The notes under the pieces: generated by a model
Seen by the model: the letters and a program-made list of their open reading frames with translations, nothing else
The model's database searches: none
Told to the model about the DNA's origin: nothing
IMG/VR virus record: IMGVR_UViG_643692022_000009
Reading direction: 5' to 3' (one strand)
Source of the DNA: a virus
Taxonomy: Duplodnaviria > Heunggongvirae > Uroviricota > Caudoviricetes
Length of the DNA stretch: 17,418 nucleotides
In this document: positions 1-17,418 of the stretch, one piece after another
Layout: every line of letters starts with the position of its first letter
Numbering within the stretch: the first letter of the stretch is position 1
Position numbers and translations under genes: made by a program

Positions 1-792
1 ATGCCAATAAATGGAGTCAGTGCTGCGATGCGCGAACGGGTATCGCAGCAATTAAAAGAAATAGAACGTCGCTATGGCGTGAAAGTGCTGTACGCCTGCG
101 AATCGGGGAGTCGCGGTTGGGGATTTGCCTCTCCCGACAGCGACTACGATGTACGATTTTTGTATGTTCACCCGCTGGAATGGTATCTGCGGGTGGAGGC
201 GCCGCGCGATGTTATTGAGTTGCCTATTGACGACGAGTTAGATGTTTCAGGCTGGGAGTGGCGCAAGGCGCTGGGATTACTGAAAGGAGCGAATCCGACG
301 CTGATAGAATGGCTGGATTCTCCGGTGGTCTATCAACAAGATGAAGAAACGATAACGCCGCTTAAGGCAATGGTGCCGAAGTGGTTTTCTCCGCTGCGTG
401 CGCGTTGGCATTATTATTCGATGGCGCGGAAAAACTTTCGCGGTTATTTGCAGGGCGACGTAGTTCGGCTGAAAAAATACTTTTACGTGCTGCGACCACT
501 ACTGGCTGTGCGTTGGGTTGAAGCGGGAAAAGGCGTACCGCCAATGCGCTTTGCCGAGTTACTGGCGGGAAGCGAGCTTGATGCACCGTTACGTGCAGAA
601 ATAGACGAACTGCTGGAACGTAAACAGCGCGCGGGAGAAGCGGAATATGGTCCGCGCCGTCCTTTGTTACATGCGTTTATTCGTGTGGAACTGGCGCGTG
701 GGGAAATTCCACCAGTGTTACCGGACAGCAGGGACGGAGATGCCAGGGAACTGGATGGGTTGTTGTATCAAACAGTGATACGCCGGGCGTGA
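1..792 (+). CDS. Pol-beta superfamily nucleotidyltransferase (263 aa); N-terminal NTase fold plus C-terminal helical domain. The ORF begins exactly at the window edge, so the true start may lie upstream.
   Basis: Translation contains the hG[GS]-x(9-13)-Dh[DE]h signature of Pol-beta-type nucleotidyltransferases: 'LYACESGSRGWGFASPDSDYDVRF'. Uninterrupted 263-codon ORF with typical enterobacterial GC content. Confidence 0.6.
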   Translation: MPINGVSAAMRERVSQQLKEIERRYGVKVLYACESGSRGWGFASPDSDYDVRFLYVHPLEWYLRVEAPRDVIELPIDDELDVSGWEWRKALGLLKGANPTLIEWLDSPVVYQQDEETITPLKAMVPKWFSPLRARWHYYSMARKNFRGYLQGDVVRLKKYFYVLRPLLAVRWVEAGKGVPPMRFAELLAGSELDAPLRAEIDELLERKQRAGEAEYGPRRPLLHAFIRVELARGEIPPVLPDSRDGDARELDGLLYQTVIRRA

Positions 793-801
793 TGCCCGGC
801 G
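781..801. terminator. GC-rich hairpin (8-bp perfect stem CGCCGGGC / GCCCGGCG, 5-nt loop) between convergent genes; possible bidirectional terminator
   Basis: Perfect inverted repeat read directly at 781-788 and 794-801. The TGA stop of the plus-strand NTase lies in the loop. An A/T run follows at 809-822 but is not immediately adjacent, so the call is weak. Confidence 0.3.
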
Positions 802-821
802 CCTTCCAATAAAAAAGTTTT

Positions 822-1550
822 TTACCGAAGAGAATATTTGAGCTGTTTAAATTTGCTGCAGAGTGTGTTTTTTATGCTGAAACCTGGAACCCAGTGGAGA
901 GCTGTGTTCCAGGGACGAGGTGAACCGTGAAAACATACAATTTTTGCATCCGATGGCAATTCTCCGTTTGCTTTACCATCGTGTAAGTCAGGATTAAAGC
1001 CTATCATTTTAGGCGTCGCTATATTCGCTTTGTAACTGATAATTTGTCCTGGAAAAATATCCTGCCATCTTTCAGCGTCATGACATACTCTGCCGATAAA
1101 TCCCTGATCCCCATGATATGGCGGCTTTCTGGTTGAATTTATTTCAGTTTCAGGCGATCTCATAAACTCTTCCCAGACAAGTTTTTTGGCGTCCGCAGGA
1201 ATGAACATTATTCCAGTCGCAGGAGCAGCATTGGAACCATGCTGCGAGAAGTCGTTCAGTAATGTTACTTTTTTCATTTTAGTAAACTGTGTAATATCAC
1301 CGACGATTACAGTATCAATATCAATATAAAGTATATCTTCATTCCCGATAACAGGATGTTCGGGATTAAATAGCTCTAATTTTGCCCACCATCCTGGCCA
1401 ATTATACAGTAATGGAGTGGTTTGAACCCCTTTGATTTCTGAAGCATCCGTCATGCAAATGGAATTATACCCATCCAGCTGCTGGTGAAGCCATTGTGCA
1501 TGTTTAATAGTGAAATCCTTACTTTGTCTGAGAACTGAGACAATAAACAT
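822..1550 (-). CDS. GT8-family-like (GT-A fold) glycosyltransferase, 242 aa, encoded in an AT-rich block
   Basis: Translation has a DxD motif in GT8-like context ('ILYIDIDTVIVGDI') and a C-terminal 'CFHGSPRPW' resembling the H-x-x-G-x-x-KPW motif of GT8 enzymes (LgtC, WaaJ, glycogenin type). GC content is clearly lower than in the neighbouring tail genes. The ATG is preceded by AGGGA on the minus strand. Confidence 0.5.
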   Translation of the reverse strand: MFIVSVLRQSKDFTIKHAQWLHQQLDGYNSICMTDASEIKGVQTTPLLYNWPGWWAKLELFNPEHPVIGNEDILYIDIDTVIVGDITQFTKMKKVTLLNDFSQHGSNAAPATGIMFIPADAKKLVWEEFMRSPETEINSTRKPPYHGDQGFIGRVCHDAERWQDIFPGQIISYKANIATPKMIGFNPDLHDGKANGELPSDAKIVCFHGSPRPWNTALHWVPGFSIKNTLCSKFKQLKYSLR

Positions 1551-1591
1551 GTAATTTCCCTGTAGCGATTAGCAAAATATATAAGTAGTGA

Positions 1592-1619
1592 ACTATATTT
1601 GATGTAATTTACAATGCAA
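1592..1619 (-). promoter_or_regulatory. Candidate sigma70 promoter for the glycosyltransferase gene (-35 TTGCAT, 16-nt spacer, -10 TATAGT on the minus strand)
   Basis: On the minus strand: TTGCAT (plus 1614-1619), 16 nt, TATAGT (plus 1592-1597), about 40 nt upstream of the ATG at 1550, inside an AT-rich intergenic region. Confidence 0.35.
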
Positions 1620-1730
1620 TAGTTATTGTATTTAAATTCTTCTATATTCACTCAGTGGATGGTTAATATGGAAATATAATTACTGTGAATATTTATAAGC
1701 ATGTGCTTTGTTTGTGATGGAATATACAGC

Positions 1731-1758
1731 CTGATTAAAGCCGGGCTTGAAGCCCGGC
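1731..1758 (-). terminator. Candidate intrinsic terminator at the end of the tail operon (8-bp stem GCCGGGCT / AGCCCGGC, followed on the minus strand by UUUAAU)
   Basis: Perfect inverted repeat at 1740-1747 and 1751-1758, located 6 nt downstream of the stop of the 151-aa ORF (1764). The U-tract is short and interrupted. Confidence 0.35.
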
Positions 1759-1763
1759 GTAGT

Positions 1764-2219
1764 TTATGGTTGATATTGCCAACTGTTAACTAAAGCGTAC
1801 AAGTGGTTTGGGGAATAGCGCCAACTTTCTTTTAATTGCAGAAATTCGGCACAAAATTCGCTACAAAACAGGCGATCGCGCTGTTCTTTATTGCCGGTGA
1901 TAATTCCTAAGGCTCCACGCCAGTCGTATTTTTTGCCATCATGTTTACGGAAAAAAGCTTCTACATCCTGAAGGCTGACCTGGAGCGGCAGCATATCCCA
2001 CTTGTCTGGCGGTAAAGGCATTATCTTTCCACGAACGCCGCGATCGCGCAGAGAGGCGGAGTAACAAAGGTAACTCTTTTCTCCATGTGCTACGGCTAAT
2101 TCACAGTGGGAATAACTGCCGCGAGTGATTTTGCGTGTAAGCCAGTCAGCCAGTCTCGCAATAACCCGGTGCTCTGTTCGCCCTTTATAGCAAGCGAGCC
2201 AGACTGTAGTTTTACTCAT
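1764..2219 (-). CDS. Hypothetical 151-aa protein, translationally coupled to the tail-fibre assembly gene; possible permuted papain-like (LRAT / NlpC-P60-type) fold
   Basis: Its ATG overlaps the TGA of the upstream Tfa gene (ATGA, 2216-2219). Normal GC content. Contains 'YSHCELAVAHG' and a C-terminal 'FCSEFCAEF', reminiscent of the His...NCEHF arrangement of permuted NlpC/P60 enzymes. The fold assignment is from motif recall only. Confidence 0.6.
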   Translation of the reverse strand: MSKTTVWLACYKGRTEHRVIARLADWLTRKITRGSYSHCELAVAHGEKSYLCYSASLRDRGVRGKIMPLPPDKWDMLPLQVSLQDVEAFFRKHDGKKYDWRGALGIITGNKEQRDRLFCSEFCAEFLQLKESWRYSPNHLYALVNSWQYQP

Positions 2220-2923
2220 GGTTGCCAGCCTGTTGAATAATCGTAGTCGAGTACCGACTGAATATCGTCCAGAGCTTCCACCGCCGCGATATGGCGTTGG
2301 GCGTTGGCAAACAAGCGTATATCGTGATCCATTGTGACGGATTCAAACTGGGCAGCGATTTCGTTGGTTAACTCAGTCAGACCATTATTTTTAGTTTTCC
2401 ACATTAAACCTGGCGGAATTTTTTTCTCCGCTCCCATTTTTGTGAGTGAGAGTTGTTGGATGCGGCTGCTTGTATCACTGTGGAAGTAATTGTCGTTGAT
2501 GATGATGTAGTCGGTAGTGATGGAGTCGCGCAATGTTTTGATTTCGGCACATTTCGCCTGTTTAGCATCATCAATTGATGGCTGCCATTTTTCGCCATCC
2601 CAACGCTCAAAAGTACTGGTAGGGGAAATGATGGTGACAGTTTCAGGCAATTGACCCAATTTATTAATAATAATCTGGCTGCCATCAACTTTGTTATAAA
2701 CAGTTTGGCCTCGATGATCTTCAATAAGTTCCCATTTATTAATTGACCATATAGAAGTAAAACCTGCAATTTTTTGTGGTGGTGGTGTTAATGTGCAGTA
2801 ATTCGGTAGTCCAGTGTTTGGTGCTATATATACATTGGACTCACCAATAAATTCTTGTGTGTCTGGTGAAAAATTAAAAACAGATAAAATTTGTGCGTTA
2901 TCGGAAAAAGTAAAAGTATTCAT
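2216..2923 (-). CDS. Tail-fibre assembly protein (Tfa chaperone family), 235 aa
   Basis: N-terminal region ('[33 protein letters not shown]...[12 protein letters not shown]') matches the conserved N-domain of enterobacterial Tfa proteins. Its ATG overlaps the tail-fibre stop (ATGA, 2920-2923). The C-terminal half is divergent, as expected for a fibre-specific chaperone. Confidence 0.8.
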
Positions 2924-4500
2924 GCAAGCCTCACAATATAATTGAATGCAATGTTTTTAACAGTATTTTCTGTATTGCCAGTGTTATTGATGATAATTGA
3001 GTGATTATGTGTACCTAACACAATATTATGTGTATGACTTCCCAGTGCGATTGTATGTGCATGGGCGCCAATCGTAATACTATGATAATGACTACCAGCA
3101 GACTCAGTAGGTTCTCTGTAGTTCTCATCTGAATTGGGGCTGTTCCATAAAGACGGTCCATCTTTACCTTCTGCACCATCAGTTGGTATTCGGTGTGTAT
3201 GTTCTCCAGATGTGCTTGTATTTCTACTTCCATGATTAAATGAAGCTGTAGTTTTTGTTCCTAAGTCCGTAGAGGTAGATGTTATTGTCCCTAAATTGGT
3301 ACTAGAAATACTGCCCGTATGGTTATGTGATTTAACTCCATCCAGTTCAGTAGATAATATAGCGCGCCCACTGGATGGTTTTCCTTTAATTATCCATCCG
3401 CGCATATCAGGAATAACGCCAGATGGATATGCAATTGCCAGTTTGGGATAGGAGGTTTTATTAAATGTCTGACCAGTCATCAGAGCGTAGCCTGAAGGTA
3501 CAGAATCAGATGGCCAGGGTATAGGCATCCCTACAGGACAGCTTTCCGCAGCAATAGCCTTATCCATCGCTGCCTTAACCGCGTTCGGCGTTGCAGCTTC
3601 CGTCGTACTGGTGCTGTTGGTCGCATTATTAAGTTTCACGACCCCTTTTTGTGTCAGCGTACCGTCGGGGATACCTGTTATTTGCCCCCAGGCATGGGTA
3701 TGGCTGGACGGTGCCGCAGCAATAGCCTTGTCCATCGCTGCTTTAACAGCACTTGGCGTTGCAGCTTCCGTTGTACTGGTGCTATTTGTTGTGTTGTTAA
3801 GTTTAACGACTCCTTTCTGCGTCAGTGTACCATCAGGGATACCAGTAATCTGACTCCAGGCATGATTATGACTGGTGGCAGCTTTGCTATTTGCCAGGTC
3901 ATATGCCGTTTTTACCGCTTTTGGCGTGGCCGCTTTGGTTTCATCATCGCTATTAGTCGCATTACTCAGCTGCGTAAAACCTTTTTGTGTCAGCGTCGCA
4001 TCAGGATGATTTCGTGATTGCTGATGTGTTTTCAACGCGTCATCGACATATTCCCTGGTTGCCACAACGACTGAAGGGTCGATCAAAAGCGTCACCGCAT
4101 CTGCATTGGTGACTTCCATGACCGCGCGTATAACGATTTGCTTACTGGCCCCCGCAGGTAATCGTGGCTTATAGGTTTCAGGGATTTTTCCGATAGCGAC
4201 CAGCGTGCCGTCGGTATCCAGTAACCCAACTTCGCGTACATACCAGCCTCCGACTTGTTCGGGAATAATCGCTTCCGCGATAACCCAGGCCGGATTATCT
4301 GGCGCAATTTTTAACGTATTGAGCTGACCACGCCAGACCTCATGGACTACTTTAGTCTGACTTTCTGTCGGTTCGATATATTTACCATTACCGTCGCCAA
4401 CTACCATAGTTTGCAGACGGATCTGTTTTTGCTCCGTCAATGCAGAGGCAATTTTGGCTTTGCCTGCAGTAGTTAATATTGTAAAAAATTCACTTGCCAT
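2920..4500 (-). CDS. Tail fibre protein (P2 gpH / Mu S-like N-terminal anchor, central collar repeats, His-x-His C-terminal tip), 526 aa from the ATG at 4500
   Basis: From '[22 protein letters not shown]...VGDGNGK...HEVWRGQLN...[33 protein letters not shown]' the N-terminus closely parallels P2 gpH. GGAGGAATA lies just upstream of the ATG at 4498-4500, which overlaps the gpI stop (TAATG). The ORF track extends 42 codons further upstream to 4623, but that ATG lies inside gpI. The C-terminus carries HxH repeats. Confidence 0.85.
3548..4010. repeat. In-frame tandem coding repeats inside the tail-fibre gene: two near-identical 168-nt (56-aa) units plus a diverged third copy
   Basis: Units beginning 'gcagcaatagcct' at 3548 and 3716 (period 168 nt) encode 'HAW[S/G][44 protein letters not shown]'. 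A degenerate copy ('[37 protein letters not shown]') lies at about 3884-4010. These are the phage tail-fibre collar repeats. Confidence 0.85.
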
Positions 4501-5234
4501 TATTCCTCCGGATATACAGACATAATTTCGGTGCTCCAGTATCCTGTGCCGACCTTCATCGGTTGGGATTGTGTAAGGCGATCGGGTTGATAAGGTAGTA
4601 GTTGGATATATTCCTCCACACAATAACCCGTCGCTAAAAATATTCCTGATGACTGGCTGAGGCTTTCTGCAACAGGAGGCAATACTGTAATGACTTCCCC
4701 TCCTTGCATGGCGCTGCCAATAACTGGTATTGGGCTTCGATTAATAAGCCAAATAACAATGCTTTCCAGCTTTGAACGAACATTTTTATATTCATGAATT
4801 AATGTGATAAGTGCATTGAATTCATCTTCATTTAATCCTTTTTCCTCTAGTGTAATATTTACCTTAAAAAAATAAGCCCTTCCCCCATATTCAAACCATT
4901 CTGAAATAGTTCCGGGTAAGGAAAGTATTTCCAGCACCCGCCGTACCGCCCAAATTGTTCCTTTATATTTATGCAGTTCAATGGCTTGTTTAATTAACTC
5001 GCGCTTCTCCCGCTCATCGGTGGTAAATAACCAACCTTCCAGCCCCTGAACGTGAAATTGTTCTGCAAGGGCTGGTAATGCCGAAGCATCAACCAGGTCG
5101 ACCAGATAAACCATCAACGCCGTCAGATCGAGTTGGGCAAAACGCTCGGCGGCGATGTTTGCCAGAATCGAAAAACGCTCATCGCTGGCAAGCGGCGGCG
5201 GTGGCAGCAATTTATCCATCGCTGACTCCGGCAA
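4500..5234 (-). CDS. Baseplate / tail protein I (P2 gpI family)
   Basis: N-terminal '[13 protein letters not shown]' and overall pattern match gpI-family proteins; it sits between gpJ and the tail fibre as in P2 and R-pyocin clusters. The true start may be the internal Met (MDKLLPPP, 5219); both candidate starts overlap the gpJ 3' end. Confidence 0.8.
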
Positions 5235-6327
5235 TCGTGACGTCTATTGCAGTGCATTCCGCCCATTCATGCGCCTGCAAAATACGTTTTGTAGGCATAT
5301 TCAGCGCAACGTCATAGACGCCATCGACCTGTAACACTTTGATTATCTGGTTTGGCACAATGTCCTGCCCCAGATGTTTCTGCCGCTGTTGCGTCCAGAG
5401 GCTAATCGCTTTACGCGCCGCAGCCAGCGTTGTCTCCTGATCGGCGGTGGTAAACAGCGTTAGCTGAGCACGGATCTCATACGGCACTCGAAGAGCGCAT
5501 TTCGCACTCACTTTGTCGGTCAGCGGACGTTTTTTCTCCTTGCTAACCTCCTGTTCGATTTGCGCGAGCAGTTCTGTTCCCGGCAGTCCGTTCAGGGTTA
5601 GCGGGTAGATCTCCACGCAGCCTTCTGGCAATCCCTCGTCCGGCCCCAGTACTGCAACGTCAATAATCGACTGGCTAACAGAAAGCGTATGAAAGCGGTA
5701 TGCGCCATAGCTGCCCGCATTACTAAAGCTTTCTGGTGCCAGTTGGATACGCTGGCGCAATGCGTCATCGCTCTCCTCACCGCAGCCGCCCGTTGACGCA
5801 GTCAGGTTAGTTACGTTGATGTCATAATGACCCATCCTGTCGACCAGTGCGCTAATTTGTGCAGGCTGCCAGCCGTTGCCCTGTTCACCTGCTGCGAGGC
5901 TGGTGGCAGGAACGGCGATATGCAAACTCCTGGCCGGAAGCAGAACATCTTCATCGGTGGCGAACATCACGCTATCAGAGGCACTGGCCCGCGTCCCCTG
6001 GGGAATCAGGATATTGCTGGTATACGCACTGACGACCGAAAACTGCAACGTCGTTTTTGCAGGCTGCGCAGGCAAACGGTGAACGCCCACCAACTCCCCT
6101 AAATAATCCAGCATTGGCGCGCGGGAATACGCGACCAGGTTTTGTTTCGCCGCTTCCTGAATGGCGATGCGTACAAGGTTTTCACGATAGGCAAACAGGT
6201 CGATGAGCAACCGCTCAGCCTGTGCCGGATAGAGTTTTTTACCACTGGCATCTTCGTATTGCGCAATCATCTCACTGGTAATTTGCGCAGGATCGCGGTC
6301 AATAAAATTGGGTTCGGCTATCGCCAT
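5212..6327 (-). CDS. Baseplate assembly protein J (P2 gpJ / T4 gp6-like wedge), 371 aa
   Basis: Size and position (W-J-I order) with gpJ-like composition; start overlaps the gpW 3' end by 10 nt. Confidence 0.8.
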   Translation of the reverse strand: MAIAEPNFIDRDPAQITSEMIAQYEDASGKKLYPAQAERLLIDLFAYRENLVRIAIQEAAKQNLVAYSRAPMLDYLGELVGVHRLPAQPAKTTLQFSVVSAYTSNILIPQGTRASASDSVMFATDEDVLLPARSLHIAVPATSLAAGEQGNGWQPAQISALVDRMGHYDINVTNLTASTGGCGEESDDALRQRIQLAPESFSNAGSYGAYRFHTLSVSQSIIDVAVLGPDEGLPEGCVEIYPLTLNGLPGTELLAQIEQEVSKEKKRPLTDKVSAKCALRVPYEIRAQLTLFTTADQETTLAAARKAISLWTQQRQKHLGQDIVPNQIIKVLQVDGVYDVALNMPTKRILQAHEWAECTAIDVTIAGVSDG

Positions 6328-6677
6328 AACACCTCCGTTGAGTTGATAACGCCGTCAGCGGCGCGCCATTGCACACGTAACGTCAGATGTTCGCCGTCGA
6401 TTACTGGTGTCAGCTTCAGCAACCGACAGCGCGGTTCCCACTGGCGGATGGCTTCCACCGACTCCCGTACCACATGCGGGATTGCCCGCTCGATGGGGTA
6501 ATCGATGTAGTGCCACAAGTTGCTGCCAAACAGCGGTCTGTGGGGATCACTGCCGCGCGGTGTACGCAGAATGATGTGTATTGCCTGGTGAATATCATCC
6601 AGCCCGCAGACGTATTCTTCAGGCCGCTGCAAGGCCGGTTGCCAGTGCAGCGTTGAGGGTCGTGTTTTTGTGTTCAT
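6318..6677 (-). CDS. Baseplate wedge protein W (GPW / gp25 lysozyme-like family), 119 aa
   Basis: Size of about 120 aa immediately upstream of gpJ; sequence consistent with the GPW/gp25 family. Confidence 0.75.
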   Translation of the reverse strand: MNTKTRPSTLHWQPALQRPEEYVCGLDDIHQAIHIILRTPRGSDPHRPLFGSNLWHYIDYPIERAIPHVVRESVEAIRQWEPRCRLLKLTPVIDGEHLTLRVQWRAADGVINSTEVLWR

Positions 6678-6737
6678 GAGGGTATTTTCGCCCTGAACGG
6701 GCTGTGGCGATATTAAAGCGATTTAGAAAACTGATTG

Positions 6738-6770
6738 ATTAAAAAGAGAAAACCCGCCATCAGGCGGGTT
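6738..6770 (-). terminator. Strong intrinsic terminator between spike gene V and wedge gene W
   Basis: Minus-strand transcript reads AACCCGCC-UGAU-GGCGGGUU (perfect 8-bp GC-rich stem at plus 6751-6758 and 6763-6770) followed directly by UUCUCUUUUUAAUC. The hairpin starts 5 nt after the gpV stop (6776). Confidence 0.6.
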
Positions 6771-6775
6771 AAACG

Positions 6776-7477
6776 TCAGTGTGTATGGTGGTTGGAGTTG
6801 CCACCGCTGTCCTGCAATGCGCCGCTGGCCTGAACGTTGCCGATCACGTTGACATTGCCAGTTATCGTGGCGGCGTTACCGATGCCTCCACTTCCTGCCA
6901 TCCCGCCAAGCCAGGTGAGTTTTTTCATTACCGTGACGTTGCCAGTAAAGGTGCTCATGGGCGCATCTACCGTCACTGCTGCCGCTTTAACATCGACCTT
7001 AGTGGCGTCGATGCTGACATCGGTCGCTTTAACATCGACAGTATCGGAAGTCACGATGACCTGTTGGGCTTTAATCTCAACGTTGGGTGATGTCAGGCGG
7101 GTACTGTCGATAACCTCAATCACGATTTTCTCGATACCGCCGTTAATCGTCAGCTGGTGCGTGCTGCGGTCATATTCAAACGCTGCGCCATCAGAAAACT
7201 GGACGTAACGTTTATCGCGCGAGGCCACAGGCGCGGTGTCAACCGTAGAATAAACTGCGCCCAGCACCACGCCATCTTCACCGTTATTGTCCAGCAGAAC
7301 TTCCACTTGCTCGCCCATATCCGGTAGCCAGTAGTCTTTATTGTCCTGGGAATTGCGTTGAAGTACCGCAAGCCAGTTGCTCTTCAGATTGTCACACTCC
7401 GGGAGCGTGACCCGCACCCGAACGCTGGTTTCGTCAATATCGATGATAATCCCCGTTTGCCGGGTTACTCCTTTCAT
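6776..7477 (-). CDS. Baseplate spike / assembly protein V (P2 gpV family), 233 aa, with Gly-rich His-terminated C-terminus
   Basis: Position directly downstream of gpD and sequence character of gpV-family spikes; C-terminus '...GGMAGSGGIGNAATITGN...NSNHHTH' fits a metal-binding apex. AGGAGGAAATATG-type RBS upstream. Confidence 0.75.
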   Translation of the reverse strand: MKGVTRQTGIIIDIDETSVRVRVTLPECDNLKSNWLAVLQRNSQDNKDYWLPDMGEQVEVLLDNNGEDGVVLGAVYSTVDTAPVASRDKRYVQFSDGAAFEYDRSTHQLTINGGIEKIVIEVIDSTRLTSPNVEIKAQQVIVTSDTVDVKATDVSIDATKVDVKAAAVTVDAPMSTFTGNVTVMKKLTWLGGMAGSGGIGNAATITGNVNVIGNVQASGALQDSGGNSNHHTH

Positions 7478-7486
7478 ATTTCCTCC

Positions 7487-8527
7487 TTACTGGCTGGTCG
7501 CTGGCCCGCGCGACACGTCGATTTCAGTGGTATAGCCGCTGCGCACAAAACTGTGAGTAGATTTATCAATTAGCCATTGACCGGAAAGCACGCCAAAATC
7601 GGTTAGCTCGATTTTATTGCCCGCCGTCAGTTCCGGGCAGCCCATCATTGTGAGCGTTCCGGTTTGCTGATATTCGTTGTGGCTGTCGAGTGCAGCGTTG
7701 GCTTTTGCCTGTGCTGCGCCAACGTCCGTCGCCCGACTGTTCAGTTTTAGCGTGTCGGCACTGGTGCCGACTCCACGGGCAGACGGTTTTTGCTGGCTGT
7801 CGTGGGTGTAGATAACCAGTTCTTTTTTCTTACTATTTTGATGCTGTACGGTGGCGTTTTTGTAGATACGGTTAATGGTATCTTTGAAGGTGAAATGCGA
7901 AACGTCTTTGCGGTCGATCGTTTTTACCGGTGCCAGGCAGCGCAGCGTGGGTAAATGTGAAAAAATCAGCTCTTTTGTCGTCACTTTTACGGCATAACCA
8001 TATTCACTGGCCAGACGTTTGAGAAATCCGACATCGGTTTCACCATACTGCGTTACCCGGTCGATGGTGAGCGGCTCGATTTTGCCCACCAGTTTCAGAC
8101 CGTGCGTTTGGGCGATACGGCTGGCGATAGCCGAAAGCGTCGTTTCTTCAAAGCCCTGGCTGTTACGGGTGCGCAGCGCCTGATTGACGGAAGTGGCGAT
8201 GCCATCAATATTTACCGTGGAAGGTGGCGCTGAAATATCAATTTTATCAATAATATATTGACCACAATCGAGCAGTTTTTCCCCCTGATAACCCATATGC
8301 AGCGCCAGCGTATCGCCTTTGCCGGGATACCACTCTTTTATCCAGCGTCCATCGGTGTCATCCAGTGTAATCGCGATGGTATCCGACTCGTTTTTAATAC
8401 TGTCCTGGTAACTGATGCTGGTGACATAAGGCGTGATGTCATAAGTGATATCTTTATGCCCATACCAGAGGGTAAAAATGGGCGCGAGCGTGGCAAAGAC
8501 GCCGCCAGTTACGCTTATCTCAGCCAT
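7487..8527 (-). CDS. Tail protein D (P2 gpD late-control-D family baseplate hub), 346 aa
   Basis: Size and position (U-X-D order as in R-type pyocin and P2-like tails); gpD-like N-terminus. Confidence 0.8.
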   Translation of the reverse strand: MAEISVTGGVFATLAPIFTLWYGHKDITYDITPYVTSISYQDSIKNESDTIAITLDDTDGRWIKEWYPGKGDTLALHMGYQGEKLLDCGQYIIDKIDISAPPSTVNIDGIATSVNQALRTRNSQGFEETTLSAIASRIAQTHGLKLVGKIEPLTIDRVTQYGETDVGFLKRLASEYGYAVKVTTKELIFSHLPTLRCLAPVKTIDRKDVSHFTFKDTINRIYKNATVQHQNSKKKELVIYTHDSQQKPSARGVGTSADTLKLNSRATDVGAAQAKANAALDSHNEYQQTGTLTMMGCPELTAGNKIELTDFGVLSGQWLIDKSTHSFVRSGYTTEIDVSRGPATSQ

Positions 8528-8727
8528 GGTGGGAGCTCCGATACGGTTTTGTTGACGGAAATGACCGGAATGATGAGCTGAATACCGGAAGGTAGTACCG
8601 GGTAAATGGCGACATGTGGATTGGCGGCGATAATGCGTTCATAAGCCAGCGCATCGCCATAGTAATGCCATGCCAGATTATCCCAGCGTTCGCCGTCGGT
8701 GGTGATATGTTCAAGGTATCGCATCAC
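8515..8727 (-). CDS. Tail protein X (P2 gpX family, LysM-like), 70 aa
   Basis: A 70-aa protein with 'DGERWDNLAWHYYGD...IIAANPHVAIYPVLPSGIQLIIPVI' parallels gpX ('GDTLD...RYYG...AANP...LP.G..L.IP'). Start overlaps the gpU-like stop (ATGA). Confidence 0.75.
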   Translation of the reverse strand: MMRYLEHITTDGERWDNLAWHYYGDALAYERIIAANPHVAIYPVLPSGIQLIIPVISVNKTVSELPPWLR

Positions 8728-9677
8728 CAGCTCCTCGTAATGGTTGCGGCAGCAAACTGACTCACTGCTGGAGTGGTTCGTTGTACCGTTGTTCGTGCCT
8801 GATCAACCAACGTTGCTGCTTTATCAAACGTCGTTTCGGCGATGTCGCTGGTAATGTCATCGAAAAGCGCCTGAGCATGGTCAACCAGCGTACTGGCGTC
8901 ATTGGCGCAGTCCCGGATACCTGGCATGTTACCCAGTAAAGCTTTAATCTGCGCCGACAACGCTTTTGGGAGTCCTGCCAGCGTTTGCAGATCCATCGGC
9001 TGTATAAACAGGGTTTCGATGGCGTCGATTGTCTTTTTCAACGACGTAATTATCTTTTCACACTTTTCTTTTAACGCTTTGGCCTCTTTAATCAGTGCTT
9101 TCACTTTTGCCACTGTTTTTTTAATATCTTCAATGGATTGCGCCAGTTCATCGAGCATCTCTTTGGCTTTGCGCATACCTTCTTCAATGGCGTTCAATAT
9201 CTGATCTAACCAGGACTCCTCCTTATTCGGAAAATCGCTCGCCTTTTCCTCGATATTAGGCTCCTGGGTGGTAATTGCCGGGGGCAGCAGTGGGTTTTTC
9301 GGATCGCCGGTATACTCCTGGAGCGACATTGTTCCACTTTGGGCAATCACATTGCCCCAGGGATCGGTGTGCTGGTGAGTGGCGGTTAACTCTGTAATTA
9401 CAAACCAGCCGCGATAATCTCCGTTGCCAAACACCAGCGCCATTGCTTTGTGGGCGAGCATGGCTTCACGCAGTCGATTCAGCTCTGTTGTGGGTTGGCA
9501 AAACTGGCTGTGCAGGGAAAATTCCAGCGCCAGCATATCCAGCTTATCGCCAATAAACTGTACGCCAGGTTTGCCTTCAATACGGGCATGTGTGGCGTAA
9601 TCCACGCCCATTGTGCTCTTAAAGCCATCCCAGAACGTGACAACTTTAAATTCAATCTCTCCTAAAACGGCATACAT
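8724..9677 (-). CDS. gpU-like tail terminator domain fused to a roughly 190-aa C-terminal coiled-coil-rich extension (317 aa total)
   Basis: N-terminal 'MYAVLGEIEF...RIEGKPGVQFIGDKLDMLALEFSL' parallels P2 gpU ('MMLALG...F...RIGKRDAFQFLGVGEENITLAGVL'). The C-terminal half is K/E/A-rich with heptad-like periodicity. Start overlaps the tape-measure stop. Confidence 0.7.
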   Translation of the reverse strand: MYAVLGEIEFKVVTFWDGFKSTMGVDYATHARIEGKPGVQFIGDKLDMLALEFSLHSQFCQPTTELNRLREAMLAHKAMALVFGNGDYRGWFVITELTATHQHTDPWGNVIAQSGTMSLQEYTGDPKNPLLPPAITTQEPNIEEKASDFPNKEESWLDQILNAIEEGMRKAKEMLDELAQSIEDIKKTVAKVKALIKEAKALKEKCEKIITSLKKTIDAIETLFIQPMDLQTLAGLPKALSAQIKALLGNMPGIRDCANDASTLVDHAQALFDDITSDIAETTFDKAATLVDQARTTVQRTTPAVSQFAAATITRSW

Positions 9678-12052
9678 CAGGCATACCCCCGGCGCTGCTG
9701 CTGCGCCATTACATCGTTAATCATTCTTTCCAGTTCGCGTTTACTCATCGTCAACACGTTCTGAATCTCTTTAGTGGTGTTTTGTCCGTTACCCTGCACG
9801 GTAATTTGTGGCGAAAAATTCACCTGAACTTTTCCTGAGGAACGGGAAGGTAGCGTCGCCGCTTTGGTTACGGATTTACCAGGTAAAGAGGCCGATGCTT
9901 GTTTGGCGGCTGTATTTTTTGCCGCTGATGCCGATGGTAGCGTTGTCGTTTTACTGGATGGCGCGAGTTGTTTCCCCACTGGAGGCGTTAAAATCGCACC
10001 GGCAACGCCTGGAACAACGGTCGTGGAGGAGACGGATGCGGTATTACTCGTGCTTGTAACAGCCGTAGCCGATCCTTCTGTACTAATACCCATCGTGGTT
10101 TTTAGCCAGTCCGGTAAGGCGTTTTTGATCTGGTCAATAATGCCTTTCAGAGCGGGGAAGGCATTTATTATGCCGTCAACCAGACTGCCCAGAAGATTGC
10201 TGCCGAACTCGCTAAAACTTGCAGGCATCTCGACACCAAACCAATTCATCACACTGGAAAAGGCGCTATAGAACAAAGCCAGCGGCGACCAGTCGAGAAT
10301 CAACCGGCAAATCCCTGCAATACCGCCGTCAAAGGCCGTGGTGATACGTTGCCAGATGGTCGAAAAGAACCTGGAGATAGGCTCCCAGTTGCGATAAATC
10401 AGATAAGCAGCACCCGCAATTGCGGTGATGACCAGGCCAATGGGATTCATCAATAAAACCCTACCCAACCAGAAGACGGTCTGACCTACCTGTTTCAGTG
10501 CGCCAATCAGGCCACGACCAAGCAGTTGCATTAGCCATTTTGCGCCGCCACCCAATGACTTAACCGCTGATAGCATCTTACTTGCCCCGCCTGTGAGCGC
10601 CAGACTTGCCTTGACTTTCAGGAAGATATCGACCAGACGAATAAACGGCGAGGTGATGAGGTTCGCGCCCAGCTTTAAAACATTCAGCGCACCGTTAAAC
10701 AGCCAAATCGCCCCGACGATTTTCGCGATGTTTTGCACCAGTGTCGGGTGCTCACGTAGCCAGGTGCTGAACTGACGAATAACCGGCGTAAGGCTTTGTG
10801 CCAGCTCGCCAATCAGCGGCATTAATTGCAAGCCAATGCTGAGCCATAAATCATTTAACGCCAGCTGTAACGCTTTAGTCTGTTCAATGGGCGAGGCCAT
10901 TTGCGCAGAAAAGTCGGCATCAATCAGATTCTTGCTGGTGGCTTGCATGGCAGAGGTTTTTAACTGGCGATATTCCTCCATATTCGCCAGCATAGGTGCC
11001 AGGAATTCCACCGTTTGCGCATCGCCGAACATTTCGCCCAGATTAAATTGCGTCACCATCGATTGCAGCGCATTGCTGCGAGCAGATAAATCTTCAATCT
11101 GCATAGTTCGTTTGAAGGTGTCGAGGATCGCCGGATTCATCTTCTCAAGCTGCATTTGTACGATATGAGTCATGGCTTCGCTAACACCCATACCGTTTTG
11201 CTGATGTTCAAGCAGAGAGCCTTGCAGATCGACGCCCTGGCTGGCGAACCAGTTATCGGTCTTTTTCGAAAAGGTGGTTTGCAGAAAGTGGTCGAAATTC
11301 TCCGCCGCCGCACTGGCGCTGGCTCCGTTTTTCATGGCGATCTGCATGGCGGCAGTCAGTTCAGCCATACCTTCCAGACCCTGAGCGCCGGTTTTACCTG
11401 CAAATTTGTCTATCCACAGCGTTTGCTCGGCAACGGCAGGCCCACCGCTTTTGCTAATGCCGTACATCATGTTTTGCGCGACGTGGAAATTTTCTGGCGC
11501 AATATTCAGTCGATCATGGGTTGCGAGCGCGGCATTCGCCCATGTTTCAGCACTTTCGCGCGTGGCGGTGGCAGCTTTGGCGATCTCCGGCATATAACGG
11601 TTGAGATCCTGTATCGACGACAAATTGCCTTCGATCAGCGTTTGGGCTGCGTTCTGTAAGGTGGTCTGATGCTGGTTAAAATCCATGCTCCAGTCGCGCA
11701 GATTAAGGCTGAGCGTCTCGCGAGTTGTATCATTCATCCCACCTTTGGTCGCCATATTGACCATGTTGTCCTGGAACTCATACGGCAACTTCCAGTCGGG
11801 GGCTTCAACATTGAATACTTTGCTAAATTGCCCGGCAAATGTGTGGGTTTTCTCCATCAGATTAGCGCGGCTGCGGCTATTTTCCTCCAGGCGGAGAGCG
11901 GAATCGGCAAGCCGCTGCGTTAGTTTGATAACTGTCGCTTGCTGAGTAGAGAGAGCTAACAATGTTCTGGCGTTGAGTGAGCCGTAACGGGCTATTGCCT
12001 GCGTCAACGTCTCATTACGCGCCTGAAGCTGGGTAATAATATCGTTGGCCAA
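9677..12052 (-). CDS. Tail tape measure protein, 791 aa
   Basis: Long alpha-helical protein with central hydrophobic segments and an S/T/A-rich low-complexity C-terminal region, located between the chaperone gene and gpU as in all P2/Mu-type tails. Confidence 0.85.
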   Translation of the reverse strand: MANDIITQLQARNETLTQAIARYGSLNARTLLALSTQQATVIKLTQRLADSALRLEENSRSRANLMEKTHTFAGQFSKVFNVEAPDWKLPYEFQDNMVNMATKGGMNDTTRETLSLNLRDWSMDFNQHQTTLQNAAQTLIEGNLSSIQDLNRYMPEIAKAATATRESAETWANAALATHDRLNIAPENFHVAQNMMYGISKSGGPAVAEQTLWIDKFAGKTGAQGLEGMAELTAAMQIAMKNGASASAAAENFDHFLQTTFSKKTDNWFASQGVDLQGSLLEHQQNGMGVSEAMTHIVQMQLEKMNPAILDTFKRTMQIEDLSARSNALQSMVTQFNLGEMFGDAQTVEFLAPMLANMEEYRQLKTSAMQATSKNLIDADFSAQMASPIEQTKALQLALNDLWLSIGLQLMPLIGELAQSLTPVIRQFSTWLREHPTLVQNIAKIVGAIWLFNGALNVLKLGANLITSPFIRLVDIFLKVKASLALTGGASKMLSAVKSLGGGAKWLMQLLGRGLIGALKQVGQTVFWLGRVLLMNPIGLVITAIAGAAYLIYRNWEPISRFFSTIWQRITTAFDGGIAGICRLILDWSPLALFYSAFSSVMNWFGVEMPASFSEFGSNLLGSLVDGIINAFPALKGIIDQIKNALPDWLKTTMGISTEGSATAVTSTSNTASVSSTTVVPGVAGAILTPPVGKQLAPSSKTTTLPSASAAKNTAAKQASASLPGKSVTKAATLPSRSSGKVQVNFSPQITVQGNGQNTTKEIQNVLTMSKRELERMINDVMAQQQRRGYA

Positions 12053-12141
12053 AATTGTTTCTCTTATAGATTGGTGATGGCCCGCTGGTTAGTTTTCTGA
12101 AAAATGGGCTGGGAAGAAATAAACCTGGCGGGCTTTGAAGA

Positions 12142-12166
12142 ACTCGCAGACATCAGGTCTGCGAGT
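12142..12166. other. Perfect 10-bp inverted repeat (ACTCGCAGAC / GTCTGCGAGT, 5-nt loop) in the chaperone to tape-measure gap
   Basis: Read directly from sequence. On the minus strand the hairpin spans the stop codon of an open +1-frame extension of the chaperone gene and is followed by UUCUUCAAAG (a poor U-tract). Possible attenuator or frameshift-associated structure. Confidence 0.4.
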
Positions 12167-12240
12167 CATATTCGATCTTTATTTGAGCGCTGGCTTCATC
12201 CAGCCAGTTGCTAAAGTCATCTATGGTGAGCGCGTCTATC

Positions 12241-12558
12241 TCACTGGGCGGAAAGCGAAACCATCTCGCCAGTAACGCCATCGCTTGCCATAACAGTGGC
12301 GGATTCTGTAGCCACGCTAAGCATGGATTGAAATCGTTTCTGCAATGCCTGGTAATCCAGCAAATCCATTTCAGCTAAATCTTCTGGCACCAGTCCGGTC
12401 ATTGCCGCCATTAGCGGTTCATCCCATTCTTCTGGTTTTTCGCTGATCCGGCGCGCGTTGCGCATATCTTTTACTTTCAGGCGACGTAATTGCAGCGTGT
12501 CGATATTATTTCCTGCTGCCGACGTAAATGGAAACTGCAAGATATAATGTTCTTTCAT
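12241..12558 (-). CDS. Tail assembly chaperone (P2 gpE-like), 105 aa
   Basis: Small acidic protein in the conserved slot between the tube and tape-measure genes; sequence pattern parallels gpE. A 189-nt gap follows before the tape-measure ATG, where an E-prime-type extension would be expected. Confidence 0.65.
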   Translation of the reverse strand: MKEHYILQFPFTSAAGNNIDTLQLRRLKVKDMRNARRISEKPEEWDEPLMAAMTGLVPEDLAEMDLLDYQALQKRFQSMLSVATESATVMASDGVTGEMVSLSAQ

Positions 12559-12608
12559 TTTGTGTCCTTATTTATTTTGCAAAGTTCGGGGCCGTAGCCC
12601 CGAATAAC

Positions 12609-13133
12609 TTAGCCACCGATGTTATTGCGATAGGTACTTAATTGATCCACACCATTAACCCGGAAAATATTGGCCATATAATCAAGTTCAAGCAGCGTTT
12701 CACCATCAACTACTTGTTTAATATAAGTGCAACCAAAGGCGCTGCTGAATTCCGGGTTTTCATTCTGTTTAAATGTGCCCAGTGGATTCTTTTTAAACAT
12801 CACGGTTAAATGTGTCACTAACGCTAATTGATTCGCTTTCCCCTGGGAGTTATAGCAATCAATACTGGAGCGGCACTGTAATGCCACCGCCTGCCACGGG
12901 TTTGCCGTTTTACGCATGACGTCCTGATAAAAGGAGTTCCATTTAATTTCGCCCTCCAGTTTATCGAAACCTGCCGGGAGTTCGATTTTGCCGACCATAC
13001 CCAGTGCCTTATGCTCTTGCATAATTAAACTGACATCCGGCAATTTAATTTCGGTTGCACGACCTAAAAGGTTATTACCATCGAGATAAATATTGGCGTT
13101 GGTAATACGGTTAATTTGAATTTTTCCAGCCAT
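12609..13133 (-). CDS. Major tail tube protein (P2 gpFII family), 174 aa
   Basis: Size and position immediately downstream of the sheath gene (start overlaps the sheath stop by 1 nt); tube-family sequence character. Confidence 0.85.
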   Translation of the reverse strand: MAGKIQINRITNANIYLDGNNLLGRATEIKLPDVSLIMQEHKALGMVGKIELPAGFDKLEGEIKWNSFYQDVMRKTANPWQAVALQCRSSIDCYNSQGKANQLALVTHLTVMFKKNPLGTFKQNENPEFSSAFGCTYIKQVVDGETLLELDYMANIFRVNGVDQLSTYRNNIGG

Positions 13134-14563
13134 TAGCTATTGCTCTCCAGAGAGACTAAATATTCAGAAGTAATTTCAGTTTCAAACGTCAGACGTTCCA
13201 GCGGCGGTGGCGGGGTGAATTTATAGCTCAGCAATAAATGCCCGGCGCTGAGTTCGGTCGGTGAATTTCGCGCCGGATCGTACCAGCACTCAAAGCCAAG
13301 CAGTGCGCCGTCGGCAATCAGCTTACGGCCCCAGGTATTTACCGATTCGGTCAGGGCATCAATCAGCGCCTGATTAATCGGCATATCAATATACTGCTGA
13401 CTGAAATAACGGATTGACTCATTAATTACATCGCCTGTCCGGCGGGCGTTTTCAAAGTTACGCATATGGGTCACGGTAGGCCATGCCGCTGTGCGGTTGC
13501 CCCACAAGCGCAGACCAGAGCCGTAACTATTGAAAATAGTGGTAATGCCGTTTTCGTTGAGCTGATTCACTTCGCTTTGAGGATCATCAATCATTGCGGA
13601 AAGCGAACGTTCAATACCGGTAATACCCTGAATTTCCTGGTTTGAGTTGCTCCACCAGAAACCTTTTTCGAGGTCTACTTTGGCACGTAGCCCGGCAGCG
13701 CGCGAAGAGAGCGGTTCGAGAACTTCCTGGTTAGTGATGCCATCGTAAACTTTGACGTGTGGGTAACATAAACGCGCACGATCAGAGCTGGTGTTGAAGT
13801 TGATAGCCCCTTGCGAACCGCGTCCTGCCAATACCTGCTGGAATGTCGTCCCAATCGGGGCATCAATGTAGGTAATCGCACCAAGTTTTTCCGCTTGTGC
13901 AATCAGCTCGGTAGTTACTGATTTTTGCGTACAGAACACGGGAGCAAGCAGGATTTTGGCGTAGAAACCATACAGGTTATAGGTGTCCTGTAGCAGTTTC
14001 ATCCCCGTGCGATCGCCTGCGGTATTAACGGCACCGATAATATCGGCTGCGGTGACCTTTGTAGGGTCGCACCAGGAATAATAGGCGCAAACTTTCGCAC
14101 CAGGAGGAATGTCGGCTCCTGTACGGGTAATTATGCCTGTTTGTTCATCTACGCTAAATGCTGCGGTGTTATAGGTTGATGAATTTGATGAAGAGGGCTT
14201 TAGAACCACGTTACGCACATTGCGGTGAGCGAGTTTCGCCTGGTTGTTAGCGTCAAAAGTGATACTCTCATTGCTGATGTTGGAGCCATGTTTTGCCGGA
14301 TCCAGCACGTTAATCACCACCACCGTACCGGCACCGTGGTCATAAATCGCCTTCAGTGCCTGCGGGATCGTAAAGTTAGCCTGAGTCGAACCAAACTGCG
14401 CAGCATCGCTTTCAGAAAGGCATAATGTTGGTTTATTTACCGGACCACAGGGGGCCGTACCGATTAAAGCGATGACGGCGGATTTTACCGCTTTAACCGG
14501 ACGCGGGCCGGTTTCAATTTCAATGGTTTCTACACCGTGCAGATAATTAGCTGCCATGTACAA
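13133..14563 (-). CDS. Contractile tail sheath protein (P2 gpFI / Mu L family), 476 aa
   Basis: N-terminus 'YLHGVETIEIETGPRPVKAVKSAVIALIGTAP' is the conserved sheath start (compare P2 FI 'YHHGVQVLEINEGTR...'). Size is typical of sheath proteins. Confidence 0.9.
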   Translation of the reverse strand: MYMAANYLHGVETIEIETGPRPVKAVKSAVIALIGTAPCGPVNKPTLCLSESDAAQFGSTQANFTIPQALKAIYDHGAGTVVVINVLDPAKHGSNISNESITFDANNQAKLAHRNVRNVVLKPSSSNSSTYNTAAFSVDEQTGIITRTGADIPPGAKVCAYYSWCDPTKVTAADIIGAVNTAGDRTGMKLLQDTYNLYGFYAKILLAPVFCTQKSVTTELIAQAEKLGAITYIDAPIGTTFQQVLAGRGSQGAINFNTSSDRARLCYPHVKVYDGITNQEVLEPLSSRAAGLRAKVDLEKGFWWSNSNQEIQGITGIERSLSAMIDDPQSEVNQLNENGITTIFNSYGSGLRLWGNRTAAWPTVTHMRNFENARRTGDVINESIRYFSQQYIDMPINQALIDALTESVNTWGRKLIADGALLGFECWYDPARNSPTELSAGHLLLSYKFTPPPPLERLTFETEITSEYLVSLESNS

Positions 14564-14744
14564 TTTCCTCTCCGTTATTTTGTTCTTCCTGAGTGATGAC
14601 AGGTGTCAGATGATTGCGGGCAATCATGGTCATGACCCACTCGTTGTCTTCTGGCAGATCAATTTCACTGTTCGGCCACAATAAGATTTCTTGTCCGTCG
14701 GCAAGGGTGACGCCGCTTGCCGGGCCGTTGTAGATGTATTTCAT
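14547..14744 (-). CDS. Small conserved phage protein (65 aa), possibly Mu gp38-like (DUF2635-type)
   Basis: Tightly packed between the upstream ORF (ATGA overlap at 14741-14744) and the sheath gene (17-nt overlap), matching the small ORF that precedes the sheath gene in Mu-like tail modules. The family assignment is from memory and not verified. Confidence 0.35.
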   Translation of the reverse strand: MKYIYNGPASGVTLADGQEILLWPNSEIDLPEDNEWVMTMIARNHLTPVITQEEQNNGEEIVHGS

Positions 14745-15196
14745 TCAGTTTCCTCGTAATTAACTTCAGTAAGCAGGGTAAGGTCCGTGCTTTCCCGTTT
14801 CGCGATAAACAGCGAGCTGGTCGCCATTTCCAGGATGTAGCGGCAGAAACCACCGCTCTCGCCTGCATTGATTTCTTTTTCAAGCCAAAGAAGACGCTCG
14901 CAATCAGGAAGCTGGATCCCCCCCAGTGCGCTGCGTATGCGGTCCAGTGCGTTTAACGCGTCACAATTTTTGCCAACAATAACGGTGGCAGTTAAACGGA
15001 GCGTTTGCTGTTGCACGAGAGCATCACTGCTTTCAGACATGGCAAATAGAGAACCGCTATAATTAATAATCACTGTAACTTGCTGCGTCTGCGGAATATA
15101 TTTATGGGCATCAACCGATGAAATAGATACATCCATTTCGGGATTCTGTTCACATAATCTGGTCACAACAGAATTCATTACTGATAAAATTTCCAT
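14741..15196 (-). CDS. Hypothetical tail-module protein, 151 aa; candidate tail completion / terminator-type protein (Mu gp37-like by position)
   Basis: Uninterrupted ORF with AAGGGA 8 nt upstream of the ATG, co-oriented with and immediately upstream of the sheath operon. No diagnostic motif recognised. Confidence 0.35.
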   Translation of the reverse strand: MEILSVMNSVVTRLCEQNPEMDVSISSVDAHKYIPQTQQVTVIINYSGSLFAMSESSDALVQQQTLRLTATVIVGKNCDALNALDRIRSALGGIQLPDCERLLWLEKEINAGESGGFCRYILEMATSSLFIAKRESTDLTLLTEVNYEETE

Positions 15197-15313
15197 ATAG
15201 GGTATCCCTTAATTATCGCTGATTCGTTAACGCTCACTTCGTTATCGTTGAAATGTATTCTGACGTAGTGAAGGTGAAGGATCTTTTAATCTGCTTTAGA
15301 GAAAAAATTGAAT

Positions 15314-15628
15314 TTAATAGCTACCGCGTTGTAATAGCTCTATTTTGCTATATAAGGCATCCAGCTTTGCTTCTAATACTGCCTGGCCACGAAGATAATC
15401 TTCTCTGCGGACATAATGCAGCGGAAGCTCGGCACGAAATTCGAGAAATTCTCTTTCCAGTTTCGACCAGTTTGTTTCTGATTCCCGGCGCGCGTTTTCC
15501 AGAGATTCAAAACGCTCATTAAGTCTTTTTTCAATTTGCGCTAACAGCAATTTTCCGGCAGCAAACATTAATCCAACGAAGGAAAGCATAAGGGAGATCA
15601 CTTCCCAAAAATCGATACTGAGTTTCAT
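15314..15628 (-). CDS. Membrane-anchored coiled-coil protein, 104 aa; candidate i-spanin or other lysis accessory protein
   Basis: N-terminal hydrophobic segment ('VISLMLSFVGLMFAAGKLLL') followed by a charged helical region with heptad character; located 12 nt downstream of the lytic transglycosylase gene. No o-spanin lipoprotein partner was identified. Confidence 0.45.
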   Translation of the reverse strand: MKLSIDFWEVISLMLSFVGLMFAAGKLLLAQIEKRLNERFESLENARRESETNWSKLEREFLEFRAELPLHYVRREDYLRGQAVLEAKLDALYSKIELLQRGSY

Positions 15629-15640
15629 CGGCCCCTCTGA

Positions 15641-16246
15641 TTAGTGAAGACAGCTTGCCTGTCCCCAGAGTAAATAGCGGGCGGCGTGTTGATAGAGAAT
15701 CATCTTTGGATAGCGACGATTTTCTCGCCAGTTCGTGGCGCTGCGCCCGGCGTTGACTTGCTCAACATGACCAAACCAGAGAGTGGCATCTAGCCCTTTG
15801 GATACAGCCAGTTTTTTATCCCGATTAACCCATCCCTGACCGCCGTTATAGGCGCTTAGGGTAAACGCCATACGCTGACAATCATTTTTCGCAGAGATGT
15901 TTTTCCACAAATACTGGTCATATTGCACCAGCGCGCGAATCGCCCAGGTTGGGTTATACGGTTTGTTTTCACGCAACTGCGGATACAACTGGCTTACCCA
16001 TGTCGCTGTAGCAGGCATGAATTGCGCCATACCTTGTGCGCCAACGGGGGAACGTACCATTGGCTGCCAGGCGGACTCCTGGTGTAATTGCCCGGCAAAG
16101 TCGGCCACTGGGGCATTCAGTCCCCAGACTTCTCGAGCGGTACGAATTAGTTCGTTTCGCCATGCCAGAGAGGCTCTCGGCGGTTCAGAGGCGTTGAGTG
16201 GGAAAAGAACGAAAATAATCATAGACGCGATATATTTCAGCCACAT
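15641..16246 (-). CDS. SLT-domain lytic transglycosylase (endolysin) with N-terminal signal or SAR-like hydrophobic segment, 201 aa from the ATG at 16246
   Basis: Contains the family-1 lytic transglycosylase motif with catalytic Glu: 'HQESAWQPMVRSPVGAQGMAQFMPATA'. N-terminus 'MWLKYIASMIIFVLFPLNASEPP'. The ORF track extends to 16345, but the ATG at 16244-16246 lies 2 nt after the upstream gene stop and begins the hydrophobic segment. Confidence 0.8.
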   Translation of the reverse strand: MWLKYIASMIIFVLFPLNASEPPRASLAWRNELIRTAREVWGLNAPVADFAGQLHQESAWQPMVRSPVGAQGMAQFMPATATWVSQLYPQLRENKPYNPTWAIRALVQYDQYLWKNISAKNDCQRMAFTLSAYNGGQGWVNRDKKLAVSKGLDATLWFGHVEQVNAGRSATNWRENRRYPKMILYQHAARYLLWGQASCLH

Positions 16247-16248
16247 CA

Positions 16249-16536
16249 CTATAGCCCTAACGCGACGGAAAGGCAGACGGCAGCAACGATGATAGCCCGG
16301 CGAATCATTGCCGCCGCGCAGCAACGCGGTTCCTTCCAGGGGCAAAAAGAGTCAGGCCGTGCCCAGGGGAACAAACTGCGATCGAGCCAGTATCCCAGCA
16401 CCGCGGAAAGCGAAACCAGGCTTAGTTTATAAATGACGACCGGGATTTGTGCTGAAGAGGTCCAGCCGATCACGACAAACAGCGCGACGGAAGCGACCAG
16501 CCAGCCGGAAAGCCGGGGAAATGTGATTTTTTTCAT
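16249..16536 (-). CDS. Small membrane protein with three hydrophobic segments, 95 aa; holin candidate
   Basis: GGAGAT lies 5 nt upstream of the ATG. Hydrophobic stretches 'WLVASVALFVVIGW', 'IPVVIYKLSLVSLSAVLGYWL' and 'AIIVAAVCLSVALGL'; stop lies 2 nt before the endolysin ATG. It lacks the charged C-terminal tail typical of holins, so confidence is moderate. Confidence 0.5.
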   Translation of the reverse strand: MKKITFPRLSGWLVASVALFVVIGWTSSAQIPVVIYKLSLVSLSAVLGYWLDRSLFPWARPDSFCPWKEPRCCAAAMIRRAIIVAAVCLSVALGL

Positions 16537-16832
16537 ACGATATCTCCTGATAAATGAGCGTTTAGTGTCGTCAGAACCCGCCAGTGAAGAATGAAAAAAG
16601 CTTTAATAAATAAGTTTAAAAAATAGATTCTCTATAAATGAACATGCCCGCTAATAAATCCACCCGTCAATAAAAGAGCAAAAGGTGACCTGGCGAACAA
16701 GTGCATCATTATGCAGGGGAAAGATGATGGTGGATCGTAGGAATATTCGATAGTTATTTGATTTTTAAAGTTTGTTTAAGAAAGTCAGCGACTGTGAGGG
16801 AAACGATCTTTTTACACTACAAGTAAAAATAA

Positions 16833-16852
16833 TACTGTATGTGTATACAGTA
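16833..16852. promoter_or_regulatory. LexA (SOS) box, TACTGTATGTGTATACAGTA
   Basis: Matches the E. coli LexA consensus TACTGTATATATATACAGTA (CTGT-N8-ACAG) at 18 of 20 positions, differing only at two central, weakly conserved positions. It lies in the divergent AT-rich intergenic region between the Mor-like gene and the lysis/tail operon. Confidence 0.65.
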
Positions 16853-16873
16853 TCGTGTAAAATGATACACCTG

Positions 16874-16904
16874 TTGACAAGAAACATAACGCAAACAATA
16901 TATC
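16874..16904 (+). promoter_or_regulatory. Candidate sigma70 promoter reading toward the Mor-like gene (-35 TTGACA, -10 AATATA / TATATC at 17-19 nt spacing)
   Basis: Consensus TTGACA at 16874-16879, 22 nt downstream of the LexA box, with A/T-rich -10 candidates at 16897-16904. A second dyad (GTGTA-N6-TACAC, 16856-16871) lies between the LexA box and the -35. Confidence 0.35.
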
Positions 16905-17073
16905 TATTTCATGAATTTATGGCGTTCATTAATATTAAAAATTTATATTTTTGTTAATTGTTTATTTGTTTGTTGAATGTATTGAGTAGCAGTAATGACA
17001 ACTGCTTAGCGTATATCCGTGGTTTTACACGCATCGGGTCTTATTCAGGATGCAAGATATATGGAGATGAAAA

Positions 17074-17418
17074 ATGATACGAAAATCAAAAGAGATGGCC
17101 CGGACACCGGAGATCATTAACGACCTGGCTTTTCATGCATCGCAAGTTCTGATTGAAAGCATCAATCTCGACAGTTCATCGGCAGAAAATGTGGGCTTTG
17201 CCATTGCCGACCGAATGATGCGTAACTGGGGCGGACAAAGCATTTATTTCCCTAAGGGGATCTCCGGACGAGCATCGGAGCGTGACTACCAAATCTATAG
17301 CGAGTGCGATGGGCGCAACTACGCCGAATTAGCGAAGAAATATAATCTGACGCTGCAATGGATTTATAAGATTGTGAAGCGGGTGCACGCAGAAAAACAG
17401 CAGCAACGTCGGATGTAA
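17074..17418 (+). CDS. Mor/C-family transcriptional activator (phage Mu middle/late activator family), 114 aa
   Basis: C-terminal region 'WGGQSIYFPKGISGRASERDYQIYSECDGRNYAELAKKYNLTLQWIYKIVKR' parallels Mu Mor ('GGGQVYIPRGQALDSLIRDLRIWNDFNGRNVSELTTRYGVTFNTVYKAIRR'). Complete ORF ending in TAA at the window edge. Confidence 0.8.
   Translation: MIRKSKEMARTPEIINDLAFHASQVLIESINLDSSSAENVGFAIADRMMRNWGGQSIYFPKGISGRASERDYQIYSECDGRNYAELAKKYNLTLQWIYKIVKRVHAEKQQQRRM

Follow-up and report, generated by a model that had tools for sequence, protein, structure and literature searches.

An RlaP-family nucleotidyltransferase gene bordering a tail cluster is the distal gene of a reduced Band-7 operon with a probable role in RNA repair

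Background

What is a Pol-beta nucleotidyltransferase doing at the very edge of a phage-like sequence? The stretch of DNA analysed here, called the window below, comprises 17,418 nucleotides of a record assigned to Caudoviricetes (IMG/VR IMGVR_UViG_643692022_000009), and the nucleotidyltransferase gene begins at its first base. An earlier note, made from the sequence without database searches, described the gene as stand-alone and convergent with the cargo region, likened its architecture to AbiEii-like, MNT-type and CD-NTase-like enzymes of defence systems, pointed to the adjacent tailocin or prophage end as the kind of place where defence islands often build up, and placed any partner genes upstream of position 1. 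We followed up these claims by comparison with related loci and suggest a different function.

The RNA-repair operon type containing Band-7 was predicted in 2016; Burroughs and Aravind reportedly predicted such Band-7/b7a-tRNA/RtcB operons in NAR in that year. The RlaP family was first characterised in 2025. The experimental literature on RlaP that we found consists of one preprint on Pseudomonas enzymes (Carruthers, Fatma and Huang, bioRxiv, December 2025; PMC12776372). According to it, PfRlaP and PaRlaP attach 1-2 NMP onto the 3'-OH of RNA, prefer Mn2+ and mimics of cleaved or damaged tRNA, and are inactive on DNA and protein. They can restore aminoacylation of a tRNA from which a nucleotide was lost before ligation. 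In the crystal structure of PfRlaP the NTase domain is followed by a helical domain, and a C-terminal helix packs back onto the NTase domain; three of its aspartates are strictly conserved. The 3'-OH product of RlaP is not directly ligatable by RtcB, an incompatibility that the authors call unresolved (PMC12776372). Another preprint (bioRxiv 10.1101/312249) summarises how Burroughs and Aravind (2016) predicted a band 7-associated tRNA and notes that it was never validated by experiment. For RlaP of phages, restoration of nucleotides ahead of RNA ligation has been predicted (Iyer et al. 2021, PMC7824862).

Results and discussion

Family, active site and predicted structure

The gene is an uninterrupted reading frame of 263 codons with its ATG at base 1 and its TGA at bases 790-792 (Table 1), and base 1 of the window is the annotated start of the E. 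coli orthologues as well. Its product matches the RlaP family of Pfam, PF10127, at E 8.6e-96 and 320.9 bits, where the gathering score is 23, and its residues 10-256 align to profile positions 1-248 of 249. PF10127 is the sole Pfam family above threshold, the generic Polbeta model of Pfam remaining far under its cut-off. Pfam describes PF10127 as 'RNA repair pathway DNA polymerase beta family', and RlaP stands for RNA ligase-associated Pol-beta. Relatives fall into 5232 representative clusters at E <= 1e-3, and a P. fluorescens homologue (L032; operon RtcB-RlaP-RtcA with divergent RtcR) is 60% identical. By sequence, the protein is an ordinary member of the RlaP family, and from the activity of its Pseudomonas homologues we infer a template-independent RNA 3'-end nucleotidyltransferase.

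The GS-x(10)-DxD motif that the earlier note read from the translation is indeed present: G36-S37 and D48-Y-D50 are separated by ten residues, and the middle residue of the second part is tyrosine. G36, S37, D48, D50 and D81 are invariant in an alignment of 41 sequences, in which the relatives are 37-57% identical. D81, situated on strand 80-86 of the AF2 model, is the presumed third catalytic aspartate.

The AF2 model built from this diverse alignment reached pLDDT 96.4 and pTM 0.91. An alpha/beta NTase core (residues ~8-113) is followed by a nearly all-helical part (115-262) with helices 115-128, 131-149, 159-174, 184-189, 195-210, 221-234 and 248-262, so the helical C-terminal domain of the earlier note is borne out. 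The model predicts the order NTase, helical domain and terminal helix 248-262, as described for PfRlaP. When the alignment was restricted to 27 close orthologues, residues 26-113 fell below pLDDT 50 and that model was not used. A sequence search of the PDB returned no match at E <= 0.01. A fold search of the PDB returned kanamycin NTase/ANT(4'), Hailong HalB and GlnE, with TM 0.3-0.5 and 9-15% identity; we regard these matches as relationships at the superfamily level of a predicted model and did not use them for function.

Table 1. Features of the RlaP gene in the window and gene content of the orthologous chromosomal site
Feature	Position	Strand	Basis
RlaP-family CDS (PF10127), 263 aa, complete	1..792	+	ORF list and Pfam
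Pol-beta motif G36-S37-x10-D48-x-D50, two metal-binding Asp	106..150	+	read from translation
D81 codon, putative third catalytic carboxylate of the Pol-beta fold	241..243	+	alignment and AF2
C-terminal helical domain, residues ~115-263	343..789	+	AF2 model
GC-rich hairpin GCCGGGC-GUGAU-GCCCGGC, stop codon in loop	782..800	.	fold of 765-830
Franconibacter yjbD-lysC: divergent rtcR, sigma-54 promoter, tRNA-like RNA, Band-7, RtcB, RlaP			
Kosakonia: gene set of Franconibacter; lysC-pgi downstream; yjbD unseen in the available flank			
Klebsiella yjbD-lysC: divergent rtcR, promoter, tRNA-like RNA, Band-7, RlaP; without RtcB			
Leclercia yjbD-lysC: rtcR, RtcB, RlaP; without Band-7 and without T-loop motif			
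Escherichia yjbD-lysC: Band-7 and RlaP only; rtcR and rtcB absent from the locus			

Is the protein a toxin or anti-phage nucleotidyltransferase?

A Pol-beta NTase followed by a helical domain is a generic architecture, and it is this architecture, together with the weak fold similarity to Hailong HalB (TM 0.41-0.52, 9-12% identity) and the variability of the site in E. coli described below, that would speak for an AbiEii-, MNT-, CD-NTase- or HalB-like enzyme in a defence island at a prophage end. The searches do not agree with such an assignment. No model of PADLOC v2 matched the protein at E <= 1, none matched the product of its neighbouring Band-7 gene at E <= 0.1, and the MntA model gave 12.3 bits where 60 is the cut-off; the PADLOC v2 library excludes systems described after 2023, such as Hailong. 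The neighbourhood contains no HEPN, AbiEi, effector or HalA-like partner. Structural matches come no closer than the superfamily: kanamycin NTase/ANT(4') and HalB share with RlaP the N-terminal Pol-beta NTase and the helical domain after it, but differ in low TM and identity, in the lack of any sequence-family match, in gene context and in substrates, which are aminoglycosides for the former and dATP in oligomer synthesis for the latter. Finally, the operon to which the gene belongs has RNA-repair operons of RtcR/RtcB type as its orthologues at this chromosomal site in other Enterobacteriaceae. We therefore replace the defence families named in the earlier note by RlaP, and consider a defence nucleotidyltransferase very unlikely. 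In a broad sense, repair of toxin-damaged RNA, the likely role of RlaP by analogy with its characterised homologues, also belongs to biological conflict.

The gene is the second of a Band-7 operon

The exact window protein is on record under Escherichia fergusonii. In all six genomic loci listed for it, a Band_7/SPFH ('slipin') gene for a 375-aa protein lies on the same strand and ends 5 bp before the ATG of RlaP (8868-9995 for Band_7 and 10001-10792 for RlaP in loci L004-L009). The earlier note thus looked for partner genes in the right direction. The partner matches PF01145 at E 2.6e-26 and stomatins of the PDB at E 1e-19 to 1e-22. By inspection, its N-terminus contains no obvious hydrophobic segment; it would be a soluble SPFH protein, for which the orthologous operons suggest a scaffold role.

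The 528-bp spacer between yjbD and the Band-7 gene holds a promoter of sigma-54 type, TGGCACGCTTCTCGCA, with its -24/-12 element. About 130 nt past it follows a tRNA T-arm, CGGGTTCGATTCCCG, with the T-loop GGTTCGATTCC. Promoter and T-arm are kept in Escherichia, Klebsiella, Kosakonia, Mangrovibacter, Morganella, Lonsdalea and Franconibacter. In an enterobacterial alignment of eight sequences the leader forms three helices, with compensatory changes at 16 of the 26 pairs. The tRNA-like leader was recovered solely through comparative alignment: ARAGORN and Rfam found no tRNA-like gene upstream of Band-7 in the Escherichia, Klebsiella and Franconibacter loci, and the single-sequence fold of the Escherichia leader was no better than those of shuffles (z -0.57). 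In more distant loci ARAGORN does call one tRNA-like gene, or two, at the corresponding position downstream of the promoter and ahead of Band-7. An 11-sequence alignment that combined enterobacterial and distant leaders was out of register; it backed just the T-arm and one hairpin and was set aside.

Leader and slipin gene occur in 1629 E. coli genomes, RlaP in 1630. RlaP is the second, distal gene of a Band-7-RlaP operon whose promoter and leader lie outside the window. The gene cannot be called stand-alone, because a Band-7 partner ends 5 bp before it and is itself preceded by the sigma-54 promoter and the tRNA-like leader. No RNA ligase, end-healing enzyme or RtcR is encoded within 10 kb of RlaP in the genomes with the exact protein, so the 'ligase-associated' context of the family name is missing in cis.

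A conserved chromosomal site with a series of reduced operons

The operon occupies a fixed site, between yjbD and lysC, with conserved synteny across Escherichia, Klebsiella, Leclercia and Franconibacter; the gene content varies (Table 1). Mangrovibacter and Lonsdalea have RtcR, Band-7 and RlaP in the same arrangement as Klebsiella. Among 80 RlaP loci from different species, RtcB and/or RtcR is found beside RlaP in all but 7 of the ~45 closest ones (at least ~50% identity). In Pseudomonas and betaproteobacteria the RlaP operons extend into RtcA. Of the more distant RlaP genes, a few lie beside Hen1/Pnkp or Ro (TROVE) genes and the others in unrelated contexts, and for many of them the surrounding 6 kb contain no ligase. 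The operons of yjbD-lysC type encode paralogues of K-12 RtcR and RtcB, with 62% and 73% identity, respectively. Compared with the RtcR-controlled Band-7-RtcB-RlaP operon of RNA repair, the Escherichia operon is reduced.

Could the reduced form be a functionless remnant, decaying after the loss of ligase and regulator? The loss of rtcR and rtcB from the Escherichia locus, and the lack of RlaP in 70% of E. coli genomes including K-12, are what one would expect in that case. Against it, the ORF is of full length, retains all invariant residues of the family and is intact in 1630 E. coli genomes, and the sigma-54 promoter and the structured leader are intact too. Comparison with E. coli, Klebsiella and Franconibacter orthologues yields dN/dS of 0.06-0.08 for RlaP; the values for Band-7 are 0.05-0.10, and dS within Escherichia is 0.29-0.44 for RlaP and 0.2-0.44 over the two genes. 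As judged from these substitution rates, the ligase-less Escherichia pair is under strong purifying selection and is not decaying, and a remnant appears highly improbable, more so than a defence enzyme.

The earlier note had named a conserved core housekeeping enzyme with syntenic neighbours in related species as the finding that would contradict its defence reading. The synteny is there, and to a large extent contradicts that reading in the way foreseen. Core status is not: with carriage in 1630 of 5426 E. coli genomes (~30%) and absence from K-12, RlaP is accessory in E. coli.

Border between the operon and the tail cluster

The gene downstream of RlaP (822..1550) runs on the minus strand and converges with it, in agreement with the earlier note, and RlaP does adjoin a tailocin-like tail cluster. 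Between the two genes lies the hairpin of Table 1 (-23.2 kcal/mol, z -3.6 for the fold of 765-830). No canonical intrinsic terminator was called near the end of RlaP, and the hairpin has no canonical T-run; it could possibly serve as a terminator common to the convergent genes. Its bases are the last conserved ones of the RlaP module. The window is identical to the E. fergusonii locus with a zeta-like kinase and to IAI39 through the hairpin and diverges from base 802, the megablast match stops at base 801, and GC content is ~0.54 before base 801 and 0.35-0.42 past it.

In E. coli the yjbD-lysC site exists in three states. It may be empty, as in K-12 MG1655; it may contain Band-7-RlaP with a convergent zeta-toxin-like kinase (1434 genomes); or it may contain Band-7-RlaP with a ~17-kb P2/Mu-like tail cluster (186 genomes). 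The two occupied states together account for the 1630 genomes with RlaP. Likewise, identical E. fergusonii RlaP is found beside either cassette, with the tail cluster in L007 and L008 and without it in L004-L006 and L009. No homologue of the zeta-like kinase was found in the 80 RlaP loci of other species, so we dismissed it as a conserved RlaP partner; it is an Escherichia-specific neighbour outside the RlaP system.

The tail cluster is a separate inserted cassette of low GC that fills the rest of the window past base 801. Because the sequence is shared through the hairpin, diverges at base 802 and drops in GC there, RlaP represents the chromosomal flank and not cargo. That RlaP was brought by the adjacent P2/Mu-like cluster or prophage might be supposed from their physical contact and from the match of PHROG family phrog_14344 to RlaP at E 5e-120. 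Yet the identical protein occurs with and without the cluster, the homology of the two contexts ends at base 801 together with the GC drop, orthologues reside at yjbD-lysC in genera without a tail cluster there, and the nearest real phage homologues in GenBank, those of Pseudomonas jumbo phages, are at most 48% identical. The comparison of contexts refutes the cargo reading, whose probability we regard as practically nil, and the gene is not part of a prophage-end island as the earlier note had it. A plasmid origin was discarded as well: the 'plasmid' matches are megabase-size replicons or mislabelled chromosomes.

A possible model of RlaP function in Escherichia

We propose, with good confidence, that the window gene encodes an RNA-repair RlaP, the second gene of a sigma-54 Band-7 operon of reduced RtcR-type form, which probably depends on RtcR and RtcB in trans. 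The proposal builds on what comparison of sequences establishes: family, catalytic residues, operon partner, conservation of promoter and leader, synteny and purifying selection. In the model, damaged tRNA ends accumulate and RtcR would induce the sigma-54-dependent Band-7-RlaP operon, as orthologous operons suggest. RlaP would then add, in a Mn2+-dependent reaction, 1-2 nucleotides at the RNA 3'-OH, in keeping with the biochemistry of the family. This addition might replace nucleotides lost to ribotoxins that trim after cutting, for example RloC. Next, to judge from orthologous operons, the RNA would be handed to RtcB for rejoining. Band-7 and the tRNA-like RNA ('b7a-tRNA') may act as scaffold or cofactor, and the Escherichia module would be served in trans by the RtcR activator and the RtcB ligase of the rtcBA locus.

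Two observations bear on the supply in trans. Firstly, the rtcB-rtcR region was matched in 5425 of 5426 complete E. coli genomes, a count made for E. coli only. Secondly, the promoters of K-12 rtcBA and of Band-7 share the -24/-12 element CTGGCACG-N4-TnGCAAT and, upstream, a GATAAnnGnnGATAnnT-like element. Since rtcR-rtcB is present in practically every E. coli and the promoter elements are shared, resident RtcR would drive the module and resident RtcB would cooperate with it; judging from these sequences, the Escherichia module probably uses both in trans. The upstream GATAAnnGnnGATAnnT-like element may be bound by RtcR or, alternatively, be a site for IHF.

Several lineages have lost RtcB from the operon, which allows for a role of RlaP that needs no ligase. 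Moreover, the tRNA-like RNA, Band-7 and RlaP were kept under strong purifying selection after loss of ligase and activator, so the trio may be a unit in itself. That the three form a functional unit, be it an accessory module tied by its retained sigma-54 promoter to the core RtcR regulon or a device for ligase-independent healing or tagging of RNA ends, is in our opinion unlikely. In the self-sufficient variant no ligase would be needed at all: RlaP might, for instance, restore or extend tRNAs, or the tRNA-like RNA itself, at their 3' ends, or tag damaged RNA for decay, and Band-7 would provide the platform. The operons of at least four lineages (Escherichia, Klebsiella, Mangrovibacter, Lonsdalea) are devoid of RtcB but have kept leader, Band-7 and RlaP; both genes of the ligase-less form are under strong purifying selection; many of the more distant RlaP genes lie more than 6 kb from any ligase; and the 3'-OH product of RlaP is chemically incompatible with RtcB (PMC12776372). 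On the other hand, RlaP is invariably accompanied by RtcB in the nearest relatives whose operons are fuller, more distant RlaP genes are paired with repair genes of Hen1/Pnkp or Ro/TROVE type, and practically every E. coli can supply RtcB in trans. Self-sufficiency therefore seems to us quite unlikely, and RNA repair with RtcR and RtcB supplied in trans remains the preferred model.

Comparison with known systems

The window protein shares with PfRlaP and PaRlaP the Pfam family over its full length, the GS...DxD motif with the third aspartate, and the plan of NTase and helical domain. In Pseudomonas, by contrast, the gene is flanked by rtcB and rtcA, with rtcR divergent from the operon. The window gene follows Band-7, is known from its sequence, and has neither a ligase nor a cyclase nor RtcR in cis.

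The Band-7/b7a-tRNA/RtcB operons reportedly predicted in 2016 resemble the Escherichia locus, in which a putative tRNA-like RNA precedes Band-7, RlaP follows it, and the promoter is of a sigma-54 kind typical of RtcR. The full arrangement, RtcR divergent from b7a-tRNA-Band7-RtcB-RlaP, is present in the orthologous Franconibacter and Kosakonia loci; the Escherichia locus differs from the predicted operons by lacking RtcB and RtcR and by a degenerate tRNA-like RNA that keeps the T-arm and two other helices and is missed by ARAGORN.

E. coli rtcR-rtcBA (Genschik 1998) and Salmonella rsr-yrlBA-rtcBA (Hughes et al. 2020, PMC7790460) have a near-identical -24/-12 and a similar upstream element. The Salmonella operon also follows the same logic of a scaffold protein with a tRNA-like RNA, Ro with YrlA there and Band-7 with b7a-tRNA here. 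Both systems differ from the window operon in encoding ligase and cyclase and no RlaP. Phage RlaP (NrdC.11 of T4 and the proteins of jumbo phages) belongs to the same family as the window protein, but is at most 48% identical to it, and the window gene belongs to the chromosome, where its synteny extends over several genera.

Conclusions

The gene gave the impression of a solitary defence enzyme next to a prophage, but it closes a chromosomal operon of an RNA-repair type predicted in 2016. Slightly new are the series of reduced operons recorded for a single syntenic site and the observation that in Escherichia the promoter, the tRNA-like RNA, the scaffold gene and RlaP persist with neither ligase nor activator encoded in cis. 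Escherichia thereby offers a natural, genetically tractable module of Band-7, tRNA-like RNA and RlaP that is devoid of ligase and regulator. It could be used to test the cooperation of RlaP and Band-7 with RtcB in trans, and the expression of b7a-tRNA. If the trio is a functional unit, then the role of RlaP would be more than 'fill in before RtcB ligates'.

Leader RNA of the Band-7 gene

The Band-7 gene is preceded by a conserved structured leader, and this in turn by a promoter of the sigma-54 type, TGGCACGCTTCTCGCA. The leader contains a tRNA T-arm, GGTTCGATTCC, and folds into three helices; of their 26 pairs, 16 carry compensatory changes when Enterobacterales are compared. Neither ARAGORN nor Rfam makes a call on the Escherichia version. 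We propose that the leader is probably a Band-7-associated tRNA-like RNA, the predicted "b7a-tRNA". A T-loop or tRNA-like leader accompanies Band-7 in every Enterobacterales locus compared (L018-L022, L033), with the sole exception of L021, and is absent from RtcR|RtcB-RlaP operons that have no Band-7 (L014-L016, L040, L047). When a sigma-54 promoter is found in these latter operons, it precedes rtcB by 50-140 nt. Gain and loss of the tRNA-like RNA thus go together with gain and loss of the Band-7 scaffold. In one E. fergusonii genome (L006, 4601-8338) rluF-yjbD is partially duplicated, and a GT4 glycosyltransferase gene is inserted with this duplication immediately 5´ of the Band-7 promoter region.

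Features of the window and of related RlaP loci
Feature	Position	Strand	Remark
Sigma-54 promoter and structured leader	L004 (E. fergusonii) 8553-8710, upstream of window		L003 (another RlaP locus): same positions +2000
Phage "moron" glycosyltransferase, 242 aa	window 822-1550	-	phrog_1962, E 9e-99
151-aa protein, phrog_1128	window 1764-2219	-	PHROG family match
P2/Mu-like contractile-tail module	window 2216-17418; L003 12807-30386		rest of window
Zeta/PezT-like P-loop kinase	L007 (E. fergusonii) 10825-11754	-	PezT E 3.7e-31
Zeta/PezT-like P-loop kinase	L001 (E. coli record) 8828-9754	-	convergent to RlaP

Variable content of the yjbD-lysC site

Two low-GC genes, for the glycosyltransferase (no match in a Pfam search) and the 151-aa protein, separate RlaP from the tail-fibre assembly gene. 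The cluster of E. coli IAI39 lacks the glycosyltransferase but is otherwise 95% identical. The tail module encodes fibre, baseplate J/W/V, gpD, gpU, tape measure, tube and sheath, together with holin, lytic transglycosylase and Mor activator. Because head, replication and integrase genes are all absent between RlaP and lysC in IAI39, the module is tailocin-like. It occupies the yjbD-lysC site in 186 E. coli genomes, some of them with an ISEc53 or ISKox3 insertion.

In K-12 MG1655 the site is empty, with a spacer of 252 bp. The 4.83-Mb record NZ_CP026085.1 (L001), labelled E. coli DH5alpha, carries the Band-7-RlaP-zeta island, in contrast to MG1655, and its strain label looks doubtful.

A solitary zeta/PezT-like kinase convergent to RlaP is present in 1434 E. 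coli genomes, never together with the tail cluster. The protein has 309 aa, including an N-terminal extension of about 100 aa; its gene is always single-copy, its place in the loci examined is between RlaP and lysC, and an antitoxin gene is not annotated. Among 80 RlaP loci from other species, none has it. According to the RlaP preprint (PMC12776372), the RNA 3´-kinase required for RtcB compatibility is still undiscovered; that the zeta/PezT-like kinase might be linked to this missing activity is pure speculation.

Follow-up and report, generated by a model that had tools for sequence, protein, structure and literature searches.

The 17,418-nucleotide stretch of DNA analysed here (the window) carries an intact gene for a GT8-like glycosyltransferase, which lies on a low-GC cassette inserted at the fibre end of a tail-only gene cluster and is maintained by purifying selection. 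We narrowly favour a joint reading in which this acquired cassette has its own promoter and its enzyme adds a sugar to the LPS core or another surface glycan. The gene is real and of the lysogenic-conversion type, and the first-pass annotation was largely correct; immunity to the tailocin, which that annotation also put forward, is a possibility.

The host tail cluster and its chromosomal site

Judged from its genes, the host cluster, in Escherichia fergusonii, appears to be a tail-only, SOS-box-bearing, tailocin-like element. The features of its fibre end and of its control region are as follows.

1..792, plus strand: chromosomal RlaP-family nucleotidyltransferase gene, the convergent flank (Pfam PF10127, E 9e-96)
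782..801: left copy of a 20-nt hairpin repeat, with the RlaP stop codon in its loop (direct-repeat family D1)
802..1739: inserted low-GC DNA of 938 bp, comprising the glycosyltransferase gene and its upstream region (absent from empty-site loci)
1740..1759: right copy of the 20-nt hairpin repeat, directly past the 151-aa gene (direct repeat and folding)
1764..2219, minus strand: 151-aa gene, the last of the tail operon, outside the cassette (95% identical in E. coli S10)
2216-2923, minus strand: tail-fibre assembly gene (Pfam Caudo_TAP/DUF4376)
2920-4623, minus strand: tail fibre gene, for which later starts are possible (Pfam Phage_tail_fib/Phage_fiber_2/Collar)
16835..16850: LexA-box-like site, CTGTATGTGTATACAG, between a Mor-like regulator and the holin/tail operon (no other match in the window)

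The cluster comprises a regulator, the LexA-box-like site, holin and lysis genes and the genes from sheath to fibre, and no head, packaging or integrase genes were identified in it. Matches to the LexA box are expected by chance 0.13 times in the window; the one at 16835 is the sole match, and there is no second box near the glycosyltransferase promoter. In several species the cluster occupies a fixed chromosomal site between lysC and rluF, and the RlaP neighbour is likewise present in E. coli. We rejected the published E. coli ST131 'tailocin' as the same cluster, as it lies at a different locus. The family profile of the 151-aa protein gives a weak match (E 0.007) to 3kw0, a permuted papain-like cysteine peptidase, and a single-sequence structure model of the protein (pLDDT 43) is unusable.

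A low-GC cassette inserted at a hairpin

The cassette is a true insertion, as the first-pass annotation had supposed, given that empty sites have one hairpin and the occupied site has two. The GC-rich hairpins that were said to bound the gene are stable (folding energies of -16.7 to -18.4 kcal/mol, z about -4; left copy -18.4) and are direct copies of one 20-mer, 90% identical to each other. E. coli S10 has a single hairpin and no cassette, with 14 nt separating the stop codons of RlaP and the 151-aa gene. At eight more empty sites (IMG/VR loci) RlaP abuts the 151-aa gene, with a single hairpin in seven of the eight, and empty single-hairpin sites occur both in E. coli and in other species. 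The cassette was found in none of 5426 complete E. coli genomes at megablast sensitivity, and a megablast search of window positions 1-5300 against phage genomes gave no match. Similarity to a related locus that lacks the glycosyltransferase gene (L106) extends to position 1740, with no separate aligned piece on the RlaP side.

The GC content of the inserted block (802-1739) is 0.374, in contrast to 0.503 for the tail genes (4500-14563), which agrees with the earlier description of a block of lower GC. Values for the ORF, the upstream intergenic region (1551-1739) and RlaP are 0.405, 0.27 and 0.534, respectively. Low GC is not unique to the glycosyltransferase gene, because the fibre tip and the fibre-assembly genes are also lowish (0.41-0.46). 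Two marks of a moron or lysogenic-conversion gene were found, namely presence or absence between syntenic elements with defined junctions, and deviant GC. The 938-bp low-GC cassette would have been acquired in the E. fergusonii / E. albertii lineage; its target would have been the hairpin between the last tail-cluster gene and the chromosomal RlaP gene, and this hairpin would have been duplicated on insertion.

A GT8-like glycosyltransferase under purifying selection

The gene and the motifs of its product are listed below.

822..1550, minus strand: GT8-like glycosyltransferase gene (P1 PmgQ / phrog_1962 family), 242 aa, ATG start
909..929, minus strand: H208-G-S-P-R-P-W214, the counterpart of GT8 HxxGxxKPW (predicted metal-binding His)
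1101..1112, minus strand: G-D148-Q149-G motif (conservation and glycogenin alignment)
1314..1322, minus strand: D77-I-D79, the DxD motif and predicted site of Mn2+ and nucleotide-sugar binding (conservation and alignment)
1380..1382, minus strand: K57, invariant, within the motif WPGWWxKxE (alignment A1)
1556..1561, minus strand: Shine-Dalgarno-like AGGGAA, with the ATG 5 nt further on (read from the sequence)

Both GT8-type motifs quoted in the first-pass annotation are present in the 242-aa ORF, YIDIDTVIV at residues 75-83 and FHGSPRPW at residues 207-214. Among 73 homologues D77 and G209 are invariant, and D79, D148, H208, P211 and R212 are each conserved in at least 90%. The DxD aligns with that of glycogenin and Gat1 by the family profile, K57 with the conserved Lys in YTKLHIF of Gat1, the motif around D148 with the glycogenin GDQG that contains Asp162, and the stretch from H208 to W214 with glycogenin HFLGQTKPW. 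We take G-D148-Q149-G to be equivalent to D188/Q189 of LgtC.

The family assignment came from family profiles and structure only. Single-sequence searches of Pfam, NCBIfam and PDB with the window protein returned nothing useful, and as a single query against Pfam it had no match at E<=0.1 and so falls below the PF01501 gathering threshold; PF01501 matched 12 of the 73 relatives, all sub-threshold (best E 0.0046). The protein matches phrog_1962 ('glycosyltransferase') at E 9.3e-99, with residues 1-233 against profile positions 1-230 of 230, and the family profile in turn matches Gat1 at 1e-7 and glycogenin at 2e-6. The AF2 model (pLDDT 96, pTM 0.93) has a GT-A (single Rossmann-like) fold, and its nearest solved structures are GT8. 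Profile and structure searches, which could have placed the protein in a non-glycosyltransferase family, returned glycosyltransferases (phrog_1962, Gat1 and glycogenin). Thus, the GT8 identity proposed earlier holds for fold and motifs but misses the Pfam GT8 threshold, and we describe the window protein as GT8-like, not as a filed member of GT8. The phrog_1962 family has 2113 representatives at E<=1e-30, and there is no Pfam or NCBIfam model for it.

A scan of the protein revealed no transmembrane segment (top 19-residue mean hydropathy 0.89). At its C terminus there is a cationic helix (muH 0.30, net charge +5), which we considered as a membrane anchor and dropped because it is only moderately amphipathic and is missing from the homologues in waa clusters. 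We anticipate that the enzyme is a soluble cytoplasmic glycosyltransferase, predicted to depend on its DxD and a metal within the GT-A fold, and that it probably retains anomeric configuration, as judged from its fold relatives.

Purifying selection maintains the gene, with dN/dS of 0.11 against E. albertii and 0.05-0.07 against homologues of 77-78% identity. The Shine-Dalgarno-like stretch is kept, as CAGGG(A/G)AA, in the three closest loci. In the assembly collection, 261 index blocks contain the exact protein; the exact-protein matches listed fall in six places, all syntenic chromosomal loci, one of which is E. fergusonii ATCC 35469. Two related loci (L129 and L136) have truncated acetyltransferase or split glycosyltransferase copies, as would be expected if the gene were a non-functional, decaying remnant of an old prophage moron. 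We find this scarcely credible for the window gene, whose ORF is intact with all catalytic residues kept, whose dN/dS is ~0.1 and whose identical protein is found in those 261 blocks.

A candidate promoter conserved across diverged loci

Upstream of the gene lies one promoter candidate.

1592..1619, minus strand: sigma-70-like promoter candidate TTGCAT-N16-TATAGT (read from the sequence)

The minus-strand hexamers are TTGCAT (1619..1614) and TATAGT (1597..1592), separated by a 16-nt spacer. The -35 hexamer agrees with three of the six consensus positions, and a consensus scan did not list the promoter; by consensus alone, the candidate would be no better than chance in AT-rich DNA. The hexamers and their 16-nt spacing are kept in E. 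albertii, and the locus of a 77%-identical homologue has TTGCAA-16-TATAGT despite diverged spacer and flanks. Of the earlier claim that the gene has its own promoter, the hexamers and their conservation over three diverged loci stand, but the -35 hexamer is poor, with three of six positions.

At neither hairpin was a good U-tract found on the minus strand. What a moron would be expected to have, its own promoter and terminator, is represented here by hexamers that are conserved yet consensus-weak and by hairpins that are stable yet without U-tracts. Because of the poor -35 hexamer and the coding-strand hairpins without U-tracts, the transcription units are uncertain. From the conserved hexamers we infer that TTGCAT-16-TATAGT could be active, in which case a weak sigma-70 promoter of its own would drive the gene; transcripts that continue past the end of the tail operon could also contribute.

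Relatives in LPS-core operons

Chromosomal homologues with 42-52% identity are embedded in LPS-core (waa) operons. In Raoultella and Klebsiella spp. a homologue of 43-45% identity is flanked by hldD-rfaF-rfaC-WaaZ-like and rfaQ-GT4-GT4 and is followed, after 7 nt, by an O-antigen ligase gene (Wzy_C), and pairs with the glycosyltransferase gene directly upstream of waaL are found at ten loci in several genera. The operon of a 52% homologue in Pectobacterium encodes, in order, a GT4, a WaaP kinase, a sulfatase-family protein, a GT8, an MptE-like protein, the homologue and a GT25. In a neighbour-joining (NJ) tree the window's clade is sister to the clades of waa-operon homologues. The source names of the waa-cluster homologues are all 'hypothetical' or 'glycosyltransferase', and these proteins are without the C-terminal helix. 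By gene order only, they correspond to the 'wabJ' position of Klebsiella sp. M5al (PMC13412088), and wabJ and waaL are listed among the disruptions that remove O-antigen (PMC13412088). The link to the LPS core that the first-pass annotation had drawn is strengthened by these homologues, which lie within waa operons and adjoin waaL. Given such relatives, the enzyme probably alters the cell surface.

Shimwellia, Yokenella and Salmonella also have orphan copies of the family, flanked by unrelated genes of the chromosome. They would suit an enzyme that acts on another acceptor, such as a host protein, an intermediate of capsule or ECA synthesis, a small molecule or DNA, with the gene hitch-hiking at a recombination-prone hairpin. 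The insertion site is indeed a generic intergenic hairpin, and with PADLOC no defence-system model was matched by the glycosyltransferase, the 151-aa protein, RlaP, the GT4 or the acetyltransferase. We nevertheless consider another acceptor quite improbable, as several independent elements have the gene at the fibre end of their tail module and the chromosomal homologues are tightly coupled to waaL and waa genes; in the case of DNA, modification would have no obvious role because a tail-only cluster packages no DNA.

Relatives in phages and prophages

PmgQ of phage P1 is 36% identical over 93% of the length, and the label of its family in RefSeq and PHROGs is already 'glycosyltransferase'. In P1, pmgQ belongs to a late operon, two genes past pmgO (annotated as sialyltransferase-like) and is non-essential in lytic growth (PMC10695390). 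Close homologues are found at prophage ends beside tail-fibre assembly genes in Citrobacter, K. aerogenes and phage Chlobot, and are often convergent to those genes, which implies independent transcription. More distant members lie within prophage head-tail operons with Maf/WaaZ-like enzymes, and directly past the capsid gene in Halomonas, Azonexus, Pseudomaricurvus and alpha-proteobacterial prophages. This head-tail context and that of the P1 late operon were not anticipated in the first-pass annotation. Family members often adjoin, or are fused to, MptE-like domains; the domain is that of Maf enzymes, by which ulosonic acids are O-linked to flagellin (10.1101/2020.06.03.131540, PMC11339370).

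The head-tail and P1 late-operon contexts keep alive a rival explanation, in which the fibre or another particle protein would be glycosylated in the cytoplasm during assembly, with a change in stability, binding or antigenicity, by analogy with virion glycosylation encoded by phages. The members past the major capsid gene and in the P1 late operon fit a virion-protein or other late function better than LPS conversion, and the frequent MptE-like neighbours and fusions point the same way through the flagellin-modifying Maf enzymes. In addition, the window gene has the same orientation as the fibre, assembly and 151-aa genes and follows directly after them, and glycogenin, Gat1 and GlyE are GT8 protein glycosyltransferases. 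Particle glycosylation nonetheless seems unlikely to us. The locus L106 shares tip cluster 0 and TFA cluster 0 with the window, at ~87% nucleotide identity across the fibre module, and is without the gene, which is therefore not required to build that fibre. Moreover, the closest homologues often face the late operon in convergent orientation and have a predicted promoter of their own, the nearest non-phage relatives are LPS-core genes, and pmgQ is dispensable to P1.

Cargo and fibre tip in sister clusters

The first-pass annotation suggested that homologous loci be compared for different cargo, and we found glycan-modifying alternatives or none: in related tail clusters the slot is empty, or it is occupied by this gene, either alone or together with a hexapeptide acetyltransferase, or by a GT4. 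When fibre-tip cluster and cargo were cross-tabulated over 37 loci, no co-variation of cargo with fibre tip was found. Tip cluster 0 occurs with the gene in seven loci and without it in two (L106 and L115), tip cluster 1 occurs with the acetyltransferase and glycosyltransferase and also with empty sites, and the glycosyltransferase gene is found with at least six tip clusters. Cargo type follows the lineage of the 151-aa gene, and fibre-tip type follows neither.

These patterns bear on the proposed self-immunity of the producer, in which, strictly taken, the enzyme would hide or eliminate the LPS receptor for the fibre that the cluster encodes, leaving the producer and its kin insensitive to their particles. 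Its simplest prediction, that cargo and fibre tip co-vary, fails, since the same tip is found with and without the gene; strict self-immunity is for this reason not supported, and many clusters of the family are without any cargo. We rate it as rather unlikely, even though the evidence from LPS-core homologues applies to it equally, at least two diverged lineages of the tail-cluster family have the gene physically linked to their fibre end and differing glycan-modifying cargo recurs at one spot. It would also fill a gap, as resistance to a cell's own tailocin is generally via LPS, with no known immunity genes (bioRxiv 10.1101/2020.05.27.113977). That the gene and the alternative cargo of the sister clusters together form a cluster-linked self-protection module, which remodels the LPS core, we likewise think unlikely.

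Proposed function and significance

The homologues in waa operons and the glycan-modifying cargo at the slot together support modification of the LPS core, which is the reading that we prefer. Acting at the inner face of the cytoplasmic membrane, the enzyme would use a nucleotide sugar as donor and attach the sugar to the core oligosaccharide of LPS or to another lipid-linked surface glycan. The surface structure that is read by tail fibres and phages would thereby be altered, and such a change might protect the cell.

If the LPS core is edited in this way, a conserved enterobacterial tail cluster has a swappable surface-editing slot beside its receptor-binding genes, which would bear on how tailocin producers escape self-killing and on the prediction of phage and tailocin host range in Escherichia. 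A self-protection module, if true, would give R-type tailocins their first described gene of the immunity type. The analysis also provides a first functional handle on the large family that contains PmgQ, pointing to LPS-core or ulosonic-acid-linked glycan assembly, and flags a possible virion-glycosylation module in proteobacterial prophages.

Comparison with known systems

The GT8 enzymes (LgtC, glycogenin, Gat1, GlyE and those of the WaaI/J/O type) are the best profile and structure matches of the window protein and have in common with it the GT-A fold, the DxD, the Lys, the D-Q pair and His-...-(K/R)-P-W. However, identity to them is only 11-15%, and the window protein is shorter (242 aa) and has its own WPGWWxKxE motif. 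P1 PmgQ and P7 HdmD belong to the same family, with a full-length PHROG match; unlike pmgQ, which is part of a late operon, the window gene stands alone as a cassette on a tail-only cluster and has a candidate promoter of its own. The core genes of Raoultella, Klebsiella and Pectobacterium have WaaZ-like or MptE-like partners together with WaaL, whereas no waa operon, WaaL or MptE-like partner was identified near the window gene on its tail cluster; the window protein has the C-terminal helix that the core proteins lack.

GtrABC and Oac are prophage seroconversion modules that lie beside tail-fibre or tailspike genes. The window gene resembles them in being accessory, low in GC, predicted to be independently transcribed, located at the receptor-binding end and predicted to affect LPS. 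It differs in encoding a single soluble GT-A enzyme rather than the membrane trio GtrA/GtrB/GtrC or an integral-membrane acetyltransferase: in place of a flippase, a GT2 bactoprenol transferase and a GT-C transferase there is one GT-A/GT8-like gene. It is also carried by a tail-only cluster and not by a complete prophage.

R-pyocin and carotovoricin are R-type tailocin clusters, with regulator, lysis and tail genes and without head, packaging or integrase genes. The host cluster, a candidate tailocin, is like them in gene content and in its fixed locus. Linked immunity or LPS-modifying genes have not been reported for known tailocin clusters (bioRxiv 10.1101/2020.05.27.113977), whereas the cluster in the window has a linked glycosyltransferase gene.

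A tail-only cluster at a conserved chromosomal site

The main content of the window is a tail-only gene cluster on the minus strand, which ends beside a chromosomal nucleotidyltransferase gene. The features are as follows:

1-792, plus strand: RlaP-family nucleotidyltransferase gene (RlaP), chromosomal, convergent to the glycosyltransferase gene
822-1550, minus strand: 242-aa ORF, the glycosyltransferase (GT)
1764-2219, minus strand: 151-aa gene, last of the tail operon
2216-2923, minus strand: fibre-assembly protein gene
2920-4623, minus strand: fibre gene
left of the lysis genes, minus strand: sheath, tube, tape measure and baseplate genes
left of the divergent region, minus strand: holin, lytic transglycosylase and Rz-like (lysis) genes
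16835-16850: LexA-box-like site, CTGTATGTGTATACAG, in the AT-rich divergent region (between 16536 and 17074) that separates the regulator from the holin/tail operon
17074-17418, plus strand: Mor-like (Mor-family) regulator gene

The LexA-box-like site is a perfect CTGT-N8-ACAG and the sole match within the window (0.13 expected by chance), which suggests that the cluster may be under SOS control. At one chromosomal site, lysC ... slipin-RlaP-yjbD-rluF, both E. fergusonii and E. albertii have a tail-only cluster with a lysis cassette. E. coli S10 (locus L098) has this cluster too, with lysC on one side and slipin-RlaP-yjbD-rluF on the other; head, packaging and integrase genes are all absent from it. 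With this tail-only content, the cluster has the layout of an R-type tailocin and would be a candidate producer of such particles. Inspected in full in E. coli S10, it looks like an R-type tailocin candidate of enterobacteria, as yet undescribed, and its fibre tips are highly mosaic (14 tip clusters among 37 loci). The RlaP and slipin (Band_7) genes are a conserved pair flanking the cluster (window 1-792; loci L082-L087) and had no PADLOC match; in E. albertii both appear deleted or pseudogenised.

Homologues of the 151-aa gene lie between the fibre-assembly and sheath genes of true P2-like phages, the slot of the P2 Z/fun moron. Among homologues of the 151-aa protein, the SHCE motif has an invariant His and Ser and a Cys39 conserved at 90% or more; a second conserved motif is FCSEFCA. 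The family profile gives a weak match to 3kw0, a permuted papain-like cysteine peptidase (E 0.007). The PHROG label 'enoyl-CoA hydratase-like' seems mistaken, and a single-sequence AF2 model was unusable (pLDDT 43).

An intact GT8-like glycosyltransferase

The GT8-type motifs reported by the first-pass annotation are both read in the protein (YIDIDTVIV at residues 75-83 and FHGSPRPW at residues 207-214). Single-sequence searches found no match in Pfam, NCBIfam or PDB sequences; across its full length GT matches phrog_1962 ('glycosyltransferase', E 9e-99), and P1 PmgQ and P7 HdmD are 36% identical to it. In an alignment of 73 homologues (numbered as in GT), K57, D77 and G209 are invariant, and W51-P-G-W-W55, D79, D148, S172, K174, H208, P211 and R212 are at least 90% conserved. 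The proposed comparison with GT8 structures and profiles came out in favour of a glycosyltransferase. PDB matches of the family profile were glycosyltransferases only, nearly all GT8 (Gat1, 1e-7; glycogenin, 2e-6; GlyE), and they place the DxD motif, K57 and H208...R-P-W on their GT8 counterparts and G-D148-Q149-G on the Asp162 motif of glycogenin. The AlphaFold model is confident (pLDDT 96, pTM 0.93) and has LgtC as its top Foldseek PDB match (5.7e-8); among viral models, the top fold matches were phage proteins labelled 'GT family 8' and proteins in which an MptE-like domain is fused on. A hydropathy scan found no transmembrane segment.

The family comprises 2113 representatives at E<=1e-30. 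Since no Pfam or NCBIfam model covers it and PF01501 gives only sub-threshold matches, in 12 of the 73 members, we call GT 'GT8-like' rather than a filed GT8 member. Compared with E. albertii the dN/dS ratio is 0.11, and compared with homologues of 77-78% identity it is 0.05-0.07; by these values the gene is under purifying selection. The window carries an intact GT8-like glycosyltransferase gene under selection.

Insertion at a duplicated hairpin

The gene had been read as a horizontally acquired insertion, markedly lower in GC than the tail genes and bounded by GC-rich hairpins, and this reading is borne out. GC is 0.374 for the whole inserted block (0.405 in the ORF, 0.27 in the upstream intergenic region), against 0.503 for the tail genes and 0.534 for RlaP. 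The fibre tip and fibre-assembly gene are likewise low in GC, as is usual in exchanged receptor-binding modules. The 20-mer GCCGGGCGTGATGCCCGGCG (782-801) is repeated at 1740-1759 with 90% identity, enclosing 938 bp; both copies form stable hairpins (-16.7 to -18.4 kcal/mol, z about -4), neither with a good U-tract on the coding strand. E. coli S10 has a single copy, GCCGGGCGTGAAGCCCGGCG, with the RlaP stop codon within its loop and 14 nt between the end of the 151-aa gene and that stop codon. In eight more IMG/VR loci, from at least two lineages, the site is empty: the 151-aa gene is followed straight by RlaP, with the single hairpin seen in seven of the eight. In E. albertii the site is occupied, and the RlaP-side hairpin copy is identical to the single copy of E. 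coli.

One-hairpin empty sites and a two-hairpin occupied site of deviant GC show that a cassette was cleanly inserted at the hairpin, which is now duplicated. The simplest history would be a single-hairpin ancestor, followed by insertion and hairpin duplication in the lineage of E. fergusonii and E. albertii; individual lineages may have undergone deletion through the repeats. At megablast sensitivity the cassette was found in 0 of 5426 complete E. coli genomes, 46 of which have the neighbouring end of the 151-aa gene and the hairpin. The assembly collection has the exact 242-aa protein in 261 of its index blocks. All six places listed are syntenic chromosomal loci, E. fergusonii ATCC 35469 among them, and always the same locus.

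GT had also been said to have its own sigma70-like promoter. The hexamers TTGCAT (1619..1614) and TATAGT (1597..1592) are present with 16-nt spacing; E. albertii retains both and their spacing, and the locus of a 77%-identical homologue has TTGCAA-16-TATAGT despite diverged spacer and flanks. However, the -35 hexamer is weak, agreeing with the consensus at just 3 of 6 positions, and for that reason the site is unlisted by a consensus scan. TTGCAT-N16-TATAGT is a plausible GT promoter, from which the gene would be transcribed independently.

Relatives in LPS-core operons and in phages

Gene context was surveyed in 80 genome loci, further contigs and phage records by clustering neighbouring genes. 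In Raoultella and Klebsiella species, a 43-45% identical homologue lies 7 nt upstream of the O-antigen ligase gene (waaL; Wzy_C), flanked by hldD-rfaF-rfaC-WaaZ-like and, on the other side, rfaQ-GT4-GT4. In Klebsiella sp. M5al the gene so placed is called wabJ (PMC13412088), the two being equated by gene position only; disruptions that remove O-antigen in that strain include wabJ and waaL (PMC13412088). Homologues in waa clusters are named 'hypothetical' at source. Ten loci have the GT-waaL pair, among them Rosenbergiella, Erwinia, Morganella and a genome with the label Martelella. The closest non-phage relative, 52% identical, sits in a Pectobacterium operon with genes for GT4, a WaaP-family kinase, a sulfatase-family protein, a classical GT8, MptE-like, the homologue and GT25. 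A neighbour-joining tree groups the window's tail-fibre-adjacent clade with phiNP and the Pectobacterium waa gene, as sister to the waaL-linked clade, with P1 PmgQ basal.

GT-family domains are also fused to MptE-like domains (proteins P0158, P0238) and to methyltransferases (P0201, P0263, P0058). The MptE-like domain is shared with WaaZ-type Kdo transferases and is that of the Maf flagellin ulosonic-acid transferases (10.1101/2020.06.03.131540, PMC11339370), which places the family in ulosonic-acid glycan pathways. By gene context and domain content, the family is linked to LPS-core assembly, as first proposed, and to ulosonic-acid transferases. A surface glycan is, on balance, the probable acceptor of GT, and that glycan would be the LPS core.

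The main rival, glycosylation of the particle itself, draws on distant family members in structural-operon contexts, and we consider it quite unlikely. Prophages of Halomonas, Azonexus, Pseudomaricurvus and alpha-proteobacteria have the homologue inside the head-tail operon, directly 3' of the major capsid gene, usually with an MptE-like gene and a methyltransferase. Capsid-adjacent loci (L099, 6001-6600; L018, L020-L025, L029, L033, L039, L045 and L066) include Dechloromonas prophages; the partners there are MptE-like (Maf/WaaZ-like) and FkbM or other methyltransferase genes, and the set may be a virion-glycosylation module.

At prophage ends, family copies adjoin tail-fibre assembly genes, frequently in convergent orientation (Citrobacter, K. 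aerogenes, phage Chlobot) and in one case co-directional; orphan islands are a further context. P1 pmgQ lies in the late operon, two genes after pmgO (annotated sialyltransferase-like), and is non-essential for lytic growth (PMC10695390). 'Alpha-2,3-sialyltransferase' is the annotation of both P1 pmgO (L103, 3144-5702) and the phiNP gene adjoining the GT homologue (L090, 5463-6648), so the pairing of a sialyl/Kdo-transferase-like gene with a GT-family gene extends to classical phages.

Cargo, fibre tips and self-immunity

DNA downstream of the 151-aa gene was compared in 65 IMG/VR loci fetched with the 151-aa protein. Homologous loci do carry different cargo at this position, a check suggested earlier. 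RlaP lies directly 3' of the 151-aa gene in nine loci if the window's own type is counted, and eight of these are empty; GT is the sole cargo in E. fergusonii; eight loci hold a 201-aa hexapeptide-repeat acetyltransferase with a 70-81% identical GT, several copies being decayed; and L108 and L114 hold a GT4 glycosyltransferase. Glycan-modifying enzymes have thus repeatedly occupied the end of the fibre module, which makes it a hot spot.

In a sister lineage of the cluster, the 201-aa acyl/acetyltransferase gene lies between the 151-aa gene and GT (L134, 4648-5253) and is truncated in L124, L127, L129 and L137. Some E. fergusonii have, about 4 kb away from GT, a GT4 gene ('GT4-conflict' Pfam family) flanked by duplicated yjbD/rluF fragments, a second glycan-enzyme insertion whose target site is again duplicated. 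GT4 genes lie at about 14.6-15.8 kb in L084-L087, at 8355-9497 in L093 and directly 3' of the 151-aa gene in L108 and L114; one E. albertii has a split copy of the gene.

No tailocin immunity genes are known (bioRxiv 10.1101/2020.05.27.113977), so it would matter if GT shielded its producer from the fibre of its own cluster. In that case co-variation of cargo and fibre tip is expected, and a cross-tabulation of tip clusters against cargo in 37 loci found none. Tip cluster 0 occurs with GT in seven loci and with empty sites in L106 and L115, tip cluster 1 is seen at empty sites as well as with acetyltransferase plus GT, and GT is found with at least six tip clusters. L106 has about 87% DNA identity over the fibre module up to position 1740, yet lacks the GT gene. 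Cargo type follows the descent of the 151-aa gene, hence probably that of the host, and fibre-tip type follows neither. These comparisons weaken both a strict immunity model and a requirement for the enzyme in fibre assembly, and we regard tailocin self-immunity as unlikely. GT could have some protective consequence, and protection may run by way of a conserved secondary receptor. On present evidence, GT is an ordinary-looking moron of the lysogenic-conversion type in an unusual carrier.

Follow-up and report, generated by a model that had tools for sequence, protein, structure and literature searches.

The DNA analysed here, referred to as the window, is a stretch of 17,418 nucleotides that matches its source genome, Escherichia fergusonii ATCC 35469 (CU928158.2), at 100% identity. 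Positions 1764-16536 hold 19 consecutive minus-strand ORFs, all of them real, or 20 when the frameshift frame E' is counted. These encode a holin, an SLT endolysin, a small membrane protein, a tail and baseplate set, a fibre, a fibre chaperone and one unknown product. The preliminary description had reported about 19 such genes, a complete contractile tail with a lysis cassette, and a divergent Mor/C-type activator; these are borne out by the ORFs themselves, by Pfam and PHROGs assignments, and by a Mor Pfam match (E 4e-38), respectively. Its statement that capsid, portal, terminase, protease, integrase and replication genes are missing also holds, as no window ORF has a family match to any of these or to a transposase.

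To the left of the cluster in CU928158.2 lie an RlaP nucleotidyltransferase gene, a slipin gene, yjbD, rluF and sorbose PTS genes, and to the right a Zeta_toxin-family gene, lysC, pgi and yjbEFGH. Neither flank contains a head, packaging, integrase or transposase gene over about 7-10 kb; the head, portal and terminase genes that the preliminary description had raised as possible beyond mor, or elsewhere in a contiguous prophage, are likewise absent over that distance. The flanks in E. coli, Salmonella, Superficieibacter and Phytobacter are similarly free of head, packaging, integrase and transposase genes. Additionally, tblastn searches of the window plus 10 kb on each side, using every early, head, packaging and Rz/Rz1 protein of phages BcepMu and PhiKM as queries, returned no significant match. 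One strain (L012) has a lambdoid integrase gene approximately 7 kb past rluF; this is an element distinct from the cluster and specific to that strain.

Control region and lysis cassette

The 114-aa Mor-family transcription activator (17074-17418, plus strand; PF08765) is divergent from the late genes. It belongs to the PHROG class of late transcriptional activators, is 49% identical to BcepMu gp01, and is the sole regulator kept from the phage. Its dN against Salmonella is 0.048, with a dS that is not estimable. The control region between mor and the holin gene contains a LexA (SOS) box, TACTGTATGTGTATACAGTA (16833-16852), which is the single exact occurrence of CTGT-N8-ACAG in the window and agrees at 18 of 20 positions with the E. 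coli consensus. Comparison of E. coli, Salmonella, Phytobacter and two species of Superficieibacter shows no change in either half of the box, amid surrounding sequence that has diverged. A sigma-70-like promoter (TTTACA, 16 nt, TACAGT; 16834-16861, minus strand; 9/12 matches in a promoter scan) overlaps the box and reads toward the holin gene, and the adjoining GTGTAAAATG is invariant in five taxa. Because these bases read TAAAAT along the Mor-sense strand, a LexA-controlled promoter could face either the holin gene or mor. ISEc53 splits the LexA box in E. coli IAI39 and IAI39-type strains.

The pattern TYTAAA-N5-TTAWWA, which was defined post hoc on the very sites it describes, occurs three times in the window against 0.02 expected, each time upstream of an operon start and on the minus strand. 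Late-promoter-like motif 1 (TTTAAACTTATTTATTA, 16604-16620) lies upstream of the holin gene and recurs at the equivalent place in Salmonella, Superficieibacter and Phytobacter. Motif 2 (TCTAAAGCAGATTAAAA, 15284-15300) sits 88 nt ahead of the terminator gene, in the 117-bp scar left by the deletion. In PhiKM, a complete phage, the identical 17-mer precedes the head protease gene, and the motif is kept upstream of gp37 in the aligned headless loci of Salmonella, Phytobacter, carotovoricin, Brenneria and Lonsdalea, as well as, with mismatches, Superficieibacter. Motif 3 (TCTAAATCGCTTTAATA, 6711-6727) precedes W, as it also does in E. coli, carotovoricin (L099) and PhiKM.

The lysis cassette, like all features described below, is on the minus strand. 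It opens with a 95-aa holin (16249-16536; PF13272 Holin_2-3, E 2e-27; phrog_1528 holin) that is 62% identical to BcepMu gp21, followed by a 201-aa lytic transglycosylase endolysin (15641-16246; PF01464 SLT; phrog_669 endolysin) that is 53% identical to gp22. The hydrophobic N-terminus of the endolysin, read directly as MWLKYIASMIIFVLFPLNA, is of the signal or signal-anchor-release type. The last gene of the cassette (15314-15628) encodes a 104-aa protein that had been described as a membrane coiled-coil protein; that character stands, and its identity is corrected to a homologue of BcepMu gp25 (47% identity, E 1e-35; dN/dS 0.07). Assignment of this protein as a spanin was rejected, as it has no similarity to Rz. 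No Rz/Rz1 spanin genes were detected by tblastn in the window or 10 kb on each side, and lysis may therefore be inefficient.

Tail, baseplate and fibre genes

Two small ORFs precede the sheath gene. The preliminary description had noted that they sit where the last head-proximal genes lie in Mu-like phages; both proved to be tail parts and not head genes. The first encodes a 151-aa tail terminator, or cap, of the Gp37 family (14741-15196; PF09646; PDB 2GJV, E 2e-52). After 2GJV, the Foldseek matches of a low-confidence Gp37 model comprised T5 p142, the Mu terminator, lambda gpU, the monocin cap, and the pyocin R2 and diffocin collars. Together, 2GJV and these predicted fold matches support the identity of Gp37 as a tail terminator. 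The second ORF (14547-14744; phrog_895) encodes a small conserved protein of 65 aa, homologous to BcepMu gp38 (46% identity; dN/dS 0.08), that is found in all relatives and always between terminator and sheath.

The 474-aa contractile sheath (13133-14557; PF04984 Phage_sheath_1 and PF17482 (1C)) is 71% identical to BcepMu gp39, 74% to its PhiKM counterpart and 76% to that of carotovoricin. It is followed by the tail tube (12609-13133; PF04985 Phage_tube, E 4e-56) and a gpE-like tail assembly chaperone (12241-12558; PF10109 Phage_TAC_7, E 2e-19). A GC-rich hairpin in the gap between these two genes (CGGGGC-TACG-GCCCCG, read directly; 12587-12602) is a possible attenuator. The E' extension frame, also read directly (WFRFPPSEIDALTIDDFSNWLDEASAQIKIEYDSQT, 12153-12263), is -1 relative to E and open up to the tape-measure gene. 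A 42-aa gene is called at this position in other genomes; the frame itself gives a weak match to PF06528 GpE (E 0.007, under the family cutoff), and a canonical slippery heptamer was not seen.

The module continues with a 791-aa tape measure protein (9677-12052; PF10145 PhageMin_Tail), a 317-aa gpU-like tail protein with a C-terminal coiled-coil extension (8724-9677; PF06995 Phage_P2_GpU, E 6e-34; phrog_788 over its full length), a gpX-like tail protein (8515-8724; PF05489 Phage_tail_X, E 2e-23), a gpD-like baseplate hub (7487-8527; PF05954 Phage_GPD) and a gpV-like spike whose C-terminus reads directly as NHHTH (6776-7477; PF04717 Phage_base_V). A terminator-like hairpin and T-run, AACCCGCC-TGAT-GGCGGGTT TTCTCTTTTT (6741-6770, read directly), follow V. 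Beyond them lie the gpW/gp25 baseplate wedge (6318-6677; PF04965 GPW_gp25), which is 96% identical to its Salmonella counterpart, the gpJ baseplate wedge (5212-6327; PF04865 Baseplate_J, E 8e-63) and the gpI baseplate protein (4500-5219; PF09684 Tail_P2_I, E 6e-33).

The tail fibre (2920-4500; 526 aa from MASEFF) combines a conserved N-terminal collar-fibre domain (PF12571 Phage_tail_fib), three fibre repeats (PF03406 Phage_fiber_2), a Collar domain (PF07484) and a His-rich HxH C-terminal tip. Its C-terminal part is the region most diverged from E. coli and Salmonella. The fibre assembly chaperone Tfa (2216-2923; PF02413 Caudo_TAP and PF14301 DUF4376; phrog_105 tail fiber assembly, phrog_1807 tail fiber protein) is followed by the final gene of the fibre operon, which encodes the 151-aa protein p151 (1764-2219; phrog_1128). 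The Salmonella counterpart of p151, STM4198, is 77% identical; Pfam, NCBIfam, PDB and PADLOC gave no match, and the AF2 model (pLDDT 43) is unusable. A terminator-like hairpin 3' of this gene (GCCGGGC-TTCAA-GCCCGGC TTT; 1734-1758, read directly) marks the left end of the cluster. Further left, a low-GC segment (39-43%) carries a 242-aa glycosyltransferase-like accessory moron (822-1550; phrog_1962 glycosyltransferase, E 9e-99), present in E. fergusonii and absent from the E. coli copies (L001, L100), which may serve in LPS modification or self-protection.

Ancestry and distribution

Among complete phages, BcepMu, PhiKM and KP12 come closest, their sheaths being 71-74% identical to that of the cluster. 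In all three, Mor, holin, SLT endolysin, gp25 and the gp37-to-gp52 tail genes are homologous to those of the cluster and equal in order. On sequence grounds, the cluster is the late region of a BcepMu-like (Bcepmuvirus) transposable phage. The gene order given in the preliminary description is correct as listed; because the ancestry is BcepMu-like and not P2, however, its characterization as a permutation of P2 and as R-pyocin type was loose. Complete BcepMu-type phages additionally possess transposase, MuB, GemA and repressor genes within the early block (gp02-gp20), the Rz/Rz1 spanins (gp23/24 in BcepMu) and genes for the head and for packaging (gp26-gp36); the cluster has lost them all. Compared with the maps of BcepMu and Escherichia phage PhiKM, the head module is cleanly gone between the gp25 homologue and gp37, and the flanks are chromosomal, in keeping with the earlier view that the head is missing rather than off-window.

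Matching architecture occurs at the lysC-pgi site in E. coli, Salmonella, Phytobacter and two species of Superficieibacter. Among complete E. coli genomes, 197 of 5426 (3.6%) carry the cluster. The Salmonella Typhimurium orthologue, "Def4" (STM4198-STM4219; also annotated BTP6), lies between yjbD and lysC and shares gene order, Mor, the LexA box and the late motifs, with protein identities of 53-96%. Unlike the E. fergusonii cluster, it contains a gtrABC O-antigen glucosylation operon between V and W and lacks the glycosyltransferase gene at 822-1550. In the literature searched, this orthologue appears only as a defective prophage remnant and not as a tailocin, and no particle, lysis or killing data were found for the lysC-linked locus.

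Proposed function and comparison with known tailocins

It is reasonably likely that the cluster descends from a BcepMu-like transposable myophage which lost its head and was domesticated, and that it is maintained beside lysC as an R-type tailocin locus of the chromosome. A full contractile tail with a lysis cassette and one activator, and no head, most likely denotes a DNA-damage-induced tailocin. The cluster is thus probably an SOS-inducible R-type tailocin for killing rival bacteria, a bacteriocin function that we infer by analogy. DNA damage would lead to LexA cleavage and derepress the promoter or promoters over the LexA box. Mor would switch on three late units, each behind TYTAAA-N5-TTAWWA: holin-endolysin-gp25; terminator-gp38-sheath-tube-chaperone-tape measure-U-X-D-V; and W-J-I-fibre-Tfa-p151. 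At the level of sequence, the cluster encodes every component of a contractile tail with its cap, baseplate, spike and fibres. The holin and secreted SLT endolysin would lyse the producer and free the particles. By analogy with carotovoricin and R-pyocins, the variable fibre tip would attach to related strains via a surface receptor that is probably LPS, and bound particles would contract and kill by membrane depolarisation. Against the tailocin reading stand the missing spanins, the rarity of the cluster in E. coli and the damage seen in some copies; in addition, no immunity mechanism was identified.

The cluster could instead be an inert leftover of a decaying BcepMu-like prophage, functionless and persisting until deleted. 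Its cataloguing in Salmonella as a defective remnant, the loss of spanins, the low frequency in E. coli, the IS that interrupts the control region in certain E. coli copies and the sheath deletions carried by two of the eight E. fergusonii genomes are all compatible with decay. Nevertheless, dN/dS against Salmonella is 0.05-0.27 in 18 of the 18 genes with a computable ratio, indicating strong purifying selection between copies that are as deeply diverged as the flanking core genes (dS 0.6-2.8 in the cluster, a range comparable to 0.7-1.7 for lysC, pgi and yjbH, with saturation making any age estimate rough). All tail genes are intact in the window, and all covered cluster genes are full-length in 6/8 E. 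fergusonii genomes for the Mor-to-D half and in 5/5 for the U-to-p151 half. As the LexA box and regulatory motifs are also kept in E. coli, Salmonella, Superficieibacter and Phytobacter, and the deleted blocks are exactly those unneeded by a tailocin, an inert remnant is considered unlikely.

A non-bactericidal role for a domesticated particle or lysis module, such as SOS-triggered explosive lysis releasing toxins, DNA or vesicles, or eukaryote-directed injection, is quite improbable. Explosive lysis in Pseudomonas is driven by pyocin lysis genes, the lysis cassette here comes first, directly behind the SOS-controlled region, and the hosts are gut- and host-associated. However, Pfam and PHROGs reveal no payload or toxin gene, Afp15-type ATPase, or eCIS-type cap or tape measure; the sheath, fibre and baseplate genes are under selection as strong as that on the lysis genes; the fibre architecture is of the phage LPS-binding type; and the nearest functional relative is a bacteriocin. 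Free tails might also join capsids encoded elsewhere, by a tail-less satellite or another prophage, and so restore infectious or transducing particles. Capsid-only, tail-hijacking satellites exist in Enterobacteriaceae, and the terminator, the head-docking surface, is retained and conserved, but proven tailocins also use a terminator as their cap (the fold matches include those of pyocin R2, diffocin and monocin), deletion has removed the cognate head-tail adaptor genes gp36 and gp31/G, and no partner element was identified, which makes this donor role very improbable. Finally, an ordinary complete prophage with head and integration modules outside the window is refuted by core-gene flanks in the source genome and four other genera, and tblastn yielded no head or early homologue.

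That functional relative, carotovoricin Er, is an experimentally established R-type tailocin of plant-pathogenic Pectobacterium (Yamada et al. 2006, cited in PMC13195805 and PMC11974492). The carotovoricin locus compared here was picked by its TolC-family gene flank, in agreement with the tolC_2 boundary in PMC13195805. It is headless and collinear with the cluster from holin, SLT endolysin, gp25-like protein, Gp37 and the 65-aa protein through the tail genes to the fibre, with proteins 26-76% identical (sheath and tube 76%); the carotovoricin part of the earlier type assignment therefore stands. Carotovoricin also shares the late-promoter-like motif of the cluster, fused upstream of Gp37 and again of W. 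It differs in its chromosomal site (tolC_2-ybiB versus yjbD-lysC), in retaining both a gp26-like gene and one that encodes an Rz-like product of 224 aa, in lacking an adjacent mor or LexA box, and in often carrying the Ein invertase for fibre switching, which the cluster lacks. In a neighbour-joining distance tree of sheaths, carotovoricin groups with complete enterobacterial BcepMu-like phages and the lysC-linked elements form their own clade, which suggests that the two were domesticated separately.

The R2-pyocin of Pseudomonas aeruginosa is of P2-like ancestry and has a gene order other than that of the cluster. It is regulated by PrtR/PrtN, as opposed to LexA/Mor, and the pyocin cluster carries the spanins that the E. 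fergusonii cluster lacks. Despite these differences, its collar shares the fold class of Gp37, and the two are alike in design: a headless contractile tail with its own lysis genes and induction by DNA damage via one activator, as would apply to the E. fergusonii cluster.

Gene content of the cluster

The cluster comprises 19 consecutive genes on the minus strand, running from 16536 down to 1764, together with a single divergent plus-strand gene at 17074-17418, mor, whose product belongs to the Mor family of activators (E 4e-38). First in the order of transcription is a holin (PF13272), followed by an SLT lytic transglycosylase endolysin (PF01464) with a hydrophobic N-terminus and by a 104-aa membrane/coiled-coil protein homologous to gp25 of phage BcepMu (47% identity). 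A Gp37-family protein (14741-15196) and a 65-aa protein precede the sheath, the tube and an E-type chaperone, from which a gpE'-like open -1 frame (12263-12153) reads on. There follow the tape measure, gpU (extended by a coiled coil at its C-terminus), gpX, gpD, gpV, gpW, gpJ and gpI, and finally a tail fibre of the collar type whose tip is rich in HxH, the chaperone for its assembly and a 151-aa protein, p151 (1764-2219). By Pfam and PHROGs, the contractile-tail structural set is complete, with sheath, tube, terminator, chaperones, tape measure, hub, spike, wedge and fibre all represented. The preliminary description had outlined such a run of tail and lysis genes, without head genes and beside a divergent Mor, and had proposed HMM searches of the ORFs. 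The outline is correct: Pfam, PHROGs and NCBIfam identified the tail, lysis and Mor genes, and among the window ORFs there was no counterpart of a head protein (capsid, portal, terminase or protease), of an integrase or transposase, or of any protein of replication.

One family label could mislead screens for head genes. The Gp37 family is named "portal protein" in PHROG phrog_209 and in the RefSeq record of BcepMu (gp37 in locus L016). This is an annotation error, because the protein has only 151 aa, the BcepMu portal is gp29, and the position of the gene, its match to PDB 2GJV (E 2e-52) and its fold matches are at odds with the label. A low-confidence model of the protein (pLDDT 53.5) gave 2GJV as the best fold match and, after it, almost only tail terminators and tailocin caps, including T5 p142, the Mu terminator, lambda gpU, the monocin cap and the collars of pyocin R2 and diffocin. 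Together with size and position, these matches indicate that the Gp37-family protein is a tail terminator.

The cluster also has its own lysis cassette, consisting of the holin and SLT endolysin without a spanin. No ORF with a lipobox or of lipoprotein type lies within or after the gp25-like gene, and no similarity to Rz was found. The 104-aa protein was itself considered as a spanin and ruled out, being a gp25 homologue without Rz similarity.

The window is 100% identical to the chromosome of E. fergusonii ATCC 35469 (CU928158.2), in which the flanks are core genes. The left flank (locus L014) holds an RlaP nucleotidyltransferase gene (window 1-792), slipin, yjbD, rluF and the sorbose PTS operon; the right flank (locus L101) holds a Zeta_toxin-family gene, lysC, pgi and yjbEFGH, and is composed alike in eight other E. 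fergusonii genomes. All annotated early, lysis, head and packaging proteins of BcepMu and Escherichia phage PhiKM, along with the Rz-like and gp26-like proteins of carotovoricin, were searched by tblastn against the window and about 10 kb of each flank. Matches were limited to Mor, the holin, SLT, gp25, gp37 and gp38, and over this same extent the early and head proteins of BcepMu and PhiKM gave no significant match. The preliminary description had allowed that head genes beyond mor would make the cluster part of an ordinary prophage. Instead, core genes lie there and the tblastn search was negative, such that a complete prophage reaching off the window is refuted and the cluster is truly headless.

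Several accessory genes occupy the same neighborhood. The RlaP-family gene (PF10127, E 9e-96) and slipin (Band_7; L014 11556-12683) sit between yjbD and the tail cluster, and neither has a PADLOC match. Immediately past the right end of the window, E. fergusonii has a Zeta_toxin-family P-loop kinase gene (309-311 aa; L101 6039-6974) in the interval from mor to lysC; it is missing at that position in E. coli LWY24, E. coli IAI39 and Salmonella. In E. fergusonii CP042945, an integrase and lambdoid early genes beyond rluF (L012 17554-20729) belong to an element separate from the tail cluster. A glycosyltransferase gene is inserted beside duplicated yjbD/rluF fragments in three E. fergusonii loci (L012, L013 and L014).

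Ancestry, distribution and selection

The sheath shares 71% identity with BcepMu gp39 and 74% with its counterparts in the enterobacterial Bcepmuvirus phages PhiKM and KP12, and the tail genes match BcepMu gp37-gp52 one-to-one. The gene order, first described as a permutation of that of P2, is the plain BcepMu order. The cluster retains the equivalents of gp01 (Mor), gp21 (holin), gp22 (SLT), gp25 and gp37-gp52, and lacks gp02-gp20 (GemA, transposase, MuB, repressor and others), the spanins gp23/24 (Rz, Rz1) and gp26-gp36 (terminase, portal, F, G, protease, capsid and adaptor). Neither the transposase/MuB early region nor the Mu-type head and packaging genes of a complete Bcepmuvirus gave a tblastn match. 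When the whole window was compared with phage records by megablast, only a Salmonella contig and fragments were recovered, and the DNA of the fibre tip and Tfa had no match among phage records.

A scan of one genome per species recovered further headless BcepMu-like derivatives (loci L021, L022, L030-L032 and L055; L048, L050-L054, L056, L058, L059 and L082). Transposase, MuB and Mor persist in those of Brenneria, Lonsdalea and Paraburkholderia, and in those of Chromobacterium and Rivihabitans mor directly adjoins the gp37 terminator gene with no intervening lysis genes. Head loss is thus recurrent in the BcepMu-like group, and these derivatives may represent further independent domestications as tailocins.

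The same architecture, in which mor diverges from holin-SLT-gp25-gp37-gp38-sheath and the genes beyond, stands beside lysC-pgi in E. coli, Salmonella, two Superficieibacter species and Phytobacter massiliensis. The Salmonella copy corresponds to STM4198-STM4219, catalogued in the literature as defective prophage Def4. Close sheath homologues were also found in E. albertii, Citrobacter, Enterobacter, Dryocola and Lelliottia. Within E. coli the cluster is rare, being present in 197 of 5426 complete genomes when searched with the cluster alone; a count of 1631 genomes is misleading, as the RlaP gene at 1-792 drove those matches. Roughly 30% of the complete E. coli genomes carry that gene, which taken by itself is far commoner than the tail cluster. 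In the E. coli LWY24 locus (L001), the fibre (16963-18666) is annotated by RefSeq/PGAP as two pseudogene fragments, although the reading frame runs uninterrupted and equals that of the window in length; the idea of a generally defective fibre in E. coli was dropped accordingly.

Between the window and Salmonella, dN/dS ranges from 0.05 to 0.27 for the 18 genes with a computable ratio, Mor and p151 having no dS estimate. The dS of cluster genes (0.6-2.8) is comparable to that of the flanking lysC (1.7), pgi (0.7) and yjbH (1.3), and is saturated, so that any dating is rough. Low dN/dS at a core-like dS nevertheless indicates a function kept up over a long time rather than decay.

The fibre C-terminus, Tfa, p151 and the adjacent glycosyltransferase form a low-GC segment that is the most diverged part of the locus relative to E. 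coli and Salmonella, as would be expected of a specificity module. The last gene of the fibre operon, p151, is 77% identical to Salmonella STM4198 and had no match in Pfam, NCBIfam, PADLOC or the PDB; its single-sequence AlphaFold (AF2) model was unusable (pLDDT 43), and a permuted papain-like fold was an unsupported guess. The glycosyltransferase-like gene at 822-1550 matches phrog_1962 (E 9e-99) and has no Pfam or NCBIfam match. Together with an AT-rich spacer (GC ~39%) it makes up window 822-1763, which is found in E. fergusonii and has no equivalent in the copies of the locus in E. coli. The Salmonella cluster contains an operon for O-antigen modification, gtrABC, between V and W.

Candidate control elements

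The 537-bp spacer between mor and the holin gene contains TACTGTATGTGTATACAGTA (16833-16852), a candidate LexA box and the sole exact CTGT-N8-ACAG in the window. It agrees at 18 of 20 positions with the E. coli LexA box consensus. A single exact match of this kind is by itself statistically unremarkable, and one-mismatch occurrences are not enriched (five found against 4.6 expected). The halves of the box and the adjacent GTGTAAAATG are, however, invariant in E. coli, Salmonella (ACTGTATATATATACAGTA), Superficieibacter and Phytobacter, while the remaining spacer is only ~60% conserved across these taxa. The near-consensus 20-mer, its position beside mor and its conservation together make the putative LexA box credible. 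In a sequence scan it overlaps a promoter-like site, reading in the late-gene sense as TTTACA, 16 nt and TACAGT (a 9/12 promoter match); in the mor sense, the same bases read as a TAAAAT -10 element immediately past the box. No LexA box was found in the headless lineages of Brenneria, Lonsdalea, Chromobacterium and Paraburkholderia, save one CTGT-N8-ACAG match in Brenneria alni (L021) that is otherwise unlike the consensus, so that the box seems confined to the lysC-linked clade.

In IAI39-type E. coli, ISEc53 is inserted inside the box, at the equivalent of window 16839-16842 (L100 16415/18305). This ISL3-family element, carrying a ClbS/DfsB-family gene, occupies the box in E. coli IAI39, CE10, N32 and AR_0013, and in such copies all structural genes are annotated as intact. 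The insertion may have silenced or uncoupled a locus whose induction by SOS would be lethal.

A second motif, TYTAAA-N5-TTAWWA, occurs exactly three times in the window, each time just upstream of an operon start (holin, gp37 and W), against an expectation of 0.02. As the pattern was defined post hoc, the independent test is its recurrence at orthologous sites, which is seen in Salmonella, E. coli, Phytobacter, Superficieibacter and carotovoricin. The complete phage PhiKM carries it upstream of the head-protease gene and of W, and in the aligned headless loci the copy belonging to the phage head operon sits directly before the terminator gene. The motifs are read as putative Mor-dependent late promoters. 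Hairpins after V and after p151, with another between tube and chaperone, are positioned in keeping with three transcription units.

Proposed function and relation to known tailocins

Sequence analysis demonstrates the gene set, the absence of a head, the ancestry, the selection and the conservation of control elements, and a course of action may be proposed from them. SOS derepression would come first, followed by Mor, which would activate the three late operons. The tail would be assembled and capped by Gp37, the holin and SLT would lyse the cell without spanins, and released particles would adsorb through the fibre and kill by contraction.

One alternative is an inert remnant. In two of eight E. 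fergusonii genomes the terminator/gp38/sheath region (equivalent to window 14131-15029) is lesioned, L004 having a deletion there and L005 a sheath that is split, which shows inactivation at the level of strains, and a remnant is possible for individual strains. All covered cluster genes are nonetheless full-length in six of eight genomes for the Mor-to-D half and in five of five for the U-to-p151 half, and selection and conserved regulation argue against a remnant in general. A role other than that of a bacteriocin, either as a lysis device or as an extracellular contractile injection system, is disfavored. No Afp15-type AAA+ ATPase, Afp16-type cap or payload toxin gene was found among the ORFs with Pfam, PHROGs and NCBIfam, all parts being assigned to phage P2/Mu-type families rather than to those of the Afp/PVC systems, and the fibre and baseplate genes are as constrained as the lysis genes. 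The idea that the cluster donates tails to foreign capsids found no support.

The tailocin reading can be extended, tentatively and with more doubt than assurance, to the lysC-linked cluster as a whole. It would be an old tailocin, kept largely by vertical descent within the Enterobacteriaceae (in Escherichia, Salmonella, Superficieibacter and Phytobacter, with Citrobacter and Enterobacter as probable further genera) and domesticated apart from carotovoricin, with the LexA box and Mor replacing the phage repressor circuit. Def4 would then be a working weapon, and gtrABC and the 822-1550 glycosyltransferase would, speculatively, protect the producer from its own particles. If functional, the conserved locus would give major gut and pathogen genera a killing device of natural origin, triggered by SOS and specific to strains, and Salmonella Def4 would move from junk to weapon. 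At ~15 kb, with one activator and three operons, the cluster could offer a compact chassis for retargeting by fibre swaps. It also exemplifies a transposable phage pared to its tail, in which the head-operon late promoter is fused to the terminator gene and a putative host LexA site stands in place of the phage repressor circuit.

In the searchable literature, nothing relevant was found on a named tailocin at this locus, on its function, headless particles or killing, or on an experimentally characterized native R-type tailocin of Escherichia or Salmonella. Tailocins for Salmonella have been made by engineering phages (PMC10670071), and the "ST131 tailocin" is a different, P2-like element. R-type tailocins, and specifically the carotovoricin design, are already known, as is the Salmonella orthologue as a remnant. 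The new points are that the E. fergusonii locus is recognized as an intact member under selection, that its ancestry lies with BcepMu and the boundaries of the deletions are exactly placed, that a putative LexA box and late motifs are conserved, and that synteny at lysC extends across genera.

The closest known system is compared through a Pectobacterium brasiliense locus, found by way of its sheath protein (76% identical), which directly follows a TolC-family gene and so fits the carotovoricin boundary described as tolC_2 (PMC13195805). The carotovoricin locus (L099) runs from holin, SLT, Rz-like, gp25-like and gp26-like proteins through Gp37 and a 65-aa protein to the sheath and on to the fibre, and has homologues in the same order for every cluster protein from the holin to I (26-76% identity). 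It keeps Rz and the gp26-like protein, whereas the window has no tblastn match to ctv Rz224 or the gp26-like protein. An Ein invertase is present in about half of carotovoricin loci, and Pfam found no invertase family among the window ORFs. Carotovoricin is controlled by RdgB, a Mor-like regulator of Pectobacterium; a homologue search for a link between RdgB and the cluster Mor returned close relatives only. The carotovoricin locus has no adjacent mor and no LexA box, and it occupies tolC_2/ybiB in contrast to yjbD-lysC. In a neighbor-joining distance tree of sheaths, constructed without bootstrap or other support values, carotovoricin groups with complete enterobacterial BcepMu-like prophages, and the lysC-linked elements form their own clade. 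The assignment to the carotovoricin type made in the preliminary description is therefore right at the level of kind, given homology and collinearity from the holin to I; judged by chromosomal site and sheath clade, the cluster is not the same locus or lineage as carotovoricin.

Follow-up and report, generated by a model that had tools for sequence, protein, structure and literature searches.

A predicted YiiX-type thiol enzyme encoded in translational coupling with DUF4376-type tail-fibre chaperones of phages

Introduction

What is a 151-residue protein that resembles neither a fibre nor a chaperone doing behind the tail-fibre assembly gene of a phage? The question arises from a 17,418-nucleotide stretch of Caudoviricetes DNA (IMG/VR record IMGVR_UViG_643692022_000009), referred to here at its full length as the window; its sequence is identical to that of IMG/VR contig IMGVR_UViG_2778261668_000003 (locus L009). 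An earlier sequence-only reading, which gave no strand, described the gene (1764..2219; it lies on the minus strand) as the last of the fibre operon, its ATG overlapping the stop codon of the tail-fibre assembly (Tfa) gene. It also drew attention to two segments of the protein, YSHCELAVAHG and FCSEFCAEF, which the translation places at residues 36–46 and 118–126. These were thought to resemble the His and Cys arrangement of permuted papain-like enzymes of the LRAT, NlpC/P60 or YiiX type, with a Cys/His metal-binding fold as the alternative.

Results

The gene closes a translationally coupled fibre unit

The window carries a myovirus tail module on its minus strand, in which Pfam matches identify sheath, tube, tape measure, gpU, gpD, V, W, J and I; the tail fibre and then a Tfa-like protein follow. 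The fibre gene (2920..4623, minus) encodes a Phage_tail_fib N-terminal domain, Phage_fiber_2 repeats, a Collar domain and a C-terminus with HxH-rich repeats. As given, its ORF begins at a TTG 41 codons 5′ of the Phage_tail_fib domain; the true start is probably an ATG near 4500 (MASEFF...), which abuts the stop codon of gene I. The Tfa-like protein (2216..2923, minus; 235 aa) combines Caudo_TAP (E 5.7e-5) with a C-terminal DUF4376 domain (E 3.9e-13) and matches tail-fibre-assembly PHROGs. Its stop codon and the ATG of the 151-aa ORF share four nucleotides: bases 2216..2219 read tcat on the plus strand, and so ATGA on the minus strand, as had been reported.

A palindromic, GC-rich hairpin (1740..1758, no strand assigned; 8 bp, −16.7 kcal/mol, z −2.9) begins 6 nt past the stop codon of the 151-aa ORF, and 213 nt of AT-rich spacer lie between that ORF and the next co-directional gene (822..1550). 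Because of this hairpin and spacer, we conclude that the ORF closes the translationally coupled fibre unit, the end of which the terminator-like hairpin marks, and not the minus-strand gene series of the window. The description ‘last gene of the fibre operon’ is thus right for the coupled unit and too broad for the strand, on which 822..1550 still follows.

The two genes beyond the fibre unit are of other kinds. ORF 822..1550 (minus; 242 aa) has a low GC content of 35–43%, carries a D-I-D-like motif and has no match in Pfam or NCBIfam, but falls in phrog_1962 (‘glycosyltransferase’, moron category; E 9e-99). E. coli relatives lack it and have an RlaP gene immediately next to the enzyme gene; the ORF resembles cargo that was acquired separately, with an AT-rich upstream region of its own. 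The RlaP-family nucleotidyltransferase gene of the window (1..792, plus; PF10127, E 8.6e-96) is convergent with the tail operon. Of the 125 distinct downstream genes in the synteny survey described below, 8 belong to its family (phrog_14344). In E. coli a slipin gene precedes it, and the gene could be either cargo of the phage or a conserved neighbour at the insertion site.

A large and strongly constrained family

The 151-aa ORF has 82 homologues at E ≤ 1e-3 in a 90%-clustered protein database, and a family profile run against a 50%-clustered library recovered 4,404 cluster representatives at E ≤ 1e-3, 1,945 of them at E ≤ 1e-10. Against its five closest relatives, dN/dS is 0.03–0.05 at a dS of 0.7–0.8 (Nei–Gojobori), so the gene is under very strong purifying selection. 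Given the close homologues, the approximately 4,400 clusters and this dN/dS, it is a real gene and not a chance ORF.

Each of the 120 homologues that the profile search listed is a single-domain protein, 89–180 aa long, that carries no Pfam domain, and ten longer representatives searched for domain fusions gave only insignificant Pfam matches. The sole possible fusion seen is a 254-aa relative (P0196) with a C-terminal extension of ∼115 residues that contains HEHVH, an HExxH-like motif. Hosts named among the 160 loci of the synteny survey are Enterobacteriaceae, Pasteurellaceae, Neisseriaceae, Moraxellaceae and a Rhizobiales MAG, to which phage records add Pseudomonas, Ralstonia and Acidovorax; all identified hosts of the subfamily are Proteobacteria. 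A 95%-identical copy of the enterobacterial enzyme gene on a 6.7-kb contig of a ‘Bacillota bacterium’ MAG (L089, JAEZCC010000043.1) probably reflects a mis-binned contig and not a Firmicutes occurrence.

The predicted fold is that of YiiX-type permuted papain-like enzymes

With a pI of 9.4 the protein is basic, and neither a signal peptide nor a transmembrane segment is present (maximum 19-residue hydropathy 0.34). It has no Pfam match even at E ≤ 1, none in NCBIfam and none in PADLOC at E ≤ 0.1; ten of its relatives likewise gave no Pfam match at E ≤ 0.1. Membership of the Tfa group (Caudo_TAP/DUF4376) was rejected, as no Pfam or PHROG tail family matches the protein and those domains belong to the upstream gene. 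This bears out the earlier statement that it is not a recognizable Tfa, fibre or baseplate protein.

Profile searches against PDB sequences matched only two entries, both of them solved YaeF/YiiX-type permuted papain-like enzymes. A 49-sequence profile gave E 4.4e-4 for BcPPNE of Bacillus cereus (3kw0) and E 0.93 for YiiX of E. coli (2if6); with a 98-sequence profile the values were 3.9e-4 and 3.2e-3, respectively. Foldseek returned 3kw0 (E 5e-4), and hhalign against a 100-residue YiiX fragment gave a probability of 88%. Searches of viral models yielded uncharacterized phage proteins and one annotated C92 permuted papain-like amidase.

The predicted structure has a papain-like α+β core that can be superposed on YiiX and BcPPNE, and it is circularly permuted: the catalytic His comes before the Cys, and the latter begins a helix close to the C-terminus. 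His38 opens the strand 38–45 and Cys119 the helix 119–126, in alignment with BcPPNE His49 and Cys154 and, for the cysteine, YiiX Cys128. Three motifs align between the phage protein and the solved enzymes: Y-S-H-C-E with F/Y-S-H-T-G, G-K-K-Y-D-W with G-K-P-Y-D-F, and F-C-S-E with Y/I-C-S-E. Structural-neighbour values were 7.1 for TseH, 7.0 for Aichivirus 2A, 6.3 for PLAAT4, 6.2 for MARTX RID, 5.9 for PPPDE and 4.8 for CLN5. Similarity to the LRAT and PLAAT (H-RAS-like suppressor) acyltransferase-phospholipases and to the picornavirus 2A H-box/NC proteins is much lower, and membership of the LRAT/PLAAT (H-box/NC) group was rejected: the protein has FCSE instead of NCEHF and no C-terminal membrane anchor.

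YiiX and BcPPNE belong to the YaeF/YiiX family (MEROPS C92, PF05708). The window protein, at 151 aa, is smaller than the solved chains (180–214 aa) and misses the gathering threshold of PF05708 Peptidase_C92 (27 bits). Because it has no Pfam match and even the bridging protein of phage V22 (see below) scores below threshold, it is best described as belonging to a phage-specific sister family of YiiX/YaeF, outside the PF05708 model.

Conservation of the catalytic residues

Conservation was counted in a 223-member family alignment; a broader alignment of 98 sequences includes V22-type members. His38 (codon CAC, 2106..2108, minus), Trp74 and Tyr98 (TAC, 1926..1928, minus) are present in all 223 sequences, and close to invariant are Cys119 (222; TGT, 1863..1865, minus, in the FCSE motif), Glu40 (221), Arg63 (219) and Ser56 (218). 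In the broader alignment His38 is again invariant and Cys119 at least 90% conserved. A Cys/His dyad is therefore held across the family, with His38 the predicted base and Cys119 the predicted nucleophile.

In the solved enzymes, the catalytic set is Cys154/His49/Glu64 for BcPPNE, and YiiX has Cys128 and a conserved Tyr115 (Xu et al., 2011; PMC3142127). Tyr98 aligns with this tyrosine, in the YiiX GKPYDF motif, and supplies the conserved tyrosine equivalent to Gln19 of papain; the NlpC/P60 tyrosine (YiiX Tyr115) stabilizes the P1 residue (PMC3142127). All three residues, His38, Tyr98 and Cys119, fall on catalytic positions of YiiX or BcPPNE, and the interpretation offered by the sequence-only reading is supported.

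The acidic third member of the triad does not line up in this way. BcPPNE Glu64 falls, in the HMM alignment, on position 55, which is Ala in 44 sequences and Ser in 179. The third triad residue is dispensable in LRAT, and water takes its place in PPPDE1 (PMC3142127). Near-invariant Ser56, on the neighbouring strand, or Glu40 may act as a stand-in. Glu40, Ser56, Arg63 and Trp74 are near-invariant features specific to the phage family, which also differs from YiiX and BcPPNE in being encoded in phage tail-fibre modules. The best explanation is a gene for a cytoplasmic thiol enzyme that is catalytically competent and of the circularly permuted papain-like NlpC/P60 type.

The enzyme gene is coupled to DUF4376-type chaperones

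Synteny was surveyed in 160 loci (80 viral contigs and 80 genomes), with start codons chosen heuristically, so that overlap lengths are approximate. A co-directional ORF, mostly of 176–261 aa, ends just upstream of the enzyme start in 154 of the 160 loci. The two frames overlap by 1–19 nt in 129 of these 154 (∼84%): by 4 nt in 76, by 8 in 29, by 11 in 12 and by 1 in 8. Among 140 distinct upstream proteins, phrog_2837 was matched by 110, phrog_1807 by 80, DUF4376 by 73 and Caudo_TAP by 25, and 110 of the 140 are DUF4376-type fibre chaperones. An association with Tfa genes that had been noticed at a single locus therefore holds across relatives, in which the enzyme gene forms a conserved, translationally coupled pair with this type of chaperone.

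Downstream of the enzyme gene there is no such constancy. The 125 distinct downstream neighbours are a mixture (DNA methyltransferase 37, tail sheath 11, nucleotidyltransferase 8, holin, many unknowns), most of them convergent or more than 30 nt away, and no conserved downstream partner was found among them in close relatives. Their heterogeneity led us to reject the idea that the gene belongs, in these close relatives, to a lysis cassette. In the surveyed loci, the chaperone is the only conserved neighbour.

The same arrangement is seen in Mu-like SuMu, Pasteurella phage Pm86 and Moraxella phage Mcat25. In Acidovorax phage AP1 the order is Tfa, enzyme, holin, lysozyme, and Pseudomonas phage pAN also has the arrangement. 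On a P2-like contig the enzyme gene sits between the fibre genes and the sheath gene, and on a lambda-like contig it comes after J and two fibre-module genes. Exceptions include a copy in an accessory region (L008) and copies that directly follow a fibre or tailspike, as those of L018 and L091 do the fibre.

The Ralstonia jumbo phage RP12 (L178 3438–3881) has a solitary copy, which runs opposite to every neighbouring gene and has neither a fibre nor a chaperone gene close by; evidently, the enzyme can be retained without a chaperone partner. In several distant relatives the enzyme gene lies directly between fibre/chaperone genes and a holin or endolysin gene (L175 4501–5680, L180 3264–4844, L006 6001–7085, L173 1399–2356 and L176 4501–5834), overlapping the holin start in L175 and adjoining GH19 and GH108 genes in L006 and L173, respectively.

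Phage V22 carries a distant member of the pair

In the lytic marine Alteromonas myovirus V22, gp26 is the receptor-binding fibre and gp27 a DUF4376 chaperone that is needed for a functional fibre and co-purifies with gp26; co-expression of gp26 and gp27 alone yields fibres that fold and bind cells (PMC7289586, PMC10579305). The next gene, ORF28 (QHZ59751.1, ‘permuted papain-like amidase’), starts on the last base of gp27, so that V22 has the same order of fibre, chaperone and enzyme as the window. The V22 authors listed ORF28 just as ‘viral metabolism-related’.

ORF28 aligns with the window family by hhalign (96% probability, E 2e-9) and shares with it the WSHC, YDW and FC(Y/S)E motifs, the last as FCYE in ORF28. 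It is just ∼15–18% identical and nearer to PF05708, against which it scores 19.8 bits (E 9e-4), below threshold; relatives of ORF28 carry precomputed PF05708 hits, and one such relative again follows a DUF4376 gene. ORF28 links the window family to C92 and extends the chaperone–enzyme pair to lytic phages. No counterpart of ORF28 is listed for phages A5 and P24, whose homologous modules were compared. V22-like phages (L169 10370–11199, L170/L172) have, irrespective of an upstream DUF4376 gene, the enzyme gene followed by a conserved small ORF and a gene for a CheY-like response regulator.

Active fibres form from gp26 and gp27 alone, so fibre folding does not require the enzyme.

The enzyme does not track the receptor-binding tip

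When the window was compared with relatives whose enzymes are 93–96% identical, the identity of the N-terminal three-fifths of the chaperone could fall to 15–40%, in prophages nearly identical otherwise, and that of the C-terminal two-fifths was 87–96%. This implies a recombination joint inside the chaperone gene. The enzyme gene is passed on together with the DUF4376 end of the chaperone as a single block, whereas chaperone N-termini and fibre tips change hands. It follows that the enzyme is not matched to the variable receptor-binding tip and should have a constant target, which would be the conserved domain of the chaperone or a conserved component of the host.

Discussion

With moderate confidence, we favour as the best overall explanation a YiiX-type thiol enzyme that forms part of the host-recognition module and acts on or alongside the fibre–chaperone complex. 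By analogy with the superfamily, His38 would activate Cys119, which, as homology suggests, would attack the carbonyl of an acyl amide or ester to form a thioester acyl-enzyme, while Tyr98 would stabilize the bound acyl or P1 group. The intermediate would then be resolved by water, in a hydrolase, or by an acceptor, in an acyltransferase. The range of chemistry within this superfamily branch is illustrated by the bacterial permuted NlpC/P60 toxins and acyltransferases TseH of V. cholerae, Tox-Act1 of Salmonella, MARTX RID and LnsA of S. aureus, among which are cell-envelope hydrolase, phospholipase/acyltransferase, protein lysine fatty-acylation and lipoprotein N-acylation activities. Late in infection, the enzyme would be translated by coupling to the DUF4376-type chaperone and in fixed proportion to it; our best guess is that it would trim, release or acyl-modify the chaperone ‘cap’ or the fibre. 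Synteny is the basis on which both candidate targets are named: it points tentatively to the fibre or chaperone and, a little more tentatively still, to the host envelope. We rank action on the fibre and chaperone slightly ahead because the chaperone is the only conserved neighbour, retained even where the lysis cassette lies elsewhere.

A late-made acyl-hydrolase or transferase directed at lipid, lipoprotein or peptidoglycan of the host envelope is a close rival, which we rate as possible though not likely. Such an enzyme would accumulate in the cytoplasm like canonical endolysins and then attack membrane lipids, LPS, lipoprotein precursors or the wall, aiding release or stopping progeny fibres from re-binding debris; its place after the chaperone would mean only that it stands at the end of a late operon. 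The nearest structural relatives are considered lipid-directed, LRAT/PLAAT and Tox-Act1 being phospholipase/acyltransferases, and YiiX was co-crystallized with a fatty acid in its pocket (PMC3142127). Some distant members lie directly upstream of holin or endolysin genes (AP1, pAN, L175 and L176, and L006 and L173 with their GH19 and GH108 genes). The restriction of identified subfamily hosts to Proteobacteria fits as well, and the near-constancy of the enzyme while fibre tips and chaperone N-termini swap is as expected of a conserved host substrate. Against it, the lysis cassette lies elsewhere in the P2-like, Mu-like and V22-like genomes, where the gene is still found beside the chaperone, the one neighbour that is conserved. 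The protein also lacks a signal peptide or membrane anchor, and its conserved surface residues (K12, R58, D59, R63, K65, D99 and E121) are mostly polar or charged and not obviously lipophilic.

Rather less probable is a more specific form of action on the fibre, in which the protein would be a dedicated maturation factor: a Cys/His enzyme, acyl-hydrolase or acyltransferase, by which the fibre–chaperone complex would be covalently processed, for example with the DUF4376 ‘cap’, or the fibre tip, cleaved or acylated. A proteolytic step at the tip of the fibre has a conceptual parallel in the intramolecular chaperone (IMC) domains (Peptidase_S74; T5 fibre, K1F tailspike), which DUF4376 chaperones resemble and which are proteolytically removed after folding (PMC10579305). 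In those domains, however, release is autocatalytic (Ser-Lys) and in cis, whereas here the chaperone is one protein and the Cys/His enzyme another. If true, the maturation factor would be an unrecognized enzymatic step of tail-fibre assembly in thousands of phages of Proteobacteria.

The slot after fibre genes could also hold an unrelated moron or anti-defence gene, for example a deconjugating peptidase that removes host-attached modifiers. We consider this improbable. A promoter scan gave no convincing promoter for the enzyme gene (two weak sites, against 6.4 expected by chance), its GC content is that of the tail genes, and the overlap of its start with the chaperone stop in most loci is atypical of morons. 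Its linkage to one chaperone family also persists across very divergent phages, a lytic one included, and the PADLOC search noted above gave no match to a defence-system model.

Still less credible is a non-enzymatic role, as a Cys/His metal-binding protein or a structural component of the virion. Several Cys and His residues could serve as ligands (C10, H17, H38, C39, H45, C52, C119 and C123), and 2if6, the YiiX entry, is titled a ‘metalloprotein’ in the PDB. Three or four invariant ligands would be expected, but just His38 and Cys119 are invariant in this sense, and the invariant residues are those of the papain-like catalytic set. Because the remaining cysteines vary (in the 223 sequences Cys39 is kept in 79%, with Val in 36 sequences, Cys52 in 76%, Cys123 in 66% and Cys10 in 4%), a metal-cluster fold is unlikely, and the alternative offered by the sequence-only reading falls away. 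As to a structural component, no fibre, baseplate or Tfa family matches; the protein is also named neither in the proteomics paper on SuMu virions nor in the 39 supplementary files of that paper, which is at most weak evidence against a place in the virion.

A metabolic enoyl-CoA hydratase or carnitine racemase-like enzyme, as the names of phrog_1128 (‘enoyl-CoA hydratase/carnithine racemase-like’, E 6e-59), Haemophilus phage SuMu gp51 (L002 3944–4465) and many Pasteurellaceae NCBI records would have it, can be practically dismissed, since Pfam and NCBIfam give no ECH match, the predicted fold is a different one and no crotonase is among the listed structural neighbours; the label is probably a propagated annotation error.

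The fold class is already known, and the sequence-only reading named it correctly. New with respect to the literature searched are a very large phage family that has no Pfam model and bears a wrong database name, and its conserved coupling to a chaperone across morphotypes and lifestyles. The least that follows is a corrected annotation and a new family model for proteins whose public names are hypothetical or ‘enoyl-CoA hydratase’.

Tail fibres and their chaperones set phage host range, and they are engineered for therapy and in retargeted pyocins. In temperate and lytic phages with myovirus-, siphovirus- and possibly podovirus-type genomes, a strongly constrained enzyme is coupled to DUF4376-type chaperones. 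If its target is the fibre and chaperone, or the receptor-bearing envelope, it would be a component that has so far been missing from host-recognition modules, leaving it out could affect the heterologous production of fibres, and it would provide the first biological handle on the YiiX/YaeF branch, whose structures were solved in 2006–2011.

Follow-up and report, generated by a model that had tools for sequence, protein, structure and literature searches.

The window, i.e. the whole stretch of DNA that was analysed (17,418 nucleotides), carries a tail fibre gene at the end of a head-less P2/Mu-type tail cluster, together with a holin, a lysin, a Mor activator and a LexA box. Its genes and features are as follows:

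822-1550, AT-rich glycosyltransferase-like ORF
1764-2219, minus strand, orf151, conserved last gene of the fibre operon (phrog_1128; homologue STM4198)
2216-2923, minus strand, predicted tail-fibre assembly chaperone, 235 aa, with a gp38/Tfa-like N-domain and DUF4376 (PF02413 and PF14301)
2920-4500, minus strand, tail fibre gene, 526 aa (ORF in the sequence; Pfam PF12571, three PF03406 and PF07484)
4500-15196, minus strand, contractile tail structural genes (Pfam, including precomputed Pfam in relatives)
15314-15628, minus strand, 104-aa lipoprotein-like protein (lysis cassette, 15314-16536)
15641-16246, minus strand, SLT transglycosylase (lysis cassette)
16249-16536, minus strand, holin (lysis cassette)
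16833-16852, no strand assigned, perfect LexA (SOS) box TACTGTATGTGTATACAGTA in the divergent control region
17074-17418, plus strand, Mor-family transcription activator (PF08765, E 4e-38; homologue STM4219)

The assignment of 2920-4500 to a tail fibre, made in the original prediction, was borne out, with an ORF of 526 aa on the minus strand directly 3' of the baseplate wedge genes (Baseplate_J, 5212-6327; Tail_P2_I, 4500-5234). The fibre gene is translationally coupled to both neighbours: its ATG at 4500 overlaps the gpI stop by one nucleotide (TAATG), and its stop at 2920-2922 overlaps the ATG of the downstream chaperone gene (ATGA). An identical database protein is annotated as 'phage tail protein [Escherichia fergusonii]'. 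When the fibre and chaperone genes were compared with phage genomes by megablast, there were no matches, and relatives were found only at the protein level. An NCBIfam scan of the fibre, the chaperone, orf151, the glycosyltransferase-like ORF and two small ORFs matched no family. In a scan of species-representative genomes, the E. fergusonii locus was absent from the output, and many matches in unrelated taxa were phage lambda DNA. In the fibre, a P2-type anchor is joined through 56-residue shaft repeats to an exchangeable histidine-metal tip of the T4 gp37/lambda Stf type, a design already known from the mosaic fibres of T4, lambda, P2 and Mu. From the N-terminus, its parts (all on the minus strand) are:

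4054-4500, minus strand, P2 gpH-type baseplate anchor, aa 1-149 (PF12571 Phage_tail_fib, E 8e-59)
3877-4044, minus strand, diverged first 56-aa shaft repeat, aa 153-208 (PF03406 match at aa 169-208)
3709-3876, minus strand, second 56-aa shaft repeat, aa 209-264, beginning SHNHAW (repeat finding)
3541-3708, minus strand, third 56-aa shaft repeat, aa 265-320, beginning SHTHAW (repeat finding)
3331-3546, minus strand, collar/knob, aa 319-390 (PF07484 at aa 324-370, E 1e-10; 2XGF alignment)
3193-3330, minus strand, descending needle strand, aa 391-436, with HxH at 392-394 and 434-436 (alignment)
3109-3192, minus strand, head (tip subdomain), predicted receptor contact, aa 437-464 (hypervariable)
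2974-3108, minus strand, ascending needle strand, aa 465-509, with four HxH in a 9-residue register (alignment)
2920-2973, minus strand, conserved C-terminal strand returning into the collar, aa 510-526, and stop (alignment)

The anchor matches PF12571 with 198 bits against a cut-off of 23, aa 1-149 aligning to the 150-position Pfam model. It shares 44-48% identity with fibres of P2-like phages (about 44% with Wphi gpH) and 63% with the Salmonella island fibre. The N-terminal 150 aa had been said to parallel P2 gpH closely; the family is right, but about 44% identity to Wphi gpH is not a close match. This domain would dock the fibre onto the gpJ/gpI baseplate wedge.

The repeats that follow had been taken for collar repeats. 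They are shaft units of the Phage_fiber_2 family (PF03406, a family of tandem ~42-aa repeat units; three matches, E 7e-52) with a period of 56 aa or 168 nt, and the true Collar domain (PF07484) is single and separate. A SHxHxW motif marks each repeat boundary (aa 211 and aa 267), and the third repeat ends in AVKAAMDKA, the junction of tip exchange. The first copy has 46% amino acid identity to the other two, and its region (aa 155-214) matches the structure of Mu fibre S (5YVQ, E 2e-6). Two nearly identical 168-nt repeats and a diverged third had been expected; copies and period stand, whereas the near-identity does not, the DNA being 80-83% identical. Tandem Repeats Finder (TRF) reported a period of 168 with 2.0 copies and 82% matches (3546-3875), and a repeat search gave 83% identity over 162 nt, with 74-77% over 57 nt for the third copy. 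Aligned in codon register, the two better copies have identities of 80% (DNA) and 87.5% (protein), with 20 synonymous and 7 non-synonymous codon differences and a longest identical run of just 17 nt. The repeats are too diverged to be a good RecA substrate today, and active slippage on near-identical repeats was rejected because this run is so short. The number of 56-aa units still varies from 2 to 7 in relatives, as the comparison of copy number across related strains showed. The three SHxHxW-bounded units would make up the shaft and determine its length.

The tip (aa 317-526) matches residues 25-242 of the T4 gp37 chain in 2XGF with a phmmer E of 5e-67 and a profile E of 4e-98, and is 56.5% identical to T4 gp37 over 207 aa. 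These alignments make it a genuine homologue of the receptor-binding tip of T4 gp37, whose structure is solved, rather than a merely gp37-like sequence, and its collar/knob corresponds to gp37 D10 residues 811-881. The four HxH motifs reported in the C-terminal ~90 aa are present in the quoted string and start at aa 471, 480, 489 and 498; two further tip HxH start at 392 and 434. Thus, six of the seven iron-binding HxH of T4 are in register, the second (T4's middle GHTHS) being replaced by FNHG, and the histidines of the six are invariant or at least 90% conserved in 26 homologues. The expected likeness to metal-coordinating tips of both gp37 and gp12 holds for gp37, but not for gp12, which is undetectable by sequence: no T4 gp12 chain was found at E <= 1 with either the single sequence or the profile, and the one hit of this kind, a 554-aa 'Short tail fiber' (9CUY), aligns with the collar. 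T4 gp37 and gp12 have been linked through the collar fold only (PMC6957217).

The T4 tip is an intertwined homotrimer that binds Fe(II) octahedrally. In T4 gp37, domain limits have been mapped, seven iron sites described, H929/H931 found to be essential and eight residues identified as critical (I933, N937, G938, G940, G942, G943, S947 and Y949) (PMC6957217). Only about three of these eight are matched in the fibre in a gapless alignment. The head is hypervariable in the 26-homologue alignment and lies within a segment (3085-3206) that cannot be aligned with the E. coli allele. Since its sequence is unrelated to that of T4, specificity for OmpC/LPS is not to be assumed. An AlphaFold2 monomer model of aa 317-526, built from a 26-sequence alignment, was poor (mean pLDDT 52.5, pTM 0.20). 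Such a result is expected when an obligate trimer, intertwined and metal-bound, is modelled as a single chain, and the fold similarity of the tip thus rests on its sequence homology to 2XGF. The last 210 aa would fold like gp37, with a collar leading into a needle of six strands, in which HxH motifs from three chains would coordinate the metal ions that hold it together, at six predicted sites versus seven in T4. The small hypervariable head at the distal end would contact the receptor.

Compared with T4, the fibre shares the collar, HxH needle, head and returning C-terminal strand of the gp37 tip, and in both systems a gp38-related chaperone gene lies directly downstream. In contrast to the 1026-aa gp37, the fibre grafts this tip on a 316-aa P2-type anchor plus shaft. 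It also lacks the second HxH and has five residues deleted before the fifth, its chaperone has an additional DUF4376 domain compared with gp38, and the island has no gp57A-like gene. In lambda Stf (orf-401/orf-314), Phage_fiber_2 repeats likewise lead into this collar/needle tip (48% identity, aa 167-526). Its N-terminal attachment domain is different, as lambda has a siphovirus tail, and Stf, unlike the fibre described here, serves an infectious phage as an accessory fibre. The fibre of the lambdoid phage Chlobot is 61.5% identical over aa 314-526 (another comparison gave 62.5%), and in this phage a glycosyltransferase-like gene homologous to that of the window comes next (55.7%). P2 gpH/gpG and Mu gpS/gpU have in common with the fibre the PF12571 anchor next to gpJ and gpI, the Phage_fiber_2 shaft and a two-domain Tfa whose N-domain binds the tip of the fibre, whereas their tips are unrelated and the anchor is just ~44% identical.

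The protein encoded directly downstream has a gp38/Tfa homologue as its N-domain and would assist folding of the tip. Its residues 3-134 are 38-47% identical to the products of Tfa genes located directly 3' of gp37-type tips in phages, and residues 13-114 align with T4 gp38 residues 1-101 (26% identity, E 2e-10). As here, a Tfa gene (lambda orf-194) lies directly downstream of the fibre gene in lambda and Chlobot, at 44% identity (E 3e-35 for Chlobot Tfa). A PDB search with the chaperone returned nothing significant. Folding of T4 gp37 requires gp38 (PMC6957217). The chaperone gene overlaps orf151 through a further ATGA, and orf151 has a dN/dS of 0.04.

The 3' portion of the fibre gene had been described as visibly AT-rich, and a sliding profile agrees, with a GC content of 0.31-0.42 over 2900-3400 versus 0.48-0.53 over 3400-4300. 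At third codon positions, the tip (aa 317-526) has a GC3 of 0.27, compared with 0.45 in aa 1-316 (Fisher test, p = 5e-5) and 0.56-0.66 in the baseplate genes (p = 2e-17). The AT-rich tract extends beyond the fibre into the first ~145 codons of the chaperone gene, whose first 120 codons have a GC3 of 0.18-0.30. When the window was aligned with an alternative-tip locus of E. fergusonii (L095), precisely 2487-3546 could not be aligned, whereas the flanks are 92.6-97.5% identical. The tip and the chaperone domain thus form one unit:

2487-3546, minus strand, exchangeable AT-rich cassette comprising fibre aa ~319-526 and chaperone aa 1-~145 (unalignable with L095)

The suspicion that a receptor-binding module had been swapped is therefore confirmed, and the swapped unit is larger than the fibre tip. 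Homologues at the same locus retain aa 1-~316 (99% identity in the other E. fergusonii allele, 91% in E. albertii and ~70% in Salmonella) joined to unrelated C-termini, and several tip types occur there. Low 3' G+C could in principle be a by-product of the amino acid composition of a needle rich in Ser, Thr, Asn, His and Ile rather than the mark of a foreign module. The needle is indeed compositionally odd, and the T4 tip itself has a higher GC (0.457) than T4 gene 38 (0.339), but the drop described above is strongest at synonymous third positions, persists into an unrelated protein domain of the chaperone, coincides with the tract replaced in the second E. fergusonii allele and coincides with a jump in dS (versus E. 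coli, 0.58-0.73 for the tip, chaperone and orf151 and 0.01-0.30 for the backbone). This explanation is already largely refuted and appears extremely unlikely.

Fibre diversity at the locus arises by allelic cassette replacement. The fibre lacks the inverted alternative tip exons and the Gin/Cin-type invertase of the Mu G and P1 C invertible systems: the fibre gene contains only one inverted repeat, which is imperfect and 15 nt long, and no recombinase or invertible segment was found in the window, all of whose ORFs are accounted for. Recombination at two points, the conserved end of the final shaft repeat and the border between the domains of the chaperone gene, would exchange a cassette of about 1.06 kb and thereby re-target the tail. 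The tip type and the glycosyltransferase-like gene also occur in E. albertii, at 87% DNA identity versus 92% for the backbone. Recent interspecies transfer of the tip block was therefore rejected, and the lower similarity of this block indicates that the tip haplotype is old.

The contractile-tail set, including the fibre and Tfa, is complete and all its genes are intact; they encode a Gp37-family protein, sheath, tube, chaperone, tape measure, a gpU-like protein, X, D, V, W, J and I. In the window's lineage, the island is flanked on one side by a zeta-toxin-domain gene, lysC and pgi and on the other by RlaP, slipin, yjbD and rluF. The same arrangement between lysC and yjbD is found in E. coli and Salmonella (STM4198-4219), and no capsid, terminase, packaging, replication or integrase genes were found at the locus in E. 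fergusonii, E. coli or Salmonella. STM4200 of Salmonella Typhimurium is the orthologue of the fibre at this locus; its island (STM4198-STM4219) has the same order of Mor, LexA box, lysis, tail, fibre and chaperone, with anchor and shaft about 70% identical. The tip of Salmonella serovar Infantis SARB27 is likewise of the gp37 type (56.5%), whereas most Salmonella alleles have another tip (PF21722, ending GFVKISW) and 4-6 repeats. The LexA box is the single match versus 0.00 expected and is conserved in E. coli and Salmonella; a promoter-like site on the minus strand overlaps it and is not significant alone (one found versus 2.7 expected from shuffles). The Mor gene is divergent from the lysis/tail operon.

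Tail genes in a head-less chromosomal island rather than a phage, with their own holin, lysin, Mor activator and LexA box, suggest that the cluster, a context missing from the original prediction, is probably an uncharacterised SOS-induced R-type tailocin. The fibre would form a trimer and bind the receptor for a P2/Mu-type contractile tail, and the combination of these genes makes it most likely the specificity determinant of such a tailocin, which would be induced by the SOS response, released as a particle and kill target cells. A literature search for a tailocin at the lysC-yjbD locus or for the STM locus tags found no characterisation. The paper on an 'ST131 tailocin' (PMC9205054) deals with a different, P2-like prophage region. 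In the literature found, STM4200 appears only as a serovar-specific PCR marker (PMC6201931), and one study binned such Salmonella loci as 'tailocin/phage' and then discarded them.

Alternatively, the island could be a decaying Mu/P2-like prophage remnant, with the fibre a functionless relic whose mosaicism records past phage recombination. Mobility and head genes are missing, and decay is evident in some strains, with an IS in gpI (L008) or the loss of the sheath and Gp37-family genes (L093). The Salmonella operon has gtrABC inserted between gpV and gpW, the island is present in just 196 of the 5426 complete genomes of E. coli, and the NCBI pipeline (PGAP) flags the E. coli fibre as a pseudogene. 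However, the flagged ORF is intact and uninterrupted, the overlapping start and stop codons are retained, and the LexA box, Mor and lysis genes are conserved. Moreover, the cluster is under strong purifying selection: dN/dS is 0.02-0.24 for every gene in Escherichia and Salmonella, which holds against Salmonella at a saturated dS of about 1-2. A relic of that age would be full of stops, and we therefore consider a remnant unlikely.

A cluster that supplies tails to separately encoded heads, in the manner of a helper/satellite or a gene-transfer agent, would use the fibre to direct DNA delivery and not killing. The sequence is compatible with joining heads made elsewhere, and a Mu Gp37-family protein (PF09646) is located at the head-proximal end of the cluster. 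We know of no partner head-only element, and this possibility is very unlikely given that head genes are missing from the locus and its surroundings in E. fergusonii, E. coli and Salmonella, and that the cluster, like known tailocins, has lysis genes of its own and a regulatory region that stands alone.

The R-type pyocin R2, carotovoricin and P2D1 are head-less contractile tail clusters with their own lysis genes and control linked to DNA damage, and in P2-like tailocins the fibre and chaperone form a polymorphic specificity module exchanged by recombination. The island shares the head-less tail cluster, the lysis genes and the polymorphic fibre module, and its control would likewise be linked to DNA damage. 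It differs from R2 pyocin in having a LexA box and Mor instead of the PrtN/PrtR regulators, and a gp37-type needle instead of a tip with a lectin-fold knob. More tentatively, the fibre may target a LexA/Mor-controlled R-type tailocin kept at lysC-yjbD since before the split of Escherichia and Salmonella, with the cassettes as old cross-species alleles and linked surface-modifying genes (ORF 822-1550; gtrABC and an acetyltransferase in Salmonella) as matched self-protection altering the receptor of the producer, a scenario that we regard as possible but rather doubtful.

The fibre represents a clean natural case of a rule used in phage and tailocin engineering, namely that conserved junctions allow an anchor, a length-adjustable shaft and a cassette of tip plus chaperone to be recombined. 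These junctions are here mapped to the nucleotide, at about 3546, where the last Phage_fiber_2 repeat ends, and at about 2487 (chaperone domain boundary). Its greater value lies in the context, i.e. in the cluster rather than in the fibre itself. If the island is an active SOS-induced tailocin, it would be an unstudied strain-specific killing device in E. fergusonii, E. albertii, a few per cent of E. coli and most Salmonella. In that case, its gp37-type tips could be read like a serotype (STM4200 already serves as a serovar-specific PCR marker), and the island would provide a ready enterobacterial chassis for retargetable antibacterial particles.

The longest open reading frame at the fibre locus (2920-4623, minus strand) begins with TTG, and the true start of the fibre gene is the ATG at 4500, which is preceded by GGAGG and shares one base with the stop codon of the gpI-like gene upstream (TAATG). 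At the other end, the fibre stop codon and the ATG of the following gene also overlap (ATGA), and the product has 526 aa. Public databases list an identical protein on 62 contigs under the name "phage tail protein [Escherichia fergusonii]", and E. fergusonii assemblies match the window at 98-99.8% identity. Pfam searches assigned Tail_P2_I and Baseplate_J upstream of the fibre gene, Caudo_TAP and DUF4376 to the downstream chaperone gene, and the following families to the fibre itself, of which PF12571 bears out the predicted P2 gpH-type N-terminal anchor.

Pfam families of the fibre protein
aa 1-149: PF12571 (Phage_tail_fib), E 8e-59
three stretches: PF03406 (Phage_fiber_2), E 7e-52
aa 324-370: PF07484 (Collar), E 1e-10

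A phmmer search against all PDB chains aligned the tip (aa 317-526) with residues 25-242 of 2XGF_A, the receptor-binding tip of T4 gp37 (E 5e-67), and a profile of 26 homologues matched 2XGF with E 4e-98. The tip had been likened to both T4 gp37 and gp12; the first resemblance holds, whereas gp12 gave no sequence match with phmmer or the profile against PDB chains. By tblastn, the tip shares 56.5% identity with T4 gp37 and 62.5% with the Chlobot side tail fibre (Chlobot being a lambdoid phage). Fibres of further temperate phages, including the P2-like Peduovirus P24A7b and ESSI2, reach 55-61%, and lambda Stf shows 48% identity over fibre aa 167-526. More than 1200 protein clusters, mostly Escherichia prophage fibres, contain a gp37-type tip at E <= 1e-10, and the module is therefore common. 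Low-coverage contigs of ~48.4-48.5 kb in Pseudomonas, Shewanella, Neobacillus, Kitasatospora and other assemblies (L024-L034, L078) also matched via the fibre; one of them, L027, matches phage lambda (J02459.1) at 100% identity across stf-tfa, and these contigs are very probably lambda DNA contamination. One member of a fibre cluster is named "Short-chain fatty acid transporter" in UniRef.

The T4 gp37 structure comprises the D10 knob/collar (residues 811-881 and 1010-1026), a stem (882-931 and 960-1009) and a tip subdomain (932-959), and seven iron atoms are reported (PMC6957217). These limits were placed on the fibre via the 2XGF alignment.

Elements of the fibre tip (2XGF alignment)
aa 319-390: collar/knob
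aa 391-436: descending strand
aa 437-464: head
aa 465-509: ascending strand
aa 510-526: returning strand

The four C-terminal His-x-His motifs of the original prediction were found, and the tip has six in total (starting at aa 392, 434, 471, 480, 489 and 498). They are in register with six of the seven T4 motifs, the second of which (GHTHS) is replaced by FNHG. In an alignment of the 26 tip homologues the His residues are invariant in five motifs and at least 90% conserved in the sixth, and the head is hypervariable.

The 3' end of the gene is more AT-rich than the 5' end, as predicted, with a sliding GC content of 0.31-0.42 over 2900-3400 versus 0.48-0.53 over 3400-4300. The tip (aa 317-526) has a GC3 of 0.27, below that of both aa 1-316 (0.45; Fisher test, p = 5e-5) and the baseplate genes (0.56-0.66; p = 2e-17). 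This AT-rich tract extends into the chaperone gene, where GC3 is 0.18 over aa 1-60 and 0.30 over aa 61-120 before rising to 0.53-0.55.

Exchange of the receptor-binding module can be seen directly at this locus. Over aa 1-~316, the fibre is 99% identical to another E. fergusonii allele, 91% to that of E. albertii and ~70% to that of Salmonella, whereas beyond AVKAAMDKA the C-termini are unrelated, being of the gp37 type or ending in SWYTVGQL, GAWRTISG or GFVKISW (PF21722). Alignment of the window with L095, an E. fergusonii locus whose fibre has the SWYTVGQL tip, showed 97.5% identity over 3546-10500 and 92.6% over 1740-2487, with 2487-3546 wholly unalignable; this segment encodes fibre aa ~319-526 and chaperone aa 1-~145 and coincides with the AT-rich tract. 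Against E. coli LWY24, whose gp37-type tip bears another head, identity is 96.3% over 3206-13499 and 85% over 1740-3085, and the head (3085-3206) is unalignable. In this comparison dS is 0.58-0.73 for the tip, chaperone and orf151 (the next gene) versus 0.01-0.30 for the backbone, and the tip dN/dS of 0.27 indicates an imported old allele rather than rapid evolution in place. E. albertii also has this tip type, and its tip and adjoining genes are 87% identical in DNA to those of the window, versus 92% in the backbone; the haplotype is therefore old, and its recent interspecies transfer is ruled out.

Over aa 3-134 the chaperone shares 38-47% identity with Tfa proteins of phages Chlobot, phiNP, P24A7b and JL22, whose genes lie directly 3' of the gp37-type tips that matched the fibre (BLASTP: Chlobot Tfa 44%, E 3e-35; T4 gp38 26%, E 2e-10). 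In Mu Tfa, the variable N-terminal domain binds the fibre (PMC9608196). The DUF4376 half is common to other island alleles, and the 217-aa chaperone of L095 lacks the Tfa-type N-domain. The chaperone moves together with the tip.

The repeats described as collar repeats form the shaft (PF03406), and the collar is a separate domain. Three 56-aa copies are present, as predicted, but the two best are not near-identical in DNA: Tandem Repeats Finder reported a period of 168 with 2.0 copies and 82% matches (3546-3875), and a repeat search found 162 nt at 83% identity and 57 nt of the third copy at 74-77%. In codon register, DNA identity between aa 209-264 and aa 265-320 is 80% and protein identity 87.5%, with 20 synonymous and seven non-synonymous codon differences and a longest identical run of 17 nt; the first copy (aa 153-208) has 46% protein identity. 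These are genuine, old repeats that selection on the protein maintains. Among relatives their number varies from 2 to 7, and fibres of 470, 526 and 582 aa occur with the tip type of the window; this variation is real but slow. A SHxHxW motif, which lies outside the Pfam repeat model, opens each unit (3709-3726, aa 209-214; 3541-3558, aa 265-270) and recurs in all homologues with a strict 56-aa period (aa 211, 267, 323, 379, 435; up to six copies). By analogy with the needle, these motifs may be extra metal sites along the shaft.

The fibre gene belongs to a tail gene cluster with the following content.

Genes of the island
minus strand: holin, SLT lysin, 104-aa lipoprotein-like protein
minus strand: Mu Gp37-family protein, sheath, tube, chaperone, tape measure
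minus strand: gpU-like, X, D, V, W, J and I proteins
minus strand: fibre, chaperone, orf151
right end of the window, divergent: Mor-family activator

CP042945.1 encodes fibre and Mor proteins identical to those of the window, followed beyond Mor by a zeta-toxin-domain gene, lysC and pgi, and on the other side by RlaP, slipin, yjbD and rluF. The same arrangement is found in 196 of 5426 complete E. coli genomes and in Salmonella (STM4198-STM4219), and the island lacks capsid, terminase, replication and integrase genes in E. fergusonii, E. coli and Salmonella. The interval between the holin operon and the divergently transcribed Mor gene contains a perfect LexA/SOS box, TACTGTATGTGTATACAGTA (16833-16852; 0.00 chance matches expected). 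The box overlaps the only sigma-70-like site of the region (TTTACA-16-TACAGT, 16861-16834, minus strand), which faces the lysis/tail operon. It is conserved at the equivalent position of the E. coli (L003 25661-25680) and Salmonella (L010 3655-3670; CTGTATATATATACAG) islands. These features suggest, with slightly better than even confidence, a domesticated SOS-inducible R-type tailocin. A decaying prophage, which would agree with the IS element or deletion seen in some strains, fits less well, since dN/dS is 0.02-0.24 in every gene versus E. coli and even versus Salmonella (dS ~1-2). Among E. fergusonii strains, L008 carries a gpI gene interrupted by a DDE transposase (8796-9776), and in L093 the sheath and Gp37-family genes are missing among the gene calls (4685-6242). 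No published characterisation of the island was found in the literature searched, where STM4200 appears only as a Typhimurium-specific PCR target (PMC6201931), and one study placed such Salmonella loci under "tailocin/phage" and left them aside.

Several neighbouring genes were also noted. An insert at 801-1740, absent in all 196 E. coli islands and L095 and present in E. albertii L094 with the same tip type, contains an AT-rich glycosyltransferase-like ORF (822-1550, minus strand; 242 aa, GC 0.40, phrog_1962). This ORF is 55.7% identical to a gene adjoining stf-tfa in Chlobot and is a candidate tip-linked gene for self-protection by receptor modification. In Salmonella Infantis SARB27 (L010), a gtrA/gtrB/gtrC-like O-antigen glucosylation operon (13823-16976; STM4204-4206) splits the tail operon between gpV and gpW, and a hexapeptide acetyltransferase gene (22165-22641) follows the orf151 homologue; thus, surface-modifying genes recur beside the island. 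The orf151 gene (1764-2219, minus strand) is translationally coupled to the chaperone gene and conserved, at a dN/dS of 0.04, in both E. coli and Salmonella (as STM4198). Neither Pfam nor NCBIfam assigns it to a family, and its only match is phrog_1128 ("enoyl-CoA hydratase/carnithine racemase-like"). Defence-like or stress-type genes flank the island, encoding RlaP nucleotidyltransferase and slipin (Band_7) on the fibre side (1-792) and, between Mor and lysC in E. fergusonii (L091/L092 8517-9446), the zeta-toxin-domain protein, which is absent from LWY24. In E. coli, RefSeq/PGAP divides the fibre into two "incomplete" pseudogene fragments (L001 9705-11285; L002), although the 526-aa ORF is uninterrupted, and this looks like an annotation artefact of a mosaic gene.

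The original prediction is supported and refined, and we consider the fibre anatomy and the exchangeable cassette very likely to be correct. The fibre belongs to the well-known mosaic P2/Mu/lambda/T4 fibres recombining at conserved junctions, to which our analysis adds the exact cassette limits, with the chaperone N-domain included, the presence of six rather than four His-x-His motifs in the tip together with periodic ones in the shaft, and the finding that this fibre serves a conserved head-less tail cluster with a LexA box.

Follow-up and report, generated by a model that had tools for sequence, protein, structure and literature searches.

At the late promoters of phage Mu, the dyad bound by C or Mor overlies the -35 region with its centre at -43.5, and a -10 is recognisable with no -35 present (PMC2582627, PMC4287176). 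In the RefSeq record of P2 (NC_001895), V-W-J-I-H-G is annotated as one operon, as the preliminary description of the locus studied here had it, and the start of the operon is placed on the first base of V, after the terminator of the O operon and the non-essential orf30. That P2 V is leaderless is stated in the RefSeq feature table and was not encountered in the P2 literature searched. With its start on the first base of V, the P2 operon directly sets the precedent of a baseplate operon whose first cistron is leaderless. Lambda cI, Tn1721 tetR, and P2 V are examples of leaderless mRNAs, of which few natural ones in E. coli are known to us. General properties of leaderless mRNAs in E. coli have been described (PMC4965119).

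The window, the whole 17,418-nt stretch of DNA analysed here, was found to be 98.6% identical over 1.6 kb across the V-W junction to a chromosomal cluster; among 5,426 complete genomes of E. coli, 195 carry it. In strain S10 (NZ_CP010229), yjbD (plus slipin and nucleotidyltransferase genes) flanks the cluster on one side and lysC on the other. The cluster begins with the gene of an activator of the Mor family and genes for a holin, a transglycosylase, and a membrane protein, continues with Gp37, sheath, tube, chaperone, tape measure, U, X, D, and V, and ends with W, J, I, fibre, DUF4376, and a 151-aa protein. Neither the S10 annotation nor Pfam showed any head, replication, or integration genes in the cluster. 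The gene make-up is that of an R-type tailocin, and a literature search returned no reports of particles or killing for the element. The Salmonella copy (STM4198-4219) has been called an ancestral, well-conserved “BcepMu” prophage (PMC7302871). The “tailocin” of a paper on ST131 was considered as a description of the element and set aside, as it is a different, P2/R2-like prophage. The W protein was closest to W of the BcepMu-type transposable phages (BcepMu gp49, phiE255, PhiKM, and KP12). P2, taken as the layout reference in the preliminary description, does not serve as such, as the module is of the BcepMu type with a Mor/C regulator. The features of the locus are listed in Table 1.

Table 1. 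Positions of genes, observed sequence elements, and predicted sites in the window (relative positions are counted from the A of the W ATG).
Feature	Position	Strand	Basis or remark
Gene W, gp25-like baseplate wedge, 119 aa	6318..6677	-	ORF list; Pfam GPW_gp25; S10 RefSeq annotation
Predicted transcription start, A of W ATG	6677	-	Geometry: hexamer ends 7 nt upstream, C at -1, A at +1
-10-like hexamer GAAAAT	6689..6684	-	-12..-7; 6 nt before W ATG
G+C-rich spacer, 19 nt	6708..6690	-	Length invariant across relatives, sequence variable
Putative late-promoter box ATCAATCAGTTTTCTAAATCGCTTTAATATC, 31 bp	6739..6709	-	-62..-32; conservation and PWM
Dyad TAAATC/GCTTTA	6725..6714	-	Centred at -42.5, i.e. 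42.5 bp 5' of predicted start
T-tract TTCTCTTTTT	6750..6741	-	Sequence
Putative terminator hairpin AACCCGCC-TGAT-GGCGGGTT	6770..6751	-	Sequence and energy
V stop TGA	6778..6776	-	
Gene V, baseplate spike, 233 aa	6776..7477	-	ORF list; Pfam Phage_base_V E = 8e-8
CAGAAT hexamer of second box	15262..15257	-	Same 19-nt spacing
Second putative box TTCAATTTTTTCTCTAAAGCAGATTAAAAGA	15312..15282	-	Between lysis genes and Gp37; PWM 26.5 bits vs shuffle maximum 20.6
Mor/C-family transcription activator, 114 aa	17074..17418	+	Pfam Mor E = 4e-38

The gap between V, which is also annotated as such in RefSeq at the 98.6%-identical E. coli S10 locus, and W spans 6678..6775 (98 nt). An 8-bp GC-rich perfect hairpin with a T-tract had been reported 5 nt past the V stop, and its stem, loop, tail, and distances were recovered as reported. 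On the minus strand, which carries the genes here, the order is TGA-cgttt-AACCCGCC-TGAT-GGCGGGTT-TTCTCTTTTT, followed by aATCAATCAG, which puts 5 nt between the V stop and the hairpin on the coding strand. The arms (6770..6763 and 6758..6751) form 8 perfect pairs, 6 G-C and 2 A-U, around a loop of 4 nt. Counted from the G-C core of the stem, the T-tract reads UUUUCUCUUUUU; 8 T occur in the 10 nt after the stem and 10 U in 12 overall, abutting the G-C stem, and 63 nt separate the end of the tract from the W ATG. The free-energy check proposed earlier gave a computed -14.8 kcal/mol for the hairpin. A d'Aubenton-Carafa-type score was positive (+12 to +34). On the plus strand the hairpin is followed by TAAACG and the T-tract is absent, which makes the candidate terminator one-directional.

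A loose terminator pattern was not enriched in the window, with 23 found against 20.8 expected, and a stringent definition was therefore used instead (8 or more perfect pairs, 6 or more G-C, a loop of 3-8, and 7 or more T in 10). Under this definition the V/W hairpin was the sole site in the window when both strands were searched, at a chance rate of 0.003 sites per window in 300 dinucleotide shuffles. No Rfam family matched the gap; a sub-threshold match to Hrs1 (E = 0.37), whose 18.5 bits fell short of the gathering score of 56.4, was attributed to chance. The 98-nt gap of the window held no ORF of note and no moron-type extra gene. By its sequence, the hairpin with its T-tract has every feature of a strong Rho-independent terminator. 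Another strong hairpin (12604..12585, -16.4 kcal/mol), which has no good T-tract, lies 3' of the tube gene.

The W-to-fibre genes had been proposed to have an activator-dependent promoter of their own, and both comparative and within-genome evidence for such a promoter was found in the 63 nt after the putative terminator. We aligned 24 W-upstream regions on the ATG, drawn from gamma- and beta-proteobacteria and from true phages, with W proteins 38-99% identical. The layout of box, 19 nt, hexamer, and ATG was kept in all 24, one of them being shifted by 1 nt. All sequences carried TTTCCTAA-N6-TTTAAWAKC at -54..-32, and the enterics and Chromobacterium had TCAAY at -61..-57 in addition. The dyad of the box is TAAATCGCTTTA in the window and TTAAAGCGCTTTAA in Salmonella and Pandoraea. 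Further downstream, xAxxAT was located at -12..-7 in 23 of the 24 sequences and at -13..-8 in the remaining one, and the conserved columns (column conservation over 23 sequences) were G-14, A-11, A-8, T-7, and C-1. A PWM built from 15 relatives, with the window left out, scored the W box at 31.2 bits compared to a shuffle maximum of 20.6, and just two sites stood out in the window, one before W and one before Gp37.

The block before W, hereafter P_W, has a recognisable -10 at a fixed spacing and no -35 hexamer. A scan for the sigma-70 consensus returned no promoter in 6678..6775, as expected for a promoter without a -35. The conserved block is very probably a late promoter, and 6709..6739 is the inferred binding site of a Mor/C-family activator. 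The hexamers match TATAAT weakly (GAAAAT, CACGAT, CACCAT). A TAATAT inside the box is a possible alternative -10, with which the leader would be about 26 nt long; in Chromobacterium and at the Gp37 site this motif has decayed to TAAAAG. Covariation in a spacer hairpin, GCCC-GTTCA-GGGC, gave a Fisher p of 0.007 in one shuffle design and 0.99 in another and is not claimed. In several lineages the hexamer stands between the arms of an inverted repeat (Fisher p about 0.001); the repeat is absent in several others and moves in register by 1-2 nt, and given this absence and these shifts it was not adopted as an RNA structure.

The second box, before Gp37, was conserved in E. coli S10 (CATAAT) and Salmonella (CAAAAT), and its core was almost the same as that of the boxes which precede the holin gene and gp32 in BcepMu. 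Its start is predicted near 15250, with a 54-nt leader that carries a Shine-Dalgarno before Gp37. A composite model, consisting of the core box, exactly 19 nt, and then xAxxAT, matched twice in the window, before Gp37 and W (0.125 expected), and four times in the 36.7-kb BcepMu genome (0.025 expected), in the latter always on the late-gene strand. The three strong BcepMu matches precede the holin gene gp21, gp32 (the equivalent of Mu I), and W. With a matrix made from W sites only, the BcepMu genome also gave an out-of-place high match inside gp29, which was removed by the composite model with spacer and hexamer. In Chromobacterium, where J is separated from W, a further box occurs before J, about 110 nt away from its start codon. 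A third box before the holin gene of the window (about 16785..16760), conserved in Salmonella, was not counted, as its dyad has an extra base and its spacing to the -10 is not conserved.

A Mor/C-family gene was found in every box-bearing case open to inspection. The homologue in the window shares 44-49% identity with the C/Mor homologues of PhiKM, BcepMu, phiE255, and KP12, and its product is the presumed activator of both boxes. From its conservation, P_W appears to be the third late promoter of the BcepMu-type tail family, ancestral to it and the counterpart of Mu PP. Several parts of the earlier reading are changed by these results. A first unit running from lysis through V probably does not hold with a second promoter copy between the lysis genes and Gp37, and there are probably three transcription units instead: the lysis genes, Gp37 to V, and W to the end. 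The V/W break is not peculiar to this element either, since the promoter stands before W in all 24 relatives. The split of the module at V/W is real, but it is defined by the promoter, which is also present in phages that have no terminator, rather than by the terminator. Regulated read-through into W, the other route that had been offered, is not needed, and nothing was found in its support. As had also been suggested, the break may set the stoichiometry of wedge and fibre.

The W start codon was ATG in all 24 sequences. For W, the best anti-Shine-Dalgarno duplex, poorly spaced at about 10 nt, came to -3.7 kcal/mol, compared to -11.3 for V and -10.8 for J. The Shine-Dalgarno of W was the poorest among the ATG-start genes of the window, and the median of the relatives was about -3. 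Since the promoter geometry places the start on the ATG and W has no Shine-Dalgarno, a leaderless W mRNA is predicted. We give a somewhat better than even chance to transcription starting on the A of the W ATG with a leaderless W mRNA. Elsewhere, this box with its hexamer is separated from the start codon by 54 nt (Gp37) to about 110 nt (Chromobacterium J), which argues for a promoter and not a translation signal. The inverted repeat that brackets the hexamer would, if it acts in RNA, argue for a start further upstream. Extended to the whole BcepMu-type family, phages and derived headless Enterobacteriaceae clusters alike, the proposal would be that W is translated only from a leaderless mRNA made at a Mor/C-dependent promoter, and that the terminator stops untranslatable read-through and occlusion; this stands at about an even chance. 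At least one other late promoter, that before the Mu-I-like gene of BcepMu, may likewise give a leaderless mRNA. Published TSS data for the locus were sought under the identifiers STM4203-4213 and in the SalCom compendium, and nothing usable was found.

The junction differed strongly among relatives. The region is carried by the 195 E. coli genomes at full length and at least 96.5% identity. In five E. coli alleles (96.5-100% identity), the hairpin, T-tract, and downstream block were unchanged, and substitutions were confined to the 5 nt before the hairpin and to the spacer. The V-W gap is 98 nt with the terminator in the window and E. coli. In two Superficieibacter species it is 97 and 99 nt; stem core and T-tract are as in E. 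coli, the loop differs, and the stem has one more closing pair (ACCCGCCG-CAA-CGGCGGGT followed by TTTCTTTTTT); the V proteins of these species are only about 75% identical and the terminator is still kept. In Phytobacter (176 nt), a REP-like insert interrupts the hairpin and the T-tract persists. The Dryocola gap (258 nt) holds an ERIC-like insert and a new terminator-like hairpin (AACCCT...AGGGTTTTTCTT), the original hairpin being broken. Salmonella has a gap of 3,325 nt with gtrABC and a small ORF between direct REP-like repeats; these gtr operons are known to be cargo gained by horizontal transfer (PMC3688519). The E. coli and Salmonella sequences become homologous again exactly one base past the T-tract. 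Pandoraea and Chromobacterium sphagni (about 350-550 nt) have one small ORF. The 3-3.5 kb that separate V from W and W from J in Chromobacterium were rejected as cargo, as Pfam identified permuted tail genes (gpI-like and fibre). In the true phages BcepMu, PhiKM, KP12, and phiE255, the gap is about 53 nt and the terminator is absent, so the terminator is not essential to the design. On this comparison the terminator is a lineage-specific addition of enterobacterial headless elements (E. coli and Superficieibacter) and not part of the ancestral design.

Three other explanations of the junction were weighed. The late genes could form a single operon in which the hairpin is a leaky terminator or attenuator, or a stabiliser of the 3' end or of processing, with W-J-I-fibre expressed chiefly by read-through and the conserved block having some other role. 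True BcepMu-type phages have no V-W terminator, which implies read-through into W there, and the hairpin after the tube gene, with its lack of a good T-tract, suggests that RNA stability can be a function of hairpins in this cluster. The V/W hairpin, however, has a long T-tract directly at its G-C stem, an internal W AUG would be poorly used with no Shine-Dalgarno before W in any relative, and the block recurs before other late operons at an exact spacing to the -10-like hexamer, which leaves a single operon quite unlikely. The terminator may instead be a relic of a past insertion with no selected role: a moron since lost could have left its 3' end behind, or illegitimate recombination could have brought in a generic hairpin. 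This would fit the high plasticity of the junction, where gtrABC, REP-like and ERIC-like inserts, and small ORFs occur in relatives, and the terminator-free ancestral state of the phages. A relic is nevertheless unlikely: with the hairpin 5 nt past the V stop and the T-tract one base before the box, no residual cargo sequence is left, the structure is intact in the five E. coli alleles inspected and in two Superficieibacter species despite the divergence of their V, and Dryocola, with the original hairpin broken, has another terminator-like hairpin.

In the third explanation, the conserved block and the hairpins would act in RNA as a translation-initiation device for W, and the actual promoter, with TAATAT as its -10, would be situated within the box or upstream of it. 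T4 gene 25 serves as a comparison for a translation device at a gene without a Shine-Dalgarno. The arms that bracket the hexamer differ by lineage (AGGG/CCCT, AGGC/GCCT, GGGAC/GTCCC, GCGGC/GCCGC, GGGGGC/GCCCCC, and CCCTG/CAGGG), with the Fisher p given above, and TAATAT is a fair -10 in the enterics and BcepMu. Against this stand the relatives in which the bracket is missing or out of register, the decay of TAATAT in Chromobacterium and at the Gp37 site compared to a downstream hexamer that keeps A-11 and T-7 everywhere, and the nature of the box, which is a DNA dyad (as seen in Salmonella and Pandoraea) that recurs far from start codons. We regard an RNA device as very improbable.

The best explanation overall, which we consider likely, is a Rho-independent terminator that abuts a Mor/C-type late promoter P_W, most likely with a leaderless W. 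The sequence features, their conservation and register, and the repetition of the block before other late operons were observed directly. From these we infer termination, dependence on Mor, the position of the start, and leaderless translation. The terminator would end the late transcript of Gp37, sheath, tube, tape measure, U, X, D, and V, and would adjoin the upstream edge of an activator-dependent P_W made up of the 31-bp box with its dyad about 42.5 bp upstream, no -35, the 19-bp spacer, and GAAAAT. Transcription of W-J-I-fibre-chaperone would then begin at P_W, with the A of the W ATG as the most likely first base, and the W mRNA would be translated without a leader. P_W would be the older part, shared by the whole BcepMu-type tail family, and the terminator would have been added in the headless lineage of E. 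coli and Superficieibacter. There it may keep upstream transcription out of P_W, prevent read-through RNA with an internal, poorly translated W AUG without a Shine-Dalgarno, and provide a protected 3' end for the V transcript.

With expression of W-J-I-fibre independent of read-through, the V/W junction would tolerate insertions. Such an organisation would account for both the division of the cluster and the frequent foreign DNA at V/W, and would explain how gtrABC, a phase-variable O-antigen operon, can sit inside a tail cluster without polar effects. It also yields a testable transcription map of a widespread, little-studied tail-only element (195 of 5,426 E. coli genomes; ancestral in S. 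Typhimurium), consisting of a LexA box, a Mor-type activator, two putative Mor-type late promoters, and one internal terminator, and it identifies a candidate late-promoter consensus for the BcepMu phage family. For tailocin engineering, the V/W gap would be a safe insertion site, and a leader added at the W start may alter expression. If the prediction for W is true, it would be a new natural leaderless mRNA in E. coli and, together with P2 V, would mean that baseplate operons of contractile tails recurrently open with a leaderless cistron.

Compared to known systems, the intrinsic terminator and the Mor/C-type late promoter would both be of known kinds, and the predicted leaderless W is a testable extra. 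The V/W hairpin shares with canonical E. coli Rho-independent terminators the G+C-rich stem of 6-8 bp, the tetraloop, the adjoining U-rich tract, the position just 3' of a stop codon, and an A-rich 5' flank able to pair with the U-tract; no difference in sequence was seen. Like morons and lysogenic-conversion cassettes at operon boundaries, the Salmonella copy holds the gtr family IV operon STM4204-4206 at V/W, whereas the gap of the window is gene-free and has only the terminator. With R-type tailocins (R-pyocin, BceTMilo, and others) the element shares tail and lysis genes with a regulator and the lack of head, replication, and integration genes, and its fixed chromosomal site at yjbD-lysC and its LexA box are tailocin-like as well.

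The Mu promoters Plys, PI, and PP share with the putative promoters described here an activator of the Mor/C family and a -10 without a -35 hexamer, and with the start as predicted the dyad would overlap the -35 region here as it does in Mu. In both systems several copies head the lysis, head, and tail late operons (PMC2582627, PMC4287176), and the BcepMu boxes before holin, gp32, and W mirror Mu Plys, PI, and PP. The box differs from that of Mu in its sequence, with the core TAAAGC-GCTTTAAWAKC, and in its dyad centre, which lies at about -42.5 relative to the predicted start instead of -43.5. The tail promoter stands before the gp25-like gene here and before gene P in Mu, the start is predicted on the ATG, and in the E. 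coli element a terminator precedes the promoter. The P2 V operon has in common with the locus that an activator-dependent promoter (P_V) heads a baseplate operon with a start annotated as leaderless, and that it follows the Rho-independent terminator of the previous operon; P2 also has an insertion there, orf30. The activator of P_V is the zinc-finger protein Ogr, with its site annotated 42-69 bp upstream of the start. The P2 baseplate operon begins with V whereas the one described here begins with W, and the genes from sheath and tube to D, which follow the V operon in P2, precede it here.

Transcription from the second copy of the late-promoter box (a 31-bp dyad block, a 19-nt spacer and a -10-like hexamer, the inferred site of a Mor/C-family activator) is predicted from its sequence to start near 15250 and to yield a unit reaching from Gp37 to the baseplate spike gene V. 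This copy follows immediately on the stop codon of the final gene in the lysis cassette, and there is no terminator upstream of it. The repeat around the hexamer of the baseplate wedge gene W (Fisher p ~0.001) has counterparts in other lineages with the arms AGGC/GCCT, GGGAC/GTCCC, GCGGC/GCCGC, GGGGGC/GCCCCC, and CCCTG/CAGGG. It is missing from some relatives, and its register is variable. In BcepMu, the late-promoter model places the transcription start of gp32 at ~18861-18862, on an in-frame ATG located 12 nt 3' of the annotated start (18850), and the predicted -10 hexamer, GATGAT, contains the annotated ATG. Under this model, the annotated start of gp32 may be wrong, and the gp32 mRNA may be leaderless as well.

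Features in the window and in related loci
Feature	Locus	Position	Details
RlaP-type nucleotidyltransferase gene	window	1..792	
242-aa ORF	window	822..1550	- strand; between RlaP-type gene and 151-aa ORF
Hairpin GCCGGGC-TTCAA-GCCCGGC, then TTTAAT	window	1740..1758	just 3' of 151-aa ORF
Inverted repeat AGGG...CCCT	window	6678..6694	around -10-like hexamer, just 5' of W ATG
Strong hairpin TTCGGGGC-TAC-GCCCCGAA	window	12585..12604	tube-chaperone gene gap
Late-promoter box, second copy	window	15282..15312	before Gp37; hexamer 15257..15262
LexA (SOS) box, near-consensus, TACTGTATACACATACAGTA	window	16833..16852	between Mor and holin genes
REP-like hairpin GGCCCGGTAAGCGCAGAAGCGCCACCGGGC, ~35 nt, direct copies	Salmonella Infantis SARB27 (L001)	12720..12770 and 15870..15915	
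Late-promoter model prediction	BcepMu (L033)	18812..18865	before gp32

The hairpin in the tube-chaperone gap reaches -16.4 kcal/mol including flanks and is followed downstream by CTTTGC only; it may act as an RNA-stability or partial-termination element behind the abundant sheath and tube genes. The T-tract of the hairpin behind the 151-aa ORF is weak, and this hairpin is likely the end of the unit that begins with W. The neighboring 242-aa ORF had no Pfam match and is flanked by an A+T-rich stretch (1552..1763). Since the E. coli S10 interval at this position comprises only 14 nt, the region is variable cargo at the edge of the element.

Tail gene order was permuted in Chromobacterium (L011-L014, L017-L019), reading V-fibre-x-I-W-J or W-I-fibre-x-J. 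Because a box copy stands at the head of each displaced block, the late-promoter box appears to mark cassettes exchangeable by recombination. In Salmonella Infantis SARB27, the REP-like copies lie on both sides of a gtrABC insertion at the V-W junction and may have served as its recombination substrate. A 6.6 kb contig labelled "MAG: Bacillota bacterium" (JAEZCC010000043.1) matched the E. coli element at ~99% identity, with no difference in the V-W gap, and is probably a mis-binned enterobacterial contig.

Two further blocks conserved in Salmonella occur between the Mor and holin genes, at ~16760..16785 and 16589..16619. One of them, TTCTTAAACAAACTTTAAAAATC, is box-like, with an extra base in its dyad and non-conserved downstream spacing. 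The LexA box in the same region is conserved in Salmonella as TACTGTATATATATACAGT and is overlapped by a promoter-like site on the - strand (TTTACA-16-TACAGT). This arrangement suggests that the tail cluster would be inducible by DNA damage, as tailocins are.

Follow-up and report, generated by a model that had tools for sequence, protein, structure and literature searches.

The gene for the tail assembly chaperone in the viral DNA described here probably directs the synthesis of two proteins, the longer of which would result from a conserved +1 slip of the ribosome at the sequence CGA-UUU-C. The DNA analysed is a stretch of 17,418 nucleotides, hereafter called the window. On the basis of homology and gene order, the locus is the tail assembly chaperone pair of a contractile tail cluster of the P2/BcepMu type, equivalent to E and E+E' of phage P2 and, functionally, to G and GT of phage lambda. 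Programmed frameshifting in tail chaperone genes sets the ratio of two proteins needed for correct tail length, and a conserved tail-chaperone frameshift of tailed phages was reportedly described by Xu, Hendrix and Duda in 2004. For the region between the chaperone and the tape-measure gene, an initial annotation of the window had left a +1 recoding event, a separate small gene and an attenuating hairpin side by side as possible explanations.

Gene Order and Setting of the Cluster

All genes of the region are encoded on the minus strand (Table 1). The chaperone ORF is flanked by the tube and tape-measure genes, the position occupied in the lambda G/GT class, and baseplate and fibre genes come after the tape-measure gene. 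It matches the Pfam family PF10109 (Phage_TAC_7; E=1.8e-19, 70 bits for a cut-off of 25) and, in PHROG, phrog_166, a tail protein. The initial annotation had placed a 189-nt gap between the chaperone and the ATG of the tape-measure gene. The gap exists and measures 188 nt, but the start codon is a TTG at 12052. This start is conserved, TTGGCCAACGA being unchanged across relatives, and PGAP picks the same TTG. Once the +1 ORF described below is counted, the truly non-coding part of the gap amounts to 100 nt.

The window is a headless tail cluster, with tail genes running from a Gp37-family protein to a fibre assembly protein. The other genes encode a Mor-family activator, a holin, a lytic transglycosylase and a membrane protein, and cargo genes close the cluster; genes for a head, an integrase or replication are absent from the 17,418-nt window. 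This gene content fits a tailocin, presumably one resembling carotovoricin. In E. coli, the cluster is located between lysC and yjbD, and relatives of it occur in 195 of 5,426 complete genomes. Relatives were also present in each of the ten Pectobacterium species genomes retrieved.

Table 1. Features of the chaperone region in the window, in order of transcription
Feature	Position	Strand	Basis
Sheath gene	14563..13133	-	ORF list
Tail tube gene, P2 FII family, directly upstream of the chaperone gene	13133..12609	-	PF04985, E=3.7e-56
gpE-like tail assembly chaperone, short form (105 aa), frame 0, stop TGA 12243..12241	12558..12241	-	ORF list, PF10109, PHROG
Stop-free run of the +1 frame, 73 codons; overlap with the chaperone ORF 12374..12241	12374..12156	-	Translations
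Proposed +1 shift site CGA_UUU_C	12336..12330	-	CGA 12336..12334, UUU 12333..12331 (Phe76), C 12330
E'-like extension as read after the proposed shift, 58 codons NPCLAW...EYDSQT plus TGA 12155..12153	12329..12153	-	PF06528, hhalign, BLASTP, third-position variation
Hairpin of 10 bp, the loop of which includes the E' stop codon	12166..12142	-	Sequence, MFE fold, conservation
Second stem in the spacer from E' to tape-measure gene, long-range (GCCCGC...GCGGGC), with a pyrimidine-rich loop	12133..12080	-	MFE fold
Tape measure protein gene, start TTG 12052	12052..9677	-	ORF list, PF10145, PGAP start

An E'-Like Extension in the +1 Frame

As the initial annotation had noticed, the +1 frame is open for about 70 codons over the 3' half of the chaperone gene. 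The stop-free run comprises 73 codons, overlaps the chaperone ORF by 134 nt and ends with ...DDFSNWLDEASAQIKIEYDSQT followed by a TGA, the C-terminal residues being EYDSQT. The length of this ORF was set aside as evidence of coding, since 6 of the 229 +1-frame runs in the genes of the window reach at least 73 codons. The significance of the +1 ORF comes from homology and from comparative data.

The extension that would be read after the shift resembles the E' segment of P2 gpE, represented in Pfam by PF06528 (Phage_P2_GpE). The window copy scores 20.4 bits against this family, for a cut-off of 23, and 8 of 16 aligned equivalents from relatives match it (best E=4.8e-10). When a family profile of the extension is compared using hhalign with the E' part of P2 gpE+E', a probability of 94.8% is obtained. 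BLASTP aligns residues 93-122 of the predicted fusion with residues 104-133 of P2 E+E', and a search of PDB sequences with the fusion protein gave no meaningful match. By the profile and pairwise comparisons, the product of the +1 ORF is homologous to E' of P2.

Two variants in which a protein of 134 aa is encoded by a single ORF (P0010 and P0011) were considered as natural evidence for the junction and discarded. They actually arise from 1-nt deletions 15 codons past the site, and split or truncated tube genes occur as well in three of the four contigs examined. These variants show only that the +1 frame can be read.

Conservation of the UUU_C Site

The initial annotation named no shift site; UUU_C was located by comparative analysis. 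The loci compared were taken from one genome per species (22 loci), from IMG/VR (69 loci and 18 further ones), from annotated phages and from E. coli genomes. At each locus, the frame of E' was assigned with an HMM of the E' segment. E' was assigned to the +1 frame at 88 of the first 98 loci, to the -1 frame at nine and to frame 0 at one, the latter being that of Erwinia tracheiphila, where an indel is present. In the 18 further IMG/VR loci, E' is always in the +1 frame.

In the window, the overlap between the chaperone ORF and the +1 ORF contains a single in-frame TTT_C. The same holds across the family: an in-frame TTT_C occurs exactly once per overlap in all 106 loci of the +1 type (88 and 18), always at the Phe homologous to F76, although these loci include many close relatives and represent nearer ten independent lineages. 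The motif was found in E. coli, Superficieibacter, Dryocola, Phytobacter, Lelliottia and Pectobacterium, in phages PhiKM and KP12, in a Ralstonia phage, in Pseudomonas phage Bise, in the BcepMu clade and in Conchiformibius. UUU and the C that follows are partly constrained by the conserved Phe and the Gln, Arg or Leu after it, so that some of the motif conservation is not independent evidence. TTT is nevertheless retained at the site in GC-rich phages (61-63% GC), where TTC dominates. BcepMu uses TTT for 2 of its 11 Phe codons, and Bise for one of 13, that one being the shift site.

The pattern of selection changes frame at the same place. Conservation of the frame-0 protein is strong up to R75-F76-Q77 and poor beyond. 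In the 62 unique gap-free sequences, variation peaks at frame-0 third positions up to TTT and is then even for about 30 nt, +1-frame third positions peaking from about 15-30 nt on; this last pattern runs through and past the frame-0 stop. The extension is thus under purifying selection in the +1 frame, and an invariant +1-frame Trp codon (12314..12312) is found just six codons past the shift site. A comparison of the +1 and gpE frames in homologues was among the checks proposed with the initial annotation. In the Ralstonia phage, a +1-frame stop located 3 codons upstream of TTT bounds the shift window on its 5' side. No start codon in the +1 frame is conserved across the aligned relatives. Among the explanations left side by side at the outset, the recoding event is the one sustained by the homology to E', by purifying selection in the +1 frame and by the conserved UUU_C.

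The nine relatives of the -1 type comprise Burkholderiales and Bryobacterales MAGs, four IMG/VR contigs and one Pasteurella phage. Seven carry the heptamer T_TTT_TTG and one the variant T_TTT_TTA, and the Pasteurella phage has an A-rich stretch. T_TTT_TTG was found among the distant relatives L019-L023 and L096-L099. In six contigs in which the chaperone ends in ...GFLS*, the -1 heptamer lies three codons downstream of the homologous UUU position. With the -1 site only three codons away, the same protein family has swapped -1 and +1 signals at almost one place.

Flanking Codons and Possible Stimulators

Of 63 unique enterobacterial sequences, 62 have the rare codon CGA directly before UUU, as has the Ralstonia phage; another conserved Arg of the chaperone gene is encoded by CGC or CGT only. 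Outside Enterobacterales and Ralstonia, CGA is not conserved, and other clades have UCC, GCC or UCU, or else GCA, GCG or AAA. After UUU, the frame-0 A-site codon is CAR, CUG or CGY across clades. In enterobacteria it is CAA or CAG, neither of which is rare, and this counts against the proposed slip.

No SD-like 5' stimulator is visible upstream of the shift site. Downstream of it, RNAalifold applied to 14 diverse sequences gave -1.3 kcal/mol and no shared helix, and the z-scores of single-sequence folds are mostly between -0.3 and -1.6. Rfam has no family at gathering score in the window, and none at E<=1 for 11950..12450. Since the A-site codon is not rare, and an SD-like element and a downstream structure are absent, CGA is left as the sole candidate stimulator.

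The sequence pattern suggests that the conserved CGA 5' of UUU_C may stimulate the slip. CGA is decoded by tRNA-Arg(ICG) via an inosine-adenosine wobble, through which it might act. When in the P site, CGA might distort the presentation of the A-site codon, so that tRNA-Phe would bind UUC out of frame; when in the E site, it might leave early, which would favour slippage in the P site. CGA-induced frameshifting in yeast would be a mechanistic relative of such a role (PMC6301793). The wider proposal that CGA is a dedicated bacterial +1 stimulator, and that CGA_UUU_C would define a new class of bacterial +1 recoding signals that do without RNA structure, is a tentative one and somewhat doubtful.

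Hairpins in the Spacer

The TGA that closes the extension had been described as lying inside a perfect 10-bp hairpin, and this proved accurate. The arms ACTCGCAGAC (12166..12157) and GTCTGCGAGT (12151..12142) form a perfect stem of 10 bp, with one extra G-U pair, and enclose the 5-nt loop CTGAT (12156..12152), which contains the TGA. The fold of the 151-nt region that includes the hairpin has a z-score of -3.3. In 14 sequences of the enteric clade, all 10 pairs are kept, with one compensatory change from A-U to G-C and several one-sided changes that preserve pairing. Because the 3' arm is non-coding, this conservation is not a mere by-product of coding. The hairpin is absent in the Pectobacterium, PhiKM, Ralstonia, BcepMu and Pseudomonas relatives, all of which keep UUU_C.

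The second stem of the spacer is found in the single fold of each of 14 relatives, mostly as GCCCGG...CCGGGC, and was missed by RNAalifold on account of an alignment out of register. Neither stem is an intrinsic terminator by the scan used, which reports neither the hairpin, whose stem lacks a U-tract and is followed by UUCUUCAAAG, nor the second stem, also without a U-tract. In Pectobacterium, the spacer carries a different hairpin, then TTTT. A role of the hairpin in transcript 3'-end formation, in stability or in attenuation before the low-copy tape-measure gene is plausible.

Alternative Explanations

Several mechanisms were discarded on the sequence of the gene itself. A -1 frameshift finds no X_XXY_YYZ in any frame and a -1 frame that closes two codons beyond the chaperone stop, both in line with the initial annotation, which had seen no slippery heptamer and an immediate closure. 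Transcriptional slippage would have to use a longest homopolymer run of A5, located upstream of the +1-frame stop. A shift of the prfB kind at CTT_T (12252..12249), beside the frame-0 stop, would leave out the best-conserved stretch of E', located upstream of CTT_T and selected in the +1 frame; this motif is not conserved either, being CTT_C in L008 and GTT_T in PhiKM. Nor does UUU_C itself make a prfB-type signal, the A-site codon being CAA and not a stop, and an SD-like sequence being absent upstream. Finally, a slip of tRNA-Lys on the AAA before CGA, with a Mu-like hungry CGA in the A site, was rejected: some relatives have AAG, GAG or ACC instead of AAA, and in the window re-pairing fails for +1 as well as for -2.

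Two other readings accept the extension as a protein and differ on how it is made. Entry into the +1 frame might result from a -2 shift of the phage Mu kind, which would add one residue at the junction; the frame alone cannot tell -2 from +1, the Mu chaperone belongs to the same Pfam family and has a verified -2 shift at CGG_GGG_CGA according to its record annotation, and the rare CGA is common to both signals. However, codons near the site cannot re-pair two bases upstream (UUU/GAU, CGA/AAC, AAA/AGA), no G-run of the GGG_GG type found in Mu occurs in the overlap, and UUU_C, the sole motif conserved in all clades, fits +1 re-pairing exactly. On these grounds we infer that the event is ribosomal and goes in the +1 direction, a -2 shift being very improbable. 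The E'-like ORF might instead be a small gene of 42 aa (MALLARWF...), expressed from its own ATG at 12281 and needing no recoding. This ATG is kept within the E. coli/Enterobacter-type clade, and the GenBank record of BcepMu has the equivalent ORF, gp42, as a stand-alone CDS. Yet the ATG has no SD sequence in front of it, and the relatives from Pectobacterium, PhiKM, L063, Ralstonia and Bise have CAG, ACG or GGG in its place; purifying selection acts on the +1 frame, the invariant Trp included, from a point upstream of it, right after the shift site; PGAP makes no call at the E' region; and in the P2 record E' is made solely as a fusion. A separate gene, one of the options of the initial annotation, is therefore unlikely, if slightly less so than a -2 shift.

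It could also be argued that the hairpin is the functional element of the region, as a stimulator, a terminator or an attenuator lowering tape-measure expression, and that the +1 ORF is incidental. The hairpin folds strongly, is conserved in the enteric clade with its compensatory change and is followed by a second conserved stem; Pectobacterium has another hairpin and TTTT in the same spacer, and a partial stop at this point, past the abundant tube and chaperone genes, would be reasonable. Against this, the +1 ORF is clearly under protein-level selection and the hairpin, lacking a U-tract, is not terminator-like. It lies at the end of the extension ORF, about 165 nt past the shift site and the frame switch, too far for a ribosome at that site, and is missing from clades that have both the +1 ORF and UUU_C; it is for these reasons not the frameshift signal, in whose place the initial annotation had put it. 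The chance that the hairpin alone accounts for the locus is slim, and an attenuator role is compatible with +1 slippage at UUU_C rather than a rival to it.

Proposed Mechanism

According to the +1 slippage model, the majority of ribosomes would read the chaperone gene in frame 0 up to its TGA and produce the short chaperone of 105 aa. A minority would shift at CGA_UUU_C, where tRNA-Phe in the P site would re-pair one base forward, from UUU to UUC. Reading would then resume at AAU (12329..12327) and continue with CCA, UGC and so on to the TGA in the hairpin loop. The predicted fusion product, made at a low level, would comprise 134 aa, that is, residues 1-76 of the chaperone followed by the 58-residue E'-like domain, and its tryptic junction peptide would be FNPCLAWLQNPPLLWQAMALLAR.

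By analogy with lambda and P2, binding to the tape measure protein would fall to the N-terminal part shared by the two products, and recruitment of tube subunits to the extension. In the same systems as a guide, the shift is expected to be infrequent, and its low frequency would set the ratio of short to long product. For phage Mu, a shift efficiency of about 2.2% is quoted (PMC3498833). For the wild-type site in E. coli, an efficiency of roughly 1-5% is anticipated. In bacteria, UUU_Ynn is particularly liable to +1 shifts even without a stop codon, and a site of this type has been proposed for YopN-TyeA (PMC5009743). The proven +1 site of influenza PA-X is UCC_UUU_CGU, and the authors of that work predicted that UUU_C sites with a limited choice of flanking codons form a class (PMC3498833). 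In tail genes of the present class, -1, -2 and +1 shifts are all known (PMC5009743), and SEA-PHAGES annotations include hundreds of forward shifts (PMC10885494).

Annotation and Significance

In the two E. coli genomes inspected, PGAP annotates the 105-aa chaperone alone and leaves the E' region empty. The records of phages PhiKM, KP12 and Bise give the chaperone ORF in its short form only. The BcepMu record has the E' ORF as a separate gene and puts slippage at the junction of gp42 with gp43. None of the annotated records inspected shows the long product as a chaperone extension. The literature searched contained no earlier account of +1 shifting in the gpE/BcepMu gp41 family, the original BcepMu paper falling outside this search. 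The locus is most likely a further case of an established kind of recoding, overlooked in current annotations of the chaperone gene family.

As an example of a bacterial UUU_C +1 site, the locus is clean and comparatively well supported, and it has CGA as a candidate flanking stimulator. Close homologues moreover display a switch between -1 (T_TTT_TTG) and +1 (UUU_C) signals just three codons apart. Correct annotation is also needed for tailocin engineering, because both forms of the chaperone must be supplied.

Comparison With Known Systems

One close parallel is phage P2. As in the window, the gene for gpE and gpE+E' sits between the tube gene FII and the tape-measure gene T; the N-terminal parts share the Pfam family PF10109, and the extensions probably the family PF06528. 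Along the protein, the P2-type -1 site almost coincides with the UUU_C site, the distance being three codons in the -1 relatives. The spacing between the shift and the conserved motif is about 18 residues in P2 and 17 in the window, and both shift sites are without a 3' RNA structure (for P2, PMC3091744). In contrast, P2 shifts -1 at the heptamer T_TTT_TTG, whereas the window would shift +1 at UUU_C after CGA. The frame-0 tail past the site is 29 codons long in the window and 6 in P2, and E' overlaps T in P2, while a structured spacer separates the extension from the tape-measure gene in the window.

Two products with a common N-terminus, as predicted in the window, are known for gpG and gpGT of lambda. 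However, the window has a contractile tail and a proposed +1 shift, and the likeness is functional, with no sequence similarity to lambda G/T expected. Phage Mu gp41 falls under the same family name, that of PF10109 ('E, or 41 or 14'), and its extension frame is one base forward. Also in Mu, the rare CGA belongs to the signal. The Mu slip nevertheless goes back two bases on a G-run, CGA occupying the A site, whereas the site in the window has no G-run and has its CGA ahead of the slippery codon.

The proposed slip itself resembles that at UUU_Ynn or PA-X-like sites (influenza PA-X, Yersinia YopN-TyeA, UUU followed by a pyrimidine in E. coli), where tRNA-Phe in the P site can move from UUU to UUC, as proposed here. 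In the BcepMu clade, the sites read UCC/GCC_UUU_CGC, and UCC_UUU_CGC is almost identical to the PA-X motif UCC_UUU_CGU. The enterobacterial sites differ from it by their flanks, with CGA on the 5' side and CAA or CAG on the 3' side instead of UCC and CGU, and by their setting, which is that of a phage tail chaperone.

Gene Content and Distribution of the Cluster

The genes of the window make up a headless tail cluster of roughly 16 kb, in which a Mor-type activator, a holin and a lytic transglycosylase are followed by the genes from sheath to fibre and finally by cargo genes, with no head, integrase or replication genes among them. The cluster appears to be a tailocin (R-type bacteriocin), not a prophage. 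Of the Pectobacterium species genomes that were retrieved, all 10 carry a homologous cluster, and such clusters also occur in many IMG/VR “viruses” that are only 14-17 kb long. In E. coli (strain 142, locus L105), the cluster is located between lysC on one side and yjbD on the other. The cargo-like genes sit past the tail fibre assembly gene (window 1-2219). The cargo set differs in the E. coli strain examined, where a slipin family protein is among the genes.

Features at the cargo end of the cluster and around the chaperone and tape measure genes
Feature	Position	Strand	Description
Nucleotidyltransferase	1..792	plus	cargo-like
Glycosyltransferase-like ORF	1550..822		cargo-like
Enoyl-CoA hydratase-like ORF	2219..1764		cargo-like, short
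Tape measure start codon	12050-12052	minus	TTG
Long-range stem	12080-12133	minus	GCCCGC...GCGGGC, spacer ahead of tape measure gene
Hairpin	12585-12604	minus	perfect 8-bp GC-rich stem, UACG tetraloop; TTCGGGGC-TACG-GCCCCGAA

RNA Structures and Start of the Tape Measure Gene

The UACG hairpin lies directly 3′ of the tube gene stop codon (12611..12609), and CTTTGCAAAAT comes next. This hairpin and the one at the stop codon of E′, the P2 E′-like extension in the +1 frame, place stable stem-loops on both sides of the chaperone gene pair. The long-range stem closes a pyrimidine-rich loop of roughly 40 nt and is present in 13 of 13 enteric relatives, each folded singly, with an altered sequence (GCCCGG...CCGGGC). 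Further downstream, the tape measure gene is preceded by a weak Shine-Dalgarno sequence, GAGAAA, and TTTTGGCCAACGA at its start shows no variation within the enteric clade. The TTG codon and the weak Shine-Dalgarno sequence may keep tape-measure output low. ISEcp1 interrupts the tape measure gene of E. coli strain FDAARGOS_497.

Relatives With a Single Reading Frame

In some E. coli-type assemblies (L101-L104), chaperone and E′ form a single ORF of 134 aa (proteins P0010 and P0011), the frames being fused by a 1-nt deletion located 15 codons 3′ of UUU_C, the proposed +1 shift site. The tube gene is split or truncated in three of these four contigs, which suggests that the clusters are decaying or the assemblies error-prone. 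The frames are joined via deletions of 25 and 28 nt in the metagenomic variants P0002 and P0017. Finally, in Erwinia tracheiphila, an indel near the 0-frame stop puts the C-terminal part of E′ in the chaperone frame, giving a single ORF of 130 aa that is devoid of the LLARWFRF segment.

Deposited Annotations and Comparison With BcepMu

In the RefSeq E. coli loci L001 and L105, a single locus tag is missing from the PGAP series, precisely where the chaperone gene gives way to the tape measure gene (RS22435 to RS22445 and RS10680 to RS10670, respectively), as if a feature formerly called there had since been removed. In the record of the Burkholderia phage BcepMu (AY539836, L030), gp42, the E′-homologous ORF (frame +1 with respect to gp41), is a stand-alone “lambda G-like” gene, and ribosomal slippage is assigned to the gp42-gp43 junction. 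Contrary to this deposited annotation, the comparison of relatives suggests that gp41 and gp42 are joined by a +1 shift at UCC_UUU_CGC.

Follow-up and report, generated by a model that had tools for sequence, protein, structure and literature searches.

A probable lysis operon without spanin genes in a headless, carotovoricin-like phage-tail island adjoining lysC

The three genes at positions 15314 to 16536 of the 17,418-nucleotide stretch of viral DNA analyzed here (the window) are probably the lysis operon of a headless phage-tail element of the BcepMu/carotovoricin type, a tailocin candidate. In it a holin and an exported lytic transglycosylase (SLT) are accompanied by a third, 104-aa protein that is not a spanin, and the Rz/Rz1 spanin pair has been deleted. 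Lysis cassettes of this type are known from BcepMu and carotovoricin; the one described here has lost the spanin genes. The original prediction had read the region as a lysis cassette. Three co-directional open reading frames are indeed present on the minus strand, the outer limits, 15314 and 16536, are correct, and the cassette reading is upheld by profile matches to a PF13272 holin and an SLT endolysin.

The window annotation describes a headless, carotovoricin-like tail island adjoining lysC, with a complete contractile-tail module and lysis genes. Head, packaging, replication and integration genes are absent from the island (E. coli locus lysC to yjbD), and tblastn against the window found no similarity to gp26-like, TerS or portal sequences. 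The first gene of the tail module, encoding Gp37 (14741..15196, minus strand; PF09646, E 1e-31; possible tail terminator), directly follows the lysis cassette, in the place that the gp26-like gene, terminase, portal and head genes occupy in complete phages. This gene content is that of an R-type tailocin of the carotovoricin type, making the island a putative particle producer. The island is present at pgi-lysC in 197 of 5426 complete E. coli genomes (about 4%), and the same headless island also occurs in Enterobacter and Superficieibacter. It may represent an undescribed tailocin of clinically relevant Enterobacteriaceae. A literature search on the lysC-side island found no publication; a paper on an E. 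coli ST131 "tailocin" concerns a P2-like prophage, which is a different element.

Two known systems bracket the cassette. The BcepMu cassette is composed of the gp21 holin, the gp22 SLT endolysin, the gp23/gp24 Rz/Rz1 pair and gp25, with relatives in B3, PhiKM, KP12 and KS10. The window carries orthologous genes in the same order and with tight spacing, and identities to BcepMu-type proteins are 49–59% for the SLT endolysin and 47% for the gp25-like protein, the holin being orthologous (PF13272). Unlike BcepMu, the window lacks Rz/Rz1 between endolysin and gp25 as well as the gp26-like gene and the packaging and head genes, and the TMD2–TMD3 loop of its holin is shorter. Carotovoricin (Ctv) of Pectobacterium, whose cluster has been described as holin, lytic transglycosylase, sheath and other genes (PMC13195805), is a headless element of the same lineage. 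It shares with the window the order holin, SLT, gp25-like gene, Gp37, 65-aa protein, sheath and tube, and its gp25-like protein is 65% identical. However, carotovoricin retains Rz (224 aa), in whose gene the lipoprotein Rz1 is embedded, and a 103-aa gp26-like gene, occupies another chromosomal site, and has no Mor gene at its holin-proximal end; in locus L006 a host outer-membrane efflux protein (OEP) gene lies directly upstream of the holin. Papers on kosakonicin and enterocoliticin are silent on lysis genes. Complete phage, carotovoricin and lysC island form a natural deletion series, at the end of which holin, exported transglycosylase and gp25-like protein are the lysis components that a headless element has kept.

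The deletion maps to one junction. The SLT stop is separated from the gp25-like ATG by 12 nt (TCAGAGGGGCCG; 15629..15640, minus strand), which carry a GAGGGG ribosome-binding site. This junction measures 12–24 nt in five headless loci, whereas in five Rz-containing loci a 420–675-bp Rz/Rz1 pair is found there. With seven Rz, Rz1 and related spanin proteins as queries, tblastn against the window returned no match with E under 0.04. A scan of all frames for lipobox ORFs returned none in 15100–16700 and no credible o-spanin, u-spanin or lipoprotein window-wide; as a positive control, it recovered the embedded o-spanins of 6 of 8 related cassettes. The scanned interval includes 15300–15650, and the earlier statement that no o-spanin lipoprotein ORF is present therefore stands. 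The ancestral Rz/Rz1 pair has been cleanly deleted. The idea of a recognizable Rz remnant was rejected: depending on the relative compared, these 12 nt are similar to the 5′ or to the 3′ end of Rz, which limits the claim to a clean deletion. The gp25-like gene lies immediately after true Rz/Rz1 in BcepMu, B3, PhiKM, Yersinia and Salmonella prophages and carotovoricin. Since the 104-aa protein stands beside genuine Rz/Rz1 in complete relatives, the partner missing from the window is a deleted spanin pair and not an unrecognized one.

The first gene of the operon (16249..16536, minus strand) encodes a 95-aa protein. It scores 95.7 bits with Pfam Holin_2-3 (PF13272; cutoff 27, E 2.4e-27) and also matches PHROG 1528, annotated "holin" (E 1e-35); no NCBIfam family scored above its cutoff for this protein, and none was found for the 104-aa protein, Gp37 or the 65-aa protein. 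It is small, its hydropathy profile shows three hydrophobic segments (about 9–27, 31–50 and 72–95), and its gene lies immediately upstream of the endolysin gene, with a Shine-Dalgarno AGGAG 8 nt upstream of its own start. We aligned it with BcepMu gp21, B3 ORF24 and the carotovoricin holin, among others. The protein does lack a charged C-terminal tail, as had been noticed; it ends in hydrophobic VALGL, and this is a family trait, the LGL end being present in all eight aligned homologues. By family membership we take it as a putative BcepMu gp21-type holin. Our literature search found no experimental report of holes or depolarization for any PF13272 member, and Pfam itself labels the family "putative".

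The second gene (15641..16246, minus strand) encodes a 201-aa family-1 lytic transglycosylase, the orthologue of BcepMu gp22. It matches the SLT profile PF01464 (E 3e-14, 53 bits, cutoff 21.3) and PHROG 669, "endolysin" (E 1e-60). The predicted motifs QES and GAQGMAQFMP are both present, so that the enzyme class was correctly called. The catalytic residue is Glu57, in the motif HQES, which aligns with the catalytic-region motif RQESAWNP of Slt70 (1qsa); GMAQ and AYNGG motifs are also found. Identity is 49–97% to gp22-type endolysins and 56% to the endolysin of Pseudomonas phage Fc02 (E 2e-74). The proposed overlap of the holin and SLT genes, by contrast, is an artifact of extending the longest reading frame to a TTG at 16345. 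The ATG at 16246, positioned 2 nt past the holin stop, is the RefSeq start in E. coli, and this start is conserved in the Enterobacter and Superficieibacter orthologues.

Two copies of an AT-rich motif suggest where the operon begins and ends. One (TTTTTTAAACTTATTTATTAAAG; 16601..16623, minus strand) is located 65–87 nt upstream of the holin start, and the other (TTTTTTCTCTAAAGCAGATTAAAA; 15284..15307, minus strand) falls within the 117 nt that separate the stop codon of the gp25-like gene from the start of Gp37. A pattern search, with a pattern derived from these two sites, found only these two occurrences in the window. The motif block is conserved in four genera and is also present in locus L001 and the carotovoricin loci L006 and L007; in Pectobacterium L006 the promoter-like motif likewise precedes Gp37. 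We infer that the motif is a candidate late (Mor-dependent) promoter element of the lysis operon. The second copy likely marks the start of a separate tail operon, in which case the gp25-like gene would end the lysis operon.

The product of that gene (15314..15628, minus strand) is a 104-aa bitopic membrane protein. On sequence similarity it is the orthologue of BcepMu gp25 (47% identity, E 1e-35; PHROG 462, E 3e-34), a member of an uncharacterized family with 995 cluster representatives at E ≤ 1e-3 and no Pfam model. A transmembrane domain is found at about residues 10–28, and the AF2 model (pLDDT 80) has helices at 7–67 and 75–101, that is, a TMD followed by helix-break-helix; in Foldseek against BFVD, this model gave no match below E 4. 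The family carries a near-invariant motif, LPxxYVRREDYxRGQxVIEAKLDA. The positive-inside rule predicts an N-out/C-in topology in all 19 members analyzed, with a net charge of −1 to −2 on the N-terminal flank and 2–4 Lys/Arg on the C-terminal flank. We do not follow the "lipoprotein" label of PHROG 462, which goes back to an LGAC that occurs by chance within the TMD in B3-type members; cysteine is absent from the window protein.

A protein of similar build is known from Mu. Mu gp25, a DUF2730 (PF10805) protein termed a releasin, has an N-out/C-in orientation that places a domain in the cytoplasm, and release of the endolysin depends on it (PMC9239132). The 104-aa protein has the releasin architecture described in that work, with about 100 residues, an N-terminal TMD predicted to be N-out/C-in and some 70 aa on the cytoplasmic side. 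In the window it follows the SLT gene directly; in complete relatives its gene comes after Rz/Rz1 and before gp26 and TerS. The DUF2730 proteins, including the type II members that are paired with SLT endolysins, likewise have about 100 aa, an N-terminal TMD predicted to be N-out/C-in and a helical cytoplasmic domain, and in Mu-like genomes their gene lies just downstream of the endolysin and spanin genes, before gp26 and TerS. The closest parallel is Fc02, which has a PF13272 holin, SLT, Rz and DUF2730 (PF10805, E 4.6e-9) in the same order, so that DUF2730 there stands beside a holin of the same family and an endolysin with 56% identity. Every examined locus that includes the slot contains exactly one of the two families.

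We detected no homology between the two. The 104-aa protein gave no BLASTP alignment with Mu gp25 and no DUF2730 Pfam match even at E ≤ 10; none of 150 gp25-like family representatives matched PF10805; and hhalign of the gp25-like profile (19, then 150 sequences) with the Mu gp25 alignment and Fc02 DUF2730 returned probabilities of 0.7%, 4.4% and 1.7%. DUF2730 proteins also have no counterpart of the YVRREDY...IEAKLDA motif. By position and architecture, the 104-aa protein is an analogue of the releasin, without detectable homology. The wider systems differ as well: Mu has a true SAR endolysin and no holin, whereas the window has a holin and an endolysin that is apparently cleavable by signal peptidase. 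A cleaved, soluble periplasmic endolysin would need no "releasin", and this counts against a releasin-type role. The comparison raises the question of whether the gp25-like protein does the job of the unrelated Mu releasin family. It is conceivable, if doubtful, that the gp25-like proteins are a second family of releasin-type lysis factors, unrelated in sequence to the first, which work at the inner membrane from its cytoplasmic side, can take the place of DUF2730 in Mu-like cassettes and were retained with only holin and endolysin in a spanin-less tailocin lineage. If this is true, tail-particle release in these Enterobacteriaceae needs no spanin-mediated membrane fusion.

Short of that proposal, the 104-aa protein may be needed for normal lysis, a view that we hold tentatively. 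The alternative that best survives is that it has no lysis role and is a conserved Mu-like late protein, acting for example in membrane tail or particle assembly or in late-gene regulation. In complete phages the gene invariably precedes a gp26-like gene and TerS, so it could belong to another module. In Leeia the gp25-like protein goes with a VanY-like endolysin of an unrelated kind and is therefore not endolysin-specific, and a cleaved endolysin requires no release factor. Yet the gene is retained under strong purifying selection in headless elements despite two separate flanking deletions. Because it was kept both when Rz/Rz1 was deleted and when the stretch from the gp26-like gene to the head genes was deleted, a packaging or head role is excluded. 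The gene also appears to be part of the lysis operon, the tail operon having its own promoter-like motif farther downstream, and the protein that occupies this slot in Mu is proven to act in lysis. Altogether we regard the absence of any lysis role as possible but rather unlikely.

How the endolysin reaches the wall bears on the role of its neighbor. The enzyme does begin with the uncharged hydrophobic segment MWLKYIASMIIFVLFPLNA described in the original prediction, which left open a Sec-exported or a SAR-like (signal-anchor-release) N-terminus. Of these, the export signal is supported and the SAR reading is unlikely. Residues 1–19 (16190..16246, minus strand), read from the sequence as MWLK / YIASMIIFVLF / PLNA and followed by SEPP, have the layout of a predicted Sec (type I) signal peptide under a rule-based reading. 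The n-region is basic (K4), the 11-aa h-region YIASMIIFVLF (core about 11–13) falls within the expected 7–15 residues, and a helix-breaking Pro at −4 precedes Leu at −3 and Ala at −1. An AxA-type site lies at the equivalent position in 11 orthologues (among them AEA|K, VNA|A, VQA|A, VCA|D, ATA|A, VAA|Q, ANA|A, AKA|D and ACA|A), directly before the conserved mature start (E/Q)PP(R/A)A. Signal peptides predicted by SignalP have been reported for the KS10 homologue of BcepMu gp22 (PMC2628397). The N-terminus is better explained as a cleavable Sec signal peptide than as a SAR domain, and cleavage is most likely after Ala19, with the Leu at −3 tolerated though not ideal. The suggestion that the enzyme could act without a holin hole is upheld to the extent that the export signal makes the periplasm reachable.

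It has to be asked whether the segment might instead remain uncleaved, tethering the SLT to the inner membrane until the 104-aa protein helps to free it, as Mu gp25 does. Chamblee et al. assigned to the SAR type those SLT endolysins that occur with type II DUF2730 (PMC9239132), the 104-aa protein matches the DUF2730 proteins of Fc02 and Mu in position and architecture, and the Leu at −3 is suboptimal for signal peptidase. Nevertheless, the hydrophobic core, about 11–13 residues ending before Pro16, is too short for a membrane-spanning anchor and is preceded by a single basic residue (K4). The segment is rich in Ile, Phe, Val and Leu, with a GAST fraction of 0.25 against 0.59 in the SAR domain of Mu gp22, and the AxA-type site is conserved in position across orthologues. 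Together with the absence of homology between the 104-aa protein and DUF2730, these features make a SAR endolysin with a releasin analogue unlikely. A cleaved signal peptide would instead liken the system to Lys44 of the Oenococcus phage fOg44, in which a cleavable signal peptide provides a Sec route to the wall and no holin hole is needed, although Lys44 is a muramidase acting in a Gram-positive host. The pinholin/SAR systems of phages 21 and P1 share the Sec route, but their endolysins remain membrane-tethered and uncleaved. For Sec-exported and SAR endolysins, it is established that the holin acts as a timing or depolarizing trigger (referred to in PMC2628397).

The loss of spanin and head genes could also be read as decay, with a non-functional prophage lysis remnant in which the spanins were the first to go. 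This is very improbable given the state of what remains. Intact copies of all three lysis ORFs occur in E. coli, in Enterobacter and in Superficieibacter, and dN/dS between genera, at saturated dS, is 0.05–0.10 (holin), 0.05–0.08 (SLT) and about 0.08 (gp25-like gene), which is strong purifying selection on each of them. Ribosome-binding sites and promoter-like motifs are conserved, and the tail module is intact in full.

Least credible of all is the i-spanin proposed in the original prediction for the 104-aa protein, with a hidden or missing o-spanin: the likeness is superficial (an N-terminal TMD and a helical, coiled-coil region immediately downstream of the endolysin, an architecture that the model bears out), while the protein has no similarity to any cognate Rz (BLASTP against BcepMu gp23 reached only E 0.39), its predicted topology is the reverse of that of the Rz proteins of relatives, which have basic N-termini, genuine Rz/Rz1 coexist with the gp25-like gene in all complete relatives, 104 aa leave only about 75 residues for spanning the periplasm, and no lipoprotein ORF is present in any frame. 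We therefore rejected i-spanin identity. For a large family of Mu-like-phage late proteins, this corrects a likely mis-annotation as i-spanin or "lipoprotein".

These observations are compatible with the following course of events. Upon induction, the lysis operon would yield its three proteins. The moment of lysis may be determined by the PF13272 holin through collapse of the membrane potential. The SLT would by then have been exported through Sec, its short signal peptide most likely cut after Ala19, and have reached the murein without a holin hole; once the potential collapses, the enzyme in the periplasm would be set free to act, in the manner of pinholin/SAR and fOg44 Lys44-type systems. 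The 104-aa protein, predicted to be tethered in the membrane N-out/C-in with its conserved coiled-coil domain facing the cytoplasm, might act from the cytoplasmic face on the holin or on control of the endolysin. With Rz/Rz1 deleted, rupture of the outer membrane must occur without spanins, possibly through turgor or shear after loss of the murein, or with a further factor, and spanin loss could make lysis inefficient. How tail particles leave a Gram-negative cell without spanins is the broader question that the island raises.

Induction is probably SOS-dependent and likely involves a Mor-family activator, judging from the region upstream of the holin. A divergently transcribed gene (17074..17418, plus strand) encodes a 114-aa late transcription activator of the Mor family (PF08765, E 4e-38; PHROG 532). 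The intergenic region between Mor and holin contains a predicted LexA (SOS) box (TACTGTATGTGTATACAGTA; 16833..16852) with 2 mismatches to the consensus, a match found in none of 200 shuffles. The box is absent in Enterobacter and conserved in E. coli and Superficieibacter. In a promoter scan, it overlaps the −10 hexamer of a σ70-like promoter on the minus strand (16861..16834).

Holin and SLT endolysin in the lysis cassette are of the ordinary BcepMu/carotovoricin type, and two features of the cassette are unusual. The spanin pair has been lost, a loss conserved across genera, and a third gene has been kept, whose family is uncharacterised and which occupies the position held by the Mu releasin family in sister cassettes. 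The three tightly packed ORFs (15314–16536, minus strand) lie divergent from a Mor-family activator gene (17074–17418). The 95-aa ORF (16249–16536) matches Pfam Holin_2-3 (PF13272, E 2.4e-27) and PHROG 1528, 'holin', and the 201-aa ORF (15641–16246) matches SLT (PF01464) and PHROG 669, 'endolysin' (E 1e-60). The 104-aa product of the third (15314–15628) matches PHROG 462, labelled 'lipoprotein' (E 3e-34), and no family in Pfam or NCBIfam. A 117-nt gap precedes a contractile-tail module of Gp37 family, 65-aa ORF, sheath, tube, tape measure, baseplate, tail fibre and fibre-assembly genes.

The holin ends in a hydrophobic ...VALGL, in keeping with the original prediction that it lacks a charged C-terminal tail. 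This is a family trait, because eight aligned homologues, including BcepMu gp21, B3 ORF24 and the carotovoricin holin, terminate alike. The proposed holin/SLT overlap is not real and arose from stretching the SLT ORF to a TTG at 16345. The SLT ATG at 16246 lies 2 nt past the holin stop, is annotated as the start by RefSeq in E. coli and is conserved as such in Enterobacter and Superficieibacter. The lytic transglycosylase motifs quoted earlier were found in the 201-aa protein: E57 (HQES) aligns with RQESAWNP, the Slt70 catalytic-region motif, and orthologue alignment showed GMAQ and AYNGG to be conserved.

Eleven endolysin orthologues share an N-terminal layout in which one or two basic residues precede a strongly hydrophobic core, and an AxA-type site directly abuts the conserved mature start (E/Q)PP(R/A)A. 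In the window enzyme this region reads MWLK-YIASMIIFVLF-PLNA/SEPP (slash marking the site), and corresponding sites occur in Enterobacter (AEA/K), Superficieibacter (VNA/A), metagenome contig DRR741398_1897 (L014; VQA/A), carotovoricin (VCA/D), Yersinia (ATA/A), BcepMu (VAA/Q), Salmonella (ANA/A), B3 (AKA/D) and PhiKM (ACA/A). For the KS10 homologue, a SignalP-predicted signal peptide has been published (PMC2628397). The uncharged stretch of the window enzyme is 16 residues, with a proline at position 16, and its Gly/Ala/Ser/Thr fraction is 0.25, compared to 0.59 in the Mu gp22 SAR domain. Thus, of the two options in the 'signal or SAR-like' N-terminus proposed originally, a cleavable Sec signal peptide fits better than a SAR domain; the endolysin is read as Sec-exported and probably cleaved. 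In contrast, the homologue in Pseudomonas phage Fc02 (L017, 3270–3899) has the lipobox LLSAC in place of the AxA-type site. Its N-terminus, MKRLLTLGLLGLLSAC, bears a canonical lipobox, suggesting a lipoprotein-anchored endolysin, whereas the published grouping places Fc02-type endolysins with SAR enzymes.

The 104-aa protein had been read as an i-spanin, and several findings contradict this. Its identity to BcepMu gp25 is 47% (E 1e-35), and sequence comparison shows no relation to the BcepMu Rz, gp23. Homologues, here termed gp25-like, were located by tblastn in BcepMu, phiE255, B3, JBD67, PhiKM, KP12 and others. A genuine Rz gene directly precedes the gp25-like gene in complete Yersinia and Salmonella prophages, B3, PhiKM and carotovoricin; these Rz proteins are 140–224 aa with basic N-termini, and most cassettes contain an embedded Pro-rich lipoprotein Rz1. 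Flanking charges were compared in 19 family members: the 9-residue N-flank is net negative with 0–1 Lys/Arg and the C-flank has 2–4 Lys/Arg. This predicts an N-out/C-in topology, as in Mu gp25 and opposite to that of an i-spanin. An AF2 model of the 104-aa protein (pLDDT 80) has a long helix containing the TMD (residues 7–67) and a second helix (75–101), with the break at a near-invariant LPxxYVRRED motif. The 'lipoprotein' label of PHROG 462, which has spread through the family, can apparently be traced to an LGAC that occurs by chance within the TMD in B3-type members (for example B3 ORF28; L004, 2501–2890); the window protein has no cysteine, and most gp25-like members lack one at this position.

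In the window, as in its counterparts from E. coli, Enterobacter, Superficieibacter and L014, the SLT stop and gp25-like ATG are only 12–24 nt apart, and these nucleotides hold a ribosome-binding site; relatives carry an Rz/Rz1 pair of 420–675 bp at this junction. By tblastn, seven Rz, Rz1 and related spanin proteins had no match in the window, nor did two gp26-like proteins, one TerS and one portal (best E across all queries, 0.045). A lipobox-ORF scan that recovered o-spanins in 6/8 related cassettes found none in 15100–16700 and none credible window-wide, confirming that no o-spanin is present. As judged from these sequences, this absence is explained by deletion of Rz/Rz1.

A 99-aa N-out/C-in protein, Mu gp25 (DUF2730), is needed to release the Mu SAR endolysin, and its gene comes a few positions after that of the endolysin; in Mu-like phages of Pseudomonas, type II DUF2730 proteins accompany SLT endolysins (PMC9239132). 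Fc02, whose SLT is 56% identical to the window enzyme (E 2e-74), is ordered PF13272 holin, small TM protein, SLT, small ORF, Rz with embedded Rz1, DUF2730 (PF10805, E 4.6e-9), gp26-like and TerS. Profile searches of all loci compared found exactly one of the two families, gp25-like or DUF2730, in every locus including this slot. Membership of the 104-aa protein in DUF2730 itself was rejected: BLASTP gave no alignment with Mu gp25, Pfam gave no match to DUF2730, hhalign of the two families returned probabilities of 0.7–4.4%, and PF10805 matched 0/150 representatives of the ~1000-cluster gp25-like family. In position and architecture the two families are analogues, with no detectable homology.

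The lysC-type island retained the gp25-like gene despite losing Rz/Rz1 on one flank and gp26-like through head genes on the other. The gp25-like protein is better conserved than the SLT (79–84% vs 68–72% identity). In between-genera comparisons, where dS is saturated, dN/dS was about 0.08 for gp25-like, 0.05–0.10 for holin, 0.05–0.08 for SLT and 0.04–0.08 for sheath. Retention through both deletions, together with conservation, rules out a function in the head or in packaging and speaks against decay; a lysis role is possible. In a Leeia aquatica prophage (L018, 2769–4375), the gp25-like gene follows a VanY-like peptidase gene (faint Pfam match) and an Rz-like gene, with no SLT. The family is therefore not bound to one endolysin type, paralleling the endolysin promiscuity noted for DUF2730.

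The 1.5-kb cassette region is ~96% identical to a chromosomal segment in 197/5426 complete E. coli genomes. E. coli A10 has the order pgi, lysC, Mor (reverse), holin, SLT, 'membrane protein', Gp37 and tail genes to tail fibre and assembly protein, followed distally by nucleotidyltransferase, slipin, yjbD and rluF, with no integrase, replication, packaging or head genes in the island. This tail-only island of ~16.5 kb, between lysC and yjbD in A10, occupies the identical site in the Enterobacter cloacae complex (L012/L013) and Superficieibacter electus (L015), one shared site in three genera. The closest phages are BcepMu-like, with BcepMu ordered gp21 holin, gp22 SLT endolysin, gp23 Rz, gp24 Rz1, gp25, gp26 and TerS. 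The Pectobacterium carotovoricin cluster is a published tailocin of the same lineage (PMC13195805), ordered holin, SLT, 224-aa Rz, gp25-like, 103-aa gp26-like, Gp37, 65-aa protein, sheath and tube. On these relatives and this gene order, the window is a carotovoricin-type headless element. A literature search found no paper on the lysC-linked island, probably a carotovoricin-type tailocin that has yet to be described.

Between Mor and holin, the intergenic region holds a near-consensus LexA (SOS) box, TACTGTATGTGTATACAGTA (16833–16852; 0/200 shuffles matched). It overlaps the −10 hexamer of a predicted sigma-70-like promoter directed toward the holin (minus strand, 16861..16834), and is kept in E. 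coli (L001, 2849) and Superficieibacter (L015, 4726) and absent in Enterobacter L012. An AT-rich motif, TTTTTT..AAA..ATTAAAG, has only two sites in the window, 5' of holin (16601–16623, minus) and 5' of Gp37 (15284–15307, minus). It is conserved across genera (L001, 3078–3100 and 4394–4417) and also lies 5' of Gp37 in carotovoricin (L006, 5755–5776). We infer that these are candidate Mor-dependent late promoters. The two sites therefore suggest separate late operons for lysis and tail, with the gp25-like gene as the last of the lysis operon.

Contig L014 (1–12315) has the spanin-less, headless order holin, SLT, gp25-like, Gp37, sheath, and its cassette directly adjoins MuA-like (rve) and MuB-like (AAA) transposition genes, a repressor-like HTH gene and Mor; it could be a domestication intermediate or a transposable tail-only element. 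Beyond the fibre-assembly gene, window 1–2219 holds a 151-aa ORF (1764–2219), a 242-aa ORF with a PHROG 'glycosyltransferase' match (822–1550) and a nucleotidyltransferase (1–792, plus strand). E. coli A10 keeps the 151-aa hypothetical and the nucleotidyltransferase, lacks the 242-aa gene and has slipin after the nucleotidyltransferase; this end of the island looks like variable cargo or a defence-like region.

Follow-up and report, generated by a model that had tools for sequence, protein, structure and literature searches.

The window, by which we mean the whole 17,418-nucleotide stretch that was analysed, holds a headless BcepMu-type contractile-tail cluster together with a lysis cassette. 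On its minus strand the lysis genes (holin, SLT-type endolysin and lipoprotein) are accompanied by tail genes for Gp37, sheath, tube, chaperone and tape measure, by baseplate genes of the gpU-, gpX-, gpD-, gpV-, gpW-, gpJ- and gpI-like types and then by fibre and fibre-assembly genes. The contractile-tail set and the lysis cassette are both complete, all as intact open reading frames, and no head, packaging, replication/transposition, integration or repressor genes were found in the window. The cluster is thus a candidate R-type tailocin, the killing particle being predicted from its genes. A gene for a Mor/C-family transcription activator (hereafter mor) is divergent from the holin gene, and a control region of 537 bp separates the two. 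The features of the locus, with the box sequences of the relatives discussed below, are collected in Table 1.

Table 1 Features of the mor-holin locus (positions are those of the window) and LexA box sequences in related clusters
Feature	Position	Strand	Remark
Mor/C-family transcription activator gene (mor), 114 aa	17074..17418	+	PF08765
Holin gene, first of the lysis/tail operon	16249..16536	-	Pfam Holin_2-3, PHROG holin, RefSeq annotation
Rest of the operon, SLT endolysin to fibre-assembly genes	1764..16246	-	
LexA operator (SOS box), predicted, TACTGTATGTGTATACAGTA	16833..16852	.	2 mismatches to consensus
Conserved octamer TGTAAAAT	16856..16863	.	Candidate rightward -10 TAAAAT (16858-16863) or leftward -35 TTTACA (16861-16856)
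UP-like A-tract GTAAAAATAA (16823-16832) and weak -35 CTGTAT (16835-16840)	16823..16840	+	Proposed mor promoter elements
Alternative leftward sigma-70-like promoter, TTTACA-16-TACAGT	16834..16861	-	Spacer and -10 inside the box
TTGACA of the sequence-only reading	16874..16879	+	Not conserved
Conserved block TTTGATTTTTAAAGTTT	16757..16773	.	Kept even in box-less lineages
Candidate activator-dependent late promoter, TTTAATAAATAAGTTTAAAAAAT (16602-16624) and GAAGAATGAAAA (16586-16597)	16586..16624	-	
Salmonella box, AACTGTATATATATACAGTA			
Dryocola box, TACTGTTTATTTATACAGTA			
Phytobacter box, TACTGTATATGCATACAGTA			
Superficieibacter box, GACTGTATATGCATACAGTA			
Box of contig L028, TGCTGTATATAAACACAGTG			

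The E. coli chromosome matches the window at 97-99% identity, and the locus is carried by 197 of 5,426 complete E. coli genomes (3.6%). The complete strain A37 genome has it between housekeeping genes, with yjbD, slipin and RlaP on one side and lysC on the other, lysC beginning 54 bp past mor; the RlaP-family nucleotidyltransferase gene also flanks the cluster in the window (1-792). The same lysC-pgi position is occupied in Salmonella and Enterobacter, and the Salmonella counterpart corresponds to STM4198-STM4219 of LT2. Several differences among carriers were seen away from the control region. The distal end of the cluster varies among strains (window 1-2219 compared with L001 4639-5872), the fibre region of the window is unlike that of strain A37, and the window has an extra glycosyltransferase-like gene. 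Salmonella Infantis carries gtrABC-like O-antigen glucosylation genes between the gpW-like and gpV-like baseplate genes (L021, 6131-8966), and two Salmonella contigs (L019, L020) have lost the entire tail cluster while retaining mor and about 200 bp upstream of it. The lexA gene and its two operators lie only about 22 kb from the cluster in strain A37 (L034, 372000-376000). Within the literature that was searched, no paper dealt with a native E. coli or Salmonella tailocin or with the regulation of this locus, and papers that mention STM4213 and STM4217 were uninformative on SOS.

The activator is a clear member of its family. It matched PF08765 at 130 bits (cutoff 24.9) over residues 10-113, has the Mor domain with a C-terminal helix-turn-helix, aligned to residues 58-123 of Mu Mor 1RR7 (E 3e-8) and to Mu C (E 8e-5), and had 'late transcriptional activator' as its PHROG match. 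Its closest phage relatives are the Bcepmuvirus activators (45-49% identity), and the phiE255 homologue is annotated 'RdgB'. In complete Bcepmuvirus phages the mor homologue ends the early operon, directly after gemA, and has no control or promoter region of its own, so that a headless derivative would have needed a new input for mor. Since no LexA box was found near mor either in these complete phages or in Pasteurellaceae Mu-like loci, the LexA operator described below appears to be specific to the headless enterobacterial cluster. Mor is the sole regulator detected or annotated in the element and its flanks. The sequence-only reading had noted that the window holds no CI-like repressor gene; this was borne out and extends to the genomic flanks in strain A37, where no repressor gene was present and the far side carries only slipin, RlaP and yjbD.

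That reading had also pointed to a near-consensus LexA box between mor and the lysis/tail operon, and the site stood up to each comparison. TACTGTATGTGTATACAGTA matches the LexA consensus TACTGTATATATATACAGTA at 18 of 20 positions, with both mismatches at central positions; it is the sole match with no more than 3 mismatches in the 17.4-kb window, and dinucleotide shuffles of the window gave none (0/200). To score its strength we derived a weight matrix from 29 known E. coli SOS boxes. The sequences of two of these, the lexA operators, were confirmed in strain A37, and as a control both were found upstream of lexA as expected. With this matrix TACTGTATGTGTATACAGTA scored 24.8 bits, placing it among the top 3 when set against the 29 known E. 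coli sites, whose leave-one-out scores ranged from 7.5 to 25.9 bits (median 19.4; two of the 29 exceed TACTGTATGTGTATACAGTA). LexA's own operators in strain A37 scored lower, at 20.5 and 19.7 bits. When the whole window was shuffled 2,000 times no score reached 24 bits, and shuffling the AT-rich intergenic region alone gave such a score about once in 20,000 shuffles. A second LexA-like site, TCCTGGCCAATTATACAGTA (1392-1411, 16.7 bits), was treated as a chance match, its score being reached by 2.5% of shuffles; it lies inside an open reading frame on the minus strand (822-1550) for a phage glycosyltransferase-like moron (phrog_1962) that is absent from strain A37.

We next compared the mor-holin intergenic regions of Dryocola, Phytobacter, two Superficieibacter species, Salmonella Infantis and several assembly contigs. 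Column identity averaged only about 60% in these regions, yet a LexA box of 21-29 bits was present in 9 of 11 lineages, the carriers being Salmonella, Dryocola, Phytobacter, Superficieibacter and the contigs L024 and L028 (both unassigned). Throughout 10 distinct alleles and orthologues CTGT-N8-ACAG was invariant. Variation was restricted to positions 1, 2, 7, 9, 11, 12, 14 and 20 of the box and was free at positions 1, 9, 11 and 12, and in the three intact E. coli alleles the box differs only centrally, with substitutions in its flanks as well. Such invariance of CTGT/ACAG beside free variation elsewhere is what selection on LexA contacts, as opposed to a generic palindrome, would produce. 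The box is also held at a nearly constant distance from the activator gene (241-250 bp from box start to mor ATG in all orthologues but one, which has a 61-bp insertion), whereas its distance to the holin ATG varies among orthologues from 297 to 342 bp. Taking sequence and conservation together, we predict with high confidence that TACTGTATGTGTATACAGTA is a genuine LexA operator. The near-perfect match in Salmonella means that this box may already figure in in-silico lists of the LexA regulon.

LexA control is not required throughout the family, since the box is missing from two lineages. In Enterobacter hormaechei (L022/L023, 2496-3000) it has decayed to AGTGTTTATTATAAAATGG; the conserved block proximal to the holin gene, described below, has diverged there too, and the genes appear intact. 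In the metagenome-assembly contig L027 (1190-1215), whose Mor is 89% identical, a different perfect palindrome, GCTTTTATAAAAGC, occupies the position of the box, which suggests that the operator was swapped for the site of another regulator and that the operator slot can be re-assigned. The box has been interrupted within E. coli as well. In 11 of the 197 carrier genomes, CE10 included, an ISL3-like ISEc53 element with a ClbS/DfsB-family gene sits exactly in the middle of the box, flanked by an 8-bp target duplication, ATGTACAT (window 16839-16846; L031 CE10 1100-3010). This insertion destroys the operator and splits both of the promoters predicted around it. The slot is thus found in several states: a LexA box in most lineages, another palindrome in one, decay in Enterobacter and an insertion-sequence knock-out in some E. 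coli.

The exact placement of ISEc53 at mid-palindrome in those 11 genomes could also indicate that the palindrome was retained for something other than LexA binding, whether as an insertion hot spot, as the site of another dimeric protein or as a weak hairpin or terminator. For the last of these, a 10-bp hairpin can form in the minus-strand RNA ahead of the U-run UUAUUUUU (-9.7 kcal/mol, z -3.7). In the other genera, however, the stem shrinks to 5-7 bp (-5.6 to -8.6 kcal/mol, z -0.8 to -2.1), and in Dryocola and L028 the changes in the stem, at positions 7 and 14, are not matched by compensating ones. The hairpin/terminator reading was rejected as weak and not conserved. Against any origin outside LexA binding, the invariant part of the palindrome is precisely the LexA-contacted CTGT/ACAG, and the 20-mer fits the consensus better than most validated sites. 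We regard retention of the palindrome for such a reason as very improbable.

Around the box, the promoter signals are conserved in position but ambiguous in direction. Each orthologue that has the box also keeps an octamer, TGTAAAAT, 5 bp to the right of it (in Dryocola it reads TGTAAAGT, with a gap of 6 bp), and every orthologue has an A-rich tract immediately to the left of the box. We propose that these form a rightward promoter for mor, with the A-tract as an UP-like element, CTGTAT inside the box as a weak -35 and TAAAAT of the octamer as the -10 at a spacing of 17 bp; transcription would start near 16870 and leave a leader of about 200 nt before mor. The -35 is a poor fit, sharing just 2 of 6 positions with the consensus. 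The sequence-only reading had placed the mor promoter elsewhere, taking a TTGACA just to the right of the box as its -35 and pointing to a second dyad, GTGTA-N6-TACAC (16855-16870), beside it. Neither detail survived comparison intact. In place of TTGACA the commonest E. coli allele has TTGATA, and other genera lack the hexamer; TTGACA also has no acceptable -10 at 16-18 bp and would leave the box some 20 bp upstream of the core promoter. The dyad is present in the sequence, and its left arm is part of the conserved octamer TGTAAAAT; its right arm, however, becomes TACTC within E. coli and is not conserved elsewhere.

Read on the other strand, the same octamer supplies the -35 of a promoter facing the holin gene (TTTACA, 16861-16856), with a 16-bp spacer and a -10, TACAGT (16839-16834), that together would set the start near 16827. 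LexA might therefore repress the holin/tail operon directly, either alone or along with the mor promoter as a divergent pair, in which case Mor would be a co-activator or be controlled in some other way. Several observations speak for this arrangement: TTTACA-16-TACAGT was the only hexamer pair to pass a sigma-70 consensus scan of 16400-17200 (9/12 matches), most orthologues keep TTTACA at the same spacing, no terminator-like site intervenes up to the holin gene, and the conserved 'TG' of TGTAAAAT would be superfluous for a rightward -10. The scan, however, returned one pair where 2.6 were expected by chance, so the match is not significant, and the leftward -10 degrades among relatives (CAGCAT or TACAGC in L028, AACAGT in Dryocola). 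A leftward promoter as the target would also sit poorly with the variable box-holin and fixed box-mor distances, and it accounts neither for the separate conserved block near the holin gene nor for the need for Mor. We consider direct repression of the leftward promoter unlikely, though it is the main rival reading. The box overlaps both predicted promoters, and LexA bound there would occlude either one.

Because the conserved promoter signals overlap the box and can be read in either direction, mor is only the likely direct target of LexA. It is favoured as the main target because its spacing from the box is fixed while that of the holin gene varies, because L028 retains the rightward -10, TAAAAT, with its leftward -10 degraded, because the headless derivative needed a new mor promoter, and because a separate, well-conserved block sits where an activator-dependent late promoter would be expected. 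This last block, found 50-90 bp ahead of the holin ATG, occurs only once in the window and is the best conserved non-coding block across genera; its 23-bp AT-rich part contains TTTAA-N9-TTAAA. Promoters activated by Mor or C of phage Mu have no -35; they require the activator, which binds near -43.5, and carry an A/T-rich alpha-CTD site immediately upstream of the activator site (PMC4390567). We infer that Mor acts at the holin-proximal block. The block holds no dyad of the Mu type (5-bp inverted repeats around a 6-bp GC-rich spacer), and no further copies of it, which would be a sign of internal Mor promoters, were found in the cluster.

The intergenic region contains further signals. Two blocks, TTTGATTTTTAAAGTTT and TTGAATGTATTGA (about 16973-16985), are kept even in the box-less lineages and are possible IHF-like or autoregulatory sites. 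No Rfam match was obtained in the region at E <= 1. A conserved leader RNA structure upstream of mor was considered and rejected, as the consensus fold reached only -5 kcal/mol essentially without covariation; a conserved small open reading frame was likewise rejected, as only short, non-conserved frames are present and indels separate the genera.

These additional blocks, at 16757-16773 and about 16973-16985, raise the question of whether LexA is only a minor modulator, the main off-switch being an unlinked cleavable repressor of the RdgA/PrtR type or H-NS-type silencing. The intergenic region has 33% GC compared with 48% for the window, which leaves room for silencing by nucleoid proteins as an added layer, and Pseudomonas tailocins are co-regulated by H-NS-like proteins (PMC12066065). 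Lineages without the box exist, one of them with a different palindrome in the same place, and strains with the IS-disrupted alleles are viable. This viability says little, however, since the insertion also splits both predicted promoters. The element and its neighbourhood have no repressor gene, and a near-consensus box conserved across genera argues for strong selection on LexA binding. A main off-switch other than LexA seems to us quite improbable.

The best explanation of the locus, and one that we hold with moderate confidence, is a two-step circuit in which LexA represses mor and Mor activates the conserved holin-proximal late promoter. It builds on direct findings: the site itself, how strong and how conserved it is, the genes of the cluster and the lack of a local repressor; from these we infer that LexA binds the box, and which promoter it represses. 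In undamaged cells, LexA on the box would block RNA polymerase at the rightward mor promoter (A-tract, weak -35 within the box, 17-bp spacer and -10 TAAAAT at 16858-16863). Sustained DNA damage would lead to RecA-stimulated self-cleavage of LexA, the promoter would be freed and Mor would be made. Mor would then activate the late promoter, which would lack a -35 and lie some 50-90 bp ahead of the holin gene, and so turn on the lysis and tail genes. Production of the killing particle and lysis of the cell would in this way probably be tied directly to the SOS response. A two-step circuit of this kind had been put forward in the sequence-only reading, and its outline holds, in that the box is strong and conserved, no repressor is encoded by the element and a cascade is the most economical arrangement; what fell away were the promoter details built on TTGACA and the second dyad.

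The closest analogue of the proposed circuit is the RdgA/RdgB cascade of Pectobacterium. The RdgB protein belongs to the Mor family, a placement echoed by the 'RdgB' annotation of the phiE255 Mor homologue. In Pectobacterium carotovorum, DNA damage acts through RecA, RdgA and RdgB to induce pectin lyase, carotovoricin and lysis, and carotovoricin is a tailocin of the Mu type with no repressor gene in its cluster (PMC13566846 and its refs 46, 66). Like that cascade, the circuit predicted here is SOS-dependent, enterobacterial and two-step, with a Mor-family activator that switches on lethal functions; in Pectobacterium these are lethal or secreted functions. There, however, a dedicated cleavable repressor, RdgA, lies beside rdgB, whereas here a host LexA box lies at the activator gene, and no RecA-cleavable repressor of the RdgA or PrtR type was found beside the activator in the element or its flanks. 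The R- and F-pyocins of Pseudomonas follow the same logic as proposed here: damage removes PrtR, which allows PrtN to act on P-box promoters of the tail and lysis genes (PMC12066065, PMC8609362). The pyocins use PrtR and PrtN where LexA and Mor would serve here, and PrtR is element-encoded and itself cleaved, LexA not being the direct repressor there.

With respect to the SOS box itself, the resemblance is to colicin operons. In colicins one or more strong SOS boxes cover the promoter of a lethal, lysis-linked bacteriocin and no repressor is encoded by the element; high-affinity LexA boxes are thought to delay induction until damage is severe. The present locus shares the strong box and the lack of an element-encoded repressor. 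In colicins the box is on the toxin promoter, whereas here an activator step is apparently interposed and the predicted product is a phage-tail particle. Host LexA also directly gates a phage-derived regulatory gene in coliphage 186 (Tum) and in the Gifsy-type antirepressors. Those products are antirepressors that act against a resident phage repressor, whereas the target proposed here is a transcription activator and no repressor is present.

The Mor-C cascade of Mu and BcepMu supplies the activator, which is homologous and whose gene likewise adjoins lysis and tail genes. In those phages mor lies in a repressor-controlled early operon, whereas here it has its own 537-bp region with a predicted LexA operator and is divergent from the late operon. 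Complete BcepMu-type phages have no such box, which suggests that control was rewired to LexA during domestication. We give about even weight to the fuller form of this idea, in which a BcepMu-type tail was domesticated, a single host LexA operator on mor replaced the repressor-controlled early operon to give a cascade from SOS through Mor to lysis and tail genes that has no phage repressor, and the operator slot has been evolutionarily exchangeable.

Much of the theme is familiar. SOS control of bacteriocins and tailocins is expected, a Mor-type intermediate is known from Pectobacterium, and nothing established is overturned; a direct host LexA box on a Mor-type activator is probably a variant of the known SOS-tailocin theme. 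If the proposed circuit is correct, one operator, one activator and one late promoter would decide when carriers, which comprise 3.6% of complete E. coli genomes and many Salmonella, fire a suicidal phage-tail weapon. It would be the first control circuit to be defined for a native R-type tailocin of E. coli and Salmonella, and would show host LexA taking over a phage late activator during domestication. It would also bear on the use of SOS-inducing antibiotics such as quinolones, on competition between strains in the gut and on the engineering of E. coli tailocins.
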